Under the pieces are notes generated by a model. That model did no database searches. It saw only the letters and a program-made list of their open reading frames with translations, and was not told where the DNA came from. A stretch of DNA of 64,000 nucleotides, taken from positions 3,501-67,500 of the forward strand of contig JBDLIC010000001.1 of NCBI GenBank assembly GCA_039715075.1, in the 5' to 3' direction. The position numbers were made by a program, and so were the translations under genes. Source of the stretch: Nitrospirota bacterium. GTDB taxonomy: Bacteria > Nitrospirota > Thermodesulfovibrionia > UBA6902. This document shows, piece by piece, positions 1-64,000 of this stretch; position 1 is the first letter of the stretch; each line of letters begins with the position of its first letter.

Positions 1-37
1 CGTAATATTTGCGGACCGGCCTTTTTTGTTTTCATTG

Positions 38-460
38 TCAGTGGTGTTTCGCAAAGGCTTCCTCAAGACCAATAAATTGATTCAGCTCATCCTTGATCTC
101 GGTAGCCACATCAGAGGTAGACAGAACTCCGACTACCTTTTTGTTATCACATACAGGGAGCCTGCGTATGACAGACTTGTTCATTAACCTTAAGGCATAA
201 TCAACATCCGCATCAGACCCTATTGTTACCAGTTCCTTTTTCATAATAGTTGAAGTAAAGGTTGTCTTCGGATCTTTGAAGTCTGCGGCCACGGCAAGGC
301 TTATGTCTCTGTCTGTTACTATCCCCTTCAGGTCCCAGCCGTCTTCACAAATCAGAATGGAACCAATGCTGTATTCCTTCATCTTCAGGGCAGCATCGTG
401 AAGCGTGGCTGTCGGCAGAACAGAAACAAACTCTTTATTCATTAACTCTCTTACCTTCAT
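38..460 (-). CDS. CBS domain-pair protein
   Basis: The ORF translation shows two CBS-like motifs (e.g. GIVTDRDI, GVLSTSDV). The ATG at 458-460 follows a GGAGGTG RBS. Confidence 0.7.
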   Translation of the reverse strand: MKVRELMNKEFVSVLPTATLHDAALKMKEYSIGSILICEDGWDLKGIVTDRDISLAVAADFKDPKTTFTSTIMKKELVTIGSDADVDYALRLMNKSVIRRLPVCDNKKVVGVLSTSDVATEIKDELNQFIGLEEAFAKHH

Positions 461-611
461 AACCAAATCACCTCCTTCTCCGTGAGACTATCCATGAGCA
501 ATCCCACGGGCACTGTTTTATATTTACAAGACCGATCCGCTTGCCTCTATGTCTTTTTTTCTCATCTTCCCTTTCACCAGCCCCCGAATGTCAGGGCTTT
601 CATTCACCTCC

Positions 612-658
612 CAATAAAAAAGCCGAAATTACCAGAGGTCATCCTCCGGCAACTCGGC
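612..658 (-). terminator. Intrinsic terminator-like hairpin plus U-tract inside the long leader upstream of the CBS gene
   Basis: On the minus strand the sequence reads GCCGAGUUGCCGGAGGAUGACCUCUGGUAAUUUCGGC followed by UUUUUUAUU. Confidence 0.45.
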
Positions 659-931
659 CATCTTATACTTCCTATAAGACCCGCCGCTTTCCGCCCCCTT
701 CTCACGAAGGGTTCGGCTTTTTCGGGAGAGTCTATGTCTATATATTTAACATATCACCATGTACTTCTCCTGTCAATGATTATTGTACATTGAAAAATCG
801 GGGACAAATCACTTATTTTAAGCATTCAGCTTAAGATAAGATTTCTTAATATTTTTATTGATGTGCAAAGGTGCTGAAAGGGTTCTGAGTAACGAGACCG
901 AATTTTGTTCAAAAATCGCCCCAACAGTACA

Positions 932-1129
932 TTAAACCATTTCTGATTTATCTGAATCTTTTTCAGTAAAAAAACGCATGAGAAATTCCGCGTCTTTTGG
1001 CGGCAAATCAAATTTCAGACAGGCATCGCCGATCAATCCGGACAGGCCGGTTCCAGGATTATCGGAACGCTCATCGGATATCCATTTGACGGCCTTTCTC
1101 AACTGTTCACCCTCGGGAATAATAGTCAT
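932..1129 (-). CDS. small hypothetical protein
   Basis: A 65-aa ORF preceded by an AAAGGAG RBS. Confidence 0.5.
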   Translation of the reverse strand: MTIIPEGEQLRKAVKWISDERSDNPGTGLSGLIGDACLKFDLPPKDAEFLMRFFTEKDSDKSEMV

Positions 1130-1301
1130 TATATTTCTCCTTTAATAACGCTGTTGGGTTATACACTTATAAAATGTTAATTGTAACCGGCAATGTTTTG
1201 CAACTGAAGAACAGCTATTCATCATTTACTTAAGGGAATTTTAAGGTAAATTTGCAAAAAAAAATCCCTGGCGTTGCGAAAGGCGCCGGGGATTCTCGGG
1301 A

Positions 1302-1787
1302 TCAGTGGATCGCTATCTTTTTGTGTTTCTTTTCAGATTCATTAATCGGGATCCTTACTTCGAGAACTCCATCCTCAAAGTGTGCTTTGATCTTTTCAAC
1401 ATCCATATCGCCGGGCATTTCAAACCTGCGGATGAATGAACCGAATGAACGCTCACACCTGCAGTAGTTTTCTCTCTCAAATTTATCTTTTCTCTTCTTT
1501 TCACCGGAGAGTGTCAGAATGTTTTCGCTAAGGTCAATCTTGATATCGTCCTTCTTGACTCCAGGAAGATCGATATTCATGACAATTTCACCGCCTTCCT
1601 TGAAAAGATCAACGCTCGGTGAAATCTCATAACGATCGTCCGTGCGGCGGTCAGTCCAGATCGATGGACCAAACAGTGAAAATGGTCTTTTCCATGACTC
1701 TTCAAACCAATGTTCCATATCATAGAATGGATCCAGATATCCGGGGCTTTCCCGCGTAACCAGTTTCTTTAATCCTTGGGCTGTCAT
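1302..1787 (-). CDS. Hsp20/alpha-crystallin family small heat-shock protein
   Basis: The translation carries the alpha-crystallin domain signature (…GVLEVRIP…). Confidence 0.85.
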   Translation of the reverse strand: MTAQGLKKLVTRESPGYLDPFYDMEHWFEESWKRPFSLFGPSIWTDRRTDDRYEISPSVDLFKEGGEIVMNIDLPGVKKDDIKIDLSENILTLSGEKKRKDKFERENYCRCERSFGSFIRRFEMPGDMDVEKIKAHFEDGVLEVRIPINESEKKHKKIAIH

Positions 1788-2443
1788 AATTCACACCCCC
1801 TTTCAGGAAGATATTTTCTCTCCTCCTAATTTTATTGTATACCTGATTTGCCGATAGTGCAACGATTATTTATCTTTATATTCTATATAGTTAAGCAGCC
1901 CATTTTAAGTGCCGCAGTGCAACAGTTCAACAGAGCAAAAGAGCGACGTATGTATTATGAACCGGGCTTAATATGATCCAGATCATATCAATTAATATGT
2001 ATCAGAGATAAAAAAAGAATAAACTATTTGCTGGTTTTAAAGACTGCATTTCTGACTGACCGGTAAGGGAGGTATGATTATGATTAAGGTGAAAACATTT
2101 ACGAACGAGTTGAAAATTTTACATGCAATGAATGAGCTGGAAGAACTGGATAATCAGGTCAACCGGTTTATCCGGGAAAGCAGCGTGGAGAAAGTCGTTT
2201 CTGTCTCGGACTCCTGTACGACCGGTGACGGCAGCACGATCGGAATAATCAGGGTACTGACCTACAAAGAGTCGAAACCGGCTGTTAAATAGTTACTCTT
2301 AGCTCCATGCAGAAAGGTTAAAAGATCAAAAAAAAAACAGCACAGAAGCGAGGACATTCCGGAATGTTAGTATCGCAAGTCAGAGTGTACCTGACAAGAT
2401 GGAGCATCCCGCTTTCTTCAAGGAGTAAGAAAGGAGGGTCAAA

Positions 2444-2869
2444 ATGACAAGCCTGACAAAAGAGAAGTTAATTGAATTATTAAACAGCGACCTTGCACTT
2501 GAGTATACTGCAATAGTTCAGTATACCCAGCATCAGGGTGTTTTAAAGGGCGCCATGTACCAGAGTATACAAAAAGAATTAATAATTCATGCCCAGGAGG
2601 AATTACAGCATGCAACAACCCTGGCCGCACAGATTGATTATTTGGGGGGGGTGCCTTCAGTTGATGTGCCATCGGCAAAGATCTCCAGTGATAACGTTAC
2701 AATGCTTCAGCAGGACCTTGATGGTGAGAATGATGCCATAGCACGTTACATAGCAAGGATAAGGCAGTCCGAAGAATTAGATCTTTACCATCTTGCTCAG
2801 CAGTTGAGAAATATACTAGCTATGGAACAGGAGCATGCAATGGACCTGGAGCAGGCACTGGGTAAATAA
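2444..2869 (+). CDS. bacterioferritin-like (ferritin-like di-iron) protein
   Basis: It has E-x-x-H di-iron motifs (EELQHA, EQEH) and a Bfr-like N-terminus (LN..LALE..AI.QY). Confidence 0.7.
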   Translation: MTSLTKEKLIELLNSDLALEYTAIVQYTQHQGVLKGAMYQSIQKELIIHAQEELQHATTLAAQIDYLGGVPSVDVPSAKISSDNVTMLQQDLDGENDAIARYIARIRQSEELDLYHLAQQLRNILAMEQEHAMDLEQALGK

Positions 2870-2955
2870 ATTTTAAAAACCGGAGAACTTAAAACCATTA
2901 ATCTCTGCAACAGCAGATCTGTATCCGAGAGGAGACAGCTTTCCTAAAGTCGTGA

Positions 2956-3192
2956 AGCAGCTTACGTCGAAAACCCCTCAAAAAACTTGTTCTCGCAGTT
3001 CCCGTAGCACCTCCGGAAACAATCGAATCCTTGCAAAAAGACGTTGATGACCTGCTCTGCCTGAGTACCCCGGCATTCTTCAGGGCTATTGGCATGCATT
3101 ACGTTGATTTCGAACAAACTACTGACGAGAAGGTTATTGAACTGCTTGATCTTGCAAGGGACCGGGTTTCATCAGACACAACAAAAGAATAA
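2956..3192 (+). pseudogene. C-terminal remnant of a phosphoribosyltransferase-like protein (no start codon)
   Basis: An open frame, SSLRRKPLKKLVLAVPVAPPETIESLQKDVDDLLCLSTPAFFRAIGMHYVDFEQTTDEKVIELL…, matches the conserved C-terminus of PRTase-family proteins. It begins directly after an in-frame TGA and has no plausible start. Confidence 0.5.
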
Positions 3193-3272
3193 ATTGATGG
3201 TTGAAAATTGAAGTGATATAAATATCTGTTTTTACTTATATGCAGGATAATGGGCATACTTAGAAGTGTCTG

Positions 3273-3713
3273 CTATCGCTTTTCTTCAGCAAGTGTTTTT
3301 ATACCGAGTATTGAACTCCATATATCATCATGCTCTTCTTCGTCTTTTACAATGTCGATAAGCAGCTGACGTGTTACCGGATCATCCAGTTTATCCGCCA
3401 GTTTTATGTGATTTTTATATTGCTTGATGGCCACCCTCTCTCCGGCAAGGTCATCCTGGATCATCTTTTTCAATTTCCCCCCCATTTTTATCTTATGGGG
3501 TTTGGCTGCAGGAGTTCCTCCCAGATATACTATCCTTTCAGCAAAGGCTTCCGCATGCTTCATCTCCACCATGGAAATGTTCCTGAATATTTCCTTGATC
3601 TCAGGACTTTCCATTCCCACTGCCATAACATGATGCCACATATATTGTGTTATTGCACCAAGCTCAAGGGCAAGATCAGAATTTAATGCGGCAATTAATT
3701 TTTCGTTAGCTAT
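3273..3713 (-). CDS. bacterioferritin-like protein (non-ATG start)
   Basis: The listed ORF is extended upstream in frame to …KGEVTIANEKLIAALNSDLALELGAITQYMWHH…, which gives a Bfr-type N-terminus. There is no ATG/GTG/TTG. An AAGGGGAGG RBS sits 5 nt before an ATA codon. Confidence 0.6.
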   Translation of the reverse strand: MANEKLIAALNSDLALELGAITQYMWHHVMAVGMESPEIKEIFRNISMVEMKHAEAFAERIVYLGGTPAAKPHKIKMGGKLKKMIQDDLAGERVAIKQYKNHIKLADKLDDPVTRQLLIDIVKDEEEHDDIWSSILGIKTLAEEKR

Positions 3714-3740
3714 GGTAACCTCCCCTTTGAATTAAATAGT

Positions 3741-4145
3741 TTATTTTTCTGTATCAGTATGCGGAGCGTGCCTGAAATCGACTATTCTGTCTACTTTTAC
3801 TGTCAATTTTCTCTCGACCTGCGGGACAGGCGCTTTGCTTTCTATCTCCGGAGCATACCCGTTGAGCATATGAAGCTCCTGCACCTCTTCACAATTGCCG
3901 AGCAACTGATATCCTGTGTCTGTTTTTGCGTCCCAGACCACAAGAGTTACATATTTATTGACAGCTAAATTGTCCACAGTAACCGGACAAAACCATGATG
4001 TGACTTCCACCTGTCCGTTGGGAGCAAGTTTTATTTTTCCTGCGGCAGCCATGTGGGGTAATCCTGATGCATCAGCAGTCGCTACGAATACATGACCCAA
4101 TTTTTCAGAAAGTGATACGACTTGTTTGAGCGTTTCCAGACTCAC
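3741..4145 (-). CDS. pyridoxamine 5'-phosphate oxidase-like FMN-binding family protein
   Basis: The ORF is 134 aa, and the PNPOx-like split-barrel call rests on overall composition rather than a specific motif. Confidence 0.5.
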   Translation of the reverse strand: MSLETLKQVVSLSEKLGHVFVATADASGLPHMAAAGKIKLAPNGQVEVTSWFCPVTVDNLAVNKYVTLVVWDAKTDTGYQLLGNCEEVQELHMLNGYAPEIESKAPVPQVERKLTVKVDRIVDFRHAPHTDTEK

Positions 4146-4509
4146 TCAATAAAACTCCTTTCTATTCCGGTGTCGGTTCGATACAAAGCACGCTATAATC
4201 AAATCACATGTATTAGTAAGAATATTATCATAAAATAAGAATTATTCAATGAAAAAATATGGGCAGATGAACACCCCCTGAAAATCTCCCTGCAGTTAAA
4301 CATAAAATACAGCCCGTCTTTCTTTTGACCGTTAAAAAGAGCTTATTAATTAGGGGCTTACAGACACTTGACAAGCGTTTTTATTTTGCTAAAATTTGTA
4401 TACGATATAATGACTTTTTATATGATTTTTATCATAGCCAATTTATTAAAACGACCATAATCTGAAATATGCTATTCATATTTTATATGAATACACGCAT
4501 AAAATAGTA

Positions 4510-5007
4510 ATGATAACAGGCAAAGAAGATTTACTGGCAGCGCTTAGTGAAGCATTTCTGATGGAGAAGGGCACAAAGGTTTTTTATACGGAAGCGGCTG
4601 AAAAGGCAGTCAATACTGAAGCCCAAAAAACTTTTACATGTCTTTCGGAATGGGAAGGGAAACATATGGATTTTATCCTGTTCCTCTACCGGGCAATTCA
4701 TGATGACAGAGATATAATGACTTATGAGGACTTTAAGAATAAAGCCGACGCGACCGTGACGGAAGCGGGAATTCCCATAAAAGACCTTGAGGCAAAGATA
4801 GAAAAATATTCCGTTACAGATGAATTGGGGGCGCTGACCCTGGCAATGGAGATTGAGGGCAAGGCATATAATATGTATCGCAGACTTTCCCGGTCTGCCG
4901 AAGATAAAAACGCAGGGATTGTATTTAATGAAATGATGGAACAGGAAGTCAAGCATGTTAATTACTTAAAAAAACTGAGAGTCAAACTCGCAAATATATA
5001 TGAATAA
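4510..5007 (+). CDS. rubrerythrin-family ferritin-like protein (no rubredoxin domain)
   Basis: It has E-x-x-H pairs (EWEGKH, EQEVKH). The upstream promoter reads TTGACA…TAAAAT. Confidence 0.65.
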   Translation: MITGKEDLLAALSEAFLMEKGTKVFYTEAAEKAVNTEAQKTFTCLSEWEGKHMDFILFLYRAIHDDRDIMTYEDFKNKADATVTEAGIPIKDLEAKIEKYSVTDELGALTLAMEIEGKAYNMYRRLSRSAEDKNAGIVFNEMMEQEVKHVNYLKKLRVKLANIYE

Positions 5008-5195
5008 AATCTTAAAAGAAGAACTTGTCGACAGGGAAGACCAAACCATTATCAACAGCATGCCTTTCAACTCCGCTGCTTTTATCGTAGACTAATCTCA
5101 GTTAATGAATTTATTTTCTTTCACTTATATGATTCATGTCATTATGGAAATGCCTGTTTTAGGGTATAATTTCATATATATCAAAAGGTGATATC

Positions 5196-5630
5196 ATGAG
5201 CGAATCTATTCATATCGTATGCCAGCACTGCAACAGCACGAATAATGTTCCGGAAAAAAAGATCACAGATAACCCAAAGTGCGGCAAGTGTAAAAAACTG
5301 CTGCTCAATACAGACCCCCTGGAGCTATCAAGTATCAGTTTCTACAAGCATATAAACAATAACCACATTCCTATTCTGGTAGATTTCTGGGCTTCCTGGT
5401 GCGGACCCTGTAAAATGATGGCGCCTGTTCTTGAAAAGGCCGCAGTTGAACTTCATCCCCGGATGAGGGTCGCAAAACTTAATACCGAATCAGAGCAGAG
5501 CATTGCCGCCAGCTATAATATCAGGAGCATACCCACAATGATTATTTTCAAAAGAGGACGGGAAATCGCCAGACAGTCCGGGGCAGTTGATCTGGCAAGC
5601 CTGATGCAGTGGGTAGAGGGACATATTTGA
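5196..5630 (+). CDS. trxC: thioredoxin 2 (N-terminal zinc finger plus WCGPC active site)
   Basis: It has CxxC…CxxC at the N-terminus and a WCGPC catalytic motif. Confidence 0.85.
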   Translation: MSESIHIVCQHCNSTNNVPEKKITDNPKCGKCKKLLLNTDPLELSSISFYKHINNNHIPILVDFWASWCGPCKMMAPVLEKAAVELHPRMRVAKLNTESEQSIAASYNIRSIPTMIIFKRGREIARQSGAVDLASLMQWVEGHI

Positions 5631-5673
5631 GCAGCACAAAACACTAAAGAAAATTTAATCGCTATGAACATAT

Positions 5674-7038
5674 TCAGACTTTTAGTTCTTTCCACCGCCC
5701 CTTTCTGAAACGTATTGTCATAACAATACCCTGAAAGTGCATAGATATAACCATGGCAATCCAGACACCAACTGCGCCGTAGCCGGCAGTGACAGCGAGC
5801 AGATACGCGAGCGGCAGACGGACTATCCATAGAGTGCTTACTATGACGATCATAGTACCTTTTGTATCTCCCGCCCCCTGGAGGCATCCTCCAAGAATAA
5901 GGCTGACTGCCATCAGAGGTTCGGAGAGCATCATGATCCTGAGATACCGGGCCGTCTCATCAAGAACATGACTGTCCTTTGCAACAATAGAAGAAACTTC
6001 AGCTGCCCATATAAACACAGGCAGCGCCATAAGGGTGACAAACGCAACCCCTGAATAAGATATTTTCCAGCCGATCCTCTCTGCCCTCCCGGGGAACCCT
6101 GCACCCAGATTCTGGCCGGTAAGCACGGACGCAGCCATGTTAAGAGCAAATATCGGGAGATATATCAGCGCCTCGATTCTGAGTCCGCTGGTAAGCGCCG
6201 CCATTGCGGTTATGCTCCCCTCCTGAAGACGGCCGAGGATGTTGTATAAAACGATATTGCCGGTGTTCCATGACACCTGGAGAAGGGCCGCGGGCCAGCT
6301 TAAATAAAATATCTTCCTGACCATATCAGCAGATACGTGCCAGTCTCCTGAAAATATATTTTTCCACCGGCTCCTCCTGAACAGAAAAATGCATATTATC
6401 ATACCTGCGGTCATGGCTATCGCGGTCGAATACGCAATTCCCCTGTACCCAAGCCCTTTAAAAGAAAAGATTCCGAAGACCAGAAGAAAATCGAGCAGAA
6501 TATTGATTACACTTACAAAGAACATCGCTGCAAGGGTAAGCTTCACCTCACCGCCAGAACGGAAGACCGCGTTTGAGATGATCACTATATAATTCGGGAC
6601 AAGGGCAACGGCAAATATCACAAAGAACTCCCCTGCAATTCCACTGATATCTCCGGAAAATCCTGCGAGGGTTATAAGCCTCTCATGAAACATAATTCCC
6701 GCTGCCATCAGGGCGAGGGCACATGCAGCCCCGAAGATCAGTGACTGTCTCGCCGTTGAGAGGGCGCTTCTGAAATCACCGGAGCCCACAGCCCTGGAAA
6801 GCATTGCCACGGTTCCTATGCTTATTGCATTAGCAACAATAATGATGAAAAAATAGAGTTCGCCGACAAAGCCTACTATGGCCTGAATTTCAGGGCCGAG
6901 AAATCCTGCCACATAAATATCGGTAAGACCCACAAGGAAATTTAAAAACATAACAAGCAGCATGGACCATGACATATGCCATATGTTCCTCCATGTACTT
7001 CCAGTTGTAAGATCTACCGCCGCTCCCTGCTTGTTCAC
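5674..7038 (-). CDS. MATE family efflux transporter
   Basis: The 454-aa product is a multi-TM protein with a MATE-like 12-TM repeat layout. Confidence 0.8.
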   Translation of the reverse strand: MNKQGAAVDLTTGSTWRNIWHMSWSMLLVMFLNFLVGLTDIYVAGFLGPEIQAIVGFVGELYFFIIIVANAISIGTVAMLSRAVGSGDFRSALSTARQSLIFGAACALALMAAGIMFHERLITLAGFSGDISGIAGEFFVIFAVALVPNYIVIISNAVFRSGGEVKLTLAAMFFVSVINILLDFLLVFGIFSFKGLGYRGIAYSTAIAMTAGMIICIFLFRRSRWKNIFSGDWHVSADMVRKIFYLSWPAALLQVSWNTGNIVLYNILGRLQEGSITAMAALTSGLRIEALIYLPIFALNMAASVLTGQNLGAGFPGRAERIGWKISYSGVAFVTLMALPVFIWAAEVSSIVAKDSHVLDETARYLRIMMLSEPLMAVSLILGGCLQGAGDTKGTMIVIVSTLWIVRLPLAYLLAVTAGYGAVGVWIAMVISMHFQGIVMTIRFRKGRWKELKV

Positions 7039-7212
7039 TTTGTCCTCCTCCTGTTACCGTTTCATTATATATTGATGCACTGCATTTGGTAAAAGGACCT
7101 GCAAGATCCATGATGTAGGGGCAGGTCTTGCGCCTGCCCTTTTTCAACCCTTCTCATAAGCCTTGAGCCTGGAGAAAATCCATGATATTATTCATTTAAG
7201 GGAGAAGTCTGA

Positions 7213-7968
7213 ATGTCGCATAAACATAAACACGGCCATCATCACGAAAGGATATCAAAAAGCAGGGAGTGGATGAAGACTCATAAGGACACTGACCGTG
7301 ACTCGTCTGCCAGAGATGCAAAACCAAAACTGGAGTTAGTCCTGAAGTGCGATTCTGCGGGAAGCATTGAGGCAGCCGCTGCCGCTATTTTGAATATAGC
7401 CAACGATGGAATTGATATAAATATCATAAACAGCGGAGTCGGCAATATAAATCATTCAGATATCTTAATGGCAAAAACAGGCAGCAGGCTCATAGCCGGT
7501 TTTCAGGTGAATGTGCTGCCGGGGATAGAAAAGGAACTGGATGAACACAATGTAGAAGTACGTCTTTATGACGTGATCTATGCATTAACCGCCGATATAG
7601 GAAACATAACGCAGAGCATAGCTCCCCATATTCCGGAGGAAGAAATTACGGGTACTGCCAAAGTAATAACCCTTTTTAAAAGCGTCCGCAAGGGGATCAT
7701 TATAGGTTGTGAAGTGTTAGAAGGCCAATTGTCTGTTCATAAACATTTCCGTATCATTTCCGCCATGGGCCCGGTTTATTCCGGCTCTATAGAATCCATG
7801 CATATAGAAAGCGCTTCTGTCCAAAAAGCATCACCGGGACAGCAGGTGGGGATAAAAATACAGAATTTCAACAAAGCAAAAACAGGGGACATTGTAGAAT
7901 GCTACCGACCGGTTGCTGCCGGGAAAAGCAAGGCATGGCAGTCAACAGGAACTGTTATCAGAAAATAA
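7213..7968 (+). CDS. stand-alone IF2 C-terminal-domain protein with a His-rich N-terminus
   Basis: Residues around 40-250 align by eye with IF2 domains C1-C2 (LVLKCDSAGSIEA…GFQVNV…IIGCEVLEG…GDIVECY). There is no GTPase domain. The N-terminus reads MSHKHKHGHHH. Confidence 0.6.
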   Translation: MSHKHKHGHHHERISKSREWMKTHKDTDRDSSARDAKPKLELVLKCDSAGSIEAAAAAILNIANDGIDINIINSGVGNINHSDILMAKTGSRLIAGFQVNVLPGIEKELDEHNVEVRLYDVIYALTADIGNITQSIAPHIPEEEITGTAKVITLFKSVRKGIIIGCEVLEGQLSVHKHFRIISAMGPVYSGSIESMHIESASVQKASPGQQVGIKIQNFNKAKTGDIVECYRPVAAGKSKAWQSTGTVIRK

Positions 7969-8098
7969 ATTACCTCACTAATGACAATACAGTCTCTATT
8001 CCCCTCTTTAGCAAAGAGGGGCCAGGGGAGATTTTTTAAAGAAACTTTTCGTAAAATCCCCCTTAATCCCCCTTTTCCAAAGGGGGAGACTTGAAAGA
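7960..8098. repeat. MITE-like palindromic repeat (family A), long copy
   Basis: The copy contains ttcccctcttt.gcaaagaggggc.aggggagattttttaaagaaa…aaaatcccccttaatcccccttttccaaagggggagacttgaaag. It is nearly identical to the copy at 25345-25477. Confidence 0.7.
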
Positions 8099-8121
8099 AA
8101 CATTTTTCATATATTATCCCA

Positions 8122-8487
8122 CTATAACGTATTTAAAAACGCAATTAAATCCTGAATATCCTCTTCCGAAAGGTAAGTAAAAGAGGGCATTCTCTCGTAA
8201 GGCTCCAGCAGTTGTCTTTTAATATTTTCAGGAGTTGCCGGCCTTTTGCTGACCGGGAGTTTAGACTGCCTGAGTATCCCCGCCATACCGGGGCCGACGC
8301 GGTCTCCGCTTCCATCAAGGTCATGGCAGAATGCGCACTTCAGATTAAATAGTTTATCTCCCCTTGCAATACTTTCAGGGTCTGTCCGTACATTGGAGTG
8401 TATATCCCCTGTTTCAGTGGACATTTTGCAGGCAAAAACAGGCCAGACAATTAATACAGATAATATTGCGAGCTTCAGAATCTTCAT
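8122..8487 (-). CDS. class I c-type cytochrome (secreted)
   Basis: It has a signal peptide and a CAFCH haem-binding motif. Confidence 0.65.
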   Translation of the reverse strand: MKILKLAILSVLIVWPVFACKMSTETGDIHSNVRTDPESIARGDKLFNLKCAFCHDLDGSGDRVGPGMAGILRQSKLPVSKRPATPENIKRQLLEPYERMPSFTYLSEEDIQDLIAFLNTL

Positions 8488-8648
8488 TGTTATAATTGTA
8501 TCAAATGCTGCCCTTTTGTCCTAAAAAAAGATAAACGGAGAATGACGGATGAACAAAAAATGACGATTGACGAAGGAACAGATGAACAGAAAATAGCGAT
8601 TGTCGTTTTTTTTTACTTCGTAAATCGTAATTCGTCAATCGTCATTCG

Positions 8649-9488
8649 TCAATTTCTTTTTACAGGCTCTTTCCCTGTCTTGTTAATAGAGTATTGACCG
8701 GGGTCGCCAATAAAGGGCAAGACCAGCATCCACGGCAGCGTCAGCCGTCCGGCATCCCTGAACTGTGACAGTCCAATGGTCATTCCCTCATGTCCCGCAG
8801 CAGGCTGATCACGATAAGTGCCCATAAGGCGGTCCCACCACGGAATATTAAAACCGAAGTTGCTGTTTGTTTCCCTGATTGTTACTGAATGGTGGACCCT
8901 GTGCATATCCGGGGTAACAACAAAGAGTCTCAGTACCCTGTCAATATGTGCAGGCAAGCGAATATTTCCGTGGTTGAACATTGCCAGGGCATTGAGCAGA
9001 ATTTCAAATATGAGTACAGCCAGCACCGGCGCACCGAGCGCTGCGACTGAACCCATCTTTATTATCATGCTGAGGACCATCTCGATTGGATGAAAACGGA
9101 GGCCCGTTGTTACGTCATAATCAAGATCAGCGTGATGCATCATATGGAGACGCCAGAGAACAGGCACTGCATGGAACATAACATGCTGGAGATAGATAAT
9201 CATGTCCAGCAGTACGACACAGCCAATGACCGCAAACCACCCCGGAACGGCAAGATTGTTAAAAAGTCCCCACCCATTCTCCTGTGCCGTAAACGCGATA
9301 TTAATTGCCATAACAGGAAATACCGCACGCACCAGGAATGTATTTACAACAATAATTCCAAGATTGCTTACCCAGCGCACGGTCTTGGACGTGTTCAGGG
9401 TCCGGCGCGGCGACCTGATTTCCCAGATTGCCACAATGATAAAGATGCCGAGAAAAAAAACGAGTCTGACTAAAGCTTCATTTTCCAT
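8649..9488 (-). CDS. sterol desaturase/fatty-acid hydroxylase superfamily membrane protein
   Basis: It carries histidine boxes HVMFH, HMMHH and HRVHH. Confidence 0.75.
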   Translation of the reverse strand: MENEALVRLVFFLGIFIIVAIWEIRSPRRTLNTSKTVRWVSNLGIIVVNTFLVRAVFPVMAINIAFTAQENGWGLFNNLAVPGWFAVIGCVVLLDMIIYLQHVMFHAVPVLWRLHMMHHADLDYDVTTGLRFHPIEMVLSMIIKMGSVAALGAPVLAVLIFEILLNALAMFNHGNIRLPAHIDRVLRLFVVTPDMHRVHHSVTIRETNSNFGFNIPWWDRLMGTYRDQPAAGHEGMTIGLSQFRDAGRLTLPWMLVLPFIGDPGQYSINKTGKEPVKRN

Positions 9489-9492
9489 TTTA

Positions 9493-9960
9493 TTATGCCA
9501 ACGATCTCCTGAAATCGCTCAGCCACACAATATGCTCCTTCTCTTCATTGATGATTTTATTTACAATTTCTTTTTCCTTTATAACATCCTTCAGGCTTAG
9601 GAAGTACAGCAGCGTTTCCTTTTCAAACCCGATGGCAAATCGGACAACATCAGCAATAGTTTCGAGGTGATCAAGAGAGGGGAGGGATTTATTTTTACCG
9701 AGAAAAAATTCTGATTCAACAATTGCCCGCAGATACTGTGACGCTTCTTCCCACCCTTCGAGATTCTGGTCCCCGATTTTTTCTTTCAACCCGGTGAATG
9801 TTTTTTCGTGTTCCTGCTCCTTCACTGCAAGTGTTTCAAAAAACTTCCTGAATTTTTCGTCCTTGTCAAACTTGTTTGCCATGCTTATATAGAACTCATA
9901 TCCCAGTTTCTCTGTCTGAACAGCCTGCTCAATTACCTCATTGATAGAATAGTTCTCCAT
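9493..9960 (-). CDS. rubrerythrin/ferritin-like di-iron protein
   Basis: It has EQEHEK and EEKEH motifs. Confidence 0.6.
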   Translation of the reverse strand: MENYSINEVIEQAVQTEKLGYEFYISMANKFDKDEKFRKFFETLAVKEQEHEKTFTGLKEKIGDQNLEGWEEASQYLRAIVESEFFLGKNKSLPSLDHLETIADVVRFAIGFEKETLLYFLSLKDVIKEKEIVNKIINEEKEHIVWLSDFRRSLA

Positions 9961-10022
9961 GTTTCCCTCCTCTTTTTCATGAATGCATAAAATATAAATA
10001 AGTGGATATATTTATGATTTGT

Positions 10023-11987
10023 TTATTTTAAATATTTTTTTTCTTTTAAAAAAGTTTTTAATTCCCCCGGATCATGAACAGGATCATAACAGGCACCCCT
10101 TATGCATGGTATTACAGACCCGCTCTCTTTTCCATAGACTATACATGTTGATACCCCAAAAAGAGAAGCAGATATTTTGGAAAGCTCACTGTCAGGGGCT
10201 GCATTCACACTAATTTTCACTGTATTAAAATACGCGTCAAGAGAAGAAAAATAGTATCCTGCATGTACATTAACTTCCATTGCCCTTTCATTAAAAGACC
10301 TCAGTGCCTTTTCAGCATATTCAAAGTATGTTGCCTTTTCTGTAATATAATGCAGTTTCAGCAGCAGTCTGATGGCAAGTGAATTTGCCGACGGACGGGG
10401 AATATCTTCTATTTCCCTGATCCTCAAATCCAGCAGATGATCGTCAGTATCAAAAAAACCTCCGTGCTCTCTGTCCCAGAGCCTCCCAACAGAGAGTTCC
10501 ATCAATTCATCTGCCCGGTCAATGTAAGACCTGTCAGCAGTCACTTCATATGCCTCAATCAGCGCATCAATCAGATGCACATAATCATCCAGCATCGCTG
10601 GAATCCCCTCTGTGTGAAAGAGCTTCCCGTCTGCATAGAAAGTTTCCATTATCCTGTTGAGACTTCTTAGCGCCAGGTCTTTCAGGCCGCTGTCCCCGAG
10701 TATTCTGTAACCCTGTAAAAATACTGATATCAGCATGCCATTGATTGATGTGTACAGGGTCTTGTCAATAAACGGCATCTCCCTTTTGTCCCTTTCCTTC
10801 AGCAGTTTCCCCTTACCGGAATCAGCTATTTTAATAACATCTTCAATATTCATACCTGTCTCTTCTGCAATTTCCTTTGCTCCCATAACCGCAAACAGGA
10901 CTTTTTTTGAACTGTCATGATGCATGGCACCCGATTCATGCATCAGATGAAGGGAAAGGACCCTGTATTCATCATCATCAAGTATCCTCCTGAAATCTTC
11001 ATCCGTCCAAGTGAAATATCCGCCTTCATCATCAGGCGTAACATCAGCGTCCTGGCTTACATAAAACCCTCCGTCAGGGTCAGAGAGAACATCTTTTATG
11101 AACCCTGTTATCCCGACTGCAACTTCCCTGTAAAATTGATCACCGAAGACAGCATACGCAGTCAGATAGTTTCTAAACAGCCATGCATTGTCATCAGCCA
11201 TTTTTTCAAAGTGGGGGATGGTCCATGCCTCATCTGTGGAATACCGGTGAAAACCTCCGCCAAGATGGTCGCAAAAACCCCCTGCAGCCATTGAATTCAG
11301 GGTGATCCGTATAGCATGCCCGATAGATTCATCTCCGGTCATAACGTATCTGTTTATGAGAAATTCTATAGCCCCGGGCATCGGGAACTTCGGAGCACTC
11401 CCGAAACCGCCGTTCTGCATGTCAATTCCTGTAAGAATCTTCTTAGCCGTTTCATCAAGCTGGATTTCGCTTATCTCCCCATCCGGCAGAGGTAACGGTT
11501 TGAGTGAATCGAGCAGTTTCCCCGTATATTCGGCTATCTCATCCTGTTTTGATCTGTAAAACTCTGAGACTGCCCTTAATACCTTTTTAAACCCGGGCCT
11601 CCCCATCCTGTCTTCAGGCGGGAAGTATGTGCCGCCGTAAAATGGTTTCTTGTCCGGTGTAAGAAAGATGCTGAGGGGCCATCCCCCTGATTCACCCATA
11701 GCAGCAACAGCCATCTGGTACCTCCGGTCAATGTCCGGACGCTCATCCCTGTCGAGCTTAATACTGATAAAATTATCATTCAGAAGCTTCCCGGTCTCGT
11801 CATCGTAAAAACTCTCTTTGGCCATAACATGGCACCAGTGGCACCAGACCGCCCCGGAGCTCAGGAATAAAGGCTTGCCTTCCTTCTTTGCTTTTTCAAA
11901 CGATTCTTCCGACCATGGATACCAGTCGATCTTCTGTCCGGCAGCATGTTTCAGATAGGCTGACCTTTCCTTGCTCAGTCGGTTCAT
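10023..11987 (-). CDS. thioredoxin-domain protein YyaL (DUF255 plus six-hairpin glycosidase-like domain)
   Basis: The N-terminus has a CHWCH thioredoxin-like motif. The product is 654 aa, and the YyaL architecture is inferred from that length and the N-terminal motif. Confidence 0.8.
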   Translation of the reverse strand: MNRLSKERSAYLKHAAGQKIDWYPWSEESFEKAKKEGKPLFLSSGAVWCHWCHVMAKESFYDDETGKLLNDNFISIKLDRDERPDIDRRYQMAVAAMGESGGWPLSIFLTPDKKPFYGGTYFPPEDRMGRPGFKKVLRAVSEFYRSKQDEIAEYTGKLLDSLKPLPLPDGEISEIQLDETAKKILTGIDMQNGGFGSAPKFPMPGAIEFLINRYVMTGDESIGHAIRITLNSMAAGGFCDHLGGGFHRYSTDEAWTIPHFEKMADDNAWLFRNYLTAYAVFGDQFYREVAVGITGFIKDVLSDPDGGFYVSQDADVTPDDEGGYFTWTDEDFRRILDDDEYRVLSLHLMHESGAMHHDSSKKVLFAVMGAKEIAEETGMNIEDVIKIADSGKGKLLKERDKREMPFIDKTLYTSINGMLISVFLQGYRILGDSGLKDLALRSLNRIMETFYADGKLFHTEGIPAMLDDYVHLIDALIEAYEVTADRSYIDRADELMELSVGRLWDREHGGFFDTDDHLLDLRIREIEDIPRPSANSLAIRLLLKLHYITEKATYFEYAEKALRSFNERAMEVNVHAGYYFSSLDAYFNTVKISVNAAPDSELSKISASLFGVSTCIVYGKESGSVIPCIRGACYDPVHDPGELKTFLKEKKYLK

Positions 11988-12002
11988 TATTTTCGTCCTT
12001 TA

Positions 12003-12473
12003 CTATTTTTTCAATGCACTGCCGAGAAACAGCAGTATGATCCCGTCAGCAAGGAGAAGGAGGTTCAGCGATGCACTTATTGCGTGAAGTTTCCCGAACT
12101 TTTTTCTGAGGTGCGAATTATCGGCAGGAGCTTCAAAAGAATGGATTTCCTTTTTTATCTCTCTGATATCAGGGTGAAGTTTAAATGCTACAAACAGGTT
12201 AATAATAACAGCAGAGACAACCAGTGCCATTGACAACCTGAATCCGAATTTAGTGAGAAATGCGTGTATTACTATGAGAAATATAAGTGCAAGAACCGAA
12301 AGCAGCAGATTATACAGGAAGTAACCTGGAAAAAGTTTTCCGACAATCTTTCCCGCCATGTCTCTTTCAAAGTCCCTGAAAATGACCGGTGTGACAATGA
12401 ATGTAAAGATAGCAATGCCGCCAATCCAGAGCGATAACACAACGTTATAAATGAACTGCCATATATTATTCAT
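12003..12473 (-). CDS. integral membrane protein (DUF4149-like)
   Basis: The product has four predicted TM helices. It overlaps the gdhA stop by 4 nt, which indicates translational coupling. Confidence 0.45.
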   Translation of the reverse strand: MNNIWQFIYNVVLSLWIGGIAIFTFIVTPVIFRDFERDMAGKIVGKLFPGYFLYNLLLSVLALIFLIVIHAFLTKFGFRLSMALVVSAVIINLFVAFKLHPDIREIKKEIHSFEAPADNSHLRKKFGKLHAISASLNLLLLADGIILLFLGSALKK

Positions 12474-13750
12474 AGGTTACCGCGAAGTCTTTCTGCATGC
12501 AAAATCCTCTTTATCGCAATCTTGTACGCCGCCTTTTTCATGGTACACTTCTCTTCCCTGCATAGTGAATAAACATCATCAAATGCATTAATCATGACAT
12601 CCTTCAGTTTCTGCAGGACCTTCTCCTCTTCCCAGTAATCATTGTTCAGGTTCTGGATCCATTCAAAATAACTACCCACAACACCGCCGGAATTGGCGAG
12701 CACATCCGGAACCAGCATAATTGACCTTTCAAAAAATATCTGACTTGCATCTTTTGTAGTCGGCGCGTTCGCCAGTTCCAGTATTATCTTTGCCTTCACA
12801 TCTCCGGCATTGTCTTTACGAAGCTGGTCCGACATGGCAGCCGGCACCAGGACATCGCAGTCGCATGTCAGCAGCTGCTCATTTGAAATATTGTCCGATC
12901 CCCTGAAATCTGCCAGACTACCCGTCTCTTTTTTGTGCCTGATCACTTCATGGATATCCAGACCATTAAGGTTTATTATCCCTCCCTTTGAGTCACTTAC
13001 TGCAGCAACACAGTAGCCCCGCTCGTGAAGAATACGGGCAGCATTTTTTCCCACATTACCAAAGCCCTGAACGACAACGCAGACTTTGGACTTATCCATA
13101 CCCGATTCTTTCATTGCCTTTTCAAGAACATAGATCCCGCCCAGTGATGTTGAGTAGCTGCGTACTTTACTGCCTCCCAGTTCCTCGGGTTTGCCGGTAA
13201 CCACGGCAGGGACATGTTCACGTTTTAACCTCTCATATTCATCCAGCATCCAGACCATTGTGTTTTCATCCGTATACACATCAGGGGCAGGAATATCCTT
13301 GAACGGCCCTATAAAATCAGATATAATACGGATGTACGCCCTTGTCAGCGATTCGAGCTCCTCCCGCGTCAACCCCTTTGGATCTACCACAACACCGCCC
13401 TTTGCCCCCCCAAAGGGGATATTAACAACAGCACATTTCAGTGCCATCAAAAAGGCGAGGTCGCTCACATGCTGCACAGTCAGTTCAGGGTGAAACCTGA
13501 TCCCCCCCTTTGAAGGACCCCTGGCATCATTGAACTGGACTCTATGTCCAAGGAACATCTTTGTCGTACCGTTTGACAATTTCACAGGGAAGTGAGCGGT
13601 AAAAATACGTCGGGGCACACTGAGAATACCAAGTTCCGCTTCTGATAAATCAAGTTCAGAATATATACTTTCGAGTTCGGAAACGCAGAGCCTGCAGAGA
13701 CTCTTTTCGTCAATATGTATACGTTCGTGATTCTTGCTCACAGTAAACAT
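12470..13750 (-). CDS. gdhA: NAD(P)-dependent glutamate dehydrogenase
   Basis: It has the GGAKGG motif and the Glu/Leu/Phe/Val dehydrogenase N- and C-domains. Confidence 0.85.
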   Translation of the reverse strand: MFTVSKNHERIHIDEKSLCRLCVSELESIYSELDLSEAELGILSVPRRIFTAHFPVKLSNGTTKMFLGHRVQFNDARGPSKGGIRFHPELTVQHVSDLAFLMALKCAVVNIPFGGAKGGVVVDPKGLTREELESLTRAYIRIISDFIGPFKDIPAPDVYTDENTMVWMLDEYERLKREHVPAVVTGKPEELGGSKVRSYSTSLGGIYVLEKAMKESGMDKSKVCVVVQGFGNVGKNAARILHERGYCVAAVSDSKGGIINLNGLDIHEVIRHKKETGSLADFRGSDNISNEQLLTCDCDVLVPAAMSDQLRKDNAGDVKAKIILELANAPTTKDASQIFFERSIMLVPDVLANSGGVVGSYFEWIQNLNNDYWEEEKVLQKLKDVMINAFDDVYSLCREEKCTMKKAAYKIAIKRILHAERLRGNL

Positions 13751-13764
13751 TACCTCCGCAATAA

Positions 13765-14979
13765 TCAGAAGTTCTTATGATACTCCTTAACTTTTATTGC
13801 AAACTCCCGGCCAAATTCATAGCACTTAGTTTCATCCTCAGGAGATGGCCTGTATAGCACCTGCATCCCTGGTTCAAAAACCTCAAGCTTCATTCTCCCG
13901 AATTCCTCATATGCGTCCCTGACTGCGCCTCCGCCCCATCCAAAGCTTCCGAACGCACCCATCATCCTGTTTTTGGGACGGAGCCCCCTGAGATGTGTAA
14001 GAAATTCAGCCACAGATGGAAAAAGAATATTATTGAGTGTAGGGCTCCCTACCAGACAGCCGCGCGACTTCCAGAACTCCTTGATCGCCACACTCATCGG
14101 TGTGGCCCTCAGTTTGATGACCTTGCAGTCGATCCCCTCGTCCCTTATTCCCTGCATCAATGGAATTGTCATCCGTTCGGTGCTGTGCCACATCGTGTCA
14201 TATATTATTGCCACCCTCAAATCCGCCTTGCCGTTAGCTATATCCAGATATTTCTGCAAAATACGGCCTGGGTCATTTCTCCATATTATTCCATGGTCAG
14301 GGGCTATCATATCTATCTCCAGACCGAGCTTCTGGACTTCAGCTATCTTTGATTTAATGAGCTGCCCGAATGGCATCAGGATATTTGCATAATACTCAAT
14401 TACAGCATCATCAAGCACAGACCGGGAAACACTGTCATCCAGCTCATCATCAAACCTCGCCGATGTAGCAAGGTGCTGTCCGAATGCATCCTGGGAAAAG
14501 AGTAGTTTGGCTTCCTTGACATATGTCATCATCGAATCCGGCCAGTGGAGCATCGGCGTCTCAAGAAATGTAAATGTGTATTTCCCGGTATTCAGGGTAT
14601 CACCGGTCTTTACCAGTTTGATATTCCATTTAGAAATATCAAAATGCCTGTCAAGACCCTTCTGCCCTTTTTTAGTCAAATAGATCGTGGCATTCGGGGT
14701 AAGCGACATAATGGTGTCCAGTGCGCTTGCATGGTCAGGTTCAATGTGATTTATAATAATGTTGACTATCTTTGAAGGGTCAATCAAATTCCTGATATTT
14801 TTTAGCGTATGTCTCGAAAAATCCTGTTTTACCGTATCGACCAGTGTGATCTGATCATCAAGCACAAGATAATTGTTATAGGTGGTCCCGTTTGGTGTTA
14901 AGTACCCATGGAAATCTCTTACTGCCCAGTCTATAGAACCTACCCAGTAGATATCCGGTTTAATTTCAATAGCTTTCAT
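13765..14979 (-). CDS. FprA-type flavodiiron protein (rubredoxin:oxygen/NO oxidoreductase)
   Basis: A metallo-beta-lactamase-like di-iron domain (HIEPDH) is followed by a flavodoxin domain. The product is 404 aa. Confidence 0.85.
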   Translation of the reverse strand: MKAIEIKPDIYWVGSIDWAVRDFHGYLTPNGTTYNNYLVLDDQITLVDTVKQDFSRHTLKNIRNLIDPSKIVNIIINHIEPDHASALDTIMSLTPNATIYLTKKGQKGLDRHFDISKWNIKLVKTGDTLNTGKYTFTFLETPMLHWPDSMMTYVKEAKLLFSQDAFGQHLATSARFDDELDDSVSRSVLDDAVIEYYANILMPFGQLIKSKIAEVQKLGLEIDMIAPDHGIIWRNDPGRILQKYLDIANGKADLRVAIIYDTMWHSTERMTIPLMQGIRDEGIDCKVIKLRATPMSVAIKEFWKSRGCLVGSPTLNNILFPSVAEFLTHLRGLRPKNRMMGAFGSFGWGGGAVRDAYEEFGRMKLEVFEPGMQVLYRPSPEDETKCYEFGREFAIKVKEYHKNF

Positions 14980-15126
14980 GATTCCTCCTGATTATCGTTA
15001 TAATTTCTGGTCCGTTATTGCAGATGAGGACTAAAGTATAACGGATAACCATACTCTTGTCCATAATACTTCCCGTCTCAAAAACAAGTATTTAAAGAGA
15101 TTTATTACAGTTTCCAGCCGGGAAAA

Positions 15127-15165
15127 AAGCAGCAGCAGTTTTTTAACTGCTGCTGCTTTATATCA
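15127..15165. terminator. Bidirectional intrinsic terminator
   Basis: The sequence is aaaaaagcagcagcagttttttaactgctgctgcttt. It sits directly after the peroxiredoxin stop. Confidence 0.7.
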
Positions 15166-15188
15166 ACAATTGAATATCTTAAGTCCGT

Positions 15189-15809
15189 TTACTTCTCAAG
15201 TGCCTCATGCACCTTTCCTACAAGTTTTGCGGAAGGGGTAAGCGTCTTGTCTCCCTCGTCCTTCCACTTTGCCGGACATCCCTGTTGAGTATGTTTCGCA
15301 AGATGGAGGTTCGCCTTGAACTTCCTCATTAACTCATCCACATTTCTGCCCATATTGTAATAATTGACCTCAGCGTTCATGAGTGTGCCGTCAGGACTGA
15401 TGATAAATGTCCCGCGCAGTGCAAGACCCGTCTCATCATCATAAACCCCGAACATTTTCGCGAGATTTCCGGTCGGATCAGCACCCATTGAATACTTTAC
15501 GTTTGCAAGGGACTGCTCATCTCTCTGCCATGCCAGATGTACAAACTGTGTATCATTGCTTACGGTAATGATCTCGGCACCCATTTTTTTAAACCTGTCC
15601 TGCTGCTCTGCCAGAGCGGCAAACTCGGTTGCTCAGACAAAAGTAAAATCAGCGGGATAGAAAAAAAGTATGGTCCACTTCTTGTTCTTCTTGAGATTTT
15701 TAAGGCTTACCTCGCCGAAATCGCCCTTTGACGGTTCATAAGTAGTCAGCTTAAAATCCGGGATCTTTGCCCCAACATTGCATCCTAAACATTCACATGC
15801 CTCTGTCAT
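15189..15809 (-). CDS. 2-Cys peroxiredoxin with selenocysteine (in-frame UGA) at the peroxidatic position
   Basis: The listed 131-aa ORF is only the C-terminal part. Reading through the TGA at 15633-15635 gives MTEACECLGCNVGAKIPDFKLTTYEPSKGDFGEVSLKNLKKNKKWTILFFYPADFTFV[U]ATEFAALAEQQDRFKKMGAEI… The TGA sits exactly in the FTFVCPTE active-site motif. Confidence 0.7.
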
Positions 15810-15941
15810 TTCACCCCTCCTTTTTTTAGTTAATTTCTGTTATGGAAAGTCCAGTTTGTCACCCTGAACCTGTTTCAGGGTCTCCTAACTATTTGATCTC
15901 CTGATATTCTGAAACGAGTTCAGAATGACCTTTTATAAAAA

Positions 15942-16436
15942 CTAATCAATCTTACTGAATGCCTGTTTTTTGGCTTTGCATACAGGGCATTCATCAGGGG
16001 CACTGCCTTCAGCCGTGAACCCGCATACGTCACATACATAATAGTCACTATCTTCGTTCCTGCCAAGATTATCAAGAGCATTCTGATAAAGTCCAGCATG
16101 GATCTTCTCAACTTCATTGGCAAAATTAAAGCTCCTCAACGCGCCTTTGTTTCCTTCTTCTTCTGCATCTGCAATCATTTGCGGATACATTTCCTTAAAC
16201 TCAAATGTCTCTCCGCCGATAGCTGCCTCAAGGTTCTCCTTTGTACTTTTTATCCCGCCTAGCGCTTTGAGATGACTGTGCGCATGTACTGTTTCTGCGG
16301 CAGCCGCCGCTCTGAAAAGCTTTGCAGCCTGGGAATATCCTTCTTTGTCAGCCTGCTTTGCAAATGCAAGGTATTTTCTGTTGGCCTGTGATTCTCCGGC
16401 AAATGCATCCTGAAGGTTCTTTTCTGATTTAGACAC
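15942..16436 (-). CDS. rbr: rubrerythrin
   Basis: A ferritin-like di-iron domain is followed by a C-terminal rubredoxin-like CDVCG…CPVC. Confidence 0.85.
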   Translation of the reverse strand: MSKSEKNLQDAFAGESQANRKYLAFAKQADKEGYSQAAKLFRAAAAAETVHAHSHLKALGGIKSTKENLEAAIGGETFEFKEMYPQMIADAEEEGNKGALRSFNFANEVEKIHAGLYQNALDNLGRNEDSDYYVCDVCGFTAEGSAPDECPVCKAKKQAFSKID

Positions 16437-16472
16437 TTATTCTTTCTCCTTTTATAAAACTAATATGGTTCT

Positions 16473-16868
16473 CTATTCCGTTACAGTAATTTCTTTTGAT
16501 GCCACCCACTGTCCGTGAATGTTGCACCTTTCTACCACTTTAAGGGTTACGGTCCTGTGTTTTCCGCCCTTTACGAGAGTAACTATCACCTCGGGCTTTG
16601 TAAATACAGGTGTAAGGTCTACCCTTACATTAAAATTGTCACCTGAATGGACATCTATCCACTGGATATGATGGGCCTCCTCCATAACATGGGGAAGACT
16701 CCCGACATTTATCTTTACCTGAAACGGTTCCCCGGCCTTTACCGTATCCGGACAGTCTATAACCGGAGTATGTTTCTTTTCAGGGTCTGTCATGTTTGCA
16801 GGGTCCTCGGGACTATTGTTTCCGCAAAAAATTCCTTTGTCAGACATTATCTTTTCTCCTTTCTCCAA
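16473..16868 (-). CDS. superoxide reductase (desulfoferrodoxin/neelaredoxin family)
   Basis: It has EKKHTPVID, HVMEEAHHIQWID and CNIHGQW centre-II motifs. Confidence 0.75.
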   Translation of the reverse strand: MEKGEKIMSDKGIFCGNNSPEDPANMTDPEKKHTPVIDCPDTVKAGEPFQVKINVGSLPHVMEEAHHIQWIDVHSGDNFNVRVDLTPVFTKPEVIVTLVKGGKHRTVTLKVVERCNIHGQWVASKEITVTE

Positions 16869-16877
16869 CTATTGTTT

Positions 16878-17009
16878 TCAACTTACCGGATCGAATGCCT
16901 CTTTCGGCGCATTGCATACCGGGCAAGCCCAGTCATCCGGCAATTCATTAAAGGGTTTCCCCTCCTTTGCCTCATCATAATCATATCCGCATATACTGCA
17001 CCTGTACAT
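16878..17009 (-). CDS. rubredoxin (43 aa; not in the ORF track)
   Basis: The reverse-strand translation is [43 protein letters not shown], with CxxCG and CPxCG motifs. Confidence 0.8.
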
Positions 17010-17054
17010 GAAATTCTTCCCCTTTCCACCATTATATCACCTGCAATTTCAGAT

Positions 17055-17714
17055 TCAAGCCTTTACCAGGTTTCCCGGCTCAATCTTTGCCAGTGCCGCT
17101 CCCGCCAGCTCTCCTACAGTCTTATTTATTAATTCTTCTTTTTCATAAAATAGAATAGAATCCGTATCACTCCTGAGGCTCTCAAGCCTGTCCGCAGCCA
17201 GGGCAACACCCAGTTCACCGGCTGCCCATGCGGCATATCCGCGAATTGACCGGTCCTGGTTGTTCAGGCAGGAAACAATAATGGGGCCAGCATAATCAAC
17301 CATTTCAGTGTGGGTTTTCCCCATTCTCCCGGCAGCCCGCATTACACCGGCAGTAAGCATTATTTCCTCATGAAAAGAGACAATAATCGTAGCAATGTCC
17401 GCGCATAATAAAGGATTGTTTCTCACTATTTCACCCAGGATCTCAGGAGCGCTCCAGCCGATCCCGCCTGACTCGTCCCGTATCATCCACATTAGCCGTC
17501 CGGTTGTGCTCTTCACCATGTCAGGATCTGTACCGGCGATCCTGCCGGTAATCAGGCCAATGGCCTCCATTGCGCGCCACGAGATGACACTGTCCTTGTC
17601 GTAGGTCATTGAGATCAGCATGGTCAGGACTCTTCTTGTGTTTGATGACTGTTTGATCAGTTCATCATATTTCTTTTCACTTAAAATGTTTGTGATCTCT
17701 TTCTTTAAACGCAT
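17055..17714 (-). CDS. HEAT/PBS-lyase-like repeat protein
   Basis: It shows repeated helical HEAT-like units and is embedded in the redox cluster. Confidence 0.5.
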   Translation of the reverse strand: MRLKKEITNILSEKKYDELIKQSSNTRRVLTMLISMTYDKDSVISWRAMEAIGLITGRIAGTDPDMVKSTTGRLMWMIRDESGGIGWSAPEILGEIVRNNPLLCADIATIIVSFHEEIMLTAGVMRAAGRMGKTHTEMVDYAGPIIVSCLNNQDRSIRGYAAWAAGELGVALAADRLESLRSDTDSILFYEKEELINKTVGELAGAALAKIEPGNLVKA

Positions 17715-17732
17715 GGTTACCTCACATTTGAT

Positions 17733-17945
17733 TTACCGGAAAATCAATTCAATGCCCGGCACTTTATCTTTGATTGCATCTTCGATACATTTGGGTTCGC
17801 AGTCTGCGCATCGTCCGCCGCAATATATGGTCACCCTGCTGCCATTTACTTCTCCCAGTTCTGCGTAACCGTCATGTGCCTCTATATAAGATCTTATAGC
17901 ACCAAGAGCTTCTGTGATTTCATTTTCCATTTTATTCATTTCCAT
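17733..17945 (-). CDS. NifU-like (Nfu C-terminal domain) Fe-S assembly protein
   Basis: The CGGRCADC motif resembles the Nfu GACxGC motif. Confidence 0.55.
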   Translation of the reverse strand: MEMNKMENEITEALGAIRSYIEAHDGYAELGEVNGSRVTIYCGGRCADCEPKCIEDAIKDKVPGIELIFR

Positions 17946-17983
17946 ATAATAACTTTAAAAATTATTGAGCATTCATTCACTGC

Positions 17984-18481
17984 CTAGCCGCCCTCGAGCA
18001 CTCCATGTTCCTCCCACATGAACCATTCGCCGGTATCCGCAAGGAATTTATAAGTGTTATCAAGTATCTCGTAGTGCTTCTGCTCTTCAGCGGTCAGGAC
18101 TTCAAAAAGCCTTTTCTCCTTTTCCTCTTCTGCTTCCCGGGCGGCCTTTTCATAAAAATGGTAGCCCTCCCTTTCAAAATCAAGCGCTATTTTCACCGCC
18201 TCTATTTCATCCGCTGTTGCGGTTATTCTCTGCATCATCCCGTCCTTGAGTTCCGTGAATATAGTCTTTATGTCTTCACCGATATGAACACCCTTCGTAT
18301 CAATCTCCAGGTCATTCAGTATATCCTTAAGCATTTTCAGATGTCGTGATTCGTCCGACACAAAACCATCAAATATTTTCCTGCCCAGAGGATGTGAAAT
18401 CTTATCTCTCGCTTCGCTGTAAAAACTCATGGCATCCGTTTCCATTTTCACTGCTGTCTCAACCGCCCTGCTTAGTGACAT
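17984..18481 (-). CDS. rubrerythrin/ferritin-like di-iron protein
   Basis: It has E-x-x-H motifs (ESRH, EEQKH) and a CAGGAGG RBS. Confidence 0.6.
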   Translation of the reverse strand: MSLSRAVETAVKMETDAMSFYSEARDKISHPLGRKIFDGFVSDESRHLKMLKDILNDLEIDTKGVHIGEDIKTIFTELKDGMMQRITATADEIEAVKIALDFEREGYHFYEKAAREAEEEKEKRLFEVLTAEEQKHYEILDNTYKFLADTGEWFMWEEHGVLEGG

Positions 18482-18497
18482 AGTTCACCTCCTGTTT

Positions 18498-18659
18498 CTA
18501 GCTGTTATTAAACAAAGAACCACATTTCCCGCACTTTATTTCAGTATCATCACTCCATGCCTCAATTTCATACCCGCATGACTGACACTTAACCTCTGTC
18601 GGAAATGGAGCAGATTTGACCGAACATGCCGGTTTTTCTTCCAGTCTTCTATCCTTCAT
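18498..18659 (-). CDS. small zinc-ribbon protein (53 aa; not in the ORF track)
   Basis: The translation is MKDRRLEEKPACSVKSAPFPTEVKCQSCGYEIEAWSDDTEIKCGKCGSLFNNS. Confidence 0.5.
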   Translation of the reverse strand: MKDRRLEEKPACSVKSAPFPTEVKCQSCGYEIEAWSDDTEIKCGKCGSLFNNS

Positions 18660-19092
18660 ATGCCTTCCTCCATCCTTCTTCCTTTAAGCGGACCATCCTG
18701 CTTATGGCCCATTTTTTTATTTCACTGAAATATTTCTTTGGATCCACTTTTGCCAGTTCGGCCAGATCCGTCTTTTCCCGCACACTGTCTATATGATCAC
18801 CAGGATATACACCGCGCCATGTTACATATCCCTGATCAAAGAGCGTCTCCGGTGAAAGGTTATCCGCATGATGCGCCGGCAGCCTGTTATTGTAAAGCGC
18901 TGCAACTTCCATGTCGTATTTAATTACCCATCCATTGTCATGCAGCATATTATGCTGCTCTATTGCCAGGTCTCCTGAACAGTCCGGACAATACAGGATT
19001 TCAATTACCTCAGGGGGCATTATTTCATTCTTAAAATTAAAACTTGCGTCCCTCTTTCCGCATTTGCAGATTATTGAATGCTCCATGCACAT
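18649..19092 (-). CDS. cysteine-rich hypothetical protein
   Basis: It has CKCG…CPDCSG motifs and an AGGAGG RBS. Confidence 0.55.
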   Translation of the reverse strand: MCMEHSIICKCGKRDASFNFKNEIMPPEVIEILYCPDCSGDLAIEQHNMLHDNGWVIKYDMEVAALYNNRLPAHHADNLSPETLFDQGYVTWRGVYPGDHIDSVREKTDLAELAKVDPKKYFSEIKKWAISRMVRLKEEGWRKAYEG

Positions 19093-19110
19093 ATTGCTTC
19101 CTCCTTATGA

Positions 19111-19218
19111 TTATCCTTCCTTCTTCATGGTTCCGTCTGAACCGCATTTCGGACATTTTTTAGGCTTGCACCTTCCTTCTTTTGTAGCTCCACAGCTGTC
19201 GCACTTAAATGTTGCCAT
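19111..19218 (-). CDS. small zinc-ribbon protein (35 aa)
   Basis: An internal start after a GGAGG RBS gives MATFKCDSCGATKEGRCKPKKCPKCGSDGTMKKEG. The longer listed ORF overlaps perR. Confidence 0.5.
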   Translation of the reverse strand: MATFKCDSCGATKEGRCKPKKCPKCGSDGTMKKEG

Positions 19219-19261
19219 TTCCAATACCTCCTTCTTTTTACCCGGACATACGTCCGGACTT

Positions 19262-19657
19262 TCAATGAGATTTACATTCAGGACAGACACCGTAAAATTC
19301 AATATGATTGCCTAGAAGGTCAAATTCATCATCAACTTCCTCAGGCACGTTGATTGAAAACTTTTTGTGAACGTCCACTATCTTTTTGCACTCCACACAT
19401 ATCAGGTGGTGGTGCGGCTTCGTCTGAGGGTCATATCTTCTTCTTTCAGGATCAATAGTCAGTTCGAGCAGGTCTCCCTTTTTCTTCAGGGCCTCAATCG
19501 TGTTGTATACTGTTGCAAATGACATCATCGGGTACTTCTTTTTTACCTCTCTGAAAATATTGTCTGCTGACGGATGGTCAGTGTTTCCATCAAGGAACTC
19601 CAGTATTGCCAACCTCTGAGGTGTAAGTTTCAGGCCTAATTCTCTAAACTTTTCCAT
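19262..19657 (-). CDS. perR: Fur-family regulator, PerR-like by context
   Basis: It has a Fur fold with HHH…CxxC…CPxC motifs and heads a peroxide-stress gene array. Confidence 0.75.
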   Translation of the reverse strand: MEKFRELGLKLTPQRLAILEFLDGNTDHPSADNIFREVKKKYPMMSFATVYNTIEALKKKGDLLELTIDPERRRYDPQTKPHHHLICVECKKIVDVHKKFSINVPEEVDDEFDLLGNHIEFYGVCPECKSH

Positions 19658-19821
19658 AAATCACCTCTTTAACCCTTTCTATATTAGAAAGGTTACAACA
19701 TTAGAATCATTCTTGTCAAGGGAAAAATTCAAAGAATCAAAAAAAGTTCAAATGATCAAATGTTCGAATGTTCGAATGCGTAATCCTTTAAACATTTTCA
19801 GGATTTCCCTTATTTACTTGT

Positions 19822-19940
19822 TACCTAATGACCTCCCCCTTTGGAAAAGTCGTAGATCCGATCCGGGGGGGATTGAGGGGGATTTTATGGAAATTTAATT
19901 TAAAAATCTCCCCTGACCCCTCTTTGCCAAAGAGGGGAAC
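19822..19940. repeat. MITE-like repeat family A (reverse orientation)
   Basis: The reverse complement matches the ttcccctctttggcaaagagggg…aaaatccccctcaatccccc…ttttccaaaggggg consensus. Confidence 0.65.
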
Positions 19941-20006
19941 TCTTTTCAAATATTTTATCTTGACTATCATTCATCTGATGATATTATGTAAGGAGGAGGT
20001 GACGAC

Positions 20007-20513
20007 ATGAAAACCTGTTTTTTTTCGTTGGCTGTTTTTTTTATCTTTTTGACTGTAACCGCCTTTGCTGTTCACACTGTGATTCCTACAGCGCCGAACG
20101 GCATAGAAATTCCGAAAGACTATAAGAACTGGCGGATAATTGCACCGTCACACCGGACCGACAACAATACAATACGGGTCATTCTCGGAAACAGTACGGC
20201 TATCAGGGCCGCGAGGGGGAAAAGTATAAATCCATGGCCTGAAGGGACCATACTTGCCAAGATTGTCTGGAAAGACCAAACGCACAAAAAATGGCCTGCC
20301 GCCCAGATCCCCGGAAAATTTGTTCATGCAGAATTTATGATCAAGAACTCACGAAAATACGCATCCACCGGCGGATGGGGATTTGCCCGCTGGAAGGGCC
20401 TGGACCAGAAACCATACGGGAAAGACGCAGACTTTGCAAAAGAATGTTTCAACTGCCACAAGCCGGTCATGTATAATGATTATGTATTTACGCATCCGGC
20501 GGAGATACCGTAA
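20007..20513 (+). CDS. cytochrome P460 / c'-beta family protein (secreted)
   Basis: It has a signal peptide and a C-terminal CFNCH haem motif. The product is 168 aa. Confidence 0.5.
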   Translation: MKTCFFSLAVFFIFLTVTAFAVHTVIPTAPNGIEIPKDYKNWRIIAPSHRTDNNTIRVILGNSTAIRAARGKSINPWPEGTILAKIVWKDQTHKKWPAAQIPGKFVHAEFMIKNSRKYASTGGWGFARWKGLDQKPYGKDADFAKECFNCHKPVMYNDYVFTHPAEIP

Positions 20514-20520
20514 AAAAACC

Positions 20521-20583
20521 GTTCGAACCGTTCCAACCGCTTGAGCCGTTTCAACGGTTCGAACGGTTCAAGCGGCTGAAACT
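20521..20583. terminator. Long imperfect palindrome between convergent genes (bidirectional terminator)
   Basis: The sequence reads ccgttcgaaccgttccaaccgcttgagccgtttcaacggttcgaacggttcaagcggctg. Confidence 0.55.
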
Positions 20584-20587
20584 TTTT

Positions 20588-22099
20588 TTATTTTACCGGC
20601 CACAGCATACCCTCAATCGCCGTGAGAAGACTATGGCAGGTTTCGGGCTTAATCGCCGAGATTGCTATAGCATTGTACCTTCTGCATATGCCTTCTGCCT
20701 CTTCGCGGTTAACCATATCTTCCTTGTTAAATGCCATAAGGACCGGCTTGTCCGCAAGATTTAAATCAGACATGATGTTTTCGACCGATTTAATTTGCTG
20801 TTCGAACCGGGGGTTTGAAATATCTACCATGTGTAAAAGAAGGTCTGCATCCTCAAGCTCCTCCAGTGTTGCCTTAAAGGCAGCAAAGAGGTCTTTGGGA
20901 AGGTCGCGGATAAAACCGACCGTATCCGTAATGATCACATCCCTTTCTTTGGGGAACCTGAGCCTCCGGCTCGCAGTATCAAGTGTTGCAAACATCTTGT
21001 CTTCAACAAAGGTCTTACTCCTCGTCAGGTTATTGAGGAGTGTTGATTTCCCGGCATTTGTGTAGCCTATGATCGATATTATCGGGAGCCCAAGAGAGAC
21101 CCTTCGTGCCTTTCTCTGCTGACGTGCACGGCTGAGTGACTTAAGCTGTTTTTCGAGAAGGGTTATCCTTTCTCTGACCCGCCTTCTGTCTACCTCAAGT
21201 TTCATTTCACCGGGACCCCTTCCGCCGACCCCCCCCATCAACCTTGACATGGCAGTCCCTTTGCCTGTGAGACGGGGCAGCCTGTAACGGAGCTGTGCGA
21301 GTTCAACCTGCACTTTTCCGTCCCTGCTGTGAGCACGTCTTGCAAAAATGTCCAGGATAAGCTGGGAACGGTCAATGACCTTCATCTCCGTAATATCACC
21401 GATCGCCTTGATCTGGGAAGGGTTGAGGTCCTGGTCAAATATCAAAAGCGTTGCCCCCTTGTTCATGGAATTTATGACCAGCTCTTTCAGCTTCCCCTCT
21501 CCCATGAGATATTTGGGGTTTATCTGCCTCGGTCTCTGGAGAACAGAATCAAGTACGATTACATTGCTCGCCTCAGCAAGCTCCTTCAGTTCATCCACAG
21601 AGTCTTCCTGCTCAAACCTCGATACTGTCGACACACTTACAAGGACCGCCCTTTCCCGCTTGTCCTTTATGTCGAACCCTCCCCTCCGTGACTCAAGGCC
21701 TTCTTCTATTACGGAGATAAACATATCGAAATCATTAAATATCCGGTCCATCCCGTGAAAAGGCACAGGCCCGGTCACTTCATATGATGCATCGGCTTTT
21801 GATGAGAAAAGATGGGCAAGAGTAATATTGTCGGGCTGGCCGTCCTTCAACCCGATAACGATCAGGGCATCAAGTCTCAACAGTGAAAGGTCGGTAATGT
21901 CATCCTGATTGATTTTTTCACTTTTAATGTGTGTGTGGATCAGTCTGAGACCGCGGAGTACTTTTCTGCCAAGGGGAAAATTATCAAGATCAGGAATAAA
22001 TATCCCTTTTGCATCACCGACAATCACATGGCTTATGTTCCCGTTTCTGTGTACCATCACCCCAATCTGACGTCCGATATTATCAGAACATTCAGCCAT
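20588..22099 (-). CDS. hflX: GTPase HflX
   Basis: It has a GYTNAGKST P-loop and an HflX N-domain. Confidence 0.85.
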   Translation of the reverse strand: MAECSDNIGRQIGVMVHRNGNISHVIVGDAKGIFIPDLDNFPLGRKVLRGLRLIHTHIKSEKINQDDITDLSLLRLDALIVIGLKDGQPDNITLAHLFSSKADASYEVTGPVPFHGMDRIFNDFDMFISVIEEGLESRRGGFDIKDKRERAVLVSVSTVSRFEQEDSVDELKELAEASNVIVLDSVLQRPRQINPKYLMGEGKLKELVINSMNKGATLLIFDQDLNPSQIKAIGDITEMKVIDRSQLILDIFARRAHSRDGKVQVELAQLRYRLPRLTGKGTAMSRLMGGVGGRGPGEMKLEVDRRRVRERITLLEKQLKSLSRARQQRKARRVSLGLPIISIIGYTNAGKSTLLNNLTRSKTFVEDKMFATLDTASRRLRFPKERDVIITDTVGFIRDLPKDLFAAFKATLEELEDADLLLHMVDISNPRFEQQIKSVENIMSDLNLADKPVLMAFNKEDMVNREEAEGICRRYNAIAISAIKPETCHSLLTAIEGMLWPVK

Positions 22100-22224
22100 G
22101 AGTTTTGCGAGGTCGGTTGTCAGAACTTTGTTCCTGGGAATGCGTCTTCTATAAATACGCTCGAGCGTTTTAAGGTCGCTCTTCTTTAAGCCCGATGTGT
22201 TGCCTAATACTGACGGAATGATCT

Positions 22225-22312
22225 CCTCCTTAAATCCCCCCTAACCCCCCCTTTTCCAAAGTGGGGAACTATGCAAGTCCCACTTTGGAAAAGGGGGATT
22301 TAGGGGGATTTT
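22225..22312. repeat. MITE-like repeat family A (short/inverted-dimer variant)
   Basis: The sequence reads cccctaacccccccttttccaaagtgggga…cccactttggaaaagggggatttagggggatttttt. Confidence 0.6.
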
Positions 22313-24970
22313 TTAATGCGCTTCCCCCCAGTTTAACCCAATCCCCATATCAACCTTGAGCGGAACGGAAAGATCAACCGCATTTTCCATTTCCTCCCGG
22401 ACCAGCTCCTGAATAATATCTTTTTCATTTTCCGGGACTTCGAATAACAACTCATCGTGGACCTGGAGAAGCATTTTTGTCTTTAACCCTTCTTTTTTCA
22501 ATCTCCTATGAATATTCAGCATGGATACTTTTATTATGTCAGCCGCCGAGCCCTGGACAGGTGTGTTGGTAGCAAGCCTCTCACCTAGCTGGCGTATATT
22601 TTTATTTGAGCTTTTCAGTTCAGGGATTGCCCTTTTTCTGTTAAAGATTGTCTTGACATATCCGTCCTTTGAGACCTTTTGTATTAATGAATCAATATAG
22701 TCCTTAACACCGCTGAACCGCGAAAAATATGTATCAATATAAAACTTTGCCTCATCAACAGGAATCCCGAGCTGCTGGCTCAGGCCATATGGACTCATAC
22801 CATAAACAATCCCGAAGTTCACGGTCTTGGCATTCCGCCTCATTTCGTCAGTCACTTTTTCAGCTGCAACTCCAAACAGCCCGCATGCTGTCCTTGTATG
22901 AATATCTCCGTCATTATTAAATTCATCAACAAGCTCTTTGTCCCCGCTGAGATGTGCAAAAACCCGGAGCTCTATCTGGGAGTAATCCGAAGAGAGAAGC
23001 AGGTTGCCCTTTTCAGCGATAAAGGCCTCTCTTATCTTTTTGCCCCATTCACCCCTGATCGGGATATTCTGGAGATTCGGAGCTGAACTGCTGAGTCTTC
23101 CCGTGGCTGTAATGGTCTGATTGAATGAAGTATGGATCCTGCCGGTCTTTGGATTTACAAGCCTTGGAAGGGCATCTACATATGTACTTTTGAGTTTTGA
23201 GAGTGCCCTGTATTCAATTATCTCTTTGGGCAGTTCATGCTGAAGTGCAAGCTGTTCAAGGACATCAATGTTTGTTGAATACCCTGTTTTAATTTTTTTA
23301 ATCGGTTTAAGGCCCAGCTTCTCAAAGAGAATTTCCTGGAGCTGTTTTGGAGAATTAATATTAAATTCATCACCCGCAATAAAATATATCCTCTTCTTAA
23401 TACTCGCGAGCTCCCTCTCCATTTTTTCTGAAAAAGATTCCATCAGCGGCAGGTCAATCTTTATACCCGCCATCTCCATATCAGCGAGGACTTCTATCAA
23501 AGGCACCTCTATATCATGGAACAGCCCTGACAACCCCTCTTTTTCAATTTCAGGACTGAATATCTCCTGCAACCTTAATGTAACAGCAGAATCCTCTCCC
23601 GAATACTCAGCGGCCTCATCAACAGGGACTTCACTGAAATCTTTCCTGTCTTTACCGACTATATCCTTGAATGAGATCTTTTGAATACCGAGCCGTTCCA
23701 TTGATACGTCAGTGAGGTTATGGTTTGCCTTGTTCGGGTTCAGCAGATAGGAGGCAAGCATTGTATCAAAAGCAACGCCTCTCACATCTATCCCTTCATT
23801 CCTTAAGACAATAAGGTCATATTTTATATTGTGGCCTGTTTTTTTGATTCCGGGATCTTCAAGAATCCCCTTCATCTCCTTAAGCACCAGGTCTTTGGAC
23901 AGCTGCTCAGGCATCCCCATGTAATGATGTGAAACCGGTATATAATATGCTCTCTCAGGGTTCACAGAAAAAGACACTCCCACGAGCTGCGCAGTCATGG
24001 GGAATTTCGAGGTTGTTTCAGTATCAATCGTAACTTCATCTTTTATCGAAGCAAGGGCCTTCTTCAGTGTGTCTTTATCCAGGACAGTTATGTATTCCGA
24101 CTTTACCGGTACGGGCGCCCTCCTGTCCGGGACCAGTTTCAGCAGACTGTTAAACTCGAACTCCCGGAAATACTCCTCCAGCTTTTCCCATTCAGGTTCC
24201 CGCAGCTCAAAATCGTTCATCGTGATATCAAGCTGAAGGTCTGTATGAAGGGTAGCCAGTTCTTTGCTGAGCCTTATATTTTCTATGTTTGCAGCCACTG
24301 CATTCTGCGCCCGCTTATTCTTTATACTGGAACAATTATTAATCACCTCTTCAAGGCTCCCGAATTCTTTCAGGAGTTTCACCGCGGTTTTTTCACCTAT
24401 CCCGGGCGCTCCCGGTATATTGTCCGATGCGTCCCCCATCAACGCCAGGATCTCAGGGAACTGCGAAGGCTTGACTCCGAAACGTTCAACCACATCCTTC
24501 TCTTCCGTGATCTTCTCTTTCATGCTGTCATACAGGCGGACCTTCTTTGTTATAGACTGACACATGTCTTTGTCCCCGGTAACAATGTATACATCTATCC
24601 CGGATGATTCAGCCTGTTTCGAGATGGTCCCGAGCAGATCGTCAGCCTCGTAACCTTCCATTTCAATCGTAAATATGTTGAAGGCATGCATAATGTCTTT
24701 TATCAGCGGGAACTGCGGCCTCAGGTCATCGGGCATCTCAGGCCGGTGGGCCTTGTACTCTTCGTACATTTTATGTCTGTGGGTCGGGCCCTGTGTATCA
24801 AATACAATCCCGAAATAATCAGGATTTTTCTCTTTCAGGATCTTGAATATCATATTGGTAAAACCGAAAACAGCATTCGTAGGCACCCCTGAAGACGATG
24901 TCAGGCCCCTTATTGCATAAAAAGCACGATAGACATAGGAGTTCCCGTCTATGAGATAAAGTGAAGGCAT
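22313..24970 (-). CDS. polA: DNA polymerase I
   Basis: The 885-aa product has a 5'-3' exonuclease, a 3'-5' exonuclease and polymerase motifs. Confidence 0.9.
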   Translation of the reverse strand: MPSLYLIDGNSYVYRAFYAIRGLTSSSGVPTNAVFGFTNMIFKILKEKNPDYFGIVFDTQGPTHRHKMYEEYKAHRPEMPDDLRPQFPLIKDIMHAFNIFTIEMEGYEADDLLGTISKQAESSGIDVYIVTGDKDMCQSITKKVRLYDSMKEKITEEKDVVERFGVKPSQFPEILALMGDASDNIPGAPGIGEKTAVKLLKEFGSLEEVINNCSSIKNKRAQNAVAANIENIRLSKELATLHTDLQLDITMNDFELREPEWEKLEEYFREFEFNSLLKLVPDRRAPVPVKSEYITVLDKDTLKKALASIKDEVTIDTETTSKFPMTAQLVGVSFSVNPERAYYIPVSHHYMGMPEQLSKDLVLKEMKGILEDPGIKKTGHNIKYDLIVLRNEGIDVRGVAFDTMLASYLLNPNKANHNLTDVSMERLGIQKISFKDIVGKDRKDFSEVPVDEAAEYSGEDSAVTLRLQEIFSPEIEKEGLSGLFHDIEVPLIEVLADMEMAGIKIDLPLMESFSEKMERELASIKKRIYFIAGDEFNINSPKQLQEILFEKLGLKPIKKIKTGYSTNIDVLEQLALQHELPKEIIEYRALSKLKSTYVDALPRLVNPKTGRIHTSFNQTITATGRLSSSAPNLQNIPIRGEWGKKIREAFIAEKGNLLLSSDYSQIELRVFAHLSGDKELVDEFNNDGDIHTRTACGLFGVAAEKVTDEMRRNAKTVNFGIVYGMSPYGLSQQLGIPVDEAKFYIDTYFSRFSGVKDYIDSLIQKVSKDGYVKTIFNRKRAIPELKSSNKNIRQLGERLATNTPVQGSAADIIKVSMLNIHRRLKKEGLKTKMLLQVHDELLFEVPENEKDIIQELVREEMENAVDLSVPLKVDMGIGLNWGEAH

Positions 24971-24990
24971 GGGGTATTATACACCAAGGG

Positions 24991-25245
24991 CTAGATTACT
25001 TTTATCTTGTTGTCTTTAAGAAATTGAATCGTTTTACTGCAGACAGGAGTGGATGTTTTGACACTTATTCTGGAATCAGGTTGTATTGCTTTGATCTTAT
25101 CCGCCTTTTCAAGAATCTTCCTTCCATCAGACATAATTATCCGGCTCTTCCGGGAGATTACAAAGGCAAAATGGTTTTTGCTTATCTGTTGAATTACTGT
25201 CTTTGGAGGAAGACCGAATTCTTTGGGATCAATAACCGTGTCCAT
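24991..25245 (-). CDS. small hypothetical protein
   Basis: An 84-aa ORF in an operon position downstream of polA. Confidence 0.4.
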   Translation of the reverse strand: MDTVIDPKEFGLPPKTVIQQISKNHFAFVISRKSRIIMSDGRKILEKADKIKAIQPDSRISVKTSTPVCSKTIQFLKDNKIKVI

Positions 25246-25344
25246 TTAATTTTCAATAGTATACATAAGCCCCATTTTTTATTGCAAAAACAGTTTTTAA
25301 AGAAAATGAAGCTCCCCGCCTACAAGGCAGGGCATCAAAAAGAA

Positions 25345-25477
25345 TAACTTTATTAATGATAATGCAATCTGTATTCCCCTCTTTGGCAAAGAGGGGCTAG
25401 GGGAGATTTTTTAAAGAAATTATTCGTAAAATCCCCCTTAATCCCCCTTTTCCAAAGGGGGAGACTTGAAAGGAGAA
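25345..25477. repeat. MITE-like repeat family A, long copy
   Basis: It is near-identical to the 7960-8098 copy. Confidence 0.7.
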
Positions 25478-25698
25478 CTCGAAGAACGACTGTGAGTCAA
25501 TAACTTCAGCTCAAATCTATAATTGATGATTATATCTACTTATTAATAATTTTGGAATTTAGCTGAGATTGTTGATACCACCTGATAATCAATAATCTGT
25601 GAATATTTGAAAATTGATGATTACATGTAGAAGAGCGAATAGAAAGTAACAAATCAGGCAGATTTCCTTTTGACGAACCGCCTGCTTGCAAAGCATGT

Positions 25699-27024
25699 TC
25701 ATGGATATATGGCATTAAATAACCTATTTGCCCGTTCATTATCAAGGTCTTTCAGTGTCTTGTATTCATCTAAGGCAGAACCCTGATCATCTTCTAAAAT
25801 ATAAATAAGACCAAGCTTAAAGTGTACCTCTGCATCATCAGGTTTAAGCCTGATTACCTGTTTGTAGGCATCTACTGCTTCCTGATACTTACCTAAATCT
25901 GCATAGGCAAGACCAAGATTATTGTGTAGAGTTGCATCATCAGGTTTAATCCCGATTGCCTGCTTGAAAGCATCAATTGCTTCTTGATATTTGCCTAACT
26001 CTCCATAGGCAAGACCAAGATTATTGTGTACAGTTGATTGTTCAGGTTTAATCTTGATTGACTGCTTAAGGGCATCTACTGCTTCCTGATTTTTGCCCAA
26101 CTTCCAATAGGCAAGACCAAGATTAGCACGTGCTTCTGCATAGGCAGGTTTGATCCTGATTGTCTGTTTGAAGGCATCCACTGCCTCCTGATACTGGCCT
26201 GATTTAACATAAGCAGTACCAAGATTATTATGTCCAGTTGCATCATCAGGTTTAATTCTGATTACCTGCTTAAAGGCATCTACTGCCTCCTGATACTTGC
26301 CCAATTTCATATAGAGTACTGCAAGATTATTGTGTGCATTTGCATGGTCAGGCTCAATCCTGATTGCCTGCTTGTAGGCATCTTCTGCCATCTGATACTT
26401 TCTCAAATCCTCATAGGAAATTTCAAAATTATAGTGTGCGACTAAATAATCAACAGGTAAAATCTTGATTGCCTGTTTGAAGACATCCTCTGGCTCCAGA
26501 TACTTGCTCAATCTCCTATAAGCATTACCAAGCATATTGTATGCATCTGCATGGCCAGGTTCAATCCTGATTGCCTGCTTGAAGGCATCCACTGCCTCCT
26601 GATACTTACCCAATTTCATGTAAGCAATACCATGATTGTAATGTGCATTGGCATAATCAGGTTCAATCCTGATTGCCTGCTTGAAGGCATCCACTGCCTC
26701 CTGATACTTGCCCAACTTCCTATAGATAAAACCAAGACTATAGTGTGCTTGTCCATAATCGGGATCAATCCTGATTGCCTGTTTTAAGGCATTTACTGCT
26801 TCCTGATTTTTGCCCAAATTCCCATAGGAAAGACCAAGATTGTAGTATGCGTCGGCATCTTCAGGTTCAATCCTAATTACTTGTTTGTAGGCATCTACGG
26901 CCTCTTGATGCTTGCCCGATTCAGCATAGGCAAGAGCAAGTTCAAAATAATAACCTTCATCCTTCATCTGATTATTAGCCTTGTCTGAATCAGCAAAGGC
27001 AATAGATGTGATAATAAATACCAA
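25699..27024 (-). CDS. TPR-repeat protein with about 12 near-identical 34-aa units; secreted
   Basis: The 102-nt units are almost identical at the DNA level. The listed start is TTG. A signal peptide (KRNFVFVVLIFLVFIITSIAFA) lies in frame just upstream, so the true start is a few codons earlier. Confidence 0.7.
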   Translation of the reverse strand: MVFIITSIAFADSDKANNQMKDEGYYFELALAYAESGKHQEAVDAYKQVIRIEPEDADAYYNLGLSYGNLGKNQEAVNALKQAIRIDPDYGQAHYSLGFIYRKLGKYQEAVDAFKQAIRIEPDYANAHYNHGIAYMKLGKYQEAVDAFKQAIRIEPGHADAYNMLGNAYRRLSKYLEPEDVFKQAIKILPVDYLVAHYNFEISYEDLRKYQMAEDAYKQAIRIEPDHANAHNNLAVLYMKLGKYQEAVDAFKQVIRIKPDDATGHNNLGTAYVKSGQYQEAVDAFKQTIRIKPAYAEARANLGLAYWKLGKNQEAVDALKQSIKIKPEQSTVHNNLGLAYGELGKYQEAIDAFKQAIGIKPDDATLHNNLGLAYADLGKYQEAVDAYKQVIRLKPDDAEVHFKLGLIYILEDDQGSALDEYKTLKDLDNERANRLFNAIYP

Positions 27025-27271
27025 GAAAATGAGAACAACGAAGACAAAGTTTCTTTTAATAAAAATAGATTCATTTTCTTAACCTTTTTTGAAAACAAAT
27101 AACCAATATACTAAGACTTTCAAGTTGAAGTCGATAACAACATGTACGCATCACTGACGAGTGCCGCTCAATCATAAAAACATGCCTGAAACTGTTTCTG
27201 CACGCTTCATCACAATGCAAGCCCAAAAGTGTCCTGCGGCACTCATTTATATGTCGGATAATTGTGTGCTG

Positions 27272-28276
27272 TCATGCGGTCAACAGTTTTTCAAGTAGTG
27301 CTTTGGTTGTTATTACTGCTTTGTATGTCTCATCACTTGAAGCTTGCTTCAACACATGAACAGCAGCATTTCGTTTCTTTCTGATTTTATCCGCCTTTTT
27401 TGCTTCGCCGTCATCTAATATTTTCTCTATTCTTGCATTTTCAATTAGCACTTGAAAGTCTTTCTCCTTAAAACCTTTCAATCCTTTGCTCTTATCAATA
27501 TCATAAACAAGTTTGTGGTCTTTTCTTAACAACACCTGCTTGAGAATCGCTTCAAGAATTGAACAACTCAAAATCAATGAGGCAGTATTAAGGCCATGGC
27601 ACCATGCATCCATTGCTTGCTGAAAATAGGTTCTTATTTCGTTGTTTGGTCTTACGGTGATGAATGTTGGCTTAATCATTTTTACTCTTTCAATGTAGTC
27701 TCCAACAATATTAACCATTAGTCCAGAAAAACCACCAGAAAATATTTCATCAGATAGTTCATCATAACTTATATTTTCCCAAAGGTCGTCGATTGCCACG
27801 ATCGCATCTGACATTAATTCAGAGTCCTCAAAATACAAGAAATCGCCCGGATGCCACATAAGATGTTTTACAATTTCTTTAGCATATTCACTTACTTCAT
27901 CTGAGTATTTAAAAAAAGAATCAGGTGTAGCAGTTTTTGATTTATATTCTTTGTGAAGGTCAACTAAACCCTTAATGGTTATTACGAGCGGCTCAGAAGT
28001 AGCATCAACACCTTCATGAAATCTAAGCCCACCAAAAGCGACAAGATAAACAGTAGACCGGCACTTCTGGCAACGGATTTGTTTTGTAATCTCTAAAGCA
28101 GTTTCCGAGAATACCTTCAATTTTTCATCGTTTGAAAAATCTTTGGGTTCGGCATTCAATTTATCTTTTAAACTCTGAAATATAGGATGTTGCTCGATAA
28201 AAAATGTATATTTGCATTTCTTGCATCGAAACTCGAACAATTGAGCCTCCATTAGGCTTTCTTTTGAATCCAGCAA
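27272..28276 (-). CDS. Zn-ribbon protein with a C-terminal HEPN-like (DUF4145-like) domain
   Basis: The N-terminus has CKKCKY…CQKCRS. The C-terminal helical region ends with …KIRKKRNAAVHVLK…, an R-N-x3-H HEPN motif. It overlaps the upstream gene by 25 nt. Confidence 0.45.
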   Translation of the reverse strand: MLDSKESLMEAQLFEFRCKKCKYTFFIEQHPIFQSLKDKLNAEPKDFSNDEKLKVFSETALEITKQIRCQKCRSTVYLVAFGGLRFHEGVDATSEPLVITIKGLVDLHKEYKSKTATPDSFFKYSDEVSEYAKEIVKHLMWHPGDFLYFEDSELMSDAIVAIDDLWENISYDELSDEIFSGGFSGLMVNIVGDYIERVKMIKPTFITVRPNNEIRTYFQQAMDAWCHGLNTASLILSCSILEAILKQVLLRKDHKLVYDIDKSKGLKGFKEKDFQVLIENARIEKILDDGEAKKADKIRKKRNAAVHVLKQASSDETYKAVITTKALLEKLLTA

Positions 28277-28560
28277 ATGTATTGCCGATCTATTTCAACT
28301 AGACTATCAAGAGATAAGTCTTTGTATTGCATATCTGAAGGAATAAAATCAGTAATTACCGCGATAAAGGTATTTTCTGATGTCTTGTCTTTTATTGTCA
28401 TCTCTATTTTATTACCTTTATAAAAAGCAGATACGAAATGTCCAATATCAACAGGTCCATCAATTGAAGAGAATATGTCACTGGTATTATTGCCAGTATA
28501 TTTTTGCGTGATGCCCCGACGTTCGCAAGTGTCCCATTTTAGTTTCTTGATTTCAGTCAT
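28252..28560 (-). CDS. hypothetical protein (operon member)
   Basis: A 102-aa ORF with no recognisable motif. Confidence 0.45.
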   Translation of the reverse strand: MTEIKKLKWDTCERRGITQKYTGNNTSDIFSSIDGPVDIGHFVSAFYKGNKIEMTIKDKTSENTFIAVITDFIPSDMQYKDLSLDSLVEIDRQYICWIQKKA

Positions 28561-28593
28561 TATAATGCCTCCAAACGATCCATTAGTTCTTTC

Positions 28594-28944
28594 CTATTGC
28601 CTTATCAGGCCATGCCTTGTCCGATAATTATAAACAGCCGTCTGAGCTTGTCTATATCCAAACCCAAGCCTTTCCAGGTGGTGTATACAATCCATTGGCG
28701 CTTTCGTTTGGGCATTGAACTCACTTAGAATTTGATCATATTCTTCGCGCGACCCTCTACGGGATGAAATGATATTTTCTCCGTGATACAAATATACATA
28801 AGCCCCATTCTTCGCTTGCCCTCTGGTGGTCCCAGCTTCCATGAGTAGCCGTTCACATTCTGATTGCGAAAGCCCCAGAGTCATAGCATCGTGACTATCG
28901 AGAATACGAATGTATTCTTCCTGTGTAAATCTCTTGGTTTGCAT
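28594..28944 (-). CDS. hypothetical protein (operon member, possible HTH)
   Basis: A 116-aa ORF. Confidence 0.45.
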   Translation of the reverse strand: MQTKRFTQEEYIRILDSHDAMTLGLSQSECERLLMEAGTTRGQAKNGAYVYLYHGENIISSRRGSREEYDQILSEFNAQTKAPMDCIHHLERLGFGYRQAQTAVYNYRTRHGLIRQ

Positions 28945-28973
28945 GACGTTACCCCCTCCTCATAATATTTTAT

Positions 28974-29477
28974 TTACAACTCGTTCACAGTCTTCTTCAT
29001 TTGGTCTTTAAGGACATCGACTGCGACCTTAACGAGCACCTCTTCAGGCTTACTGTCTAATAGGTGAGCCAGAGCTCTCAGAACATCCGAATCACCTTTC
29101 CGCAACCGAACAGTATAGGTGACATATGTGTCTAATTTTTCAGGAGTTGAGTCACTTGTAGCACTATTACTCGTTAGCTTGGAGAAAAAGTCGTTTATTC
29201 TGTCATGGTAGAAACTTGACGTCTTGCTTAACAACTTGTTGCACAATTCATTTGTGTCGCCCTCTAAACTAGCTTTGAGCATCGTTTTGAATTCCCCTAC
29301 ATCAAGATCAAGCCTTCTCGCACAAGCGTCACCAATAGTCTGGTAGGCGACTGCGCACTCTTGAGAAACTCGGCTGACTCCATATTGGTAAGAACGATCA
29401 ATTCCATCTCCAAGACTGTAACGTTGAGCGGCCACCGAAATGACCTTCATAATTTGATCTAAAGTACCCTGTCTCAT
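28974..29477 (-). CDS. hypothetical protein (first gene of operon)
   Basis: A 167-aa ORF. Upstream is an AT-rich region of about 200 nt. Confidence 0.45.
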   Translation of the reverse strand: MRQGTLDQIMKVISVAAQRYSLGDGIDRSYQYGVSRVSQECAVAYQTIGDACARRLDLDVGEFKTMLKASLEGDTNELCNKLLSKTSSFYHDRINDFFSKLTSNSATSDSTPEKLDTYVTYTVRLRKGDSDVLRALAHLLDSKPEEVLVKVAVDVLKDQMKKTVNEL

Positions 29478-30114
29478 GACTACCTTTCACAATATTGCCT
29501 TACGTTATCGTAAGGCCTATATAAGATAATAAAGGTATTTAAGGTTTTTGTCAATATAAGTATTTAGAGCATAACGGAATCAATAAGATATTGACATCCT
29601 CTCTGCCTTGAATGACTAAAAAACCCCTGTAATTCATGCCGCACAGGATGGCACCTCAATAAATCTCCTCCTGCAAAAACATCTTGCTTTCAATATATTA
29701 TTGCAGTGTACTCGAAATTATCCTCGGAATATTTCGAGAGGTATGCTATTTTGGATGAGAGAAAAAGAAAAAGTCGGTGTCCTTGTTGGAAGATTTGAGG
29801 ATGCCGATATATTAGAGGAAGAGAAAAGCCGAATTTATCTATTACCGTACTGGATGATTTGAGGCGTTTGACACTCCAACAGCTAAAGCCAATTGGATTC
29901 TCAGATGATTTTATAAAAAAGAAGGCATTATTGAAACTGTTTTTTGCATTTAGTGGCACTATATGTAAAATGCTATTATGTATTACCATAATATTGGGGT
30001 TGAAAAGATTACATAAGGCCTGGACAAAAAGATCTCTTGTCTGGCTTTCTGGTGTTCGATAAGAATGAAGACTCCCAGCCGCAGAGACAGCGGGGTATCG
30101 TTAGGTAAAAAAAC

Positions 30115-30175
30115 TATTATTTTAAAAAATCCCCCCTCGCCCCCCTTTTCCAAAGTGGGGATTAAGAGGAAACCC
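30115..30175. repeat. MITE-like repeat family A (short copy)
   Basis: The sequence reads aaaaaatcccccctcgccccccttttccaaagtgggga. It is flanked by the near-identical decamers gcagagacag and gcagagactg. Confidence 0.6.
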
Positions 30176-30214
30176 CACAGCAGAGACTGTAGGGCACTAA
30201 AAACTTAATTAATT

Positions 30215-33200
30215 ATGCCCAAAGACAATATAATAAACCTGAATCAGAAAAGGCTGTTTAAGGCCCTCGAATCTTTTCCGGCCAATTCAATTTACTCAAT
30301 GGGTCCAAAGAAGTATGTAGAACGCGGGTATAATTATTATAACAAGAACCGCCTGCTGGACTTCAGGTGGAGCGCTGATTTCTCTACACTCACTGCAACA
30401 GTATACGGCAGCAGGCATTATTCGATTGATATTTCTCCGAACGGCAATGATTTGTCACTGTTCTGTAACTGCCCGGCATGGACTCCATATACTCACTGCA
30501 AGCATGTTATATGTACACTTATTACAATAAAAAACCTCTTTCAACCCTCTTCTTTCAGAAATCCTGCACAGGATGCCGTGCAAAGGGAATCAATATCCAG
30601 GATTCTTTTTGGAACAGCGGCCACTGCTCCTGAGCCGGACATACCTGTCGAATATTCAATTGTTCTTGAATTATCGTCTTATGTTCATGATATATATGTT
30701 CAGGGTAACGATCAAAAGATATATCCTTATATGGACGGAATCCCGGATGAGCTTAAGACATTAGCAGCTGCGTCCTATTATAAATTGTCCTTTTTTAAAC
30801 AATACCTAATCAATTACGGCAACAAACATCCGATATTTATTCAATCAGTCAAAGGGAAAACAGCCCTTGAATTCGATAAGTCCCTATCTTACTCATCTAA
30901 AACCGAACTGGATGATAAAGGCAGCTTTGTATCAATACGAAAACTTTGTATGGACAAAGGAAGGGAAACCAGTGATGTTCATATTGAAAACGATTTAATC
31001 ATTGACGTTAATGCAGGAAAGATCGGTTTTTTAAATGAAAGAAATGGATGGGACCTCTGGAACAATTTATCGGAATTTACCTACGATGATAATAACTTCA
31101 TTCCGGACGAACCGGAAAAATCATTGGGAATTTCTGCAGAAAAGTTCAGGAAAATTCAGATCATTTTTCAGTCTCTGCCTTCACAGGAAGGGACTCCTGA
31201 TAACATGGTCCTCAGGATCCGTGGCAGGGAATGTCCATCAGTAAAGGCGTCACACACCTACCGGGCAACGATCTTTCCCGCAAAATATAATAAAGACGTT
31301 TTCATAATAAAGGCCGAATGCAACCTCAATGGTCTGATACAGTCCCCTTCATATAATTTTTTTAATTTCTTTGCATCAATAGATCATAAACTGAGCGGTT
31401 TCATGCGGGCAATCAAAAGGAAGAAATTACTTTGCAGGGCTTTCTTCAATATGATTTCAGCCAGGACAAAAACAGCCGGACTCAGGACTATTAAGGACGT
31501 CCTGTCAGAAGGCGACTTTAAACGCGCCTCTATAAAACGTGAGGCCCGCAGCTTCCTTCATCATCATCTTTCGGTCTTTTTAAGAGATGAAAAACAATTA
31601 CAGCTGCATAACGGCAGCTGGATAGTATCGCAGGTAGCCAAGGGAAAAGAGGCGCTGCTTTACAGTATTCCTTATGAAATATTCGGCTGGGAAATATTCA
31701 GAAATGTTCTTAAACATGATGAAATGTTTGTGCCTTCAGGAGACCTGCATGAAAACCTGCCGCTGCTTTATGAAAGATTCAGGGAACATAATATTGAGCT
31801 CTACTTTAAAAACAGCCGTGTAGTCGAATCAAAATGGGACTTTGCCTTTGATGCAGACAGGGCCGCAGGCATTGACTGGTTTGAGATAAAGCCCGAGATA
31901 AAGTGCGACGGCAAGCTAATTGACGAATCGGAATGGATGGAGATGCTCAGAAAAAAAACACTAACCGGCAAGGACGGAGCCATACGGATAATGGACTCCA
32001 ATGCCCGGAAAATATTCAACATAATTTCGACAATTTACTCAGCAGGCAATCCGTCAGCAGCCAACGCAAAGGAAAAGGAGATAGTGCGGGTTCCGAGGCT
32101 TCAGATACTGGACTGGATAGAGCTCCGTCGCAGCGGGGTCAGGGTCAAGCTCCCGCCAGAAGATAATAAGATAATTGAGCGCCTGGGCCGCCTTGAAAAA
32201 ATCAGCACCCGCCCCCTGCCTTCAAAACTGACGGCAAAGCTCAGGCCATATCAGAAAGAGGGCTATTACTGGCTTTCATTCCTCTATGAGCACCGGTTCG
32301 GCGCATGCCTTGCCGATGACATGGGGCTCGGAAAAACAGTACAGGCTATTGCCCTGCTCGGGGGAATCAAGGAAGGGCTGGTCAGATTTCCGGTCAGGAC
32401 CAAACCATCTGCACATCTTATTGTAGTCCCGCCGACTCTTCTCTTTAACTGGGAACATGAGATAAATAAATTCTGTCCCGGTTTAAAAATACATATGTAT
32501 ACAGGCAAAGACCGGAAGGCCAACTTCAAGGGACATGACATTGTTCTTACAACATACGGCCTTGTACGGAGGGACATTGAAACGCTCAAAGACATCCGGT
32601 TTGATGTAATCATATTTGACGAGGCCCAGGCGATTAAGAACATATACGCTGATACAACAGGGGCAGTAAGGCGGCTAAGCGCCAATTTCAATCTGGCAGT
32701 GACAGGCACCCCGCTTGAAAACCACGTTGGGGAATACTACTCGATCATCGACCTTGTACTTCCCGGGCTGCTCGGAGAGCATGACAGGTTCAGGCCCCTT
32801 ATAAAACAGAACGTCTCTCCTGTCCTGGATATGATAATTAACAGGACAAGACCGTTCGTCCTCCGAAGGACAAAGGACAGGATATTAAAAGAGCTGCCGC
32901 CAAAAATTGAGAATGATATATATCTTGAGCTCACAGAAAAACAGAAAACCCTTTATAAAAAAACCGTTGAACAGGTCAAATCAAAAATCGATGATGCTTA
33001 CAAAAGCAAGACATCGGCACAGGCAAAGATAATTGCCCTTACCGCCATTCTGAAACTCAGACAGTTGTGCGTCTCCCCGGTCCTGATCTCAGGGGACACC
33101 AAGGAACCTTCACCCAAGATCGATTTCCTTATCACAAAACTAAAAGAGCTTCAGGACGAAGGCCACAGTGCGCTCGTATTTTCACAGTTTACATCATTCC

Positions 33201-33628
33201 TTGACATCCTCGAAAAAGACCTCAAAAAAAGCATGATGGATTTCCTGAGGCTTGACGGATCTACACCAGTCAGTAAGAGAAAGCAGCTCATCGATAAATT
33301 CCAGTCTGAAAAAGGCCCTTCCATATTCCTCCTGAGCCTCAAGGCCGGCGGCCAGGGACTGAACCTTACAAAGGCCTCCTATGTCTTTCACCTCGATCCA
33401 TGGTGGAACCCTGCAGTTGAAAATCAGGCATCCGACAGGGCACATCGGATAGGCCAGAAAAATAAAGTAACGATCACAAGGATACTTACTCACCATACAA
33501 TCGAAGAAAAGATGATGCATCTGAAGAAAAAGAAACTCGCCCTTTATAAAGCTGTTATGGACGATACAAAAGGAAACAAAAAAAGCCTTTCCGTTTCCAG
33601 GTCTGACTTCAATTTCCTTTTAAACTGA
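30215..33628 (+). CDS. SNF2-family helicase with an N-terminal SWIM zinc finger
   Basis: It has a CNCPAWTPYTHCKH SWIM motif and a DEAD-like helicase core (LADDMGLGKT, DEAQ). The 1137-aa product also has a helicase C-domain. Confidence 0.85.
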   Translation: MPKDNIINLNQKRLFKALESFPANSIYSMGPKKYVERGYNYYNKNRLLDFRWSADFSTLTATVYGSRHYSIDISPNGNDLSLFCNCPAWTPYTHCKHVICTLITIKNLFQPSSFRNPAQDAVQRESISRILFGTAATAPEPDIPVEYSIVLELSSYVHDIYVQGNDQKIYPYMDGIPDELKTLAAASYYKLSFFKQYLINYGNKHPIFIQSVKGKTALEFDKSLSYSSKTELDDKGSFVSIRKLCMDKGRETSDVHIENDLIIDVNAGKIGFLNERNGWDLWNNLSEFTYDDNNFIPDEPEKSLGISAEKFRKIQIIFQSLPSQEGTPDNMVLRIRGRECPSVKASHTYRATIFPAKYNKDVFIIKAECNLNGLIQSPSYNFFNFFASIDHKLSGFMRAIKRKKLLCRAFFNMISARTKTAGLRTIKDVLSEGDFKRASIKREARSFLHHHLSVFLRDEKQLQLHNGSWIVSQVAKGKEALLYSIPYEIFGWEIFRNVLKHDEMFVPSGDLHENLPLLYERFREHNIELYFKNSRVVESKWDFAFDADRAAGIDWFEIKPEIKCDGKLIDESEWMEMLRKKTLTGKDGAIRIMDSNARKIFNIISTIYSAGNPSAANAKEKEIVRVPRLQILDWIELRRSGVRVKLPPEDNKIIERLGRLEKISTRPLPSKLTAKLRPYQKEGYYWLSFLYEHRFGACLADDMGLGKTVQAIALLGGIKEGLVRFPVRTKPSAHLIVVPPTLLFNWEHEINKFCPGLKIHMYTGKDRKANFKGHDIVLTTYGLVRRDIETLKDIRFDVIIFDEAQAIKNIYADTTGAVRRLSANFNLAVTGTPLENHVGEYYSIIDLVLPGLLGEHDRFRPLIKQNVSPVLDMIINRTRPFVLRRTKDRILKELPPKIENDIYLELTEKQKTLYKKTVEQVKSKIDDAYKSKTSAQAKIIALTAILKLRQLCVSPVLISGDTKEPSPKIDFLITKLKELQDEGHSALVFSQFTSFLDILEKDLKKSMMDFLRLDGSTPVSKRKQLIDKFQSEKGPSIFLLSLKAGGQGLNLTKASYVFHLDPWWNPAVENQASDRAHRIGQKNKVTITRILTHHTIEEKMMHLKKKKLALYKAVMDDTKGNKKSLSVSRSDFNFLLN

Positions 33629-33815
33629 AATTGTAAGATAGTGGATGCGCTATTTCGTTAATGTGGGGGCAGTCTATGTTTTTACAAAGCGAACAGAAAA
33701 GGACGGCATGGGCATGCAGAAGTTTCTATTCATCGGACAGACAATGAGGCTGGAGGAGGACCTGCTGAATGCAAATAAAACTCCCTGCAACCAATAACCG
33801 TATTTCTTTTCATTT

Positions 33816-34226
33816 TTATTTCTTTGCTTTCCCGCTTTTCCACTTACCCGCTTCCGTAATAAGGAGCGCTGTCCCGAGAATAAAAAATAATATACAGGTT
33901 AAAAAAGGCATTATATAAGGAATGGTTATCCTGCCCTCGTAGAACCTGTTTTTGTATAATGTAATAGAATATTTATGAGGCTTCCTGAGCAGGTAATTAA
34001 CTGCATCCCTCGAGGAATACCCTTCTTTATATGCACTTTCAAGGTCAAAGTCCATACCCTCGGCAAGAGCGTCTGCCAGTTCCTCATATGTCCTTACAAT
34101 GCCCTCTCTGATTATTAACCGTTCAGGATCAGAGCCCTCCTCAACCTTCAAAACAGATAAAGCCGCATAAATCCATATGGCAATAAATATACATATAACA
34201 CCTATTACGATATTTTTCTTATTCAA
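33816..34226 (-). CDS. membrane protein, hypothetical
   Basis: It has N- and C-terminal TM helices. Confidence 0.5.
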   Translation of the reverse strand: MNKKNIVIGVICIFIAIWIYAALSVLKVEEGSDPERLIIREGIVRTYEELADALAEGMDFDLESAYKEGYSSRDAVNYLLRKPHKYSITLYKNRFYEGRITIPYIMPFLTCILFFILGTALLITEAGKWKSGKAKK

Positions 34227-34240
34227 ATCCTGTTACAAAT

Positions 34241-34351
34241 GTAGGGGCAGGTCTTGCGCCTGCCCTTATGTCGGGTTTACATTGTTCAGGTTCTCGCTTT
34301 TTTATTCGTTGATCATATAACAGAAGGGCAGGCGCAAGACCTGCCCCTACA
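34241..34351. repeat. REP-like palindromic repeat family B, inverted dimer
   Basis: gtaggggcaggtcttgcgcctgccctt and its reverse complement are separated by 56 nt. Confidence 0.7.
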
Positions 34352-34358
34352 GCTTTTA

Positions 34359-34736
34359 TTATTTTGCGCAATCAATACACAGAGGAGCAGACGGATCAAC
34401 TTCCAGCCGCTTTGGATTGATCTCCTCTTCACACTTGAGGCAAAGTCCAAACTCGTCATTATCGATTCTCCGCAATGCAGCATTTATGCGTTTAATTTTT
34501 ATGTCCCGGCGACGGTTGGATTCAATCGACATGGCTTGCGCCTGCAGGGCGTCCATCCTTGATAATCGGCCGACCCTTGATTGATCAAGTTCCACTGTCT
34601 GCGCCGCTTCATTTCCTGTCTTCTCAATATCCATGAGGTCATTACGGAGCCTGATCAATTTTTCTCTAAAGTAATCTGTATCCATATTGTGATCTGATAA
34701 TCCGCAGCATTTTTTTCTGCAGTCTTTTTTGCCCAA
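34359..34736 (-). CDS. DksA/TraR family C4 zinc-finger regulator
   Basis: The C-terminus has CLKC…CIDC, and there is a coiled-coil region. Confidence 0.75.
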   Translation of the reverse strand: MGKKDCRKKCCGLSDHNMDTDYFREKLIRLRNDLMDIEKTGNEAAQTVELDQSRVGRLSRMDALQAQAMSIESNRRRDIKIKRINAALRRIDNDEFGLCLKCEEEINPKRLEVDPSAPLCIDCAK

Positions 34737-34790
34737 CAGGTATCAGGGGCAGGCACAAAGGCCTCCCCCTGAGTTTCTTATTTTAGCACT

Positions 34791-34997
34791 TTATCCGTCA
34801 TGATACTTAAAAGACACCTTGAGCTTTGACCTGTAGGCCTTTATCTTTCCGTCTTCAATCTGCATATCAAGCTCTACCACCTCTGCAATCCTCAAATCCT
34901 TTAGACTTTTAGATGCCATATTCACAGCCTCTTCAGCAGCCTTTTCCCAGGATTCACTACTTGTACCTACAAGTTCAATAACTTTGTAAACACTCAT
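34791..34997 (-). CDS. dodecin family flavin-binding protein
   Basis: The 68-aa sequence MSVYKVIELVGTS…SFKY is typical of dodecin. Confidence 0.8.
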   Translation of the reverse strand: MSVYKVIELVGTSSESWEKAAEEAVNMASKSLKDLRIAEVVELDMQIEDGKIKAYRSKLKVSFKYHDG

Positions 34998-35211
34998 TTT
35001 GCTCTCCTTTCTGTTTTAATGGTTTACTGCTTTAACATCCCTGATATGTCCGGGAACAATATAATATGGTACAGATATGAAAGAATCCGGTATTCAGTAA
35101 TTTTCTCACAGTCTCTGCCACTTTTCAACCCCGCATAATAATAAAATGCATGTAGGGGCAGGTCTTGTGCCTGTCCCTTGACTATTCAACCTTTACAAGT
35201 TATATTCATTC

Positions 35212-36162
35212 ATGCCGAATAAATACAGTCCTGTATCCTTCAGCAAAGTTAAGACCTGCAGGCTGAAATCACGGAAAAGCAAGGTTGAAATCGAGCGGAT
35301 AGGCAAACCTTTTCGCTCCGGAAGCTTCAAGACCTTTCTCGACAGCCTTCCGGACATCCTTGCAGCAAACGACTTTAGGTCAGTAGTTAATGAAATCGTG
35401 AAAGCAGGGAAAAAGGGAAGACCGGTGATACTCGGTATGGGTGCGCATCCGATAAAGGTCGGCCTTGCCCCGGTGATCATCAATCTTATGGAAAGCGGTG
35501 TCATTACCGCCGTTGCCATGAACGGCGCATGCATTGTACATGATTATGAACTCAGTTTGATGGGACACACATCAGAAGATGTTGATGTTGAATTATGCAG
35601 AGGCACATTCGGAATGGCTGATGAAACAGGAAAAGGACTGAACCGGGCGCTGAACAGCGGCGTAAAAAAGGGGCGTGGAATTGGCAGGGCAATCGGTGAA
35701 CATATCCTTAAGAGCAAGGCCTCATATAAAAATCTTAGTATTCTGGCATCTGCCGCCAGACTGGATGTCCCCGCAACTGTTCATGTTGCCATAGGCACTG
35801 ATATTATCCATATGCATCCTGAAGCAGACGGGAAGTCGATCGGGGAAGGGAGTCTGAGGGACTTTAAACTATTTTCCTCTGTTGTTTCCGATCTCAGGGG
35901 CGGGGTATATATCAACCTTGGCTCTGCCGTGATCCTCCCTGAAACCTTCATGAAGGCAGTTGCCGTCACAAGAAACCTCGGATATACAGTGAAGAATTTC
36001 ACTACTCTCAATATGGATTTTATCCAGCACTACAGATGCCGCGAAAACGTACTGAGACGTCCGGTACTTTCCGGTGGAAAATCCTACGCTCTGACCGGCC
36101 ACCATGAAATCATGTTCCCGCTTCTGGCAGCAGCTGTGATGGAAAGGGTACACAAAGCATGA
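35212..36162 (+). CDS. uncharacterised enzyme-like protein (possibly a deoxyhypusine-synthase-like fold)
   Basis: The 316-aa product is glycine-rich (GMGAHP, VAMNGACIVHD). Function is not recognised with certainty. Confidence 0.35.
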   Translation: MPNKYSPVSFSKVKTCRLKSRKSKVEIERIGKPFRSGSFKTFLDSLPDILAANDFRSVVNEIVKAGKKGRPVILGMGAHPIKVGLAPVIINLMESGVITAVAMNGACIVHDYELSLMGHTSEDVDVELCRGTFGMADETGKGLNRALNSGVKKGRGIGRAIGEHILKSKASYKNLSILASAARLDVPATVHVAIGTDIIHMHPEADGKSIGEGSLRDFKLFSSVVSDLRGGVYINLGSAVILPETFMKAVAVTRNLGYTVKNFTTLNMDFIQHYRCRENVLRRPVLSGGKSYALTGHHEIMFPLLAAAVMERVHKA

Positions 36163-36347
36163 TACCCGTCGTAGATCAGGATTTATGTATCGGCTGCGGC
36201 AACTGCGAAGAGATCTGCCCCAGCGTTTTTCAGGTACTCGATGAAAAAGCCAGGGTCATTGATCCTGAAGGCTGTGAATTTTTTGAATGCTGCGAAGCAG
36301 CAGAAGAAAACTGTCCGGTAGAAGCCATTTCGATTGAAGAAGAATAA
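36159..36347 (+). CDS. small [4Fe-4S]/[3Fe-4S] ferredoxin
   Basis: It has CIGCGNCEEICP…C motifs. It overlaps the upstream gene by 4 nt. Confidence 0.75.
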   Translation: MIPVVDQDLCIGCGNCEEICPSVFQVLDEKARVIDPEGCEFFECCEAAEENCPVEAISIEEE

Positions 36348-36498
36348 CGTAGGGGCAATCCCCCCGTGGTTGCCCTGCTTGCATAGCTTGCCCTTTTCAA
36401 TCAATTCATCCTCTTCATAGCATCCGCAAGCCAGGGCAGGCACAGGGGCCTTCCCCTACATAGCATTTGACAGCAAAATTACGGGGAGACTATAATCT

Positions 36499-38877
36499 TT
36501 GTGTATGAAAAGATTTATATCCAGATCTATTATCTTTCTCATTGTTGTTGCCATGGGAACGATATCCGGCGGAATCCTTGCCCTCGTCAAAGGCGTGCCG
36601 GAAATAGAAGAAATCAAGGGATATATGCCGGGACATGGCACCAAAGTATATGCTGACGATGATACCCTGATCGGTGAATTCAATGTTGAAAAGGGAGAAT
36701 ATGTACGCCTTTCCAAAATCCCTGAAAATCTTATCCGGGCCGTTGTGTCTGTTGAAGATTCACGCTTCTGGCTTCATAAAGGTATTGATTTAATCGCAAT
36801 AATCAGGGCCATAATCCATGATGTAATGGCCGGAAGGATCAAGGAAGGGGCAAGTACTATTACACAGCAGCTTGCCAAGGTAGTATTTCTCTCTCCAGAA
36901 CGCACGATTATCAGAAAAATAAAGGAGGCAACCCTGGCTTACAAGCTCGAAAAGAATCTGACCAAGGAAGAGATACTCGAATTGTATCTCAACAAAATAT
37001 ATTTCGGCCACGGTGCTTATGGAATTGAGATGGCCGCAAAGTCACACTTCGGCAAGTCGATTTCTGATGTTACACTTGCGGAAGCCGCATTACTCGGCGG
37101 TCTTATCAAGGCACCGAGCAGGTATTCCCCGTATAGCAATCTTGATAAGGCAAAAACAAGGCAGCGGATAGTCCTGAGAAGAATGCAGGATGAAGGCTAT
37201 ATAACTGATGAACAGGCAGACATGGCATATAAAGAGCCGCTTTACCTCTCAAGTGTGCGGCATAAAAAATTCAGACCTAATTATTTTCTCGAATATGTAA
37301 GGAAGTACCTTGAGGACGAGTATGGGGTGGAGATGATCTACAAAGGCGGCCTGAAGGTACATACCACTTTAAATAAAAACATGCAGATCGAAGCTGTAAA
37401 TGCATTGAAATGGGGTCTGAAAAGAGTAGATAAACGGCAGGGATTCAGAGGACCTATTGGACATAAGAAGATCGACCCTGAAGAAGAATTGAAAAATAAG
37501 GAGTCCTTTGAAAAGGTGGTCATGAAAAAGGGTGACCTGATGACGGCAACCGTATTAAAAGTATCAGCTTCAGCAGCCACTGTCAAGACAAGGGGAATTA
37601 TCGGGCAGATCTTTCCTGCAGATGCAGAGTGGGCAAGAAAGGTCATCGATGCCAGGGGCAATCTGATAAAAAAAACCAGAAAACCGCGGTTTAAAAAAAT
37701 ATTAAAGCCCGGGGACATCATTAAAGTAAACGTAAAAGATACAAGCGGCAAACAGCCGGTCTTTAAACTGGAACAGGAACCCATTGTTCAGGGCGCAATC
37801 GTAGCGATAGACCCGACCACAGGTTATATAAGGGCCATTGTCGGGGGGTATGATTTCAGCAAGAGTGAGTTTAACAGGGCCGTCTTTGCCAGAAGGCAGG
37901 CAGGTTCTGCTTTTAAACCGATAATATTCGCCGCTGCCATGGATTCCGGCTTTACTCCGGCAAGTATAATAATTGATGAGCCCCTGATCTATGAAAGTGA
38001 GCAGTTCGGCGACTGGAAGCCTGCAAACTATGATGAAAAATTTCATGGAGCAACAAGAGTCAGGGAAGCGCTTATTCATTCTATGAACATTATCACAGTA
38101 AAACTGATTGAGGAAATAGGGGTTGATAAGACCATAAGGTTTGCCCGCAGGATAGGGATCAAGGGACCATTCCCCAATAATCTCACGCTCGGGCTGGGCA
38201 GTTTAAGCATAAGTCCTCTTGAAATAACTTCGGCATTCAGTGTTTTTGCACAGGGGGGGCTCAGGAGGGAACCTATTGCCATCAAGTATATAATTGATTC
38301 AGAGGGTAATATACTCGAAAATAACCAGCCGGAGAGTGTAAGAGCCATCAGTCCGCAAACATCTTATCTCACTACTTCAATGCTCGAGGATGTGGTAAAA
38401 CACGGAACAGGCTGGAGGGCAAAGGCATTACGAAGGCCGGTTGCAGGTAAAACCGGCACTACAAATGACTACCGGGACGCCTGGTTTATGGGCTATACAC
38501 CCGAACTGGTAGCAGGAGTATGGGTCGGCTTTGACAATATGAGAACCCTGGGAAAAGAAGAAACCGGTTCAAAATCAGCTGCCCCGATATGGGTCTCATT
38601 TATGAAAAAGGCACTTTCAGAGATATCGCCATTCAGCGGCAAAACAGGGGCCGAGGATAAAAAACCGTTTGATATACCTGACGGCATAGTTACCGCTATA
38701 ATCGATCCGGTAACAGGACTCCTTGCCACAAATGAGACAAAAAAACAGGTCGAATATTTCAAGGAAGGCACTGTTCCAACGCTTTACTCTAATGAATTCT
38801 TGAGGACCCTTATAAATCGTCAGAAAGAAGAATTGAAAAAGATAAAAAAAGAGAAAAAACCTAATAATGCTCAATGA
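36499..38877 (+). CDS. mrcA: penicillin-binding protein 1A (bifunctional transglycosylase/transpeptidase)
   Basis: It has GT51 motifs (EDSRFW) and a transpeptidase SxxK. The product is 792 aa. Confidence 0.85.
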   Translation: MCMKRFISRSIIFLIVVAMGTISGGILALVKGVPEIEEIKGYMPGHGTKVYADDDTLIGEFNVEKGEYVRLSKIPENLIRAVVSVEDSRFWLHKGIDLIAIIRAIIHDVMAGRIKEGASTITQQLAKVVFLSPERTIIRKIKEATLAYKLEKNLTKEEILELYLNKIYFGHGAYGIEMAAKSHFGKSISDVTLAEAALLGGLIKAPSRYSPYSNLDKAKTRQRIVLRRMQDEGYITDEQADMAYKEPLYLSSVRHKKFRPNYFLEYVRKYLEDEYGVEMIYKGGLKVHTTLNKNMQIEAVNALKWGLKRVDKRQGFRGPIGHKKIDPEEELKNKESFEKVVMKKGDLMTATVLKVSASAATVKTRGIIGQIFPADAEWARKVIDARGNLIKKTRKPRFKKILKPGDIIKVNVKDTSGKQPVFKLEQEPIVQGAIVAIDPTTGYIRAIVGGYDFSKSEFNRAVFARRQAGSAFKPIIFAAAMDSGFTPASIIIDEPLIYESEQFGDWKPANYDEKFHGATRVREALIHSMNIITVKLIEEIGVDKTIRFARRIGIKGPFPNNLTLGLGSLSISPLEITSAFSVFAQGGLRREPIAIKYIIDSEGNILENNQPESVRAISPQTSYLTTSMLEDVVKHGTGWRAKALRRPVAGKTGTTNDYRDAWFMGYTPELVAGVWVGFDNMRTLGKEETGSKSAAPIWVSFMKKALSEISPFSGKTGAEDKKPFDIPDGIVTAIIDPVTGLLATNETKKQVEYFKEGTVPTLYSNEFLRTLINRQKEELKKIKKEKKPNNAQ

Positions 38878-38985
38878 ATAATGAACAATTAAAAAAAATA
38901 GCATCTTATAGTTATCTATTGATCATTGATAATTAATTTATTGAGTTATTGACCGATTGATGTTATCCTTAATTAATAAATTTAT

Positions 38986-39291
38986 ATGGAGGTTATCATG
39001 AAATCTGTAACCTTAGTTTTTGCTGCGCTGTTTTTATTAGTGTCTTTTTCTTTATGTCTTGCACAGGAAGTATCTCTTGAAGAGGCCTATTCTCTCTACT
39101 ACAAGGGAGAAAAAGATAAGGCCATAGAATTAATGGAAGACCATGTGAAAGATAATCCTGATCCGGGGATACTCTATTTTCTTGGATATGCTTATTATGA
39201 GATGAAGCAAATGGACAAGGCAAGGGAATATTTCACAAAAGCCTATAAGCACAAAGATTTTTTCAGTCCCATGTCCAAAGAAACGGATTAA
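38986..39291 (+). CDS. small secreted TPR-like protein
   Basis: It has a signal peptide and one TPR-like unit. Confidence 0.5.
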   Translation: MEVIMKSVTLVFAALFLLVSFSLCLAQEVSLEEAYSLYYKGEKDKAIELMEDHVKDNPDPGILYFLGYAYYEMKQMDKAREYFTKAYKHKDFFSPMSKETD

Positions 39292-39395
39292 AGCCACAGC
39301 AGGAAAGCAGGGAAATTGGAAGTTTGAAAGTGCACAAACAAAGAAGCTGATTAATGCACCCCCTATTTCTACAATAATTCTTTTACTGTTATAAT

Positions 39396-40205
39396 CTAAG
39401 AAAGAATATTATCATCCAAGAGAAATTTATCAATTTCATTGAAAATTTCTTCCTTATCAAAAGGTTTCACAATATAGCTGTTCGCTCCAGCTTTCAGGCA
39501 GCAATCTCTTTCTTCCTCCAGGTCCTCGGCAGTGACAGCTATTATCGGAATCTCAGGGTTAAAGGCCTTGTTCTTGGAGTTCCTGATCGTTTGGGTAGCT
39601 TCAATCCCGTCCATTTTTGGCATATGCACATCCATTAAAATAATATCAAATGGCTGTTTCTTTAGACCTTCAAGAACTTCTTTACCATTATTCGCGACCT
39701 CTACTGCATAATCCTGTCTGTCCAGCATGCAGAGTGCCTTTTTCTGATCAGCAATATTATCTTCAGCAAGAATTATATTTACCTTTTTTCTGTCTCCATA
39801 ATTTATTTGATTATATAAAGACCTGCATTCATGTTTACCATTACCGATAGTAAGCTCTTGTTTAACCAATTCAGGAGCATAACTTAAAGATTTGATAAAT
39901 TCCTTGTATCGTGGAGAAGGGTCCTGAATTTCAATACCCAGAACTTCTGTGTTGTTATTACATGGAGATATAAAAAACCACTTTATTTTACAGGTCAGAT
40001 TTATTGTTTCAGATGAAGGAATTTTAAAATAAATTTCAGCTTTTTTTTCAGGTTTAAAATCTTCCGTGACCTTAACCAAGAAGGTCATCAGATATTCATT
40101 ACTTTCCGTAGAAACATTCTCTATATATCCATCATAAGTTTTCCCTCCAAAGATAATTGTTGCATATAGATTGACAGTCATTTTCTCAAAAGTCCTGTTC
40201 TCCAT
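39396..40205 (-). CDS. PilZ-domain plus response-regulator receiver protein
   Basis: The C-terminal REC domain has an ILMDVHMP phospho-acceptor context, and the N-terminus is PilZ-like. Confidence 0.65.
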   Translation of the reverse strand: MENRTFEKMTVNLYATIIFGGKTYDGYIENVSTESNEYLMTFLVKVTEDFKPEKKAEIYFKIPSSETINLTCKIKWFFISPCNNNTEVLGIEIQDPSPRYKEFIKSLSYAPELVKQELTIGNGKHECRSLYNQINYGDRKKVNIILAEDNIADQKKALCMLDRQDYAVEVANNGKEVLEGLKKQPFDIILMDVHMPKMDGIEATQTIRNSKNKAFNPEIPIIAVTAEDLEEERDCCLKAGANSYIVKPFDKEEIFNEIDKFLLDDNILS

Positions 40206-40679
40206 ATCTACCCCCCTTTTTTTCTGTAATTATTAAAATCACTCAAAACTAAACCTGCAGAGTCAAGTGATTTAGCTAATTAACTTTCATATCGGATTTT
40301 CAAGGATTTTCTTGAATCTTTTTGGAAATGATATACCATTCAAAAAAGACAGGAAGAACCTGCAAGCAGCATTGTTTCCGGGGCGGGGGGGGTATAACCC
40401 TTAATTTCTATTGAGAAATTTGATATACCTGGTTCAGCAAATATTTGATATTTTCAAGGTAAGTTGTTCAGGCGAATTTTAACTGCTCCGCTCTTTTCAC
40501 ATTTTCCATTTTAACTCCTCCGGCATCACTACCGACAAGTTCTAAATGAAAAAGTCGCTTATTTTGGAAAAAATCATTGGTTTTTCCCTTAATGATAGTT
40601 CCATCTTTAAATCTCGCTACTACTTTGTTTAATAACATAATAGTATCCCTTAAGTTTCTTTATATAAATTATATTTCTC

Positions 40680-41726
40680 TTAACTCTTGTCTGATAATTT
40701 CGGTTCAGGAATTATTTTTCTTTTTACCTTTATTGCGACCTTAATATCTTTTCTTTTAGCCAGACTTATAATTAAGCTGCCTTCAGGTATTTTTCTAACT
40801 TTCTCATTAAAATATCCATCTTCTGTTTTTACCCAGCTTTGGTTATAGTTCTTTCCCATCCATATACCAATTTCTTTGCCTCCGAACTGTTTCCCGTCCT
40901 TTAATTGAGCTATAACTTCAATTTCATCGTCAATTCTGATATCATCTTTTGCAAATTTTATCGCCCTAATTTGACCAAATTCATTTTCAAAAGCATCGTT
41001 AAAAGTAAAAGTTTTCTCAAAAACAACTTTTATGGAAGGAACACTGAAAACATTAGCAGATATTTCCTGCCTGATATCTTCCATTACTTCTTCTTTCAGA
41101 TTTTCACATTGCGGGCCCGGGCACTTATTGGAAGAAAGTTTTAATACTTTATACGCTGCCCGTTTCTGCCGCTGATTATCACCTTTAGCATAGAAAATGC
41201 TTTTTGCGTAATATTCAGCATTGCCGGTCGCATCACCAAGAGAAACAAAAAAATTATATCCTTCATCCTGACCTATACTCGTATCAAATGTCACCGCCTT
41301 TTCAAAATAATCGCCCGCTGTCGGATAGTCTTCTTTACTGAATGACCAGTTAGCAATTTTCCTGTATTCATGTCCTATCTCGTCTCCATAATCCGGATTC
41401 AGCTTATACGCACTTTTAAAGACTTCATCTGCACTCCAGAAGTTGTCGTTATTTATGTACGCAATACCCAGCAGTAAGTGAATTTCTGCATTTGCGAGAT
41501 TTTCTAAAAGTGCTTTTTCCAGTAGACTGACGGCCTGTGGATATTGACCGGCTTCCATAAGATTTTTGCCTTTTTTCAGATTTTTTCCCATCAGCGCATT
41601 GCTCTGGGACACAGAAATAAAAAGAATAAAAAAGCAGATTATAAATAAAAGACCTCTTTTCTTTATCTTATCCATACTCTCATCTCCCATGAATACCCTG
41701 CATATATTATTGTTTTGACAATGCAA
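40680..41726 (-). CDS. TPR-containing protein (Tad locus accessory)
   Basis: The probable true start is the internal MDKIKKRG… with a signal peptide. Confidence 0.55.
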   Translation of the reverse strand: MHCQNNNICRVFMGDESMDKIKKRGLLFIICFFILFISVSQSNALMGKNLKKGKNLMEAGQYPQAVSLLEKALLENLANAEIHLLLGIAYINNDNFWSADEVFKSAYKLNPDYGDEIGHEYRKIANWSFSKEDYPTAGDYFEKAVTFDTSIGQDEGYNFFVSLGDATGNAEYYAKSIFYAKGDNQRQKRAAYKVLKLSSNKCPGPQCENLKEEVMEDIRQEISANVFSVPSIKVVFEKTFTFNDAFENEFGQIRAIKFAKDDIRIDDEIEVIAQLKDGKQFGGKEIGIWMGKNYNQSWVKTEDGYFNEKVRKIPEGSLIISLAKRKDIKVAIKVKRKIIPEPKLSDKS

Positions 41727-42663
41727 TATTATTTACTTCTTTGGCATTCACAATATTTTCATGGGCCTTAACATAAAATCTGCTGTTTAATTCTTGAGCT
41801 TTTTCAAAAGCCTGAACAGCTTCACCATACTTACCTTCAATCATGTAAATATATCCGATATTATTGTAAGCGGAAGCGTTATCTCCGGCCTTTTTGAATG
41901 CCTCGACAGCTTCATCGTATCTTTCCAGCTTGCTTAATGACAGGGCTAAATTGTTGTATGTTTTTGTTTTGGTCCCATCATGCTCCAGTGCTTTCATATA
42001 TGAATCCAGGGCATTTTCATATTCACCGTTAAAATAGTATGACATTCCCAGATTGTTGAATAAAGATCCATCGTCAGGATTAAGGGCAATAGCAGTTTTA
42101 TATTCCTGTATGGCAATTCCATATTCCTTCTGACGGTCGTATATTATTCCAAGAAAATTATGGACCTGCCACAGTGTTGGATCATGACTTACAGCCAGAA
42201 TAAAGTTTTTTTCTGCCTCCTCCAATTTGCGCATTTTAAAATATGCCCTTCCCATTCCCTCAAATGCCAGGGAGTTTTCCGGATCAGATAATAAAACATC
42301 CTGAAAAATTCTGATTGCCTGCGCATACAGTCCTTTCCTCAAAAAGAGACGTCCCATTTTGTCTCGTACAGCAGTATTTTCCCTTTCCAGGCGCAGAGCC
42401 TTATTGTATTGTATGAAGGCCTTATTTATGTCTCCCTGTCTGACATAGTTGTCTCCCAGCCTCTCATGTTCTTCAGCCTTAATTGCAGGCAGTTTTCTGG
42501 CAATCTTTTTCTGCTCGGAGGCAGAAGCTATTTTTTGCTGCCGTTCCATCATAATTTCATACTGGCTTTTCTTGAAAAGACCCTGCATATCCTTCATCGA
42601 ACTGCAACCCGATAAAACTATCATTATGCAAATGGTAAAAACACATGAAATAAATACTCTCAT
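41707..42663 (-). CDS. tadD: TPR lipoprotein, TadD-like
   Basis: It has a lipobox LSGC and multiple TPRs. Confidence 0.6.
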   Translation of the reverse strand: MRVFISCVFTICIMIVLSGCSSMKDMQGLFKKSQYEIMMERQQKIASASEQKKIARKLPAIKAEEHERLGDNYVRQGDINKAFIQYNKALRLERENTAVRDKMGRLFLRKGLYAQAIRIFQDVLLSDPENSLAFEGMGRAYFKMRKLEEAEKNFILAVSHDPTLWQVHNFLGIIYDRQKEYGIAIQEYKTAIALNPDDGSLFNNLGMSYYFNGEYENALDSYMKALEHDGTKTKTYNNLALSLSKLERYDEAVEAFKKAGDNASAYNNIGYIYMIEGKYGEAVQAFEKAQELNSRFYVKAHENIVNAKEVNNIALSKQ

Positions 42664-43769
42664 GTCTTATTACTCCCTTCATCAAACACATTAAACAGTT
42701 TTCTTACAAATGAGAAAAGCGTCTTTTTTCTGGATGTTAAGCCCTTTTCAGTTGACTTTAAACCAGGTCCGTATATTGGTTTACCGAATAATAACTTCTC
42801 TTTTTTCTGTATTAAATCAGGTCCATATATTGGTTTACCGAATACCAACTTCTCATTTTTCTGTATTAAGCCAGGTCCGTATATTGGTTTACCGAATACC
42901 AACTTCTCATTTTTCTGTATTAAGCCAGGTCCGTACATTGGTTTGCCAAATACCAATCTCTTATTTTTCTTTATACGAGAGATTACTTTTCTGCTTTTAC
43001 GGTAATTATCAGTTTCAGGTATTATCTTTGTTGAGTCAATCCGTGAGATAAGAGTTTCAAAGGAAGTATCAACAGTCAAGTCATTTGAAGAACCTTTTTC
43101 TACTTCAGGAGCTAAATATTTTTCGTATAGCATCCTCTTGAAATTATAGCGAGCAGCTTCTCTGTTTCCAGCCAATCTGAATTCATCAACAGCCTGTTCA
43201 AATTTGTGATGCTTTGTATATGCCAGGCCCAGGTTATTGTGGTATTGCTTATTTCTGTTATTTAAATCTACAGCCTTCTCTAAAAACATAACAGCTTCAT
43301 CATATTTTCCCTGAAGTATATAAGAGTACCCCAGGTTGTTCAGAGCATAATCAAGTTCAGGATTCAGAGTAAGAGCATTTTTGTAATAAGCAACAGCTCT
43401 GGAAAAATCGCCTAACTTGTCGTAAGAGACTCCGATTCTATTGTATGCCTTCACATAAGCAGGATCAATTGATATTGTTTTTTCAAGCTCCTCAATAGCT
43501 TCTTGATGTCTGCCCCTCTCCTGGTAATATTTTGAAAGCAGGTAATGTGAGTCAGGATTACCCCTTGCCGGTCTTATAGACACACCAAAATCTGCTATAT
43601 CTTTGTTTGAAATCCCGGTCTTTATGTTTGAATAGTCCGAAAACTGAAGACTGCTAAATATGTTTTGAGTGGTTGAACAACCGGTAAGAAAAACAAGAAA
43701 AACTCCTATAACAATCAAACCTCTGATACCTTTATCTTTTATTTTTCTTTTTTTCATTCTGTCTCCCAT
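42660..43769 (-). CDS. TPR lipoprotein with four tandem 18-aa repeats
   Basis: The repeat unit is LVFGKPIYGPGLIQKNEK. The corresponding 54-nt DNA tandem repeats lie at about 42765-42980. Confidence 0.6.
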   Translation of the reverse strand: MGDRMKKRKIKDKGIRGLIVIGVFLVFLTGCSTTQNIFSSLQFSDYSNIKTGISNKDIADFGVSIRPARGNPDSHYLLSKYYQERGRHQEAIEELEKTISIDPAYVKAYNRIGVSYDKLGDFSRAVAYYKNALTLNPELDYALNNLGYSYILQGKYDEAVMFLEKAVDLNNRNKQYHNNLGLAYTKHHKFEQAVDEFRLAGNREAARYNFKRMLYEKYLAPEVEKGSSNDLTVDTSFETLISRIDSTKIIPETDNYRKSRKVISRIKKNKRLVFGKPMYGPGLIQKNEKLVFGKPIYGPGLIQKNEKLVFGKPIYGPDLIQKKEKLLFGKPIYGPGLKSTEKGLTSRKKTLFSFVRKLFNVFDEGSNKT

Positions 43770-43812
43770 TATCTATATTTATATGCTAAGCAGATTTACT
43801 CCCGTCTTTTCA

Positions 43813-44787
43813 TTACCCTCCAAGGTAAGGGAACAAATTCCTGTATATCCTTATTGCCGCAGGCCCCAAAAGCACAACAAATAATGATGGAAAAATAAAA
43901 CATATTAAAGGGAAAACCAGTTTTACAGGCAATTTGGCAGCAATCTCTTCAGCCATCTGATGCCTTTTGTCTCTCATTGAATCAGAATGCACTCTTAGAG
44001 CCTGGGCAATACTGGTCCCAAACCTGTCAGTCTGTATCAACAGACTTATCAGGCTGTTCACATCTTCCAGATCTATACGCATTGCAAGATTTCGCAATGC
44101 TTCACGGCGTGTTTTTCCTGCCCTCAATTCCAGGCTCAAGAGTTTAAATTCCCCGCTTATTACTTTATTTTTCAGCTCGATCTCTCTCCCGGCCCTGAAT
44201 ATTGCTGCATCCAGTCCCATACCCGCTTCTACACAAACAACCATCAGATCAAGAGCATCGGGAAATCCTTCCAGTATCTTCCTCTTTCTTTGGGCAGTCA
44301 CCAGTTTGAGCCAATAATTAGGGAGGAAATAACCGATTAAAGCTATCACAATAGAAAACGTCATAAAACTAACAAAGGGCATTGCCTTGGTAAGAAAAAC
44401 TTTAAAGAAAAGAAGGCCTACAGGCAGAAGTATGGCAAGAAGGACTTTCATGCCATAAAAGATCATCATGGCATTGCTTTTCCTGTAACCGGCCCGAACA
44501 AGACCCTTTTTCATCTTATAAATGTCCTGTTCACCTTTTGGTTTAATGAGGCTGCCAAGAGGATCAACAAGCCTTAAAAAATATTTTTTAACAGAGCCGG
44601 CACCATCAGCATCTTTAGTTTTATCACCTGAATTCCCGCCTGAATTTAATCCTTCTGTTCCTCCCTTAATTTTTTCAATTAATTCACGCTGACTTTTGCG
44701 ATAATTATAGTAATAAAATATTCCTGATCCCAGAAACATGATTCCGGCAAATACTAAAATTGATATCAATAAAGCGGTCTCCGGCAT
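43813..44787 (-). CDS. tadC: Flp pilus assembly protein TadC (T2SS-F family)
   Basis: The product is a T2SSF-domain membrane protein. Confidence 0.8.
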   Translation of the reverse strand: MPETALLISILVFAGIMFLGSGIFYYYNYRKSQRELIEKIKGGTEGLNSGGNSGDKTKDADGAGSVKKYFLRLVDPLGSLIKPKGEQDIYKMKKGLVRAGYRKSNAMMIFYGMKVLLAILLPVGLLFFKVFLTKAMPFVSFMTFSIVIALIGYFLPNYWLKLVTAQRKRKILEGFPDALDLMVVCVEAGMGLDAAIFRAGREIELKNKVISGEFKLLSLELRAGKTRREALRNLAMRIDLEDVNSLISLLIQTDRFGTSIAQALRVHSDSMRDKRHQMAEEIAAKLPVKLVFPLICFIFPSLFVVLLGPAAIRIYRNLFPYLGG

Positions 44788-44797
44788 TTTTTCCTCC

Positions 44798-45763
44798 TTA
44801 TACCCGAATAGAAATCATTTTTTTCATAACAAGCGTTCCAATTATCATCATGACAACCGCTCCGGCCATCAGTATTTTCCCTATCGGATCGTTTAATAAT
44901 GGTGCAAGAAACTTAGGATTAACCATAAACATATATAAACTGATTAAAAAGGGAAGGGAGATGAGCACAGCAGCTGATAGCTTTCCTTCAGATGATAACA
45001 CACTTACGCGGCCCTGAAATTTGAATCGTTCCCTGATAAGATGACTGATCTTTTCCAGTATTTCGGCAAGATTACCGCCTGTTTCCTTCTGAATAATTAC
45101 CGAAATAACAAAAAAAGTAAGATCAGGACAATCGACCCTGTTTGTGAGATTTATTAAAGCATCTGAAACACCGACACCAAAGTTGATTTCATCCATAGTC
45201 TTTTCAAACTCAGTACCTACAGGGTCTTCAAATTCATCTGCCACCATCCGTATCCCTGCTGAAAACGCGTGCCCTGCTTTTAATGCCCGGACGATTAAAT
45301 CTAGCGCATCAGGCAGCTGTCTCTCAAACTTACTCATCCGTTTACTTCTCATGTAATATACATAAAGGAATGGCATGGTTGAAGCAACACATGCCAGAAG
45401 AGCAGCAATCAGAAAATTAACGGTAAGCAGCGAACCTGCCATATAACCGCATGCAGCAAACAACAAAGTAAGCAACAGGTAATATCCAACGGGATGACTT
45501 ATATTGGCCTGCTCCATTAAGCGTTCCAGTTGATTCACTACAGGGAAATTAAGAAGCATCCGGTTAAACCACGGCACATCACTCAATAAGCGCTTCCTGG
45601 CAATATCAATCTCTTCGCTCTTAAGACTTCCCGATGAGAGTGTCCTTAAACGTTTCTTGATCTTTTTTTGTTCTGGCTTCTTTCCTGTCTTCGAAATAAA
45701 ATAGACCCCTTCTGCCAGCAAGACAATTGTTAAGAATATTCCTACACCTATTATTATTTCCAT
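44798..45763 (-). CDS. tadB: Flp pilus assembly protein TadB
   Basis: The product is a T2SSF-domain membrane protein. Confidence 0.8.
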   Translation of the reverse strand: MEIIIGVGIFLTIVLLAEGVYFISKTGKKPEQKKIKKRLRTLSSGSLKSEEIDIARKRLLSDVPWFNRMLLNFPVVNQLERLMEQANISHPVGYYLLLTLLFAACGYMAGSLLTVNFLIAALLACVASTMPFLYVYYMRSKRMSKFERQLPDALDLIVRALKAGHAFSAGIRMVADEFEDPVGTEFEKTMDEINFGVGVSDALINLTNRVDCPDLTFFVISVIIQKETGGNLAEILEKISHLIRERFKFQGRVSVLSSEGKLSAAVLISLPFLISLYMFMVNPKFLAPLLNDPIGKILMAGAVVMMIIGTLVMKKMISIRV

Positions 45764-45781
45764 AATTTTTTACACCTCATA

Positions 45782-47173
45782 TCAGATTTCAAAACCTTTA
45801 TCCGGATCAAAAAGATCATTACTCAAAGGTATGTTCAGGGCCTCAAAGCGTTCTGTAAATCTTGGCTTTATTCCATTAGCACTGAACCTTCCCTTTACTC
45901 TGCCCTGATCATCCAGCCCGGTCTGCTTAAAAGAAAAAATTTCCTGTAATGTTACGGTGTCCCCCTCCATACCTGTGATCTCCTGAATGCTTACGACCTT
46001 TCTGCTTCCATCTACGAGACGTGAAGAGTGAATGACAACATCTATTGCGGAACTGATATATCTCCTCACTGCGTCAACCGGTATATTTATCCCGGTCATT
46101 GCCATCAGTGCCTCCAGACGCATCAAGGCATCACGCGGGGAATTAGCGTGGACGGTTGTAAGAGATCCGTCATGTCCGGTATTCATTGCCTGGAGCATGT
46201 CAAGAACTTCCGCCCCTCTGACTTCACCCACAATTATGCGGTCCGGCCGCATTCTCAGACTGTTTCTCACGAGATCCCTCTGTGTAACTTCGCCTTTGCC
46301 TTCAATATTCGGAGGCCTGGTCTCCATGCGTACAACATGTTCCTGCTTAAGCTGAAGTTCTGCGGAATCTTCAATGGTAACAATTCTTTCCTCCCCGGGG
46401 ATAAATCGCGAGAGTACATTCAACATGGTGGTTTTTCCTGTACCTGTACCACCGGAGATCAGAACATTCAGCTGTGCCTTCACAATCCCCTGTAAAAGTT
46501 CGCCAACTTCACCTGTCAGAGTTTTTAGTTCTATCAAGTCGCCCAGTTCCAGGGGGTCAACGGCAAAACGCCTGATTGAGACCATCGGTCCATCCAGTGC
46601 CAGAGGCGGAATAATGGCATTAACACGCGAACCGTCAGCGAGTCTGGCATCTACCATGGGGCAGGACTCATCAATTCTCCGTCCAACAGCAGACACTATC
46701 TTGTCGATAATCTTCCTGAGGTGTACATCATCCTGAAACCTTGACTCTGTTAATTCCAGTTTCCCGCGTCTTTCAATATATATATGCTTATAAGTATTGA
46801 CCAGCACGTCTGATACGGTCGGATCCTTCATCAACGGCTCCAGCGGCCCGAGACCCAGCACCTCATCCTGAATTTCCACGATTATTTTTTCTCTTTCGCT
46901 TGCATTAAGCGGAACACTGTTTTGCTCTTCCAGTAATATTCCCTGTACCAGCCTCCTTATTTCACTCCTGAGGGCATCTTCTTCAAGGGCATCAATCATG
47001 GAAAGGTCTATTAGATCCAGAAGCTTGCCATGAATCTTCGTTTTCAACTCAAAATATTCATTGGCCATTGCGAAGCTTTCGTTTTTCTCAGCAACGGCTG
47101 TACCGGTTTCTTCACTTCTCATAGGAGAACCGCCATTATTCTTTTCTTTTTTCCTGTTTCCAAATATGCTCAT
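45782..47173 (-). CDS. cpaF: Tad pilus secretion ATPase CpaF/TadA
   Basis: It has a Walker [10 protein letters not shown] motif and belongs to the VirB11-like family. Confidence 0.9.
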
Positions 47174-47212
47174 ATAAACCTCTCCTAATAATTTTTTTTT
47201 ACTCTATAATAA

Positions 47213-48394
47213 TCAGCCTACGAGCTTCCTTCCCCAAAAGCTCTTTTTCCCATTGCTTCTTTTGCCACCATTAGACAAGTTCATCGCAATATCTTTAATG
47301 GTTTTCGTAATTTCAGCCTTCTCTGCTATATCAGAAAGGACTCTCCCTTTATTTATTGCTGACATGGCTGAATTGTAGTCATTAGGTATCAGCCATGAGA
47401 TTTTTTCCCCGATTCCTTCTTCTGCCTCTTTTGTGGAAATCATGGATTTCTTATGAGAGCGGTTCATAATTATCTTCACCCTGTCTTCCTGAGGATATCC
47501 GAGCTTCCAGAAGGTCTCAAGAAGTCTCTTGACATTTGTAAGGCATGGAAGAGTCGGAATAGATACAAGCAGCACTGTATCGGACAATTCAAGTATCTTC
47601 AGGGAAATCTCATTAAGCGACTGACCGTTATCAATGACTATATAATCGAATTTGCTCCTCATCATTGCCAGGAGCTGTTCGATAATTTCAGGATCAGCAT
47701 AATTTACACCGTTAAAATCAGTTGGGGACGGAAGTACATATACACCTGAAGGATGTTTTGCGAGCACACTCATTAAATATGTCGAATCTAACCGTGATAT
47801 ATTCTTTGCGACCTCTCCCCAGTTAAAAGATGTTTTAATATCCATAAACAGAGGAATTTCCCCGAAGACGAGGTTCATATCTATCAGTGCTACAGACTCA
47901 ACATTTTCCAGTTCATTCAGACTGGCAGCAATATTTACTGCAACAGTAGTGGTGCCCACTCCTCCCTTACCGCCGATAACATTAATGATTTTGCCCTTCT
48001 TTGTTTTATGAGGGACAATTGGGGCATCCTCCATTTGATCTTTAAATTTCAACAGAGAAGCCGTAACATCTTCCCTGTTAAGGGGTTGTGTAAAAAACTC
48101 TTTTGCACCCGCGCGCAGTGCCTCAATTAAAATACCGGAATTTGTGCTGGATGAAGTGAGAAAAACCTCGCTTATTTCACCGGTGGCCTTAAGGGAACGA
48201 AACAGATCGAACTCTCCATTAACATGATCACCCAGTTCCATGATCAAAAGGTCACAGCGCCCCGGATTACCGGAGTTTTTTATCTGATATCCATTTATGG
48301 ATGAAACCAGCTGCTCAAACTCTTCTTTTATTTGCCGGCTTTTTAATTCCAGTCTGACAGAAATATTTTTTTCGTTCATTTTATTTTCCCTCAT
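47213..48394 (-). CDS. cpaE: CpaE/TadZ (receiver-like N-domain plus ParA/MinD-like ATPase)
   Basis: It has a GGKGGVGTTT deviant Walker A motif. Confidence 0.8.
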   Translation of the reverse strand: MRENKMNEKNISVRLELKSRQIKEEFEQLVSSINGYQIKNSGNPGRCDLLIMELGDHVNGEFDLFRSLKATGEISEVFLTSSSTNSGILIEALRAGAKEFFTQPLNREDVTASLLKFKDQMEDAPIVPHKTKKGKIINVIGGKGGVGTTTVAVNIAASLNELENVESVALIDMNLVFGEIPLFMDIKTSFNWGEVAKNISRLDSTYLMSVLAKHPSGVYVLPSPTDFNGVNYADPEIIEQLLAMMRSKFDYIVIDNGQSLNEISLKILELSDTVLLVSIPTLPCLTNVKRLLETFWKLGYPQEDRVKIIMNRSHKKSMISTKEAEEGIGEKISWLIPNDYNSAMSAINKGRVLSDIAEKAEITKTIKDIAMNLSNGGKRSNGKKSFWGRKLVG

Positions 48395-49752
48395 TCCACA
48401 AGCGCCGGGATTTCTGACAGAATCCCGAAGTTTTCACCGCCGCTACGGCCGGTAGGTTCATGGGCCGTACAATCCGGCTGAAAATATAAAGATTTCTTAG
48501 CACATGGGGCTGTACCCCCATCGGCATTTTGCAGGTTAAAATGACTGACAAAACTGTCCCAGCAGGCCTGCAGTTCTGCATCAGTGGCCGCTGAGGGATC
48601 TGATAATCCACAGCTCCAGCCATCCAGCTCCAGAGGAGGCAGGTTTTCACTATTAAAATCACAGGAGCTCTCCCCCGGTCCTGTTATCCATACCAGATTT
48701 ATGTTAACGGCTCCGACTACTTCTTCACAGACACCGATATTGTTTCCCGGACATTCTATTACAGGCAATGTAAGGTTCCACGATGTATCAGGAACGCCGT
48801 CAGGGGTGCCGTCAGGACCGGTTATATCTGTTGCTTCAACCCAGCAGTCTCTCAGCTTTGATAAAACACTTTCTGCTTCTCCTCCCATGGTTGCCATTGG
48901 TTTACCGAGCTGCAGGATATCCATATTTTCGCCGAAACACTTTACAGGGCCGGGAGGATCAATCACTTCTCTTACCTCGTTGGCATTTGTACCTCCAAGA
49001 CACGGATCAGAATCACCGGACTCCCGCTGCTGGGCATAGCTGGTCCACGCGGCTGTGTTATTAGTTTGCACATCCTGTCCGCTGTTGATCATTCTGCCGA
49101 TATTGCAGCTGTATGCATCGTCTATGAGAATACTTTCTTTACAAATGGTAATAGGCATTTCCGCATCTCCCGGATTCAATGTTCCGGCAAAACCTATGTA
49201 AGCCACTGCGTCGGCGCTTAACGTGAAACTGTCTTTACCAAATATAGTGGCCAGGAATGATGCTGCCGGGGTATCTTCTCTTCTGGTTGTTACCTTTACG
49301 GCATTAATAAAACCAGGATTTTCGTCCAATTGCTGTGTAGTAAGATCCCAGAGATTGAAAGTAGCTGTTGAAGGGTTTGCTTCAAACGTTTTTGTAGTAA
49401 AACTCCAGTGCCCCCTCTGCACATCACCATCCTGGAGGCCATGAACATCAACGGATACATTCTCGCTTTTATTCAGGAGAGCCGCATCAAAAGCAGTCTG
49501 ATTGGAGCTCTCATTTATCATTGATCCGTCATCGTTATAAAGAACGCGGGCTCCGGCAAGTGCAGCTGCATCAGATGCATTCTGGAGTTCATTCTTTACA
49601 ACAAAAAGGTGACTGAGATCAATTGCAAGGGCGGCGAAGCTCATCAACATTATCATTGAAATGCCGACAATAATGGCTACTGCTCCGGAATTGTCCCGCA
49701 ATCCTCTGCTTAAAATCAAATTAATTATTTTGTTATTAATAGAGTTCATCAT
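48391..49752 (-). CDS. tadG: TadG-like pilus assembly protein
   Basis: It has a TadE/G-like N-terminal TM region (SGAVAIIVGISMIMLMSFAALAIDLS). The product is 453 aa. Confidence 0.65.
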   Translation of the reverse strand: MMNSINNKIINLILSRGLRDNSGAVAIIVGISMIMLMSFAALAIDLSHLFVVKNELQNASDAAALAGARVLYNDDGSMINESSNQTAFDAALLNKSENVSVDVHGLQDGDVQRGHWSFTTKTFEANPSTATFNLWDLTTQQLDENPGFINAVKVTTRREDTPAASFLATIFGKDSFTLSADAVAYIGFAGTLNPGDAEMPITICKESILIDDAYSCNIGRMINSGQDVQTNNTAAWTSYAQQRESGDSDPCLGGTNANEVREVIDPPGPVKCFGENMDILQLGKPMATMGGEAESVLSKLRDCWVEATDITGPDGTPDGVPDTSWNLTLPVIECPGNNIGVCEEVVGAVNINLVWITGPGESSCDFNSENLPPLELDGWSCGLSDPSAATDAELQACWDSFVSHFNLQNADGGTAPCAKKSLYFQPDCTAHEPTGRSGGENFGILSEIPALVE

Positions 49753-50174
49753 TACTCCATTTTCATTACTGTTGTCGCGTCAAGCGTAACAGGGCCTGTA
49801 ATTCCAGCAACAAAACCGGGAAGAACATAATAGTCATAAATATATGTAACGGTAACTGAAAGATTATTCCCTGTTGAGAATCCATCCCTGGTAATAGCTA
49901 CAACAGGTGTATTTGCAGTTCCCAGGGTTATAAGTTTATCTGTCAGGAAGTAATTAATTACATTTTCAATTTCAGCATTTTCTGCTGCATCTTCTCTCGT
50001 ACCCGCCTTTAAGACAATCCCTGCCCTGGCGCCTTCCCTGCTGGCATTTGTGATCATTGCCTTGTCGTAAAAGGCGATGCTGAATTCGATGATCCCGAAA
50101 AGGACCATCATAAGCAGCGGTAAAACAATTGCAAACTCAACAGCAGACGCGCCTTCCTGATCTTTAAGTTTCAT
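49752..50174 (-). CDS. tadE: TadE-like pseudopilin
   Basis: It has a GASAVEFAIVLPLLMMVLFGIIEF N-terminal motif. Confidence 0.75.
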   Translation of the reverse strand: MKLKDQEGASAVEFAIVLPLLMMVLFGIIEFSIAFYDKAMITNASREGARAGIVLKAGTREDAAENAEIENVINYFLTDKLITLGTANTPVVAITRDGFSTGNNLSVTVTYIYDYYVLPGFVAGITGPVTLDATTVMKME

Positions 50175-50186
50175 AATTTCATTCTC

Positions 50187-50492
50187 CTACTTTTTACCTG
50201 CCCCACCAATGGAAAACGAGTACACAGGATCCTTTTGAGGTGATGCAAATTTTTTCAGGTACTTGTCAACAGATTTTTGTGCTGCCCTTCCGTTAAAACC
50301 TTCAACCGGCGCCAGGTTTTTCTCTGCATCAGGATTTAATATCTGGTTGAATTTCTGAAGTTTATACGATGTCCCGAAGTCCGTCTCTAATCTGCTCTTT
50401 TTCTGTTCAGCCGCGACAACGGAAACAGAAAGCATTAATAATATAAACCCTGTTAAAACAGCAATTCTGTATATCATCTTATCCTCCTTCAT
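50187..50492 (-). CDS. small secreted hypothetical protein
   Basis: A 101-aa ORF with a signal peptide. Confidence 0.45.
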   Translation of the reverse strand: MKEDKMIYRIAVLTGFILLMLSVSVVAAEQKKSRLETDFGTSYKLQKFNQILNPDAEKNLAPVEGFNGRAAQKSVDKYLKKFASPQKDPVYSFSIGGAGKK

Positions 50493-50494
50493 TT

Positions 50495-51958
50495 CTATTC
50501 TGGTGTTATATGACCGAATTCTCCCTCTAATCCTCCTTTTTTTGCAGCATCTTCTTTTGTGGTTTTTGCGGGAGAGGCAGAAACCGGAGTTACCCTCTTC
50601 TCTTTTCCTTCAAGCTTTCCGCCCAGATAGAATTCAATATCATCCGGCTCGATAAATTCGTCTGTTGGAAGTGTCTGCTTTGCCATTTCAAGAGGTTTCA
50701 CCAGATGTGGCGTAACTATAATGATCAATTCTGTCTCGTTTTTCTGGAAGGAAGTGCTCCTGAACAGGGCGCCGATAACAGGAATATCACCCAAAAAAGG
50801 AAATTTATGGGCAATCTCCCTGACATTATCCTTGAGAAGTCCGGCTATCGCAAAGCTCTGGCCGTCAGCGAGCTCAATCATTGTAGACACCCGCCTTGTA
50901 GTTATGCTCGGAATAACGAAACCACCAAGGGTGACAGCGTTTGTAAAGTCAAGTTCAGACACTTCCGGCGCAACCTGCAGATTTATTTTTCCACCGCTCA
51001 ATACTGTGGGGGTAAATTTCAGCCCAACACCAAACTTCTTGTAATCAATTGTTGTTCTACCGAGTTCCTGGGGGACCGGTATCGGGAATTCACCTCCGGC
51101 AAGAAACTCGGCCTGCTGTCCGCTTAAAGCAATAAGTGTAGGTTCAGCAAGGACCTTTACCAACCCTTCTTCTTTTAAGGCATCGATTATGCCTGTCCAA
51201 GCAGTATTTTCGGAAGTAAAAGCAAAAAGATAATTTACCGGATCAGATATTGCTAATGCATTTCCAGGCCAGCCCTCCTGAGGCAATGAAGTAAGGTTGT
51301 TCAGCATTGATATTCCTATATTGCTGCCGGAGCTGCTTATATAATTGAAATTAACACCCATCCTCCTTGAAAGGTCTCTGGAAATTTCTGCTACTCTGAC
51401 CTCAAGCATAACCTGATGCACACCCCTGACCTGCAGTAAATTGATAATTTTTTCAGGCGCATAGGCCTCTGCCAGGGCAAGTATTTGCGAGACATTCAGA
51501 TCACTTGATACAGTGCCGGAAAGTACGATGCTGTCATGCGTATTGGTAACATGGATATCACTTTCCTCCGGAAAGATCTCGTAAATTTTTTCTTTCAGAC
51601 CGACAATGTCCGGAGTAATCTCAAGTTCGAATATGGCGTGAATCTTGCTGTCAACCCACAAAGTAAGACTTGTCTTCCCGATCGATTTTCCTGTCAGATA
51701 AACCTCTTTGGGAGTCAGGACCAGAGCATCGGCTACTTCAGTATCAACTATTGAAATTCGTTTTACAGGCATGGGACTTTCAAGAATGACCGATTTCCCT
51801 TTTGTAAGGAAAATTTTTTGAGGGTTAGAGGTATCAACTGTTATCCTTGTAGAAACCTCTCCCCAGCTTTTGGCGTGGAGGAGAACAATAAGGATAAAGA
51901 TTATTAAAAAAATTGATTTGCTCCCTGCTGTTGAAAAAGCACTGATTTTCTTAGTCAT
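50495..51958 (-). CDS. cpaC: CpaC/RcpA secretin
   Basis: It has a secretin C-domain and a BON-like N-domain. Confidence 0.85.
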   Translation of the reverse strand: MTKKISAFSTAGSKSIFLIIFILIVLLHAKSWGEVSTRITVDTSNPQKIFLTKGKSVILESPMPVKRISIVDTEVADALVLTPKEVYLTGKSIGKTSLTLWVDSKIHAIFELEITPDIVGLKEKIYEIFPEESDIHVTNTHDSIVLSGTVSSDLNVSQILALAEAYAPEKIINLLQVRGVHQVMLEVRVAEISRDLSRRMGVNFNYISSSGSNIGISMLNNLTSLPQEGWPGNALAISDPVNYLFAFTSENTAWTGIIDALKEEGLVKVLAEPTLIALSGQQAEFLAGGEFPIPVPQELGRTTIDYKKFGVGLKFTPTVLSGGKINLQVAPEVSELDFTNAVTLGGFVIPSITTRRVSTMIELADGQSFAIAGLLKDNVREIAHKFPFLGDIPVIGALFRSTSFQKNETELIIIVTPHLVKPLEMAKQTLPTDEFIEPDDIEFYLGGKLEGKEKRVTPVSASPAKTTKEDAAKKGGLEGEFGHITPE

Positions 51959-51961
51959 AGA

Positions 51962-52789
51962 TTACCTCCTCCTAATTCTCACGCTGCTAACATCGGTTCC
52001 CTTGATCATCTCAACGGTATAGCTATTACTCTTACTCTTCTTGTATGTCCTTTTCTTCTTGGCTTTGGAATATGATGCCAGCAGGGTATTTCTGGTAGAA
52101 CCGCTCGTTAAAACATCATCTGTATCAGTAAAATTCCTCATGGCCAGCTGAATCTTGCCCTCAGTTGCTGCATGGGCCAGCTTTTCTGCTTCAATGGGGT
52201 CTACCTCAAGTGTAATTACATCTACCTTTACGGACTTTTTCCCTTTACTGTCCTTTTCAACCTTCGTACCGGCAGCGAGCACATGTATATTTTCAAGAAC
52301 AGTCTTGGTAACAGGATCTTGCTTATCATGCTTTCTCAGAGTCACGAGTACATCAACCCTGTTCCCCGGATGAATAAAGCCTGAAACACCGATAACTTTA
52401 TCAACTTTCACACCCATTGCGCGCTTGTTGGGGCTGATGACTGCTGCCACTCCACCAGCGGTAACGCTCGTTGGAGCAAGGCTGGATTCAAAAACCGGTT
52501 CTTTAGCCTTTATCGGGGTGATTACAACTCGACCCTCTAAAGATGATTTTTCAGTGAAGTGGCCATCAGGCAGCGTATCCTTAAGATAGGGCACCAGTTC
52601 TACCATGTCTTCGGTCAGAACATCTCCCCAGGTTACATCCATTTTTGCTATAGCCACATTCTGGGTTTGTAAAGGTTTTGTCATGTCCGCCTCAGCCTTT
52701 TTTTGCAACCAGTCATATGTAATGATGCTGGTTACCAGTGCAAGGATAAAGCCTAAAGCAAGCAATATAATTGGTTTATACTTTCCCAT
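51962..52789 (-). CDS. cpaB: Flp pilus assembly protein CpaB
   Basis: It has an N-terminal TM helix, a SAF domain and an RcpC-like region. Confidence 0.75.
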   Translation of the reverse strand: MGKYKPIILLALGFILALVTSIITYDWLQKKAEADMTKPLQTQNVAIAKMDVTWGDVLTEDMVELVPYLKDTLPDGHFTEKSSLEGRVVITPIKAKEPVFESSLAPTSVTAGGVAAVISPNKRAMGVKVDKVIGVSGFIHPGNRVDVLVTLRKHDKQDPVTKTVLENIHVLAAGTKVEKDSKGKKSVKVDVITLEVDPIEAEKLAHAATEGKIQLAMRNFTDTDDVLTSGSTRNTLLASYSKAKKKRTYKKSKSNSYTVEMIKGTDVSSVRIRRR

Positions 52790-52810
52790 TTCATACCTCC
52801 AATCTTTTAT

Positions 52811-53347
52811 TTATATAAAACTTTTCAATAAAAAAGTTAACAACGTTCCCATTGCAATAGGAACTCCATAACATAAACGGAGTTTACTTTCTTTGTTCGA
52901 AGCAGATACATATACAATTTTCCGGGTTAATATATAAGACTTAAACATGGTTCCGTACCTTTTAAGTGTTCCCCTGAGATGTCCGTGATATGCAAGAATT
53001 ATCAATGAATATATGCCGCCTGTAAAAGCAGTAAAAATAAAAGCAATGAATACACCCTTGGGACCGAGAAATCCGCCCACAGCGCCCATCAGTTTTACGT
53101 CACCTGCCCCCATGCCGCCAAAAAGATGAAAAGCAATAAATACAGCCATTCCCAGACCGATACCTTCAATACTGAACAAGAAGCCTTCCAGTCCACTGAA
53201 CCAGCTGTTATAAGCAATTGCCACAACCATGGCAGGAAACGTAAGAATGTTAGGGATCTTTTGAAATCTCAGGTCATTTACAACAGCAATAATTAATATA
53301 GTTGTCAATAACATTAATATATTTGTATCTGCAAAAATCATATTCAT
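52811..53347 (-). CDS. cpaA: A24-family prepilin peptidase (CpaA/TadV)
   Basis: The product is a 178-aa polytopic membrane protein. Confidence 0.7.
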   Translation of the reverse strand: MNMIFADTNILMLLTTILIIAVVNDLRFQKIPNILTFPAMVVAIAYNSWFSGLEGFLFSIEGIGLGMAVFIAFHLFGGMGAGDVKLMGAVGGFLGPKGVFIAFIFTAFTGGIYSLIILAYHGHLRGTLKRYGTMFKSYILTRKIVYVSASNKESKLRLCYGVPIAMGTLLTFLLKSFI

Positions 53348-53476
53348 AATAACCTTCTTAAATGTTGCTTAAAAAAATTTACTCACTTTAATAATGTAAG
53401 GTCAAACATTCAGCCAATTACATATCAAATTGGCTTTGCATCCCCTGTCTCCAAATGAGACAGGGGATGCACAGAG

Positions 53477-53650
53477 TCACGATGCCGGTGTCAGTGCAGT
53501 ATCAACTGCGTTAAATGCTCCAAGAACGCTATCGCCAACCGAGAAAACAACAGCAACAATAATTGCAGCAATTGCTGCTACCATTATGCCGTACTCAACA
53601 GCGGTAGCACCTTCTTCATCCTTAAAGAACCTTATCATCTTTTTCATCAT
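53477..53650 (-). CDS. flp: Flp/Fap pilin
   Basis: The translation MMKKMIRFFKDEEGATAVEYGIMVAAIAAIIVAVVF… has the G/ATAVEY processing motif. It starts at ATGATG after an AAAGGAG RBS. Confidence 0.8.
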   Translation of the reverse strand: MMKKMIRFFKDEEGATAVEYGIMVAAIAAIIVAVVFSVGDSVLGAFNAVDTALTPAS

Positions 53651-54141
53651 CTCAATCTCCTTTCTAATGTAATTAAACATCTCAAAATGAGATGGTAAAT
53701 AAACATTACCTTATGTTTGCAGGATCATGAGATGGCCTCATGAATCCTGAAAATGCCCCTAAACTTTTAAAAAATGCTTATACTATCTTTTTGGGAGTGT
53801 CACTTTATTTAACACTATGTAAATTATAACAACAGTTTTGTGGAAATGTCAAGCTTTTTTTACACTTGATGTAAAAATAAATTACATTTTTAAACTGTAA
53901 ATTTCTATTGACACTAAGTGTATTATTATTTTACACTATAAGATTGTCTTTTATTTAACTTAAAAATTTCTTCAGATTACCCCTGTATGCCATTCTTTTC
54001 GCTTTTCTTCTGCTCTGCAAAAACCTCTTACACATTACGTGTTTCCTGCTCAATAAATATATTGATTGTGCCGAATGTATAAGGAAAGATATATGTAATG
54101 ATTTCAAGACACGACTTACTACATGCTATGAAGGTTATGCA

Positions 54142-55869
54142 ATGAAAAAGAGACTAACTTTTTTAATGGTTCTTTATGTTTTCTTTTTTCTATTTTTCTG
54201 GTTGTCTGCTTTACCGGTCGAATCAATCTCAGATGATGCTGTTCCATCATCTGAAGTTAGTGAACTTATAAGATCACATATTTTTTCATCTGGCACGCCG
54301 CCAACATATTCGTTCAATGGCAGTCCCATACATTCTCCCGAAATGCTGAGACGTTTTTATAAAACCAGGAATTTCCGGTCAGCATGGATTGTAAATACAA
54401 AGTCCTTTGAGCAGGCACAAATTTTTGTGAACATATTAGAAGATGTTGAGAGCCATGGACTGATCCCTGAATACTATCATATTGATGTAATAAAAAATCT
54501 TATGAAATATTTTAAAGTCACGTTAAATACTGCCAGCTTAAATCCGAGTGGACTAGCTGAACTTGATGTACTCCTGACAGACTCATTTTTAACACTGGGG
54601 TGTCACTTTTCAGGTGGATGTGTTGCTCCCCTGATTGCAGAAACTGAATGGCATACAAACCGAAATCAGATAGATATTGATAAAATTTTAGAAACTGCTT
54701 TATTGGAGAATACTATCAGGACATCTCTTGAAAAACTCCTGCCCCTGCAGGACAGCTATGCGGGGCTGAGGAAAAGCCTCCAGCGTTACAGAAAAATAGA
54801 AGCTAATGGAGGATGGCCAAAAGTCCGGGGCAACAATCTATTAAAAAGAGGGGGCAGGGAAATTAAAGTCAGTGCTTTAGGGAAGCGCCTTACTCTCTCT
54901 GGCGATCTGGAACAGGAAATGAAAGGAGATCACGCTGTTTTTGATGAAGCGCTTGAACATGCAGTAATCCAATTTCAGAGGCGGCACGGATTAAACGCTG
55001 ACGGGATAGTCGGGGCTATGACTATAGAGGCTATCAATGTACCTGTAGAAAACAGAATCAGGCAAATGGAACTTAACCTGGAGAGAATGCGCTGGACATC
55101 GAGAAACCTCGGACATCGCTATATAATGGTAAATATAGCAGCCTTTAAATTAGACGTAATAGAAAACGGTGCCACAATAATGTCAATGGATGTAATTGTT
55201 GGGAAGCCTTTCTGGCATACACCAGTGCTGAGCGAGACGATGAGTTATATTGTGCTTAATCCTTCATGGAATATTCCTGACAGTATTGCACTGGAAGAAG
55301 TTCTGCCACAAGTAAAAGAAGATCCGGATTATCTGAATAAGCGAAACATAAAAATCATGAGCAACTGGTCGCATAATGCAACAGAGGTAAACCCGCAAAC
55401 TGTAAGATGGTTTGATATCACTGAAGATGATTTCAACTACAAACTCATTCAGGAACCCGGTTCATCAAATCCTCTGGGCAATATAAAATTCATCTTCCCA
55501 AATAAATATAATGTTTACCTGCATGACACTTCAGGCAAGGGACTTTTTTCCAGAAATGTCCGCTCCTTCAGCCACGGATGCATTCGTATCGAAAAACCCC
55601 TGGACCTGGCTGAGTACTTGTTGTCGGATAATCCTGTTTGGTCTCGTAAGAAAATTTTGAAATCCATTGAAACCAGTAAGACACAATTTGTGCATCTTTC
55701 TAAACCCATGCGCATCCATCTTCTATATCTGACATCCTGGGTTGATGAACAAGGCACCCTGCAGTTCAGGAATGATATCTACGGCAGAGATGAAAAACTC
55801 TATATGGCACTATTAAAAAGACCGGCCAGACTCACAAATGCCAGCAAATTAACATTTACTCTCCACTGA
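54142..55869 (+). CDS. murein L,D-transpeptidase (YcbB/LdtD-like, with a PG-binding domain)
   Basis: It has a YkuD catalytic HGCIRI motif, a PG_binding_1 domain and a signal peptide. Confidence 0.8.
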   Translation: MKKRLTFLMVLYVFFFLFFWLSALPVESISDDAVPSSEVSELIRSHIFSSGTPPTYSFNGSPIHSPEMLRRFYKTRNFRSAWIVNTKSFEQAQIFVNILEDVESHGLIPEYYHIDVIKNLMKYFKVTLNTASLNPSGLAELDVLLTDSFLTLGCHFSGGCVAPLIAETEWHTNRNQIDIDKILETALLENTIRTSLEKLLPLQDSYAGLRKSLQRYRKIEANGGWPKVRGNNLLKRGGREIKVSALGKRLTLSGDLEQEMKGDHAVFDEALEHAVIQFQRRHGLNADGIVGAMTIEAINVPVENRIRQMELNLERMRWTSRNLGHRYIMVNIAAFKLDVIENGATIMSMDVIVGKPFWHTPVLSETMSYIVLNPSWNIPDSIALEEVLPQVKEDPDYLNKRNIKIMSNWSHNATEVNPQTVRWFDITEDDFNYKLIQEPGSSNPLGNIKFIFPNKYNVYLHDTSGKGLFSRNVRSFSHGCIRIEKPLDLAEYLLSDNPVWSRKKILKSIETSKTQFVHLSKPMRIHLLYLTSWVDEQGTLQFRNDIYGRDEKLYMALLKRPARLTNASKLTFTLH

Positions 55870-55927
55870 TAACTACAGTATTTTTTAAAAAAATTTATTC
55901 CCCGGTTTAGTAATATTTCCATAAAGT

Positions 55928-57514
55928 TCAGTCAATCCAGCTTAGAGTTTTCCCCTTCTCACACGCTGTATGCTTCTGCCATTTTTCCCCTCTCTCTTTG
56001 AAATCAGAACGAAAGTGGGCCCCTGCACTCCCCTTTCTCAGAAGAGCTGCGTCGGTCATCAGTCCTGCAACGGTTATCATATTTTTCAGCTCAGACTCCC
56101 TTCTGCTCTGAAACTGGATATCCAGAATGTAACTCTTGTTCTTAAGCCATTGTTTTGCTGATTGAAGCGACTCGTCACACCTTATTATTCCGACCCTGCT
56201 CCACATTAACTGTCTAAGTGAACTTATTATCTTTTCTGAATCAAAGGGGCTTTTATTACCCATTTCACCTGCTGCCGGCTTCAGGTCCGATAAATCAGGT
56301 CTGTTTTCCTGATTGCTGATTCCGGCTGCATATTTCACCGCCCCCTTACCAGTTCTTGCACCAAAGACAAGGCATTCAAGAAGACTGTTTGAAGCAAGCC
56401 GGTTTGCGCCATGTACCCCTGTGCATGCAACCTCTCCCGCGGCAAAAAGGCCCTTAATACTGGTTTCACCATCAAGGTCCGTGCTTACCCCCCCCATGAT
56501 ATAATGCGCAGCAGGGCAGACAGGCACTTTGTCTTCAGTTATATCGATATCATACTGAAGACATGTCGCGTAGATTAATGGAAAGCGCTTTCTTACAAAA
56601 ACCTTATCCATTTGTGTAAGGTCAAGATAAATATTTGTTGATTCCGTTTTTACCATTTCGGAGACGATTGCCCTGGTCACAATATCCCTTGGAGCCAGTT
56701 CAGCCATCTCGTGATATTCATGCATAAAACGTTTTCCATAAATATTATTAAGGACAGCACCTTCCCCTCTCATTGCTTCGCTCAGGAGAAACTGGGGAGC
56801 CCCGGGAGAGTAAAGGGTCGTGGGGTGAAACTGCATAAACTCCATGTCAACTATCAATGCCCCGGCCCTGTATGCGATAGCAATTCCGTCACCAGTTGAA
56901 ATTAACGGGTTTGTTGTCCTGGAAAAGAGCCGGCCGGCCCCTCCGGTCGCAAGTATTACCGCCTTTGCGAATATGTTGACGATTGAGCCTCCCCTCAGTA
57001 CAGTTGCGCCTATACACCGGTTGTCCCGGATAATCAGATCAAGGGTAAATGCATAATCATATCTGGTAATGGAATTAAACGATCGTGCCTTATTAACCAA
57101 CACACGTTCGATTTCCCTGCCTGTTGAATCACCATGGGAATGGAGGATCCTTCTGCGTGTATGGGCTGCTTCTCTTGTGAATGAAAGCCCGCTTCCCTCT
57201 CTATCAAAATCTGCGCCCCATGACATAAGTTCGATCAAATAAGCAGGGCCTTCTTCAACCATCATTCCCACCGCATCATTGTTGCACAGTCCATCACCGG
57301 CTTTTATGGTGTCATCATAATGAATGCTGACCTCGTCTTCATCACTCATGGCAACGGCAATGCCCCCCTGTGCATACCCTGTACTGCTCTCTGTAGCCTT
57401 GTCTTTAGTCAGGACAAGCACACTACCCTTCGACGCAAGCTCAATCCCGGCCCTTAAGCCTGCAACTCCGCCGCCTATTACAAGAAAATCAAAGGATTCA
57501 TTCGAAATATTCAT
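55928..57514 (-). CDS. nadB: L-aspartate oxidase
   Basis: It has a VIGGGVAGL FAD-binding motif and a fumarate-reductase-like fold. Confidence 0.85.
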   Translation of the reverse strand: MNISNESFDFLVIGGGVAGLRAGIELASKGSVLVLTKDKATESSTGYAQGGIAVAMSDEDEVSIHYDDTIKAGDGLCNNDAVGMMVEEGPAYLIELMSWGADFDREGSGLSFTREAAHTRRRILHSHGDSTGREIERVLVNKARSFNSITRYDYAFTLDLIIRDNRCIGATVLRGGSIVNIFAKAVILATGGAGRLFSRTTNPLISTGDGIAIAYRAGALIVDMEFMQFHPTTLYSPGAPQFLLSEAMRGEGAVLNNIYGKRFMHEYHEMAELAPRDIVTRAIVSEMVKTESTNIYLDLTQMDKVFVRKRFPLIYATCLQYDIDITEDKVPVCPAAHYIMGGVSTDLDGETSIKGLFAAGEVACTGVHGANRLASNSLLECLVFGARTGKGAVKYAAGISNQENRPDLSDLKPAAGEMGNKSPFDSEKIISSLRQLMWSRVGIIRCDESLQSAKQWLKNKSYILDIQFQSRRESELKNMITVAGLMTDAALLRKGSAGAHFRSDFKERGEKWQKHTACEKGKTLSWID

Positions 57515-57561
57515 GATTGTAAAAATATATAAGTATTTGCACAGTTAAGTCAATTATATAA

Positions 57562-57756
57562 ATATCAGCCTACTACTCGCACCTGATAAAATTAGGCAGC
57601 GCCGAAGGTTCACTTGGCCTGGCAAGGATTTATGAAAAACAGGACATGAAAGAAGAAGCGCTGCAGCTCTATAAACATATATATGCGCTTGATTCAGTTG
57701 ACAGCAGTACAAAATTTAAGGCAAAGCAGAGGATTTACATTTTGTTGAATGCGGTA
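57562..57756 (+). pseudogene. TPR-protein C-terminal remnant (no start)
   Basis: The open frame reads …LGLARIYEKQDMKEEALQLYKHIYALDS… It runs from an in-frame stop and has no start codon. Confidence 0.35.
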
Positions 57757-57758
57757 CG

Positions 57759-57828
57759 GTAGGGGCAACCCTTGCGGTTGCCCTTTGACATCTGCAAGCC
57801 GGGCAGCCGCAAGGGCTGCCCCTACATT
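57759..57828. repeat. REP-like repeat family B, inverted dimer
   Basis: The sequence reads gtaggggcaacccttgcggttgccc…gggcagccgcaagggctgcccctac. Confidence 0.65.
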
Positions 57829-58061
57829 TATATCAGACCCGCTTCTTCCATTTCTTTTATCATACGGTCGAACTCCTGCGGTTTTTTTCGTCCAAGCTGA
57901 ATTGTAGCATCATAGATATCCATTCTGCCCCCCGGATCAATGGGTTCGAGATACTTCTCGAAAAAAGCAACAAACTTGTTCTTCTTTTTTTCATCAAAGA
58001 ACAGGTCCTCAAATGCAAAACTTATCTTCTGAGCGGTCATTGATATTTTGTCTAAATCCAT
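57828..58061 (-). CDS. small hypothetical protein
   Basis: A 77-aa ORF downstream of the ExeA-like gene. Confidence 0.45.
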   Translation of the reverse strand: MDLDKISMTAQKISFAFEDLFFDEKKKNKFVAFFEKYLEPIDPGGRMDIYDATIQLGRKKPQEFDRMIKEMEEAGLI

Positions 58062-58137
58062 TATTTATTCTCTCCTGATGCCTCACTGCGGCATCATAAC
58101 GTATGATTACTTTTTATCACCGGCAATTAGCAATATT

Positions 58138-59745
58138 TTATTCTTCGGATATTTGGAGATTGTCCCGGGGCTGACCACTGCCGGACTCTGCCCTGGCCTC
58201 TTGCAGAACCGCATTACCCCGGTCCGGAATATTATCCGGATCTTCCTTAACCGGGGCATCGGGATTAACAGTATCTGCTTCAGTGATATGCCCTTCTTCA
58301 ACCATCTCAGACTCTTCTCTAACCATCTCGTTTATATCGACTTTGTTTACGATCCACCCGGATATCCATCCTTTTTCTTCCTGAAAAGGGACAAGATACC
58401 ATGTTGTGTTCTGATCGTCAATGTATTCATTCAGCACCAGAAACTGGTTATGCCTGTATGTCTGACCTATTTTCCCAGCATCAACTGAGGGAGATTTCCT
58501 GATGTTGGCAACCGAAACTTTTACTGATACAAGCCTGATATCAGGCATTGGATTGTCATCAGGAATCTGTTCCTGCTCATTTGCTGTAATTATCGCTTCT
58601 GCTTCCCCTGCAATATTTCCGTCAGCAACAGGCTGAGCAGGGTCATCAGTAACAGTTTCATCAGTGACAGTCTTATCAGTAATAGTCTCATCAGGAGCAG
58701 GGCCAGTTATATCTTCTTCCAGGGACGGGGTTACGGTCTCCCTGGCTGTCTGATCCTCCGCTAATTCAACAGGTTCAATTGTATCAGTTTTTTCAACTGC
58801 AGGAGCGGTTATAAGGTGGGCTGAATTTTTCATTTTATTTTGCTGCATATAAAAAAATACAGACGCACTTACAACAAAAAGTACCAGAAAAATACCAGCG
58901 GCCGCCAGCGCCGGCCTCAGTGATTTTTTAATCTTAATATCACTATGCTTAAGGCTTTTCGTAGCATGATACAGATGCCTTGGAAGTATGGTTGTGCTTT
59001 CTTCAAGGAAAGCTGCCATTAAAGTCCTGGAGATTACCATATTAATAAGCTTCGGGGTACCATTAGAATACTTATAAATAAGCCTGCCCACTTTTTTGTT
59101 GATCTGCAGTTTTCTCTTACCGGCTTTTATGGACCTGTAATCAATATAATCCATTGTTTCCTTTTGGCCGAACTGCCTTAAATGGATCCTTGTGGTTATT
59201 CTCTGGTTAAGCTGCCTGAGTTTTTCGGTCATAAGCTTTTCCTCAAGCTCGGGCTGTCCGATTAGTATTATCTGTATCAGCTTGTCTTTGTCTGTTTCAA
59301 GATTCGAAAGCAGTCTCAGCTCTTCAAGGGTATCGGCAGGCAGGTTCTGTGCTTCATCAAGAATAATAATGACCCGTTTATTTTCCTTTGATTTCACGGT
59401 CATGAAATCCCTGAGGGCCTTTATTATTTCGTTTTTACTCTTGTTCTCAAGGCTGATTTTAAGGTCCTCAGCAATCGAAATCAGACACTCCTCCGGCGAG
59501 AGGCGGGGTGTAAGTATCATTGCAGTTTCAGCCTGGGACTTCCATTTTTCGAGGAACACCTTTAACATCGTGGTCTTGCCGGTCCCCGGACCGCCGATAA
59601 TCAGAAGAATTCCCTCTTTCTGGTCAATGGCATAATCCATCAGTAGCAGCCCTTCTTTATGACTGGAAGAGGGGAAAAAGTAAGCAGGATCCGGTGTTAA
59701 CCTGAACGGGTACTCTTTAAGTTCAAAAAAATCGAGAAAATCCAT
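58138..59745 (-). CDS. ExeA/GspA-like AAA ATPase with a C-terminal SH3/PG-binding-like region
   Basis: It has a GGPGTGKTT Walker A motif, an Asp/Thr/Glu-rich low-complexity linker and a C-terminal SH3-like domain. Confidence 0.7.
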   Translation of the reverse strand: MDFLDFFELKEYPFRLTPDPAYFFPSSSHKEGLLLMDYAIDQKEGILLIIGGPGTGKTTMLKVFLEKWKSQAETAMILTPRLSPEECLISIAEDLKISLENKSKNEIIKALRDFMTVKSKENKRVIIILDEAQNLPADTLEELRLLSNLETDKDKLIQIILIGQPELEEKLMTEKLRQLNQRITTRIHLRQFGQKETMDYIDYRSIKAGKRKLQINKKVGRLIYKYSNGTPKLINMVISRTLMAAFLEESTTILPRHLYHATKSLKHSDIKIKKSLRPALAAAGIFLVLFVVSASVFFYMQQNKMKNSAHLITAPAVEKTDTIEPVELAEDQTARETVTPSLEEDITGPAPDETITDKTVTDETVTDDPAQPVADGNIAGEAEAIITANEQEQIPDDNPMPDIRLVSVKVSVANIRKSPSVDAGKIGQTYRHNQFLVLNEYIDDQNTTWYLVPFQEEKGWISGWIVNKVDINEMVREESEMVEEGHITEADTVNPDAPVKEDPDNIPDRGNAVLQEARAESGSGQPRDNLQISEE

Positions 59746-59747
59746 AT

Positions 59748-60173
59748 TTAATTACCTATATTTGAAACAAGATCATATATGGGAGACAGCAGCCCGAGGA
59801 TAATAACCACAAACATGCCGCCAATCACAATAATAATTATCGGTTCGATCATCTTTCCCATTTTCTCTGAAATATCATCAAGTTTATCAAGAAAATAATT
59901 CGAGAGATAATCAAGCTGTTCAGTAAGGTTCCCGGCTGACTCTCCAATAGATATCATCCTGACCGCGATGGTCGGAAACAGACCGGGGTGTTTTTTAACA
60001 GCATCACTGATCCTGTTCCCCAGCATAACATCTTCTTTAATTTTTTCCAATGCCCTGCTGAACACCAGGTTATTCATGACCCTGATCATTATATCCAGGG
60101 ACCGGTCAATTGTAACACCGGCCGCAGTCAGTATCCTTAAATTGTTCTGAAAATAACGCCAGCAGTTTATTGG
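59748..60173 (-). pseudogene. type II secretion/type IV pilus platform protein (GspF/PilC) C-terminal-domain remnant
   Basis: The frame …NNLRILTAAGVTIDRSLDIMIRVMNNLVFSRALEKIKEDVMLGNRISDA… corresponds to only one T2SSF domain. An upstream stop and a frame break truncate the N-terminal half. Confidence 0.55.
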
Positions 60174-60236
60174 TCAATCCTTCACTTGATTTGAGACCAT
60201 TTGCTGAGTTATTCTGAATAAACTGGAAATTCAACC

Positions 60237-60392
60237 ATGACTGAAGACAATAAAACCTGTTTTGTTTGTGAAAAACCACTGGATAAATGTGAGTGTTGTG
60301 CTGAATGCGGTCATATATGCAGTCTCGACTACGGTGAGCTGTATTGTCCGGTATGTTTCCCCGAACCCCTGAAAAAACCAGATGATAAATGA
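60237..60392 (+). CDS. small Cys-rich (zinc-ribbon) protein, 51 aa; not in the ORF track
   Basis: The translation is MTEDNKTCFVCEKPLDKCECCAECGHICSLDYGELYCPVCFPEPLKKPDDK. Its stop overlaps the tadA start (ATGA). Confidence 0.45.
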   Translation: MTEDNKTCFVCEKPLDKCECCAECGHICSLDYGELYCPVCFPEPLKKPDDK

Positions 60393-60841
60393 ATGACAGG
60401 GATGAGTATTTTATGCGCCTTGCCCTTGAGGAAGCAGGCGAGGCATATGCAGAAGGTGAAGTACCGGTAGGCGCTGTACTCGCCATAGATAATCAGATTA
60501 TCGCCAGGACCCGTAACAGGAAAGAGTCCGCAAATGATCCGACTGCTCACGCAGAATTAATGATTATCAGAGAAGGATCAGAAATTATTGGCGACTGGCG
60601 CTTGTCAGACACAACTCTTTATGTAACCAAGGAACCATGCGTAATGTGTGCCGGAGCAATGATAAATGCCAGGCTGGGCAGGCTGGTCTACGGATGCAGG
60701 GATGAAAGGTTCGGAGCGGTCAACAGCCGGTATCAGCTGCTCCACGATCCCGGACTGAATCACCAGGTCAGGGTTGTTTCCGGTATTCTGGAAGATAACT
60801 GCTCAAAATTATTAAAAAAATTTTTCAAGCTGCGAAGATAA
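60389..60841 (+). CDS. tadA: tRNA-specific adenosine deaminase
   Basis: It has HAE and PCVMC zinc-binding motifs. Confidence 0.9.
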   Translation: MNDRDEYFMRLALEEAGEAYAEGEVPVGAVLAIDNQIIARTRNRKESANDPTAHAELMIIREGSEIIGDWRLSDTTLYVTKEPCVMCAGAMINARLGRLVYGCRDERFGAVNSRYQLLHDPGLNHQVRVVSGILEDNCSKLLKKFFKLRR

Positions 60842-60951
60842 AATGATTTATTAGTATAATATTGAATTATTGTGTCCAGCGAACAGGGGAAAGATCAAAG
60901 ATCTTTACTGCAGTCTTTGAGCTGACAGCTGAAAGCTGATAGCTTTTTCAA

Positions 60952-61039
<88 letters not shown>

Positions 61040-61248
61040 TAAAACAGCTATTAGCTTTCAGCGGTCAGCTATCAGCTTAAAAAAACATTAAAAACCTGCG
61101 AAGTTGAAAGTTATATGGCTAAAGTTATAAAGTAATAGGTTAAGTAAAGTTTGATCCGGGATTACCCGACCCTTAATTCTTAACTTAACACGTTATTATT
61201 TAAGGTTTTTTAGCTGACAGCTGACCGCTTATAGCTGATAGCTAAATT

Positions 61249-61342
<94 letters not shown>

Positions 61343-61409
61343 TAGAGTTTAGAGTCATGAGTTAAGAGTTATTTATAAAACTCTAAACTCATGACTCTTG
61401 ACTCTAAAT

Positions 61410-61528
61410 TTGGTCGGGCCTTTGGGCCCTGTGCAACAGTTTGCTGCGAACTCCGCCAGGTCCGGAAGGAAGCAACGGTAAGTGGTTATTCTGTGTGCCG
61501 CAGATCACCTGAAGGACCGGCCATTATT
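61410..61528 (+). ncRNA. ffs: SRP RNA (4.5S, ffs)
   Basis: It contains the conserved domain IV motif CCAGGTCCGGAAGGAAGCA. The 5' and 3' ends are complementary. Confidence 0.65.
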
Positions 61529-61612
61529 TATAGAGTATAGAGTTAGGAGTCAAGAGTTTGGAGATGGCTTCACATAACTCTTAACTCCTGACTCTATACT
61601 CAATTTAATATT

Positions 61613-63229
61613 ATGAGCTACATTGTTCTCGCACGAAAATGGCGTCCACGAAGTTTTGGAGATCTTGTTGGACAGGAATCCGCTTCCAAAACTCTAAAAA
61701 ACGCTCTTGCAAGCGGTAAAATAGCACACGCCTATCTGTTTTCCGGTGCCAGGGGTGTAGGTAAAACATCATGTGCAAGAATCCTTGCAAAAGCCCTTAA
61801 TTGTGAACAGAGAAACGGCAGTGAACCCTGCGGTGAATGCCAGAACTGCAAAGCAATATCGGATGGGGCCTCTGTAGATGTGTTCGAGATCGACGGGGCA
61901 TCCAACAACAGCGTTGAAGCGATCAGGGAATTAAGGGAAACGGTAAAATATGCGCCGGCAGGCGGCAGGTATAAAATATACATAATCGATGAAGTACATA
62001 TGCTTAGCACCTCAGCCTTTAATGCTCTGCTAAAAACACTGGAAGAACCTCCTCCGCATGTTATCTTTATCTTTGCCACGACTGAGCCCAAAAAGATTCC
62101 GGCTACAATACTCTCCCGGTGTCAGCATCATTCTTTCCGGAGAATCACAAAAGCCGGAATAATGGAACAGCTCAGGAAAATCTCGGACACTGAAAATATA
62201 AAAATACAGGATGCTGCAATCGAAATGATATCAAAGGCAGCTGACGGCAGTATGAGAGATGCCCTTACCCTTCTGGATCAGGCATATTCTTTCAGTGATG
62301 AAATTGACCTGAAAGAACTCCAGAGTCTGCTGGGTCTGCCGGAATCCGAAATTATCGCAAACCTCTCAGACTCAATTATTAAAGGCGACATTTCGGGTAC
62401 TCTCTCAATAATAAAGGAACTGACAGACCGGGGAAGTGACCTTCGCCAGCTGACCAAAGAGCTGGTTGAGCAATTCAGGAATATTGCTGTAGTTAAAATT
62501 ACACGCGATGCAGGGGACCTCCTGGAATTTTCGGAAGAAGATATCCAAAACCTGAAGGCCCTTTCTTCAGATATCAGTATAGAGCAGTTGACATTGCTTC
62601 TGTCTGAACTTCTTAAGATAGAAGGGGAAGTAAGGAGTGCCATAAATCCGAGATATACACTTGAACTCGGGCTTTTGAGGACCTCCTTTGTGAAAGGCAT
62701 GACATCCATTGAAAACATTCTGAAAGCCATTAACGAAACGCCCGTAAATAACAAAACAGAGAGACCGGAGATTGAGAAACCCTCCCCCGTTACAGAAAAA
62801 AAAACTGAAATAACAGAACCGGCCGCAGAAGATAACAGCGTGCCCATAAGGAACAAAGAGGAGATCTGGAAAAAACTGCTTGAAACAATTGATTCCGATG
62901 ACCACCGCCTTTCCTGCAAACTTGAAGGGGCCAAACTGGTCAACCTGACAGATTCGGAACTTGTGATAGGATTCAATGGAGGGATGTCAGTACTTGCTGA
63001 CTCGATAAAAAGCCAGGCTTCCGTTATTCAACCGGTATTGCAAAAAATAAGCGGACAGAACCTCAGGCTTAAGATTTTATCTTTACCGGGAAATCAGCCA
63101 AAGAAGGACATTGGTAAAATCAAGGAAGAAGTTTTTGATGAACCGCTGGTCAAAAACGCCATAAAAATATTTGACGGTTCACTGCTCAGGGTTAAGTCAC
63201 TTGAGGATAGTGAAGAAATAAAAGAATAG
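61613..63229 (+). CDS. dnaX: DNA polymerase III subunits gamma/tau
   Basis: It has an AAA+ GARGVGKTS motif and a zinc module CGECQNC. Confidence 0.9.
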   Translation: MSYIVLARKWRPRSFGDLVGQESASKTLKNALASGKIAHAYLFSGARGVGKTSCARILAKALNCEQRNGSEPCGECQNCKAISDGASVDVFEIDGASNNSVEAIRELRETVKYAPAGGRYKIYIIDEVHMLSTSAFNALLKTLEEPPPHVIFIFATTEPKKIPATILSRCQHHSFRRITKAGIMEQLRKISDTENIKIQDAAIEMISKAADGSMRDALTLLDQAYSFSDEIDLKELQSLLGLPESEIIANLSDSIIKGDISGTLSIIKELTDRGSDLRQLTKELVEQFRNIAVVKITRDAGDLLEFSEEDIQNLKALSSDISIEQLTLLLSELLKIEGEVRSAINPRYTLELGLLRTSFVKGMTSIENILKAINETPVNNKTERPEIEKPSPVTEKKTEITEPAAEDNSVPIRNKEEIWKKLLETIDSDDHRLSCKLEGAKLVNLTDSELVIGFNGGMSVLADSIKSQASVIQPVLQKISGQNLRLKILSLPGNQPKKDIGKIKEEVFDEPLVKNAIKIFDGSLLRVKSLEDSEEIKE

Positions 63230-63246
63230 GAACAAAGGAGGTAATT

Positions 63247-63576
63247 ATGTCAAAGAAAATGCTCGGGGACCTGATGAAGCAGGCCCAGAAAATGCAGAGT
63301 GAGATGGGGAAGGTCCAGGAAGAATCAAAAAAGAAGACCGTTGAGGCATCTGCCGGAGGAGGGATGGTTGTGGCAGTGGCAAACGGGGCTATGGAGGTTA
63401 TTTCCGTAAAAATAGAAAAGGATGTTGTTAATCCGGATGATATTGAAATGCTCCAGGACCTGGTAGTGGCAGCTGTGAACGAGGCCCTCCGCAGGGCGCA
63501 GCAGATGGTATCTGAGGATATGGGAAAAATTACCGGCGGAATGAACATCCCGGGACTTGGGAACATGTTCGGTTAA
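63247..63576 (+). CDS. ybaB: YbaB/EbfC nucleoid-associated protein
   Basis: The 109-aa product follows the conserved dnaX-ybaB-recR gene order. Confidence 0.85.
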   Translation: MSKKMLGDLMKQAQKMQSEMGKVQEESKKKTVEASAGGGMVVAVANGAMEVISVKIEKDVVNPDDIEMLQDLVVAAVNEALRRAQQMVSEDMGKITGGMNIPGLGNMFG

Positions 63577-64000
63577 TGAGCGGCAATGTTATTGAAAATT
63601 TGATAACTGAGCTTACGAAGCTGCCCGGCATCGGGAGGAAGTCTGCACAGAGATTGGCGTTTTTTATCATGGGAATGCCGGACGGGGAAGCCCTGTCTAT
63701 TGCAAACGCCATTACCCGGCTGAAGGAAAAGGCACGTTTCTGTAAAAACTGTTTTAATATTTCTGAAAGCGACGTCTGCTCTATCTGCACCGACCCCCGA
63801 AGGAACAAAGAAAAGATTTGCGTTGTTGAAGAGCCCAGCAATCTGATAGTTATTGAAAACACAAAAGTCTACAACGGCCTTTACCACATCCTGCTCGGGG
63901 CCCTTTCACCAATTGACGGAATAACACCGGACAGATTAAAAATCAATGAACTGGCAGATAGAGTAAAGACCGGAAATTTTACGGAAGTTATCATCGCGAC
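63576..64000 (+). CDS. recR: recombination protein RecR (3' partial; runs off the window)
   Basis: The translation MSGNVIENLITELTKLPGIGRKSAQRLAFF… has an HhH motif and a C4 zinc finger (CKNC…CSIC). The start overlaps the ybaB stop (TAATG). Confidence 0.85.
   Translation, partial: MSGNVIENLITELTKLPGIGRKSAQRLAFFIMGMPDGEALSIANAITRLKEKARFCKNCFNISESDVCSICTDPRRNKEKICVVEEPSNLIVIENTKVYNGLYHILLGALSPIDGITPDRLKINELADRVKTGNFTEVIIA

Follow-up and report, generated by a model that had tools for sequence, protein, structure and literature searches.

We describe a gene, found in a stretch of 64,000 nucleotides (here called the window), whose product is clearly homologous, in sequence and in predicted fold, to the C-terminal half (domains C1 and C2) of translation initiation factor IF2 and stands alone, with no G domain. 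The protein has every defining feature of a stand-alone C1-C2 family, which was delimited in the present analysis and has no curated model. On sequence grounds, this uncharacterized family probably binds RNA in a role related to translation and is neither a broken IF2 nor a spare copy of it. It would serve as a natural experiment on the capacities of IF2's C-terminal half by itself: C1 and the barrel have been kept, the GTPase has been dropped, and the pocket has been rewritten. The carriers are environmentally important, energy-limited anaerobes (Thermodesulfovibrionia, Syntrophobacteraceae, Desulfobulbaceae, and Desulfobacterales). In the literature, we found no description of an IF2 paralogue that lacks the GTPase.

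Homology to IF2 and domain layout

The gene and the regions of its product are as follows.

7213-7968, + strand: coding sequence of the GTPase-less IF2 C1-C2 paralogue, 251 aa, with ATG start and stop codon included
7213-7323, + strand: N-terminal tail (aa 1-37), disordered (pLDDT <50 for aa 1-34), basic, and His/Lys-rich, starting MSHKHKH
7324-7620, + strand: C1 domain (IF2 domain III; aa 38-136), from the PF11987 match and the model (pLDDT >95 over most of it), with helix 12 carrying Tyr123 (E. coli Tyr772)
7639-7911, + strand: C2 domain (IF2 domain IV β-barrel; aa 143-233), from GTP_EFTU_D4 and GTP_EFTU_D2 matches, 1D1N, and the model
7795-7812, + strand: remodelled β4-β5 loop, S195-M-H197-I198-E199-S200 (IF2, S-L-[KR]-R-[FY]-K), from the alignment
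7843-7851, + strand: remodelled β5 motif, Q211-V212-G213 (IF2, E-C-G), from the alignment
7912-7965, + strand: family-specific C-terminal extension (aa 234-251) with near-invariant Trp242 and a terminal β-strand, from the alignment and the model

The 251-aa product, whose N terminus reads MSHKHKHGHHHER, is 100% identical to a protein (P0001) annotated as "hypothetical protein ABFR82_00085 [Nitrospirota bacterium]." When it was compared with IF2 C-terminal models by HMMER, the similarity was far beyond chance: Pfam PF11987 (IF-2 domain) matched aa 33 to 129 with an E value of 1.1e-25 (90.3 bits; cutoff, 27), and GTP_EFTU_D4 matched aa 158 to 228 with an E value of 4e-5 (23.9 bits; cutoff, 23.8). 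The NCBIfam IF-2 model TIGR00487 placed aa 32 to 235 on its positions 378 to 581 of 587 (E value, 1.9e-41), at 142.5 bits, which does not reach the equivalog cutoff of 424.4 bits. Residues 688 to 883 of E. coli IF2 (PDB chain 3jcj_f) aligned with the window protein at an E value of 6.6e-30 (HMMER), and B. stearothermophilus IF2 C-2 (1D1N) matched its C2 part at 2e-11. An earlier note on this sequence had proposed four matches to IF2 by eye, and all four (klelvlkcdsagsieaa with EVNIVLKADVQGSVEAI, liagfqvnv with ILVGFNVRA, giiigcevleg with GAIAGCMVTEG, and tgdivecy with TGDVIEVF) were reproduced in the HMMER alignment to the E. coli protein. The note's observation that there is no GTPase domain was also borne out; the GTP_EFTU, G-domain, and domain II models of Pfam and NCBIfam gave zero matches in the window protein, and when two full-length IF2s were compared by tblastn with the window and 20 related loci, only the last ~200 to 260 IF2 residues matched.

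Structure prediction likewise yielded an IF2 C1-C2 fold. The AlphaFold (AF2) model of the window protein is confident and matches ribosome-bound IF2, with IF2 in 70S and 30S initiation complexes as the top Foldseek matches (E value, 1e-19; probability, 1.00). The orientation of C1 relative to C2 is uncertain in the model (pTM, 0.56).

The C1 domain, the pocket, and the tails

The window protein and 92 canonical IF2s have a C1 signature in common, which consists of K45, D47, G50, S51, E53, A54, G75, G77, D83, A87, G96, F97, R117, Y119, I122, and Y123 and includes the shared motifs K-x-D-x-x-G-S-x-E-A, G-x-G, S-D-x-x-x-A, G-F, and R-x-Y-x-x-I-Y; across the 99 columns of C1, the two groups conserve the same residue class at 37. 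Tyr772 of E. coli IF2, the counterpart of Tyr123, adjoins the sarcin-ricin loop in the 70S initiation complex (PMC4783127). In bacterial IF2, ribosome affinity comes from the G2/G3 domains together with C1 (PMC4783127), and the affinity of C1-C2 by itself for ribosomes may therefore be low.

The fMet-tRNA-binding barrel, which the earlier note had taken to be intact, is intact in its fold but not in its pocket. In the model, C2 is a six-strand barrel (pLDDT mostly 89 to 97, with one 10-residue block at 80). The fMet-A76 pocket of E. coli IF2 is made up of F804, F809, I812, C815, S844, R846, R847, F848, K849, E860, C861, and G862 (Sprink et al. 2016, PMC4783127), and 7 of these 12 residues are replaced in the window protein (R846 by H197, R847 by I198, F848 by E199, K849 by S200, F809 by K160, E860 by Q211, and C861 by V212). 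The five that are kept are F155, I163, C166, S195, and G213 (E. coli Phe804, Ile812, Cys815, Ser844, and Gly862), and the Gly814 equivalent and the barrel core are conserved in the family as well. At the replaced sites, the 92 canonical IF2s are near invariant (K/R, R, F/Y, K, E, and C), whereas among 136 family members H197 is found in 88%, I198 in 82%, E199 in 62%, and K160 in 85%. Similarly, the β5 motif is E (94%), C (98%), and G (100%) in canonical IF2s and Q (59%) or K (26%), V (67%) or A (30%), and G (97%) in the family, so that overall KR[FY]K has given way to H-I-E-x and E-C-G to Q/K-V/A-G. The half of the pocket that is kept is the part stacking on A76 plus backbone, and the changed half is the formyl-Met-reading part, the β4-β5 loop being what cradles fMet in IF2 (pocket residues per PMC4783127; the experimental definition of the pocket is from PMC4783127 and PMC4611024). 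Given that the substituted residues are themselves conserved, selection for a new function is indicated. The near-invariant basic residues R654, R677, R685, K699, R700, and K702 of canonical IF2 are also lost in the family; RNA contact, if any, must therefore work differently than in IF2.

One reading of the remodelled pocket, which we consider unlikely but worth weighing, is that it has become a binder of the tRNA acceptor end with a new specificity or activity, in which Cys166, His197, Glu199, and Gln210/211 would bind, protect, or hydrolyze the 3′ end of some other aminoacyl-, peptidyl-, or deacylated tRNA off the ribosome. Such a role would suit a pocket whose A76/backbone half is kept while its formyl-Met half is changed, as well as the basic charge of C2 and the tails, and isolated C2 of IF2 is known to bind fMet-tRNA and even fMet-ACC fragments (Gualerzi & Pon 2015, PMC4611024); the archaeal protein Pbp11, considered below, would be a precedent by analogy. 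However, a free-tRNA role alone leaves unexplained why the whole of C1 is kept, ribosome-proximal Tyr included, and no tRNA-metabolism genes are linked in the family loci.

The family differs from canonical IF2 in charge and in its tails. The net charge of C2 is +4.2 in the family versus −0.4 in canonical IF2 (p = 1e-31), and the whole-protein net charge is +5.9. The N-terminal tail of the family has a median length of 36 aa, a net charge of +5.2, and 9% His; it typically starts M-[ST]-H-K-H-K (H3 in 59%, K4 in 51%, and H5 in 57%). The C-terminal tail has a median length of 23 aa and carries a W-x-[PAST] motif in 116 of 121 members, in most of them as W-x-P. Its columns are gaps in 95 to 100% of canonical IF2s, which end right after the barrel, and in the model it forms a strand at aa 248 to 250, with pLDDT >90 for aa 241 to 251.

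The His-rich N terminus had suggested metal binding to the earlier note; the window protein has 7 His within its first 13 residues, and the frequency of His at positions 3 and 5 across the family might be read the same way, as the mark of a metal-binding protein or metallochaperone. We think this very improbable. A run of at least three His occurs in 7 of 121 members and so is no family trait, many members have tails that are short or His-poor, and no metal-handling genes are consistently linked in the family loci. What is conserved is a basic, disordered tail in which His alternates with Lys/Arg, as is typical of RNA-binding extensions, and this tail looks more like a nucleic-acid-binding tail than a metal site.

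Extent, descent, and independence of the family

Two protein searches gave 433 and 467 matches, with 120 listed in each, and the short-form family comprises at least 467 sequence clusters, from Nitrospirota/Thermodesulfovibrionales and Desulfobacterota. Lengths run from 209 to 300 aa among the matches listed (120 per search). There is a gap in score between some 20 full-length representative clusters of the short form (130 to 225 bits) and canonical IF2s (at most 124 bits). The features by which the family is defined are a length of 215 to 295 aa, the basic N-terminal tail, S-[ML]-H-I-E in the β4-β5 loop, G-Q-[QK]-[VA]-G in β5, I-S-A-M-G-P in β3-β4, and the C-terminal tail with W-x-P. Other short IF2-C matches in the representative library were mostly canonical IF2s cut short by the contig end, their KRFK/ECG pocket intact.

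A 30-sequence alignment of the family has 14 invariant columns and another 41 with conservation of at least 90%, and the family is under clear purifying selection. The family is monophyletic (50 of 50 bootstraps) on a stem of 0.39 substitutions per site, and canonical IF2s are all about equally far from it (33 to 35% identity). These data show that the family arose in a single event from an IF2-like ancestor and has since come to lie at much the same distance from every bacterial IF2 sampled. Similarity did not single out a parent or host-lineage IF2, because the canonical representatives are indistinguishable by identity, at 33 to 35% to the family and 43 to 52% to the named control loci. An 885-aa ORF of the window (22313 to 24970) that was considered as the host infB turned out to be DNA polymerase I.

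The gene also appears to have expression signals of its own.

7163-7191, + strand: predicted sigma-70-type promoter with extended −10 (TTGAGC-17-TG-n-TATTAT), from a promoter scan
7198-7205, + strand: Shine-Dalgarno sequence AAGGGAGA, 7 nt 5′ of the ATG, read from the sequence

The promoter, which is predicted by match to the consensus, lies ~22 nt 5′ of the start codon. An extended −10 (TGATAnCAT or TGATAATAT) likewise lies 20 to 45 nt 5′ of the gene in L002, L003, L007, L009, L087, L089, and L090, and GGAGG/GGGAG motifs similar to the window's Shine-Dalgarno sequence stand before the start in most related loci; in the loci checked, the family gene is thus predicted to have its own extended −10 promoter and Shine-Dalgarno sequence. 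A k-mer enrichment upstream of family genes recovered these two signals and nothing else. Rfam gave no credible 5′ RNA element or stress operator, its sub-threshold matches being miRNA-like ones on the hairpins downstream of the gene and SorX at an E value of 0.86. The Ca. Sulfobium metaproteome paper contained no expression evidence for the family.

Of the two possibilities raised by the earlier note, a decayed infB duplicate or a functional stand-alone factor, the second fits far better. A nonfunctional 3′ remnant, left by duplication or disruption of infB, would account for a protein that is annotated as hypothetical and covers no more of IF2 than its final ~200 residues. Yet a short, intact ORF was found in all 24 independent loci examined, and tblastn with full-length IF2 detected neither frameshifts nor an upstream G-domain remnant in any of the 21 loci screened. 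Two phyla contain hundreds of orthologues that are intact, similar in length, and invariant at many positions, and the promoter, the Shine-Dalgarno sequence, the start-proximal motif, and the new pocket residues are all conserved. To judge from these sequences, the family consists of neither pseudogenes nor fragments of infB; the decayed-duplicate explanation is effectively refuted already, and we give it practically no chance.

Scarcely more credible is a split IF2, in which an infB without C1-C2 would be complemented in trans by the family gene as the fMet-tRNA-binding half. In favor of such a split, the protein's domains begin precisely where C1 begins, and none of the C1 signature residues has been lost. 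However, selection should constrain a half acting in trans just as it does the fused half, and the loss of 7 of the 12 pocket residues, including the fMet-cradling Arg847/Phe848 as well as Glu860/Cys861, argues against it. Moreover, the equidistance from all canonical IF2s and the long stem branch do not look like the outcome of a recent gene fission, no IF2 G-domain gene adjoins the family gene in the 21 loci screened, both tails are family specific, and at least one "Deltaproteobacteria" MAG has a full-length IF2 with C1-C2 (P0220, 874 aa).

We also rejected anti-phage defense and carriage by phages or plasmids as explanations. The window protein had no match among the PADLOC defense models, IMG/VR contigs held no relative of the family, and in plasmid records only canonical infB was matched, with no short form; the family is encoded on the chromosome.

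Neighborhood and possible function

Two further features of the window bear on the surroundings of the gene.

8001-8087, no strand assigned: two G+C-rich hairpins (8001-8021 and 8067-8087) between the family gene and a convergent cytochrome c gene, from folding and inverted repeats I3 and I5
1302-1787, − strand: HSP20 small heat-shock protein gene (Pfam HSP20, 9.7e-24)

The hairpin region folds at −45.2 kcal/mol (z = −3.5). Its sequence has 16 matches within the window against 0.06 expected; on this evidence the hairpins are copies of a genome-dispersed palindromic repeat, and they are probably terminators.

All-versus-all BLAST of the neighbors at 21 loci revealed no conserved operon partner, and ORFs that at first seemed to be conserved neighbors were antisense shadows of the family gene. 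The family is, however, weakly linked to HSP20, which lies within 6 kb at 5 of 24 family loci and at none of 66 control loci, the latter being from other phyla (Fisher p = 0.001). HSP20 is directly upstream and codirectional in L018, L088, and L089 and is nearby in L003 and the window; the linkage represents about two independent events, and the HSP20 gene has its own downstream terminator. In the window, HSP20 is a loosely linked neighbor and a separate transcription unit, although by sequence similarity it is clearly orthologous to the HSP20 that L088 and L089 carry directly 5′ of the family gene. Other neighbors among the family loci include Usp, a DEAD-box helicase, MsrB, rubrerythrin, and thioredoxin.

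Such an arrangement would be expected of a nontranslational partner of HSP20 in proteostasis or heat shock, with the IF2 domains reused as a protein-binding scaffold, and chaperone-like activity has been reported for IF2. We nevertheless regard this as improbable. HSP20 is missing from 19 of the 24 loci and is transcriptionally set apart by a terminator, and the charge pattern of the family suits nucleic-acid binding. The chaperone idea in particular falls because the activity of translational GTPases was reported to map to the G domain (PMC3505967), which the family does not have.

We lean, tentatively, toward an RNA-binding accessory factor, associated with the ribosome or with tRNA, that modulates translation and is not itself an initiation factor. 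With its retained C1 signature (including the sarcin-ricin-loop Tyr), basic C2, and basic tails, the protein could still occupy the docking site of IF2's C-terminal half, which is on the intersubunit face of the 50S subunit and is flanked by the sarcin-ricin loop and H89/uL16 close to the peptidyl-transferase center; alternatively, it might dock on the acceptor end of tRNA. There would be no GTP hydrolysis, and recognition of formyl-Met-A76 would have been lost with the Arg, Phe, Lys, Glu, and Cys residues of the pocket. The outcome would then be one of occupancy or competition, modulating or blocking the access of IF2 and other factors, or else a changed specificity in binding the 3′ end of a tRNA. 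The recurrence of HSP20 and other stress genes as neighbors suggests that this action may take place under stress. The reading in which the protein binds acceptor ends off the ribosome overlaps with this accessory-factor view and differs from it by placing the action on free tRNA.

A more far-reaching proposal, which we hold to be possible but doubtful, is that the family constitutes an unrecognized class of GTPase-independent translation factors. An IF2-derived C1-C2 would dock on the factor-binding/peptidyl-transferase side of the 50S subunit or on the tRNA 3′ end and, through a respecified pocket (Cys166/His197/Glu199/Gln211) that does not read formyl-Met, would silence or reroute initiation when anaerobic sulfate reducers and syntrophs that grow slowly come under stress. 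It might, for instance, antagonize IF2, act as a hibernation-type factor, or bind or hydrolyze aminoacyl-tRNA that is nonformylated or aberrant. Should ribosome or tRNA binding prove true, the family would add a novel kind of factor, one that modulates initiation or resembles hibernation factors.

Several known systems invite comparison. Bacterial IF2 (infB) itself is homologous in sequence and fold over ~200 residues, with the C1 motifs, the helix-12 Tyr, and the barrel core in common; unlike IF2, the family lacks the N-terminal domain, the G domain, domain II, and the H8 linker, has the seven pocket swaps, a C2 charge of about +4 rather than about 0, an extra basic N-terminal tail, and a Trp-containing C-terminal tail, and forms a separate clade on a long stem. 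IF2 also occurs naturally as short isoforms, IF2-2/IF2-3 (β/γ). Shorter IF2-related products without N-terminal regions include engineered N-terminal truncations of E. coli IF2 (PMC12919033). While these, too, are IF2 related and lack N-terminal regions, they are encoded by infB, keep the G domain and the fMet-tRNA pocket, and are still initiation factors, whereas the family is encoded by a separate gene and has neither the G domain nor that pocket.

Pbp11 (Q9UZY3; PDB 7ANU; NF041207) of the Thermococcales is a stand-alone translation-factor-type barrel whose N-terminal tail is needed for tRNA binding (PMC9540759). Like the window protein, it is a free-standing barrel preceded by an N-terminal tail, with no GTPase, and its similarity to the C2 part of the window protein is weak but detectable (E value, 2e-4). 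However, the window protein scores only 20.8 bits with NF041207, far below the cutoff of 100; Pbp11 is archaeal and ~11 kDa (~100 aa), consists of one EF-Tu domain II-like barrel without C1, and interacts with the PAN-proteasome, whereas the window protein is bacterial and has two domains and 251 aa. As a parallel to the tail-dependent tRNA binding of Pbp11, the family would offer only its basic, disordered N-terminal tail and basic barrel.

A parallel in concept may be Balon. This aeRF1-like hibernation factor is a translation-factor homologue that has turned into a GTPase-independent ribosome binder. The family would resemble it in using factor-derived, noncatalytic domains to occupy a factor-binding site under stress; unlike Balon, to which it has no homology, the family has a ribosome association that we infer.

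Automatic pipelines label members of the family as "hypothetical protein" or, misleadingly, as "translation initiation factor IF-2." Through the latter label, a genome can seem to have two infB genes, or the absence of infB from a MAG can be masked.

The gene and its family

The ORF at 7213-7968 (+) opens with ATG and encodes 251 aa with the N-terminus MSHKHKHGHHHER; position, strand and length are exactly as the earlier note had read them. Its product is unmistakably similar to IF2. Pfam places PF11987 (the IF-2, or C1/domain III, model) at aa 33-129 (E 1.1e-25) and GTP_EFTU_D4 and GTP_EFTU_D2 at aa 158-228, and NCBIfam TIGR00487 aligns aa 32-235 with model positions 378-581 of 587. HMMER aligns the protein with residues 688-883 of E. 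coli IF2 (PDB 3jcj_f; E 6.6e-30), and each of the four matches to IF2 that had been picked out by eye is recovered in that alignment. No G-domain model of Pfam or NCBIfam matches the protein, and it is not a member of IF2 itself: it scores 142 bits against the TIGR00487 cutoff of 424, the G domain is absent and the pocket that grips formyl-Met is not conserved. The GC content of the gene is that of its flanks. An identical protein (P0001) is annotated as "hypothetical protein ABFR82_00085 [Nitrospirota bacterium]".

An internal in-frame ATG at 7273 (Met21), with GGGAG upstream, could yield a 231-aa product lacking the His/Lys-rich start, and one related protein (P0005, 231 aa) is called from the equivalent position. 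Conservation of the M-x-H-K-H-K motif in both phyla favours the first ATG as the true start.

Searching 5.8 billion proteins with the window protein gave 433 matches, the best 120 of which are all 209-300 aa long, 50-100% identical to it and mostly from Nitrospirota/Thermodesulfovibrionales MAGs. Starting instead from a divergent member, a further search returned at least 467 clusters with E-values of 1e-20 or lower; the 120 listed are all short, with Desulfobulbaceae and Desulfobacterales MAGs and Candidatus Sulfobium mesophilum among them. When 1.84 billion cluster representatives were searched exhaustively, about 20 short representatives scored 130-225 bits (40-54% identity), and below them, after a clean gap, came canonical IF2s alone (at most 124 bits, 25-37% identity). 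GTDB species genomes carry the short form in at least 14 species (Nitrospirota, Thermodesulfovibrionales, a Thermodesulfobacteriota SAG, Syntrophobacteraceae, Desulfobulbaceae, Desulfobacterales and "Deltaproteobacteria"), after which identity among the matches listed falls sharply to canonical infB genes. The family was not found on viral contigs or plasmids, and no defence-system model matches the window protein.

This is a genuine gene family rather than a relic. Each of the 24 independent loci examined has the gene as a short ORF: an ORF scan of 20 fetched loci gave 226-289 aa even from the most upstream possible start, and in the four later loci it is called at 243-253 aa. Neighbour-joining of the C1-C2 region recovered the family as one clade in 50/50 bootstraps, its stem measuring 0.39 substitutions per site; canonical IF2s are all 33-35% identical to it, none being noticeably nearest. 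The intact short ORF and the single clade bear out the functional option of the earlier note, a free-standing IF2 C-terminal paralogue without a GTPase, and leave a pseudogene with a negligible probability. Neither full-text searches nor a 2026 survey of how IF2 architecture evolved turned up an account of an IF2 paralogue without the GTPase, and NCBIfam has no dedicated model; database labels for members are "hypothetical protein", "translation initiation factor IF-2" (JGI) and "IF-2; GTPase-like". We regard the family as an IF2-derived domain module in a new, stand-alone and uncharacterised form. All carriers seen are MAGs or SAGs, and a look at the Ca. Sulfobium metaproteome paper brought up no expression evidence, which restricts how soon the family can be tested; heterologous biochemistry on it should nevertheless be straightforward.

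Several other proteins from the searches depart from this pattern. P0200 (227 aa) and P0244 (215 aa) are Lys/Asn-rich short C1-C2 proteins with their own Met start, a composition that suggests low-GC source genomes; they lie outside the Nitrospirota/Desulfobacterota family (~33-34% identity), have non-canonical pocket motifs (GKIIGL and GMKCGI vs G-x-E-C-G) and may represent independent stand-alone lineages. P0148 (377 aa) and P0228 (652 aa) each contain PF11987 twice, the latter also with a G domain; the duplication is either an uncommon domain arrangement or a product of faulty assembly. In P0161 (323 aa), a glycosyltransferase family 2 N-terminus is apparently fused to IF2 C1-C2, probably reflecting a chimeric contig or gene call.

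Fold, pocket and tails

An AlphaFold2 model built from a 30-sequence family alignment (mean pLDDT 85; 181 residues at 90 or above) has a disordered N-terminus (residues 1-34), an alpha/beta C1 domain (aa 38-136), a beta-barrel (aa 143-233) and a confidently modelled last strand in the C-tail. Among PDB structures, Foldseek ranks bacterial IF2s in ribosomal initiation complexes closest to the model (E 1e-19, probability 1.00). The window protein is similar in fold to the C-terminal half of IF2, and the place where it binds is probably alike.

For the comparison with IF2, 136 family members were put into one alignment with 92 canonical IF2 representatives (C-terminal regions) and the B. stearothermophilus C-2 domain that had been mapped by NMR. 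C1 is conservative, with a signature common to both groups (K45, D47, G50, S51, E53, A54, G75, G77, D83, A87, G96, F97, R117, Y119, I122, Y123 and D128 of the window protein). Y123 corresponds to E. coli Tyr772, a universally conserved helix-12 residue that, in the 70S initiation complex, adjoins the sarcin-ricin loop (PMC4783127).

The barrel is another matter. Sprink et al. defined the fMet-A76 pocket of E. coli IF2 as F804, F809, I812, C815, S844, R846, R847, F848, K849, E860, C861 and G862 (PMC4783127). The window protein retains F155, I163, C166, S195 and G213, while K160, H197, I198, E199, S200, Q211 and V212 take the remaining seven places. The majority of the changes run through the whole family (H 88%, I 82%, E 62%, Q/K 85%, V/A 97%), where canonical IF2s have K/R 96%, R 78%, F/Y 67%, K 84%, E 94% and C 98%. 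Of the five fMet-pocket residues named by Gualerzi and Pon (R654, Q655, F657, G667 and E713; PMC4611024), three are replaced in the family (R by I in 92%, Q by A in 84%, E by Q/K), and other near-invariant IF2 arginines are also lost (R685, 98%, to S, 91%; R677 to V/L). The claim that the fMet-tRNA-binding barrel is intact consequently holds for the fold, as modelled, and fails for the fMet site, in which 7 of 12 pocket residues are replaced. The barrel is structurally intact, and its formyl-Met-reading chemistry has been swapped for another that is itself conserved. Such conservation is a sign of new function, not decay; together with the lack of any match upstream of the C1-C2 region when two full-length IF2s were run by tblastn against 21 loci, and hence of a G-domain remnant, it speaks against a decayed infB duplicate. 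Unexpectedly, the barrel carries a net charge of +4.2 in the family vs -0.4 in IF2 (p = 1e-31); C1 is acidic (-5.8).

Both tails are family specific. The N-tail (median 36 aa, net charge +5, 9% His) starts M-[ST]-H-K-H-K, and 116 of 121 members have a W-x-[PAST] motif in the C-tail (~23 aa). The His run that the earlier note had singled out is a peculiarity of the window protein and close relatives of it, and does not characterise the family, in which 7 of 121 members have HHH; we consider a metal-binding role very improbable. A split IF2, of which this protein would form one part, is strongly disfavoured by the replaced pocket residues, the length of the stem branch and these tails.

Possible mode of action

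The window protein cannot be a GTPase and lacks the fMet determinants, while keeping the C1 surface signature and basic charge on barrel and tails. Isolated IF2 C2 suffices to bind fMet-tRNA, even fMet-ACC fragments (PMC4611024); on the ribosome C2 lies beside uL16, H89 and H71 at the peptidyl-transferase centre, and the sarcin-ricin loop sits at the C1/G domain interface (PMC4783127). Pbp11, an archaeal stand-alone translation-factor barrel, binds tRNA via its barrel and N-terminal tail (PMC9540759); the window protein does not belong to that family (20.8 bits vs a cutoff of 100).

The family protein most likely still touches RNA of the translation apparatus, either on the factor/PTC side of the 50S subunit or at a tRNA 3' end. 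With neither fMet-tRNA delivery nor GTP cycling, it would exert its effect through occupancy, for instance in competition with IF2 and other factors, as a modulator of them, or bound to a tRNA end that is charged differently, and may do so under stress. We put forward this reading, an RNA-contacting factor of the translation apparatus acting by occupancy, perhaps under stress, only tentatively. A variant in which it acts on free tRNA seems unlikely.

Neighbourhood and expression signals

The surroundings of the gene in the window (1302-11987) are rich in stress and redox genes; beside HSP20, the two rubrerythrins, thioredoxin 2 and the DUF255 thioredoxin-domain protein are oxidative-stress genes.

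Genes flanking the family gene in the window
1302-1787, minus strand: HSP20
3741-4145, minus strand: PNPOx-like protein
4510-5007, plus strand: rubrerythrin-like protein
5196-5630, plus strand: thioredoxin 2 with N-terminal Zn ribbon
5674-7038, minus strand: MATE transporter, divergent neighbour
8122-8487, minus strand: c-type cytochrome, convergent neighbour
8649-9488, minus strand: fatty-acid hydroxylase family protein
9493-9960, minus strand: rubrerythrin-like protein
10023-11987, minus strand: DUF255 thioredoxin-domain protein

No conserved neighbour was found across the family. Immediate neighbours vary by locus and include Usp (L001), DsrE and MsrB (L002, L009, L012), a DEAD-box helicase (L006), rpsA-sppA-hup (L001, L087) and a sigma-54 activator (L090). 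The distant loci L001 (1-2531) and L087 (2898-5780) share upstream synteny of rpsA (S1), sppA (peptidase S49) and hup (HU); the family gene directly follows hup in L087, and four genes, including Usp, are inserted between them in L001.

A single association is notable: 5 of 24 family loci have an HSP20 gene at a distance of no more than 6 kb, vs 0 of 66 control (canonical infB) loci, which come from other phyla (Fisher p = 0.001). The HSP20 gene is directly upstream and co-directional in L018, L088 and L089, 3.4 kb off in L003 and 5.4 kb off in the window. The four Nitrospirota HSP20s are clearly orthologous (similar sequences, shared motifs) and so represent one ancestral linkage, only L018 being independent, and the HSP20 gene has its own terminator. 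The association should not be over-read, and a non-translational, HSP20-linked role appears quite improbable. In L088 (5930-6003), the called family start codon is 9 nt past the T-tract of the HSP20 terminator, leaving no space for a promoter, which implies terminator read-through or a mis-called start.

A sigma-70-type promoter with an extended -10 is predicted at 7163-7191, followed by a Shine-Dalgarno sequence (AAGGGAGA) 7 nt before the ATG. The same extended -10 (TGATAnCAT) and a good Shine-Dalgarno sequence also precede the gene in many other loci; the recurrence of these signals marks it as an independent transcription unit. Two G+C-rich hairpins 3' of the gene (8001-8021 and 8067-8087) probably act as terminators for both convergent genes. 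They belong to a palindromic repeat with copies scattered over the genome, CCCCYYTTT-NNN-AAAGRGGGG, with 16 strand-wise matches in the window vs 0.06 expected, at seven intergenic sites (8001-8021, 8067-8087, 19917-19937, 22246-22266, 25376-25396, 25442-25462 and 30140-30160). The paired layout at 8001/8067 recurs at 25376/25442, and the repeat looks like a REP-like or terminator-hairpin element of the source genome.

Follow-up and report, generated by a model that had tools for sequence, protein, structure and literature searches.

Triplex-motif repeats in a Nitrospirota genome as likely ORF-less derivatives of a compact DUF559 nuclease element

Results

The DNA that we analysed, hereafter the window, is a 64-kb stretch of a Nitrospirota MAG. 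In it, the repeat family that we call family A is represented by nine units of ~38 nt, five on the + strand and four on the - strand, which occupy five intergenic loci as three head-to-head doublets, one tail-to-tail doublet and one solo unit (Table 1); the remaining 42 kb of the window are devoid of units. An earlier, sequence-only reading had placed repeat copies at these five loci, and their positions were confirmed by pattern counts and by a covariance model (CM). In particular, a 33-nt core pattern, with at most 3 mismatches allowed, had 4 matches in the window versus 0.00 expected, a 19-nt hairpin pattern had 16 (8 sites, both strands) versus 0.02 expected, and the unfiltered CM, run over all 64 kb, returned exactly 8 full units (48-61 bits) plus one split unit, with no further matches. 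What repeats is not the single 60-135-bp element that had been proposed but the ~38-nt unit, in inverted doublets or alone. The proposed "long form" consists of two different unit types set head to head; loci 1 and 4 have 136 nt in common at 90% identity. Locus 2 is head-to-head like loci 1 and 4, but with the two unit types swapped, and all four doublets in the window are heterotypic. (Note that a separate, classical GTAG-type REP family is also found in the window, at 7113-7141 and other positions.)

Table 1. Family A units and associated segments in the window
Feature	Position	Strand	Basis or remark
Shared left flank of loci 1 and 4	7962-7998		outside the unit proper; inside the 136-nt stretch 90% identical between the loci
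Delta-type unit (AAATCTCCCC-TGG-CCCCTCTTTGCTAAAGAGGGG), left half of head-to-head doublet 1	7999-8036	-	CM 54.1 bits
Spacer of doublet 1	8037-8051		putative leader and trailer remnants, by comparison with gene-carrying elements
Alpha-type unit (AAAATCCCCC-TTAAT-CCCCCTTTTCCAAAGGGGGA), right half of doublet 1	8052-8089	+	CM 60.8 bits
Alpha-type unit split by insertion, left half of doublet 2	about 19830-19887	-	partial CM matches 19860-19887 and 19839-19849; alignment
Delta-type unit, right half of doublet 2	19902-19939	+	CM 56.9 bits
Beta-type unit (C6 runs), left half of tail-to-tail doublet	22230-22268	+	CM 48.0 bits
Alpha-type unit, right half of tail-to-tail doublet	22276-22313	-	CM 55.3 bits
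Delta-type unit, left half of doublet 4	25374-25411	-	CM 57.1 bits
Alpha-type unit, right half of doublet 4	25427-25464	+	CM 60.8 bits; identical to 8052-8089
Solo beta-type unit, between divergent genes	30125-30162	+	CM 57.0 bits

The copies are indeed all intergenic, with 9/9 units lying between ordinary called ORFs that have Pfam support. The neighbours of loci 1 to 5 are, in order, IF-2-like/cytochrome c, Fur/cytochrome P460, PolA/HflX, TPR protein/PolA and small ORF/SNF2 helicase. Locus 1 lies between convergent genes and loci 2 and 5 between divergent genes; locus 3 is directly past polA, its alpha-type unit starting immediately after the stop codon, and locus 4 is in the 3' region of the TPR gene. 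At locus 2, a 15-nt insertion (TCGTAGATCCGATCC) separates the loop of the alpha-type unit from its 3' arm, and the delta-type unit lies 22 nt upstream of a promoter-like TTGACT-16-TATTAT of the cytochrome P460 gene. The predicted folds of the window loci are strong (z from -4.5 to -7.5); as single-stranded DNA, the tail-to-tail doublet is predicted to form a long hairpin of ~34 bp (-33 to -34 kcal/mol, z about -7).

Each unit is made up of AAAT plus a C-run (a pyrimidine run), a linker of 3-5 nt and a 9-bp hairpin with a 3-nt loop, and the window units read CCCCCTTT-NNN-AAAGGGGG-N3-5-GGGGGATTT. The C-run mirrors the 5' arm of the hairpin and covaries with it in exact register, so that the order on the G-rich strand is C-stem, G-stem, G-third. 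The sequence-only reading had recognised two hairpins but not the third segment, by virtue of which each unit is triplex-type (BoxC/PIT-like). The third strand and the purine arm show register-specific covariation at all four variable positions; counts for third-strand T versus purine-arm A were 172/17/28/209 at columns (12,36), 53/10/6/405 at (8,32) and 8/5/1/456 at (9,33), with the qualification that these counts are phylogenetically non-independent and the signal comes from about 5-6 unit types. With two exceptions, positive association was absent in shifted registers. Among 55 units from loci selected by protein similarity (see below), the parallel register gave 96.8% matched cells and 34 double-change cells, compared with 12.3+-2.3 in shuffles (0/500 shuffles reached 34) and at most 6 in slid registers. 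This is on par with the hairpin itself, for which the same 55 units gave 98.4% matched cells and 34 double-change cells. Such mirror covariation in exact register is characteristic of intrastrand triplex motifs of the BoxC/PIT/TMECO class, and a generic triplex-motif finder recovered 5 of the window units at n=8. The G-rich strand of a unit could thus fold into an intrastrand purine-motif triplex, and the C-rich strand could adopt the pyrimidine-motif version.

More than 117 loci, drawn from many phyla and including cultured isolates, have exact pattern matches, and near-identical 33-mers are common to phyla of very different G+C. The units are therefore present far beyond the window, whereas confinement to it was part of what would have refuted the sequence-only reading. 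Among short doublets, 85/97 pair alpha with non-alpha and 0/97 are alpha/alpha. Among head-to-head doublets, the length and the sequence of the spacer form a continuum, the length running from 1 to 120 nt. Direct repeats of 3-9 nt were no commoner at the ends of doublets (80 head-to-head, 29 tail-to-tail) than 25 nt further out, that is, there was no target-site duplication above control, and the unit consensus has no GTAG/CTAC tetranucleotide at the hairpin foot.

Three close relatives contain 0 units in 64.5 kb. The polA-hflX spacer, which the tail-to-tail doublet fills in the window, is empty in one relative (L201), and another (L200) carries a different palindrome at exactly this position. 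Judged by this comparison of sequences, the window copies are insertions relative to the orthologous spacers of the relatives, such that the insertion-site comparison proposed in the sequence-only reading reveals insertion polymorphism.

When the ORFs of the 117 pattern-selected loci were clustered, one small family was found to recur beside the units. This gene, which is tightly bracketed by units, belongs to DUF559 (Pfam PF04480, E about 1e-35). At 70 loci selected by DUF559 protein similarity alone, a unit on the - strand upstream was accompanied by a unit on the + strand downstream in 42, one side only had a unit in 18 and neither side in 10, so that any unit was present at 60/70; because the query was itself drawn from unit-flanked loci and the protein-selected loci are its 80 closest relatives, these flanking figures of 60-86% are valid for this subfamily only. 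Gaps between unit and gene had medians of 9 and 8 nt, against a background density of 0.13 units per kb. The gene-carrying element is 411-491 bp long (about 430 bp) and has discrete boundaries: elements on contigs with unrelated flanks are 86-92% identical to each other, and homology ends at the outer hairpins. Its sole gene is a predicted DUF559 (Vsr-like PD-(D/E)xK) nuclease of ~115 aa. The ORFs are intact in 79/80 cases and conserved, with D52/E63/D65/H69 invariant at a median identity of 57%, and relatives of the protein in the PDB include 3HRL and the homing endonuclease I-Bth0305I (3R3P, E 8e-4). Protein similarity follows end type weakly (0.596 vs 0.572), which leaves specific recognition of the ends unsupported.

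The 64-kb window contains no DUF559 gene. The spacer of doublet 1 and the adjacent T/A runs resemble leaders such as GGGGGGATTTTAAAG directly before ATG and trailers such as TTTGTAAAATCCCCC, as expected if an ORF had been deleted. That deletion does occur is shown by one orthologous site, at which an intact element in L072 corresponds in L010 to a 275-bp tandem array whose doublets contain 29-aa DUF559 remnants. The orthologous comparisons thus revealed intact versus decayed alleles as well as conserved occupancy, and among them no clean pair of vacant and occupied alleles at one site. At more distant DUF559 loci (cultured cyanobacteria, Deinococcus, and alpha-, beta- and gamma-proteobacteria), lineage-specific triplex motifs were found within 250 nt in 12/13. 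In E. coli, BoxC elements lie just downstream of the DUF559 gene ycjD, together with a duplicated 3'-end remnant, and ycjD alternates with a whole operon, not with an empty site.

Discussion

We think it likely that family A consists of lineage-specific BoxC/PIT/triplex-motif repeats that are ORF-less derivatives of a compact DUF559 element with the units as its inverted ends. The window copies are best read as such derivatives, and from this reading we infer how they may have moved. The copies were inserted into ordinary intergenic spacers in this lineage, and their spread would depend on a DUF559 nuclease that is provided in trans by a gene at another site of the genome. This enzyme would act on the ends in their folded or palindromic form, and repair of the breaks would proceed by copying, without target-site duplication. 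Gene-less copies would then be non-autonomous passengers, with the three head-to-head doublets of the window keeping what appear to be leader- and trailer-like remnants, and any effects on neighbouring genes (3' UTR hairpins, read-through blocks) would be incidental. To our knowledge, PD-(D/E)xK nucleases do not move DNA on their own. Note that simple deletion of the ORF does not explain tail-to-tail doublets and solo units.

A different relationship between gene and repeats would hold if DUF559 were a free-standing homing endonuclease targeting pre-existing head-to-head doublets. Gene-less doublets would then be vacant targets rather than deletion derivatives, the repeats would spread by other means, and the ~40-bp units on the two sides would supply the flanking homology by which the gene is copied in. 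We regard this as unlikely, even though the relationship of DUF559 to the catalytic domain of I-Bth0305I, the placement of the gene exactly between two units with gaps of ~9 nt and the lack of target-site duplication all accord with it. The window spacers can also be read as an uninterrupted leader plus trailer, and the shuffling of end types among protein lineages is expected if genes move between doublets. The spacers, however, are highly variable, unlike a conserved recognition site, and their continuous variation fits deletion derivatives rather than a uniform "empty site". Moreover, the remnants in the L010 doublets attest to deletion, the orthologous comparisons lack a cleanly vacant allele to set against an occupied one, and homing leaves unexplained how units arrive at new sites and how the tail-to-tail and solo forms arise.

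It is improbable that the units are structural or regulatory DNA or RNA elements selected by the host for their usefulness (terminators, insulators that stop read-through, stabilisers of mRNA ends, or replication or recombination signals), with DUF559 merely among them. The positions of loci 1, 3 and 4 with respect to gene ends, the strength of the predicted folds and the different palindrome at the polA-hflX position of L200, which suggests that a hairpin is tolerated or needed there, are what such a role would lead one to expect, and the G-rich strand reads as a hairpin followed, a few bases on, by a G-run and a T-run. The genes on either side of loci 2 and 5, on the other hand, are divergent, which leaves no role for a terminator there. 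The T-run lies 8-10 nt from the hairpin, and a consensus terminator scan called one unit hairpin, that of the delta-type unit, at 19917-19937, its other calls within units being alternative pairings. Relatives with the same genes have no units, the empty spacer of L201 being an example, and usefulness to the host explains neither near-identical 33-mers across phyla nor the element boundaries. In addition, earlier studies of the PIT elements of E. coli detected no promoter, terminator or polymerase-blocking effects in vivo (PMC4666352).

We give very little credence to the idea that a Y1 HUH transposase (RAYT or TnpA), its gene lying in another part of the genome, moves the units as substrates of the REP/REPIN or IS200/IS605 (PATE) type. 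Short intergenic palindromes, occurring singly or as inverted doublets without target-site duplication, are compatible with it, the linear motif beside the hairpin resembles a guide sequence plus hairpin, and the GTAG-type REP family of the window means that such systems probably exist in the genome. Yet the hairpin foot has neither GTAG/CTAC nor a comparable conserved tetranucleotide, the small family that recurs beside the units in the ORF clusters of the 117 loci is DUF559, and loci selected by DUF559 have units at both ends of the gene. REP sequences are also species-specific, whereas family A crosses phyla.

That the units encode a family of small structured RNAs, as the sequence-only reading had also suggested, is hardly credible despite their stable predicted folds and intergenic location, since Rfam gave no match at gathering score (sub-threshold matches being eukaryotic miRNA-hairpin noise), the copies occur in both orientations and all gene contexts without a conserved promoter/terminator frame, the units bracket a protein gene, and the mirror-repeat covariation fits the geometry of a DNA triplex, purine-motif triplexes not forming in RNA (PMC4666352).

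Several known systems resemble the DUF559 element and its derivatives in part. Like IS-derived MITEs, family A has terminal inverted repeats around a short core and ORF-less copies that outnumber gene-carrying ones, and the comparison of L072 with L010 at their orthologous site documents one case of MITE-like internal deletion. It differs in having no target-site duplication and no DDE transposase, an autonomous element of ~430 bp, and tail-to-tail and solo units; a DDE-type MITE was rejected, as the full-length relative between the same ends encodes DUF559 only and no transposase. Integron attC sites and cassette arrays were also rejected, the units having no R''/R' cores (RYYYAAC ... GTTRRRY) and the flanking genes being housekeeping genes. 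Free-standing Vsr-like/EDxHD homing endonucleases (I-Bth0305I, PDB 3R3P) are, like the product of the DUF559 element, small nucleases of the same fold family, and their genes share with it a selfish-looking distribution, precise boundaries and the lack of target duplication. The DUF559 element, however, lies outside any intron or intein, and its structured inverted repeats are numerous without the gene.

REP/BIME/REPIN sequences with their RAYT share with family A short intergenic palindromes, common inverted doublets, many gene-less copies with one or few coding partners, and no target-site duplication. Family A departs from them in its third, mirror-repeat segment, in its partner, a PD-(D/E)xK nuclease and not a Y1 HUH transposase, and in having one sequence across phyla. 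The designation "REP/MITE-like mobile or structural" therefore holds insofar as the copies are dispersed, intergenic, palindromic and missing from the orthologous spacers of relatives; they are neither REP nor classical MITE, given the lack of a GTAG foot and of target-site duplication and a partner gene for a nuclease, not a transposase.

The closest likeness is to the BoxC or PIT (potential intrastrand triplex) repeats of E. coli, reportedly described by Bachellier et al. in the 1990s and by Hoyne et al. in 2000. BoxC/PIT/TMECO and family A have in common the succession of C-stem, loop, G-stem, short loop and mirror G-segment, a length of ~37 nt, a strictly intergenic location in either orientation, occurrence singly or in close inverted pairs, highly conserved stems with variable loops, and sharp differences in copy number among related genomes. 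TMECO are strictly intergenic, and each of their inverted pairs is made up of one type A and one type B unit (Holder et al. 2015, PMC4666352); the loops of the two types are TTA and CCG, respectively, and family A correspondingly pairs alpha (linker T..AT) with beta, gamma or delta. The stems of family A are C5-6/T3 with a 3-nt hairpin loop, as compared with CCCTCNCCC in TMECO, and the window units fail the TMECO pattern CCCTCNCCC-N3-6-GGGNGAGGG-N3-GGGNGAGGG, which places them in the same class and outside the E. coli family. The TMECO triplex was demonstrated in vitro, by CD/NMR on an oligonucleotide, and the 2015 study reported no associated mobility functions (PMC4666352). Family A, for which a triplex is predicted from sequence, differs from TMECO in occurring in many phyla with near-identical 33-mers and at the ends of DUF559 cassettes. 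These findings suggest where the BoxC/triplex repeats of E. coli and of many other bacteria, so far unexplained, may have come from, and the suggestion can be put to the test.

Results

Family A is built of units of approximately 38 nt

The sequence-only reading had described family A as one element of 60-135 bp, present in five intergenic copies within 23 kb. All five loci are present where that reading placed them, and the repeat itself is real and non-random. In particular, the 33-nt core pattern gave four matches in the window when up to three mismatches were allowed (0.00 expected), the 19-nt hairpin pattern gave 16 matches (eight sites, both strands; 0.02 expected), and AAAATCYCCCY gave nine (0.40 expected). 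The single long element did not stand. When the 64 kb were searched with a covariance model using no filters, eight full units were recovered at 48-61 bits, together with one unit split by a 15-nt insertion, and no further family A unit was found anywhere else in the 64 kb. The repeat thus consists of units of approximately 38 nt.

Loci 1, 2, and 4 are head-to-head doublets, each comprising a unit on the minus strand, a spacer of approximately 15 nt, and a unit on the plus strand, with the hairpins facing outward; the doublet at locus 3 is tail-to-tail, and locus 5 holds a solo unit. Because the three head-to-head doublets can be aligned across both units and the spacer, they derive from one composite; loci 1 and 4 have 136 nt in common at 90%. 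Every copy lies between ordinary genes, in keeping with the earlier claim that all are intergenic. The neighbours are an ORF with IF-2 domains and a cytochrome c gene, the genes for Fur and cytochrome P460, those for PolA and HflX, a gene for a TPR protein, and one for an SNF2 helicase.

The 15-nt insertion at locus 2 (TCGTAGATCCGATCC) lies inside the hairpin of a unit of the alpha type, and a G+C-rich insertion occupies the loop of the right hairpin in an element at a comparison locus (L193), which suggests that the unit hairpins are themselves targets of insertion or rearrangement. G+C-rich hairpins are also found beside loci 4 and 5 (CCCCGCCTACAAGGCAGGG and CCCAGCCGCAGAGACAGCGGGG, respectively); the first of these is called terminator-like on the minus strand, so that it and the TPR stop codon enclose the locus 4 doublet.

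The window contains other repeats. A second family, TGTAGGGGCAGGTCTTGCGCCTGCCCCTACA, is unrelated to family A and has GTAG/CTAC feet as in classical REP elements; one inverted pair of its copies has arms that are 97% complementary and 48 nt apart, and is REPIN-like. A third, palindromic family has GTTCGAAC / GATCAAGCG-type motifs. Heptamer tandem repeats (AGCTGAC/AGCTGAA..., GAGTTTA/GAGTCAT...) form inverted blocks that surround two tRNA-Ser genes and the SRP RNA. Tandem repeats of 102 nt correspond to the 34-aa TPR units of a 441-aa TPR gene, and those of 54 nt comprise four copies that are 65-100% identical to the reference copy. (Note that the window also encodes a riboswitch aptamer of the c-di-GMP-I-GGC family, which scores 65.7 bits versus a gathering score of 59, and that the IF-2-domain ORF is a stand-alone ORF of 251 aa with a His-rich N-terminus and C-terminal IF-2 domains only (PF11987, PF14578), without the GTPase domain.)

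Coordinates of the family A loci and of other features in the window and in comparison sequences
Feature	Sequence	Position	Strand
Family A locus 1	window	7999-8089	
Family A locus 2	window	~19830-19939	
Family A locus 3	window	22230-22313	
Family A locus 4	window	25374-25464	
Family A locus 5	window	30125-30162	
Insertion in locus 2 hairpin	window	19845-19859	
Hairpin beside locus 4	window	25307-25335	-
Hairpin beside locus 5	window	30070-30100	
TGTAGGGGCAGGTCTTGCGCCTGCCCCTACA family copies	window	7113-7141, 34239-34267, 34324-34351, 35150-35178, 57757-57785, 57801-57836	
GTTCGAAC / GATCAAGCG-type family	window	19760-19780, 20517-20568	
GTTCGAAC / GATCAAGCG-type family	L200 (a relative)	9765-9835, 12095-12150	
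Heptamer tandem repeats	window	60913-61604	
tRNA-Ser genes	window	60952-61039, 61249-61339	
SRP RNA	window	61420-61517	
c-di-GMP-I-GGC riboswitch aptamer	window	644-726	-
IF-2-domain ORF	window	7213-7968	+
102-nt tandem repeats	window	25732-26952	
54-nt tandem repeats	window	42704-42973	
Element with loop insertion	L193	~2520-2565	
Triplex-motif array	L216 (Photobacterium sp. GJ3 pGJ3-1)	1857-3294	
Region downstream of ycjD	L198 (E. coli K-12, NC_000913.3)	1351190-1351430	

The unit carries a triplex signature

On its C-rich strand the unit reads AAAT-C(C/T)CCC(C/T), a linker of 3-5 nt, and (C/T)CCC(C/T)CTTT-NNN-AAAG(G/A)GGG(G/A); the hairpin has nine pairs and a 3-nt loop of variable sequence. 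In 55 units from loci picked by protein similarity alone, the hairpin was 98.4% paired and 34 cells were changed on both sides, a number reached in 0 of 500 shuffles. The run upstream of the stem is the mirror image of the stem, and is neither its repeat nor its complement. When this run was set in parallel register against the purine arm in the same 55 units, 96.8% of the cells matched (T with A, C with G), with 34 double-change cells versus 12.3 ± 2.3 in shuffles (0 of 500 as high), and slid registers gave at most six such cells each. Moreover, in a set of 476 unique units each of the four variable positions covaries in the parallel register, and shifted registers, two excepted, lack a positive association; the phylogenetically non-independent counts are 172/17/28/209 for columns (12,36) and 53/10/6/405 for columns (8,32). 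The mirror rule is kept in at least five to six sequence types, including TCCCCCT/TCCCCCT, TCCCCCC/CCCCCCT, TCTCCCC/CCCCTCT, TCCCTCC/CCTCCCT, and TCCCTCT/TCTCCCT.

A protein on duplex DNA cannot read a mirror repeat in the same way. We take the mirror repeat as the hallmark of a third strand that lies along the hairpin groove. The predicted triads are G.G-C, A.A-T, and T.A-T for the G-rich strand and C+.G-C and T.A-T for the C-rich strand, and the purine-motif triplex would be prolonged by the conserved AAAT, which reads ATTT on the G strand, to cover the stem's A-T pairs. Three other readings of the unit were set aside from the sequence alone: a G-quadruplex or i-motif (there are fewer than four runs per strand, and mirror covariation suits a triplex), a sigma-54 promoter (the spacing is one off), and a CsrA-type GGA loop (the loop sequence varies).

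A DUF559 gene lies between inverted units in many phyla

A scan of one genome per species placed the core pattern at at least 117 loci. Among the matches listed are Nitrospirota, Thermodesulfobacteriota, Desulfuromonadota, Gamma- and Betaproteobacteria, Schekmanbacteria, Aminicenantes, Elusimicrobia, Parcubacteria, Dehalococcoidales, and anammox Planctomycetes, as well as the cultured isolates Lysobacter sp. Root916 and CA196, Pseudoxanthomonas gei, Chromatium okenii, Nitrosomonas supralitoralis, and Geomonas sp. Red32. The form of the unit is unchanged in a high-G+C Lysobacter, and neighbouring units are nearly always inverted (62 tail-to-tail and 58 head-to-head, versus 16 direct). A search of Rfam with the repeat at a permissive threshold returned noise only, and carriage of units by phage was rejected, the core pattern occurring in only six viral contigs.

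When ORFs at the pattern-selected loci were clustered, one recurrent small family emerged among the matches listed, DUF559 (PF04480; Pfam, E ~1e-35), which lay exactly between a unit on the minus strand and a unit on the plus strand in 6 of 8 loci. As an independent test, metagenomes were scanned with a DUF559 protein alignment only, and units were located by HMM and CM searches. DUF559 had 120 nt or more of sequence on each side in 70 loci, of which 42 had a minus-strand unit upstream and a plus-strand unit downstream, 18 had a unit on one side, and 10 had none; the median gaps between gene and unit were 9 and 8 nt, and the unit background more than 300 nt from the gene was 0.13 per kb. From outer hairpin to outer hairpin the element measures 411-491 bp. 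Elements that are 86-92% identical occur in contigs with unrelated flanks, and the homology ends at the outer ends of the hairpins. Target-site duplication was not found above control. Among the 80 closest relatives of the query from unit-flanked loci, 79 have an intact DUF559 ORF; the residues D52, E63, D65, and H69 do not vary, and median pairwise identity is 57%. The closest solved structure is 3HRL, a DUF559 protein, and a more distant one is the homing endonuclease I-Bth0305I. In a test of co-evolution, protein similarity tracked end type weakly.

The consistent partner of family A across many phyla is a small, intact, conserved DUF559 gene between two units, and two triplex-type inverted ends plus this nuclease gene constitute a discrete element. 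Gene-less copies are many, and insertion is polymorphic. The units also explain spurious peptide extensions that recur in the annotation of DUF559 and hypothetical proteins: small spurious ORFs in the window run through units and end '...PLFSKEGPGEIF' and '...PLWKSRRSDPGGIEGDF', and the DUF559 ORF of one comparison locus (L116) has a spurious '...PLLQRGEVTS' tail.

BoxC/PIT/triplex-motif repeats have been in catalogues since the 1990s; BoxC was found again as the PIT element, and TMECO is a later name. The association of family A with DUF559 is strong and, as far as we can tell, undescribed. A literature search found no paper tying DUF559 to BoxC/PIT/TMECO repeats; its coverage was incomplete, so the absence of such a paper is no proof of novelty. 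A published table places DUF559 among the gene families that are over-represented as predicted programmed-inversion targets (PMC9881135).

The window copies are lineage-specific insertions

By homology, the window belongs to a Nitrospirota MAG. In three relatives whose HflX is 83-87% identical, 64.5 kb contain no unit. The window has an 82-nt doublet directly after the polA stop codon in the polA-hflX spacer; this spacer is empty in one relative (L201), and in another (L200) an unrelated palindrome occupies the doublet's position. (That palindrome is a copy of the GTTCGAAC / GATCAAGCG-type family.) Similarly, in the Fur-P460 spacer the window doublet precedes a conserved promoter-like site by 22 nt, and there is no doublet in L200. 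The window copies thus inserted in this lineage.

The 64-kb window has no DUF559 gene; a copy is predicted to lie elsewhere in the genome. In its three head-to-head doublets the spacers (GGGGAGATTTTTTAAAGAAA / YTWTTCGTAAAATCCCCC) are similar to the leader and trailer found in gene-carrying elements, and at one orthologous site L072 has an intact element where L010 has ORF-deleted copies in tandem, with 29-aa remnants. On these grounds we read the window doublets as likely ORF-less derivatives of DUF559 elements.

DUF559 and triplex motifs in cultured bacteria

DUF559 homologues with 37-46% identity are found on plasmids or chromids of cultured cyanobacteria, Deinococcus, Azospirillum, Sinorhizobium, Sphingomonas, Photobacterium, and Neisseria. 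A generic triplex-motif finder placed motifs within 250 nt of DUF559 in 12 of 13 such loci, with stems of 8-10 triads in 9 of the 13; the motifs are mostly inverted, on both sides, and lineage-specific in sequence. Versions of the association that are particular to a lineage are seen in cyanobacteria, Deinococcus, rhizobia, Neisseria, and E. coli. Directly downstream of the DUF559 gene on a Photobacterium plasmid (L216), twelve triplex motifs of two alternating types span 1.4 kb.

The sole DUF559 gene of E. coli K-12 is ycjD, which ends inside a degenerate BoxC hairpin. Downstream, the final ~40 nt of the coding sequence occur once more, fused to a partial BoxC motif, and a full TMECO (BoxC) follows ~170 nt downstream of ycjD. 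The duplicated 3' end with its partial BoxC resembles a scar left by a second DUF559 element. The ycjD gene occurs in 3378 of the 5426 complete E. coli genomes. In a spread sample that is confounded by phylogroup, the places matching a ycjD+BoxC query numbered 11-27 in ycjD-positive and 1-16 in ycjD-negative genomes (raw, likewise confounded medians of ~19 versus ~4); the higher count agrees with the repeats being driven by DUF559, but phylogroup confounds it. The ycjD gene occupies the site of the eefRABCD operon, which has been lost at least twice independently (PMC12817139). Consistent with this, the fabI-sapF interval did not serve as a clean pair of occupied and vacant alleles: the other allele is a different block of genes, comprising a TetR regulator and an RND efflux operon, and is uninformative on mechanism.

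Discussion

We tentatively propose, at somewhat under an even chance of being right, that DUF559 and its triplex-forming inverted ends are an unrecognised autonomous selfish element of ~430 bp, driven by a Vsr-like PD-(D/E)xK nuclease and not by a transposase or recombinase, and that BoxC/PIT/triplex-motif repeats throughout bacteria, including the 20-odd copies of K-12 and those of the window, are its non-autonomous remnants. The nuclease would act on folded or palindromic ends, and repair of the break would copy the element or its ORF-less derivatives; the instability reported at BoxC/PIT/triplex-motif sites would be a by-product, and would also be explained were this proposal true. In its strong form we find the whole mechanism possible, if slightly more doubtful than probable. 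To our knowledge, PD-(D/E)xK nucleases do not transpose DNA on their own, and tail-to-tail and solo units fall outside what nuclease and repair explain. Alternatively, the DUF559 nuclease may be a homing gene that exploits doublets already in place. An integron cassette or toxin-antitoxin array, suggested by the multi-phylum matches and the 275-bp periodicity of the L010 copies, is ruled out by the housekeeping genes that flank the window copies and by the absence of attC cores.

If the nuclease does drive the repeats, then DUF559, a large 'domain of unknown function' family, acquires a role, a common class of bacterial repeat acquires a mechanism, and a new type of minimal mobile element is defined. 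The association makes the long-open question of the origin of triplex repeats directly testable, and the role of the nuclease in their spread could be tested directly in E. coli using ycjD and BoxC.

Family A is like the BoxC/TMECO repeats of E. coli in layout, size, intergenic habit, and heterotypic pairing. The TMECO pattern, CCCTCNCCC-N3-6-GGGNGAGGG-N3-GGGNGAGGG, has 23 copies in MG1655, which are intergenic without exception, occur on either strand, and include five close inverted pairs, each of type A with type B (Holder et al. 2015, PMC4666352). In family A, alpha is paired with alpha in 0 of 97 short doublets and with another type in 85, and all four window doublets are heterotypic. The TMECO triplex is stable in vitro by CD and NMR, promoter or terminator activity was absent in earlier work, and the sites have been linked with genome rearrangement; the authors found no transposase, integrase, or other mobility function nearby (PMC4666352). 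Earlier work had left the origin of BoxC/PIT/triplex-motif repeats and their means of spread unsettled. Family A differs from TMECO in sequence and does not match its pattern; it is a new sequence family within the known BoxC/PIT/triplex-motif class.

Follow-up and report, generated by a model that had tools for sequence, protein, structure and literature searches.

Peroxiredoxins with selenocysteine (Sec) at the active site form a recognised family of bacterial selenoproteins. The family is defined by a T/SxxU active site and was founded on experiment, its first member being the PrxU protein from Eubacterium acidaminophilum (Sohling et al. 2001; PMC1794560; PMC13188914). Twelve members were known by 2006, from Geobacter metallireducens, Anaeromyxobacter, Syntrophus, Syntrophobacter and other bacteria (PMC1794560), and a 2026 review enters the family as 'Prx, PF00578, TxxU' (PMC13188914). 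The RNA signal that accompanies the UGA codon of such genes is described by Zhang and Gladyshev's bSECIS model (see the summary in PMC13188914), in which an apical loop of 3-9 nt closes an upper stem of 4-16 bp. The model also has a G at loop positions 1-2, within the pattern N1-G-[G|U]-N-N2 (PMC13188914, Fig. 2), a distance of 16-37 nt from the UGA to the apical loop, and an MFE of -7.5 kcal/mol or lower (PMC13188914).

The locus described here lies on a 64,000-nucleotide stretch of contig JBDLIC010000001.1 from a Nitrospirota bacterium (the whole stretch is called the window below). We consider it very probable that the locus is a functional gene for a 2-Cys peroxiredoxin with Sec at residue 59, and that a hairpin at nt +16 to +34 from the UGA is its predicted SECIS. 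Sec-peroxiredoxins are long established, and the gene adds no new mechanism or family to them. It resembles the known Prx selenoproteins in its AhpC/TSA fold, its predicted peroxidatic Sec within PxxxTxxU and its in-frame stem-loop after the UGA, and, like them, it is found in anaerobes alongside Cys-form homologs. Unlike the catalogued members, its host is a Nitrospirota metagenome-assembled genome. Unlike PrxU, it belongs to an AhpC-like clade that has Ala for Pro after the catalytic residue (UATE/CATE), and it retains the resolving Cys.

The gene and its predicted product

Read from 15809 down to 15189, the minus strand holds one frame of 206 codons followed by TAA, and the only internal stop in this frame is a TGA. 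The predicted selenoprotein gene (15189..15809, minus strand), complete and recognised by its translation, its Pfam match and its homologs, encodes a 206-aa peroxiredoxin of the AhpC/Prx1 2-Cys type, beginning with ATG at 15807-15809 and ending with TAA at 15189-15191. A Shine-Dalgarno sequence, AGGAGG, can be read directly 6 nt before the ATG (15816..15821, minus strand). The TGA is codon 59 (15633..15635, minus strand) and falls on the peroxidatic position of PxxxTxxU, an invariant Cys column in 29 Cys-form homologs. The product around it reads ...WTILFFYPADFTFV-TGA-ATEFAALAEQ..., with the motif FYPADFTFV-TGA-ATEF. A preliminary description of this stretch had proposed a full-length 2-Cys peroxiredoxin on the minus strand, with the ATG at 15807-15809, an AGGAGG ribosome binding site and TGA in place of the peroxidatic Cys codon; all of this was confirmed. 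The ORF list, by comparison, gives two halves only, of 58 aa (15633..15809) and 131 aa (15189..15584), and the gene calls of Logan and JGI likewise cut the peroxiredoxin into a 58-aa fragment and a 131-aa 'AhpC-TSA' protein.

When Cys is put at the stop, Pfam PF00578 (AhpC/TSA) matches residues 12-143 with 125.9 bits against a cut-off of 26. Among solved structures the closest relative is Salmonella AhpC (E = 6e-47), whose peroxidatic Cys46 aligns with the TGA position. The alignment with AhpC of Salmonella typhimurium and E. coli (PDB 1yf1, 1yep, 4o5r) runs over residues 14-200, includes both catalytic positions and extends to an AhpC-like C-terminal tail (EGDKTLTPSAKLVGKV in the window protein against EGEATLAPSLDLVGKI). 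The resolving cysteine, Cys178 (TGT, 15276..15278, minus strand), stands in a CPAKW motif and aligns with Cys165 of Salmonella AhpC. In the alignment of 29 homologs, Cys178, R132 and the catalytic motif P52-A-D-F-T56-F-V-U59 are all invariant columns, and of 100 Sec forms 99 carry C[PA]xxW. Judged by its sequence, the predicted product is a typical 2-Cys peroxiredoxin of the AhpC/Prx1 type, both by superfamily and by the presence of the resolving Cys, and T56-F-V-U59 agrees with the TxxU definition of the Prx selenoproteins.

At the level of equivalogs the protein falls between the named groups. It scores 199.4 bits with the AhpC model NCBIfam TIGR03137, under the curated cut-off of 272, and 180 bits with the PrxU model NF040737, under the cut-off of 270 and with a match that begins at profile position 36 of 233. 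The likeness to PrxU drawn in the preliminary description therefore stands as a family-level analogy, but the score for the PrxU equivalog and the nearest solved relative, which is Salmonella AhpC, do not extend it further. The protein is also distinct from AhpC, having Sec for Cys46, CATE/UATE for CPTE and a Cys-rich N-terminal extension of 13 residues. The Ala that follows the catalytic residue had been set against the canonical Pro; it is indeed there, but is not peculiar to this gene, as CATE/UATE is invariant throughout the clade. All 29 close full-length homologs (65-79% identity) have Cys at column 59 and share the motif FTFVCATEF without change, so the Ala is a character of the clade and not a sign of damage.

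Among the Cys orthologs of the clade are P0001 (79% identity), P0004 (73%, with the same MTEACECLGCNVG N-terminus) and the peroxiredoxins of Nitrospirota and 'Ca. Magnetoovum'. They agree with the window protein in length, in their motifs (FTFVCATEF, CPAKW) and in the N-terminal Cys motif. What sets the Cys orthologs apart is TGY for TGA and hairpin codons that vary freely, except in a few forms with a relic SECIS.

The N-terminal Cys cluster, C5-E-C7-L-G-C10 (15780..15797, minus strand), is clade-specific by the translation and the comparison of homologs. It is common to L039, L061, L068, L104 and P0004, while other Nitrospirota and Geobacter forms have CC at the N-terminus and 61 of 100 Sec forms have no Cys there. 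Because the cluster is restricted to the immediate clade and these 61 forms do without it, we place it outside the core mechanism; the CxCxxC/CC motif may perhaps serve as a further redox or metal site. At its other end the gene is followed by an intrinsic terminator (~15121..15159, minus strand), identified by folding, in which a 15-bp (GCA)n/(UGC)n stem precedes a U tract. Its fold has -28.1 kcal/mol and z = -4.7, and none of 200 shuffles is as good.

The TGA codon and the hairpin that follows it

In this genome TGA serves as a normal stop codon, closing 16 of the 32 well-supported genes of the window. The same count rules out a genome-wide reassignment of TGA, and an in-frame TGA therefore needs a local recoding signal. 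Other pairs of ORFs joined by TGA were considered as selenoprotein genes in the window; they run antisense to annotated genes, leaving the peroxiredoxin pair as the only plausible one.

As gene callers cut the Sec forms, the full-length homologs in databases are Cys forms by construction, and TGA forms were for this reason sought by a pattern scan of genomes (TTYACNTTYGTN-TGA-GCNACNGARTT; one genome per species, GTDB). TGA stands at the identical codon in at least 120 loci of species-representative genomes from about ten phyla. These include Nitrospirota/Thermodesulfovibrionia, Desulfobacterota (with Geobacteraceae), Acidobacteriota, Planctomycetota, Methylomirabilota/Rokubacteria, Gemmatimonadota, Chloroflexota and Myxococcota, among others. 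In about 100 of the at least 120 loci listed, the frame stays open for some 146-148 codons past the TGA, and the products are 55-77% identical over their full length. Among seven close relatives, pN/pS is 0.14-0.20 after the TGA against 0.11-0.25 before it, with synonymous sites near saturation; the two ranges cannot be told apart, and the part after the UGA is thus under purifying selection and maintained as protein. The TGA itself recurs in independent data, as a Logan assembly (run SRR27843388) matches the window over 1992 bp at 100% identity, TGA included. When clustered at 90% identity, the 58-aa N-terminal fragment falls in a group of 19 fragments of this kind, which come from NCBI, JGI, ENA and Logan.

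The core of the hairpin (15602..15620, minus strand) occupies nt +16 to +34, counting the U of UGA as +1, and reads GCCGCUCU-GGC-AGAGCAGC. Seven of its eight pairs are formed (G16-C34, C17-G33, G19-C31, C20-G30, U21-A29, C22-G28 and U23-A27), the eighth position being a C18.A32 mismatch. The loop is G24-G25-C26 and the stem begins 12 nt past the UGA. Three extra pairs in the window gene, U13-U15 with A35-G37, lengthen the stem to 15599-15623, and its uninterrupted upper part is 5 bp long against 8 bp in the family consensus. The preliminary description had placed a hairpin about 12 nt past the UGA and had called for this region to be folded. The hairpin is present as described, with one C.A mismatch within the 7-nt arms that were drawn and with U23-A27 as a further closing pair that brings the stem to eight positions, but when the 71 nt after the UGA are folded alone they do no better than shuffled sequences (z = -0.6). 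A single-sequence fold being uninformative by itself, we compared Sec with Cys forms, and it is from this comparison that the significance comes.

In 99 distinct Sec forms, nt +16 to +33 read GCTGCTCTGGCAGAGCAG with almost no variation, whatever the genomic G+C. The control set consists of 96 distinct Cys forms of the same clade, 55-78% identical, which were drawn from metagenomes with a TGY pattern. At wobble positions +18, +21, +24, +27, +30 and +33 the entropy is 0.65, 0.24, 0.00, 0.20, 0.30 and 0.08 bit in the Sec forms (n = 99), against 1.73, 1.86, 1.43, 1.53, 1.68 and 1.56 bit in the Cys forms (n = 96); beyond the hairpin, the wobble positions show no difference between the two sets. All eight core pairs are formed in 87 of the 99 Sec forms and seven in the other 12, whereas the median for Cys forms is four. 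The MFE of nt +10 to +42 averages -12.9 kcal/mol in Sec forms and -7.7 kcal/mol in Cys forms; that of the window gene is -10.9 kcal/mol. The alignment of 99 sequences also shows covariation: 98.5% of the cells are paired, five of the eight pairs have compensatory changes (for example, U18-A32 to C-G and U21-A29 to C-G), none of 500 shuffles attains the observed covariation values, and no slid register comes close. The clade provides a natural Sec-versus-Cys control that reveals selection at the RNA level on a SECIS lying inside a coding sequence. The window's own C18.A32 mismatch stands where 87 of the 99 relatives pair U-A, and G24 is invariant in the 99 Sec forms (0.00 bit).

Within the window, the family consensus GCTGCTCTGGCAGAGCAG (nt +16 to +33) has a single accepted match, at 15603-15620 and with one mismatch. 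Given the codon usage of the window, we calculate a probability of about 0.007 that its five consensus-matching codons would occur together. Another match, at 3052-3069, has three mismatches and no upstream gene with an in-frame TGA, and is regarded as chance. The hairpin agrees with the bSECIS model on four points out of four: a loop of 3 nt, the sequence U23-G24-G25-C26-A27, a spacing of 20 nt (+4 to +23) and the MFE of -10.9 kcal/mol. The earlier proposal that it could act as a bacterial SECIS is thus upheld, by a wobble constraint found only in TGA forms, by covariation and by this agreement with the model. As far as comparative sequence evidence can establish it, the hairpin is a real SECIS. 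A search of Rfam, at the gathering threshold and permissively, returned no SECIS family and only chance miRNA matches (E > 1); this was to be expected, as no matching model appears in Rfam.

The experimental prototype of bacterial SECIS elements is that of E. coli fdhF. The 12-nt spacer found here comes close to the 11-nt spacing in the minimal fdhF element. As in other bacterial SECIS elements, the stem-loop is part of the coding sequence, follows directly 3' of the UGA and has a small apical loop that opens with G-G. In contrast to the fdhF element, its primary sequence is unrelated and it has no bulged U. It also departs from the bSECIS consensus in being unusually invariant in sequence across phyla, probably because the conserved peptide AALAEQ is encoded there as well.

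Selenocysteine machinery and alternative readings

The best of the alternatives is that the locus is a relic, a Sec-type gene that now ends at codon 59 in a genome that has lost its Sec-decoding machinery. ARAGORN found no tRNA-Sec in the 64-kb window, where it reported two tRNA-Ser only, and NCBIfam scans of 40 ORFs in the window found no SelA, SelB or SelD. Bacteria have often lost the Sec trait (PMC1794560), and the SECIS of the window has its one mismatch. However, 64 kb is a small part of a genome, so that absence from the window says little, and a selB with embedded selC has been reported in Nitrospirae (PMC13188914), which indicates that the lineage uses Sec. The mismatch is not exceptional either, as this position of the stem is also unpaired in four other Sec forms. 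The gene, moreover, is fully intact, with invariant residues, ribosome binding site and terminator all kept, and the accession numbering discussed below would imply a protein record and not a pseudogene. We therefore regard a relic as unlikely.

The locus would be a broken Cys-peroxiredoxin pseudogene if the TGA came from faulty sequencing or assembly, or from a nonsense mutation (TGY to TGA) of recent date. TGA is one base away from TGC or TGT, the closest full-length homologs in databases all have Cys, and gene callers split the gene. Against this, the same codon is TGA in at least 120 genomes and the independent Logan contig is identical. There is no frameshift and no second stop, pN/pS downstream is about 0.17, and the hairpin bears the wobble signature of Sec forms that is absent from Cys forms. 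A crude NJ tree built from 98 Sec forms and 100 Cys forms places the window gene with L039, L061 and L068 in a subclade made up of Sec forms only. Error or recent mutation is highly improbable on this evidence.

Nor do we give much credence to a third reading, which we hold to be very improbable, namely that the UGA is read by a near-cognate Trp or Cys tRNA, or as Cys mis-charged on tRNA(Sec), to give a protein that lacks selenium. Low-level read-through of UGA does exist in bacteria, but unprogrammed read-through would not keep a dedicated, conserved SelB-type hairpin in place at the canonical distance, an enzyme with Trp as its catalytic residue would be inactive, and Cys forms simply use TGY. 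Least probable of all, to the point of being negligible, is the reading given by automatic gene calling, in which a 58-aa peptide and a 131-aa protein from an internal ATG (15582-15584) are separate products, for that ATG has no Shine-Dalgarno sequence, neither half would by itself make up the whole Prx fold or bring together the two catalytic residues, and the homologs are all single chains of 200-215 aa.

Gene neighbourhood, proposed mechanism and evolution

The Sec-peroxiredoxin gene is part of a cluster on the minus strand. At its head is a PerR-like regulator of the Fur family (19262..19657; 125 bits with NCBIfam PerR, short of the equivalog cut-off), which is probably the regulator of the cluster. 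Small Zn-ribbon ORFs and a gene for a 147-aa protein lie between it and a ferritin-like rubrerythrin (17984-18481). The order continues with a DVU0298-family protein (MEN8261861.1, 17055-17714), a rubredoxin (MEN8261860.1, 16878-17009), a neelaredoxin-type superoxide reductase (SOR; 16473-16868) and, directly before the Sec-peroxiredoxin, a rubrerythrin (MEN8261858.1, 15942-16436). After the Sec-peroxiredoxin and its terminator comes the flavodiiron protein FprA (MEN8261856.1, 13765-14979), all of these genes being on the minus strand. Such a cluster is the classic set of an anaerobe for defence against oxygen and peroxide. PerR, SOR, rubrerythrin, rubredoxin and FprA recur beside Sec-peroxiredoxin genes in related Nitrospirota (loci L019, L036, L039, L041, L043, L094, L095, L097, L104 and L108). 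No AhpF was found near the peroxiredoxin gene.

The number MEN8261857, between the records of FprA and rubrerythrin, falls exactly on the peroxiredoxin locus. This gap in the numbering suggests that PGAP has already made a protein record there, and not a pseudogene, and the peroxiredoxin gene is thus probably annotated in GenBank already. A full-length protein with X or C at residue 59 had no match in the sequence collection searched. The practical value of the locus lies in annotation. As gene callers split Sec-peroxiredoxins, both the peroxide defence and the selenium dependence of anaerobic Nitrospirota are under-counted, and TGA at the FTFV_ATEF codon together with GCTGCTCTGGCAGAGCAG at +16 is a clean diagnostic for the clade.

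Following the established bacterial mechanism, the hairpin would be bound by SelB.GTP.Sec-tRNA(Sec), the A-site UGA would receive Sec in place of release factor 2, and the ribosome would continue for 147 more codons. From the chemistry of AhpC/Prx1 enzymes, the product may be expected to assemble as the usual head-to-tail dimer, in which Sec59, activated by Pro52, Thr56 and Arg132, would reduce H2O2 or an organic hydroperoxide and pass to the selenenic acid. Cys178 of the partner subunit would then resolve Sec59 to a selenenylsulfide, which a thioredoxin-like reductant would recycle. The position of the gene in a PerR-headed cluster with rubrerythrins, SOR, rubredoxin and flavodiiron protein suggests that the enzyme serves the peroxide defence of an oxygen-sensitive Nitrospirota bacterium.

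The crude tree of Sec and Cys forms needs at least 15 switches between Sec and Cys, compared with about 66 when the labels are shuffled. A few Cys forms (L154/L205, L212 and L237) still carry the SECIS sequence, which points to recent replacement of Sec by Cys, and the possession of one SECIS sequence by all Sec forms makes a single origin of Sec in the clade plausible. A wider proposal, which we put forward tentatively and with rather less than even confidence, is that Sec-AhpC proteins of the UATE type are a single ancient lineage apart from PrxU and canonical AhpC, and that the interleaved Cys forms are mostly reversions from Sec to Cys. If this is true, the changes would run opposite to the Cys-to-Sec direction inferred for Prx in 2006. 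Across about ten phyla, the SECIS GCUGCUCU-GGC-AGAGCAG is almost identical in its nucleotides.

Gene neighborhood of the selenoprotein peroxiredoxin

The AhpC-type peroxiredoxin gene with the in-frame TGA (Sec-prx; 15189-15809, minus strand) lies within an oxidative-stress cluster on the minus strand (13765-19657) that has PerR at its head and is conserved in related Nitrospirota loci. The cluster also encodes two rubrerythrin-type proteins, a DVU0298-family HEAT protein, rubredoxin, superoxide reductase and FprA. The 132-nt spacer between a rubrerythrin gene and Sec-prx contains a perfect 8-bp inverted repeat, ACCCTGAA-ACAGG-TTCAGGGT (15861-15881, minus strand), which was read in the sequence. 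No T-run accompanies the repeat, which suggests not a terminator but a possible operator or RNA-processing hairpin.

N-terminal cysteines and putative SECIS remnants

The N-terminus of Sec-prx (MTEACECLGCN) carries a CxCxxC cluster (15780-15797, minus strand) that is also present in four relatives with TGA at the same codon (L039, L061, L068 and L104). Comparison of the homologs showed that this motif is limited to the immediate clade; the same site reads CC in other Nitrospirota and Geobacter forms and is without cysteine in most selenocysteine forms. In related metagenome loci that have a cysteine codon (TGC or TGT) at the catalytic position (L154/L205, L212 and L237), the SECIS sequence GCTGCTCTGGCAGAGC is retained 3' of that codon. 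Judged from sequence, it looks like a relic left by a recent replacement of selenocysteine by cysteine. A consensus search of the window returned a second, weaker match with three mismatches (3052-3069, minus strand); it was judged to be a chance occurrence, there being no upstream gene with an in-frame TGA.

Other features of the window

Structured RNAs elsewhere in the window include a c-di-GMP-I-GGC riboswitch aptamer (644-726, minus strand; RF03167 in Rfam, scoring 65.7 bits where the gathering threshold is 59) and, on the plus strand, consecutive genes for tRNA-Ser(CGA), tRNA-Ser(GGA) and the small SRP RNA (60952-61517), with dnaX, ybaB and recR downstream. For the 251-aa ORF at 7213-7968 (plus strand), similarity to translation initiation factor IF-2 is confined to the C-terminal region of the factor (positions 378-581 of the 587-position profile, E = 2e-41), and the ORF product is predicted to be a stand-alone IF-2 C-terminal-like protein. 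An 1137-aa SNF2-family helicase, assigned by sequence similarity (30215-33628, plus strand), has sub-threshold similarity to the pilus-regulating Snf2 and to the ZorD and DrmD defence helicases. A Tad/Flp-type pilus cluster (about 40680-53347, minus strand) encodes a TadA-like ATPase, a CpaE/MinD-like ATPase, a secretin and several TPR proteins. One TPR protein (25699-27024) scores above the cut-off of the MamA model through repeated TPR matches, probably a generic TPR signal.

Follow-up and report, generated by a model that had tools for sequence, protein, structure and literature searches.

A tight four-gene block ending in a zinc ribbon-HEPN protein in a Nitrospirota genome: a probable mosaic of independently distributed units

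Introduction

Proteins of the HEPN superfamily are metal-independent endoribonucleases that act through a dimeric composite site and carry an Rx4H motif. Fusions of the HEPN-type domain DUF4145 with a zinc ribbon have already been listed (Anantharaman et al. 2013, PMC3710099). RAZR/PD-T7-4, the ring-activated zinc-finger RNase, has this architecture and is a single-gene abortive-infection RNase activated by assembly around phage ring proteins; its ZFD was superposed on a TFS/RPB9-type fold (Zhang et al., Nature 2026, PMC13017515).

Here we analyzed a block of four tightly spaced genes, designated A to D, in a stretch of 64,000 nucleotides (hereafter the window) of contig JBDLIC010000001.1 from a Nitrospirota bacterium. 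A sequence-only reading had presented the block as a candidate for one undescribed four-gene defence module. This central claim is unsupported, because A-B, C and D are distributed independently, D usually stands alone, the combination of zinc ribbon and DUF4145 is already known, and the argument for an island bordered by MITEs fails. We instead read the block, with a probability of about 60%, as a mosaic that is co-transcribed locally and whose three units are distributed independently of one another, rather than as a dedicated four-component system. The first unit would be a cassette complete in itself, with promoter, operator, A and B; the second would be C, of ~100 aa and from a small uncharacterised family; and the third would be D, of 322 aa and three parts.

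Results

Layout of the gene block and transcription signals

As had been described, the block contains four consecutive minus-strand ORFs, located at 28974-29477, 28594-28944, 28252-28560 and 27272-28276 and encoding proteins of 167 (A), 116 (B), 102 (C) and, as the longest ORF, 334 aa (D). The gaps of 29 and 33 nt between A and B and between B and C were also given correctly. The 25-nt overlap reported for C and D is probably not real, because D probably starts at TTG 28240 (322 aa), which places the two genes 11 nt apart. TTG 28276, the start of the 334-aa version, is a longest-ORF artefact, as public gene calls and all homologues begin 12 codons later. TTG 28240, which is preceded by GGAGG as the ribosome-binding site (RBS), is thus probably the true start, and the same TTG and RBS are in use in a locus where D occurs alone (L001). 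The genes and the signals at both ends of the block are as follows.

28974..29477, minus strand: gene A, 167 aa, with a 6-helix N-domain, a linker and a C-terminal ribbon-helix-helix (RHH) domain
28594..28944, minus strand: gene B, 116 aa, a small helical protein with two ~55-aa repeats
28252..28560, minus strand: gene C, 102 aa, of a small family of ~93-104-aa proteins, GC 0.34
27272..28240, minus strand: gene D, 322 aa, with a split Cys4 zinc ribbon, a helical middle domain and a C-terminal DUF4145-type HEPN domain; RBS GGAGG
29526..29554, minus strand: sigma-70-type promoter of A, TTGACA-17-TATTAT, 11/12 match
27228..27243, minus strand: possible transcript end, a weak hairpin followed by TTTTGGG, 30 nt past the D stop codon

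All four genes carry an RBS, that of D overlapping the 3' end of C; intergenic terminators are absent, and a single strong promoter lies upstream. In most of 19 related loci the TTGACA box keeps the same position upstream of A (-72 to -77), and the promoter probably serves all four genes in this genome. The weak hairpin and TTTTGGG downstream of D might possibly be the end of the transcript. The hairpin is also listed on the plus strand. Another promoter-like site (28654-28627, 11/12) lies within the conserved coding sequence of B and was not taken as a separate promoter for C and D.

Architecture of gene D and its HEPN assignment

The following parts were assigned within D.

28007..28240, minus strand: residues 1-78, zinc ribbon, C6xxC9 ... 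C57xxC60 with a two-helix insertion inside
27275..27643, minus strand: residues 200-322, HEPN (DUF4145-like) domain
27356..27373, minus strand: codons of the Rx4H motif, R290-N-A-A-V-H295, conserved in the family

The N-terminal CxxC...CxxC pattern that had been noticed in D was confirmed as C6/C9 and C57/C60 in the 322-aa numbering; within the D family C57/C60 never vary, and every full-length member has C6/C9. In the AF2 model of D, beta-hairpins are formed by residues 2-15 and 63-78, and helices in residues 19-54 split the ribbon. Its matches to known ribbons are weak, with Zn_ribbon_8 detected in 5 of 17 members (best E 1.9e-4) and TFS_arch at E 0.025, and the whole module is missing in the 222-251-aa relatives from KSB1, Sumerlaeota and Virgibacillus. 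Between ribbon and HEPN domain, residues ~84-195 form an extra helical domain of ~110 residues with no family assignment.

At the C-terminus, the four-helix up-down HEPN fold is present, and its last core helix opens with an Rx4-6H motif. The R-N-x3-H arrangement pointed out earlier holds throughout the family, RNAAVH being invariant in 17/17 relatives. Specifically, R290 and H295 are invariant and R287 and N291 are at least 90% conserved among the 17 family members, and R287, just upstream of R290, gives the Rx7H spacing of the DUF4145 signature R...N.AaH. An hhalign comparison with a canonical zinc ribbon-DUF4145 protein (E 0.002) set RKKRNAAVH on RFLGNEAAH with the motifs in register. D itself scored 19.1 bits against Pfam DUF4145 (PF13643), below the gathering cut-off of 23.1, and DUF4145 matches at E<=0.01 were obtained for 16 of the 17 family members (best 2e-7). 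Searches of PDB sequences with the D profile and the canonical protein returned nothing useful, and neither fold nor sequence searches brought up the RAZR structures 9Y9C and 9Y6U. D is a predicted RNase.

A screen against PADLOC-DB 2.0 gave no matches for A, B and C and only weak domain-level matches for D (DUF3644 at 5.7e-5; HEC-08, PDC-S64 and PDC-S19 at 2e-4 to 4e-3), so that within this four-gene block the components of its multi-gene defence system models were not matched. The PADLOC PD-T7-4 model (PDLC04109) did not match D, its HEPN domain taken alone or any of six relatives or neighbours at E<=1. As positive controls for this model, DUF4145 proteins from Bartonella and Enterobacter plasmids scored 1.7e-8 and 2.1e-5.

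Distribution and composition of the block

To test conservation of the four-gene neighbourhood, homologues of D, A and C were searched for and 74 loci of context were inspected; no second A-B-C-D locus was recovered. The four genes were seen together only in sequence of this organism itself, contig L004 being the same sequence. The promoter-A-B unit recurs without C or D in 14 other loci (near-identical duplicate contigs included), at least 10 loci (L001-L003 and L011-L017) have D but none of the other three genes, and C and D are seen together in only one other place (L018/L019). From 48 metagenomic and 6 other A loci, this organism's own contig L004 excepted, both C and D are missing. Furthermore, similarity at the DNA level ends precisely where the units meet: between A-B loci and the window it runs from 29579 to 28594, the match of the C-D locus L018 begins at 28573, and D-only loci match from 28254/28250 to 27262/27268. 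The impression of an AT-richer stretch was right for C (GC 0.34) and D (0.357) but not for A (0.437) and B (0.444), which match the window (0.426), and the GC of the whole block (0.388) is only at the 16th percentile among windows of the same size.

In the 10 homologous loci where D stands alone, which are most of its loci, it has 75-200 nt of its own upstream DNA. Genes for HicAB, NYN, an HsdR_N-like protein or a further DUF4145 protein accompany D in some loci, which counts for our reading, and several neighbourhoods consist of ordinary metabolic genes, which counts against it. The D family is small and patchy (Nitrospirota, KSB1, Sumerlaeota and one Virgibacillus), its genomic position is not conserved, and one copy is a frameshifted pseudogene (L013). 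No relatives of A or D were detected in IMG/VR viral contigs, and none of D in phage or plasmid records; this, too, speaks against our reading, as do the sub-threshold DUF4145 score of D and its lack of a match to the PD-T7-4 model.

Gene C and its relation to D

The C family comprises 30 cluster representatives at E<=1e-3, all full length, and C has no Pfam or PDB match. One copy, 81% identical, again lies immediately upstream of a D homologue (L018/L019). The junction is identical in both places of co-occurrence and the D RBS reaches into the end of C, so that C could be a functional partner of D; both observations count against the mosaic reading.

Taken further, C and D might be a two-gene toxin-antitoxin or sensor-effector pair that landed behind A-B, C neutralising or modulating the HEPN RNase D. 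We consider this doubtful. The otherwise different context of the second junction and the low GC common to both genes speak for such a pair, as does the finding that elsewhere D is often preceded by a different small gene (81-117 aa), one of them with a faint DUF2281 match. However, L018 and L019 are near-identical contigs and amount to one independent observation, C-family members at 39-51% identity are not beside D homologues, and C has no recognisable antitoxin or DNA-binding domain. Moreover, D is tolerated without C, because homologues at 77-79% identity stand alone in L001 and L003.

Genes A and B

A consists of an N-terminal 6-helix domain with no assigned function (aa 3-102), a disordered linker (aa 104-117) and a C-terminal DNA-binding domain with the RHH fold (aa ~118-166). 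It had been stated that no housekeeping family could be assigned, and for A, B and C this holds: none of them fits such a family in Pfam or NCBIfam. When every member of the A and C families was scanned against Pfam, the result was scattered noise only; no Pfam family covers A, and a PDB sequence search with the A profile yielded nothing useful. Upstream of A lies a putative operator.

29497..29516, no strand assigned: inverted repeat GCCTTACG-ATAA-CGTAAGGC, between the -10 box and the RBS of A

The family consensus of this element is TACG(T/A)(T/A)AACGTA. Of 19 regions upstream of A, 14 contain the pattern TACG-N1-4-ACGTA at -27 to -39; overall it is rare, with only 34 strand-counted occurrences in 412,690 bases of sequence examined. 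A may bind the palindrome in its own promoter and is a predicted autoregulator.

The two halves of B align with each other (29% identity, E 2e-4), and B belongs to no Pfam, PADLOC or PHROG family. B lies directly behind A (17-34 nt gap, 68-74% identity) in 14 loci, near-identical duplicate contigs included, that is, in 14 of ~25 close loci; it is missing from the remainder and from all distant A homologues.

It is unlikely that A and B form a type II toxin-antitoxin-like addiction cassette in which A is the RHH antitoxin and repressor, B the toxin, and C and D unrelated passengers. Most similar to the RHH domain of A are indeed the DNA-binding domains of antitoxins (TacA2, MazE4, ParD, FitA), the palindrome in the strong promoter is conserved, gene order and spacing are kept in the 14 loci, and A loci adjoin BrnT/BrnA, restriction-modification genes and transposases. 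On the other hand, B is missing next to roughly half of the close A homologues and next to every distant one, the RHH domain is C-terminal, unlike that of typical RHH antitoxins, and B resembles a duplicated helical binding module rather than any toxin family.

HEPN-type genes recur beside A, namely D here and other HEPN-like genes next to A-B in L021 and L024. The latter two loci count against the mosaic reading and hint that A-B and HEPN genes could be functionally linked in a looser way, which that reading leaves unexplained. A bolder proposal would make A part of an undescribed, widely distributed RHH regulator cassette, equipped with a conserved promoter and operator, where variable conflict genes land or by which they are controlled. 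C-D would then be a new two-component HEPN abortive-infection module, the RNase resembling RAZR but differing from it in structure, and C sensing for it or inhibiting it. We regard it, too, as improbable.

Genomic surroundings and the four-gene view

Two repeats had been taken as MITEs flanking an island.

25372..25461, no strand assigned: copy of a REP-like hairpin repeat (the former 'MITE'), outside the gene block
30116..30169, no strand assigned: second nearby copy of the same dispersed repeat

The repeat is real, but the two copies are not island borders: the hairpin element occurs at no fewer than five sites in the window, with further copies at ~8003-8086, 19836-19936 and 22232-22312, and is a dispersed REP-like intergenic repeat. 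The SNF2 helicase, cited as supporting context, is divergently oriented, lies 737 nt off and is missing in every related locus. Neither a tRNA nor any Rfam element was found near the block.

As for the original proposal that all four genes work as a single undescribed antiphage or abortive-infection system in which D is the effector, the tight spacing (29, 33 and 11 nt), the RBS of each gene, the one strong promoter, the lack of internal terminators and the HEPN type of the effector would all fit. Nevertheless, we judge it very unlikely and already largely refuted by the distribution, since the combination is confined to this organism and A-B, C and D are each found without the others; the homology breakpoints, the GC difference between A-B and C-D and the want of PADLOC matches for A, B and C point the same way. 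Least probable of all is that D, instead of being a conflict protein, binds or processes RNA as a HEPN protein with housekeeping or regulatory duties, or is catalytically inert, given its small, patchy family with unconserved position and one pseudogene, and its invariant catalytic R and H.

Discussion

Under the mosaic reading, A would most likely repress its own strong promoter via the conserved TACGTTAACGTA-type palindrome. In D, the zinc ribbon at the N-terminus and the helical middle domain would likely be the regulatory or sensing part, and D would probably be kept inactive normally, by analogy with RAZR/PD-T7-4 and other HEPN abortive-infection proteins. A trigger, for example a phage protein, might then cause D to dimerise or oligomerise so that two HEPN domains form the composite active site, and activated D would cleave cellular and phage RNA, stopping growth. 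Both the trigger and a role of D in defence are suggested by the same analogy, and any role for B and C would be equally putative.

The main value of this analysis is negative, in that a tight orphan operon ending in a HEPN protein is here not a conserved multi-gene system. Neither the A family (RHH plus a 100-aa domain without known function, with no Pfam family) nor the C family has been characterised, and both could receive names as new families. Current concepts are not altered by these findings.

Compared with RHH (CopG/Arc/MetJ) antitoxin-repressors such as TacA, MazE4, ParD and FitA, A likewise has a palindrome in its own promoter and an RHH domain closest to theirs. However, this domain follows a 100-aa helical domain without a clear structural match, and its partner gene B is not always present and resembles no known toxin. 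HEPN-MNT (HepT-MntA) type II/VII toxin-antitoxin systems differ in that no MNT gene adjoins D here or in any D locus, and no NTase domain was detected in A, B, C or the neighbours of D homologues; D is by contrast much larger and multidomain. With Pfam DUF4145 and HEPN_Swt1 (PF18731), D has in common the fold, the R...N.AaH/Rx4H motif and the zinc ribbon fusion, and both the DUF4145 family and D occur in variable, conflict-related contexts. The differences are the sub-threshold score of D itself and its middle domain, which is assigned to no family.

The closest characterised analogue of D is RAZR/PD-T7-4, and D, a predicted RNase, is of an already known kind. Both combine an N-terminal Cys4 zinc ribbon with a C-terminal DUF4145-type HEPN domain bearing conserved R and H, the ribbon end is the variable part of both families, and the weak TFS/RPB9-type match of the D ribbon concerns the same fold on which the RAZR ZFD was superposed. 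RAZR/PD-T7-4 is usually a single stand-alone gene, as is D in 10 loci, yet D follows C by 11 nt in L018 and here, where it is embedded in an operon. In RAZR, a protein of ~200 aa, the ribbon is joined by a short linker to DUF4145, whereas D has a split ribbon and a helical domain in between, and its 322 aa compare with 211 positions of the PD-T7-4 model. Because D fails this model, the RAZR mechanism applies to it by analogy only. If D is an active, trigger-gated RNase, zinc ribbon-DUF4145 defence of the RAZR type would extend to Nitrospirota and other uncultured sediment lineages, and with its different sensor architecture of split ribbon and extra helical domain, D could recognise different phage cues.

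Organisation of the four-gene block

The window derives from a Nitrospirota metagenome-assembled genome; A and C are identical to NCBI proteins ABFR82_00215 and ABFR82_00210, respectively, both from one 80.9-kb contig. Sequence reading gave the following features:

29554-29526, minus strand: promoter ahead of A, near-consensus TTGACA-17-TATTAT
29516-29497: 8+8 inverted repeat between promoter and A, GCCTTACG-ATAA-CGTAAGGC
29477-28974, minus strand: A, a ribbon-helix-helix (RHH) protein, 167 aa
28944-28594, minus strand: B, 116 aa
28560-28252, minus strand: C, 102 aa
28276-27272, minus strand: longest ORF covering D, 334 aa

The gaps of 29 nt (A/B) and 33 nt (B/C) noted in the sequence-only reading were correct, and a ribosome-binding site (RBS) precedes each gene. 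The 25-nt overlap of C and D was however not retained. The junction reads ...GCC TAA TGGAGGCTCAA TTG; the public gene call on the identical contig begins D at this TTG (322 aa), MF.FRCKKC is the N-terminus of all D homologues in the family alignment, and locus L001, where D stands alone, has the same TTG start with GGAG ahead. On these grounds, D is read as 28240-27272, 11 nt from C. No terminator-like sites were seen between the four genes, and a weak hairpin with a T-run lies downstream of D. A single A-B-C-D transcript in the window's genome is therefore plausible.

The DNA upstream of A was markedly conserved between loci, with TTGACA at -72 to -77 in most of 19 related loci. The palindrome TACG(T/A)(T/A)AACGTA was present at -27 to -39 in 14 of 19 A-upstream regions, mostly with an extra TACG nine bases upstream, and this pattern was nearly absent elsewhere in the 413 kb of collected sequence. 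A conserved promoter and a palindrome at a steady position would be the signature of an autoregulated repressor moving with its own promoter, as we predict for A. B is a tandem duplicate of a ~55-aa helical unit and had no family match; Pfam and PDB searches with C likewise gave no match.

The block is a mosaic

The four genes had been proposed to form one undescribed defence or abortive-infection module. When neighbourhood conservation was tested, A-B-C-D occurred together only in this organism's own sequence. The D family has few members (21 proteins sharing 55-100% identity, plus remoter genomic relatives, several without the zinc ribbon), and its hosts are Thermodesulfovibrionales, other Nitrospirota, KSB1, Sumerlaeota and one Virgibacillus MAG. 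A, B and C were all absent from each of ten D loci (L001-L003, L011-L017). The A family is far larger, with 67 close proteins of ~168 aa and relatives in 48 metagenomic loci at identities down to 26%; neither C nor D was found in any of these loci except the same organism's own 3-kb contig (L004). B directly follows A in 14 of the collected loci, and is missing from other close A loci and every distant one. A word-indexed search yielded only one C homologue, and an exhaustive HMMER search yielded 30 cluster representatives, all ~93-104 aa. An 81%-identical C copy (L018/L019) lies directly upstream of a D homologue with an identical junction, while C relatives at 39-51% identity adjoin unrelated genes (a zinc-ribbon protein and a Y1 transposase, with a TIR protein nearby).

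DNA alignments ended at the same seams. A-B loci aligned to 29579-28594, from the promoter through the B stop codon; the alignment of the C-D locus L018 starts at 28573; and D-only loci (82-83% nucleotide identity) aligned over 28254/28250-27262/27268. The block had also been described as AT-richer, which held for C (GC 0.340) and D (0.357) and failed for A (0.437) and B (0.444), against 0.426 for the window. These independent distributions, DNA-level breakpoints and base composition leave the single-module claim without support, indicating that the block is a mosaic of [promoter-operator-A-B] + [C] + [D], in which C and D probably arrived together.

Several homologues had features of their own. 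The C RBS and first ~54 nt (28579-28507) are 80% identical to L068 324-397 at the DNA level, where the C homologue is only 51% identical as a protein, so that this 5' end is unusually conserved. A 117-aa B homologue (L007 6524-6877, 70% identity) is uncalled in the public annotation of a 304-kb contig. Distant A-family members (L066 3176-4135; L040, L051, L056) are longer (228-351 aa), and their A N-terminal domain and RHH-like segment are fused to extra C-terminal regions, which makes the N-domain a reusable module.

Genomic context

The "MITE" flanking the block, with 49-nt arms that are 84% complementary, is a real repeat, built around the hairpin CCCCTTTGGAAAAGGGGG / CCTCTTTGGCAAAGAGGG (the core pattern matched 19 times; chance expectation, 0.5). 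It marks no island border, however, since at least five intergenic copies lie within the 64-kb window:

8003-8086, 19836-19936, 22232-22312, 25372-25461, 30116-30169: REP-like repeat, intergenic

No tRNA, integrase or Rfam element was found near the block. The SNF2/SWIM helicase, earlier noted as a neighbour, is divergently oriented and linked to A or D nowhere else; its only matches were to DpdE, ZorD and DrmD, through their generic helicase cores. In the 737-nt A-SNF2 spacer, the only ORFs are short, overlapping ones on both strands at 29600-30110 (99, 53 and 67 aa), with reading frames interrupted by stops; no gene is called there on the public contig, and the spacer may represent what is left of a decayed gene.

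D homologues occupy variable sites, some adjoining HicAB, NYN, an HsdR_N-like gene or a second DUF4145 gene. In Nitrospirae bacterium RBG_13_39_12 (L013 6001-6940), the homologue is frameshift-split into ORFs of 257 and 84 aa, flanked by a 333-aa HsdR_N-like gene and a HicB/HicA-like pair. Such sites and neighbours, with one frameshifted pseudogene, fit a gene with an accessory or conflict role, not a housekeeping role. A-B neighbours include restriction-modification genes, BrnT/BrnA, a RAYT transposase and an FRG protein, and two A-B loci adjoin other weakly HEPN-like genes. Specifically, L021 12-719 matched HEPN_RiboL-PSP (E 3e-3), L024 2544-3443 matched HEPN_Swt1/DUF4145 (E ~1e-3), and the 281-aa ORF at L024 5689-6534 carries the motif RRNELIH. 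The A-B cassette may thus associate with HEPN genes non-randomly.

Elsewhere in the window, a 441-aa TPR protein (25699-27024, minus) has about 11-12 consecutive 34-aa repeats, and its DNA holds eight in-register copies (102-nt period, 70-77% identity). A c-di-GMP-I-GGC riboswitch aptamer (Rfam RF03167) lies at 644-726, minus (65.7 bits; gathering score 59). The GC minimum (0.32-0.40) falls at 39000-45000, among co-oriented minus-strand genes of ~320-370 aa; as candidate foreign or variable DNA, this region makes a stronger case than the A-D block.

D is a HEPN protein

The window's D scored below threshold against DUF4145 (E 1.4e-3, 19.1 bits; cut-off, 23.1) and HEPN_Swt1. Among 17 family members, however, 16 matched DUF4145 (best E 2e-7) and 14 matched HEPN_Swt1. 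R290 and H295 of the RNAAVH motif were invariant across these members, R287 and N291 were at least 90% conserved, and when the profiles of D and of a canonical zinc ribbon-DUF4145 protein were aligned, RKKRNAAVH fell on RFLGNEAAH. The AlphaFold2 model of D (pLDDT 81, pTM 0.71) has three parts:

residues 1-78: zinc ribbon interrupted by two helices
residues 84-195: helical middle domain
C-terminal: helical domain

Family matches, motif conservation, profile alignment and the model together bear out the earlier HEPN call; a lack of HEPN fold or motif, which would have spoken against it, was not found.

Proposed mechanism and comparison with known systems

A likely acts as repressor of the shared promoter through binding to the palindrome. 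By analogy, it is moderately likely that D would be made at a low level and stay inactive until a trigger, and equally so that the trigger would drive HEPN dimerisation or oligomerisation via D's N-terminal modules, leading to RNA cleavage and growth arrest. C possibly modulates D. A HepT-MntA system was ruled out, as the MNT partner is absent.

Zinc ribbon + DUF4145 fusions were already catalogued in 2013 (PMC3710099). PD-T7-4 was characterised in 2026 as RAZR, a single-gene abortive-infection RNase that uses a variable N-terminal zinc finger to bind ring-forming phage proteins and whose DUF4145/HEPN domains are activated within a 24-mer (PMC13017515). The PADLOC PD-T7-4 model did not match D or its relatives, and did match positive controls, namely DUF4145 proteins of Bartonella and Enterobacter plasmids. 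Downstream of the D homologue in L003 (1.2 kb), a canonical double zinc ribbon + DUF4145 gene (6854-7600, 248 aa) encodes a protein 45% identical to the Enterobacter kobei plasmid DUF4145 protein that matches PD-T7-4, and this protein did not match the model either. D shares the zinc ribbon + DUF4145/HEPN logic of RAZR without detectable membership, and differs from it in that the ribbon is split and a further helical domain, of ~110 residues, is present; D is a novel member, with an architectural twist, of an already known zinc ribbon-DUF4145 HEPN kind.
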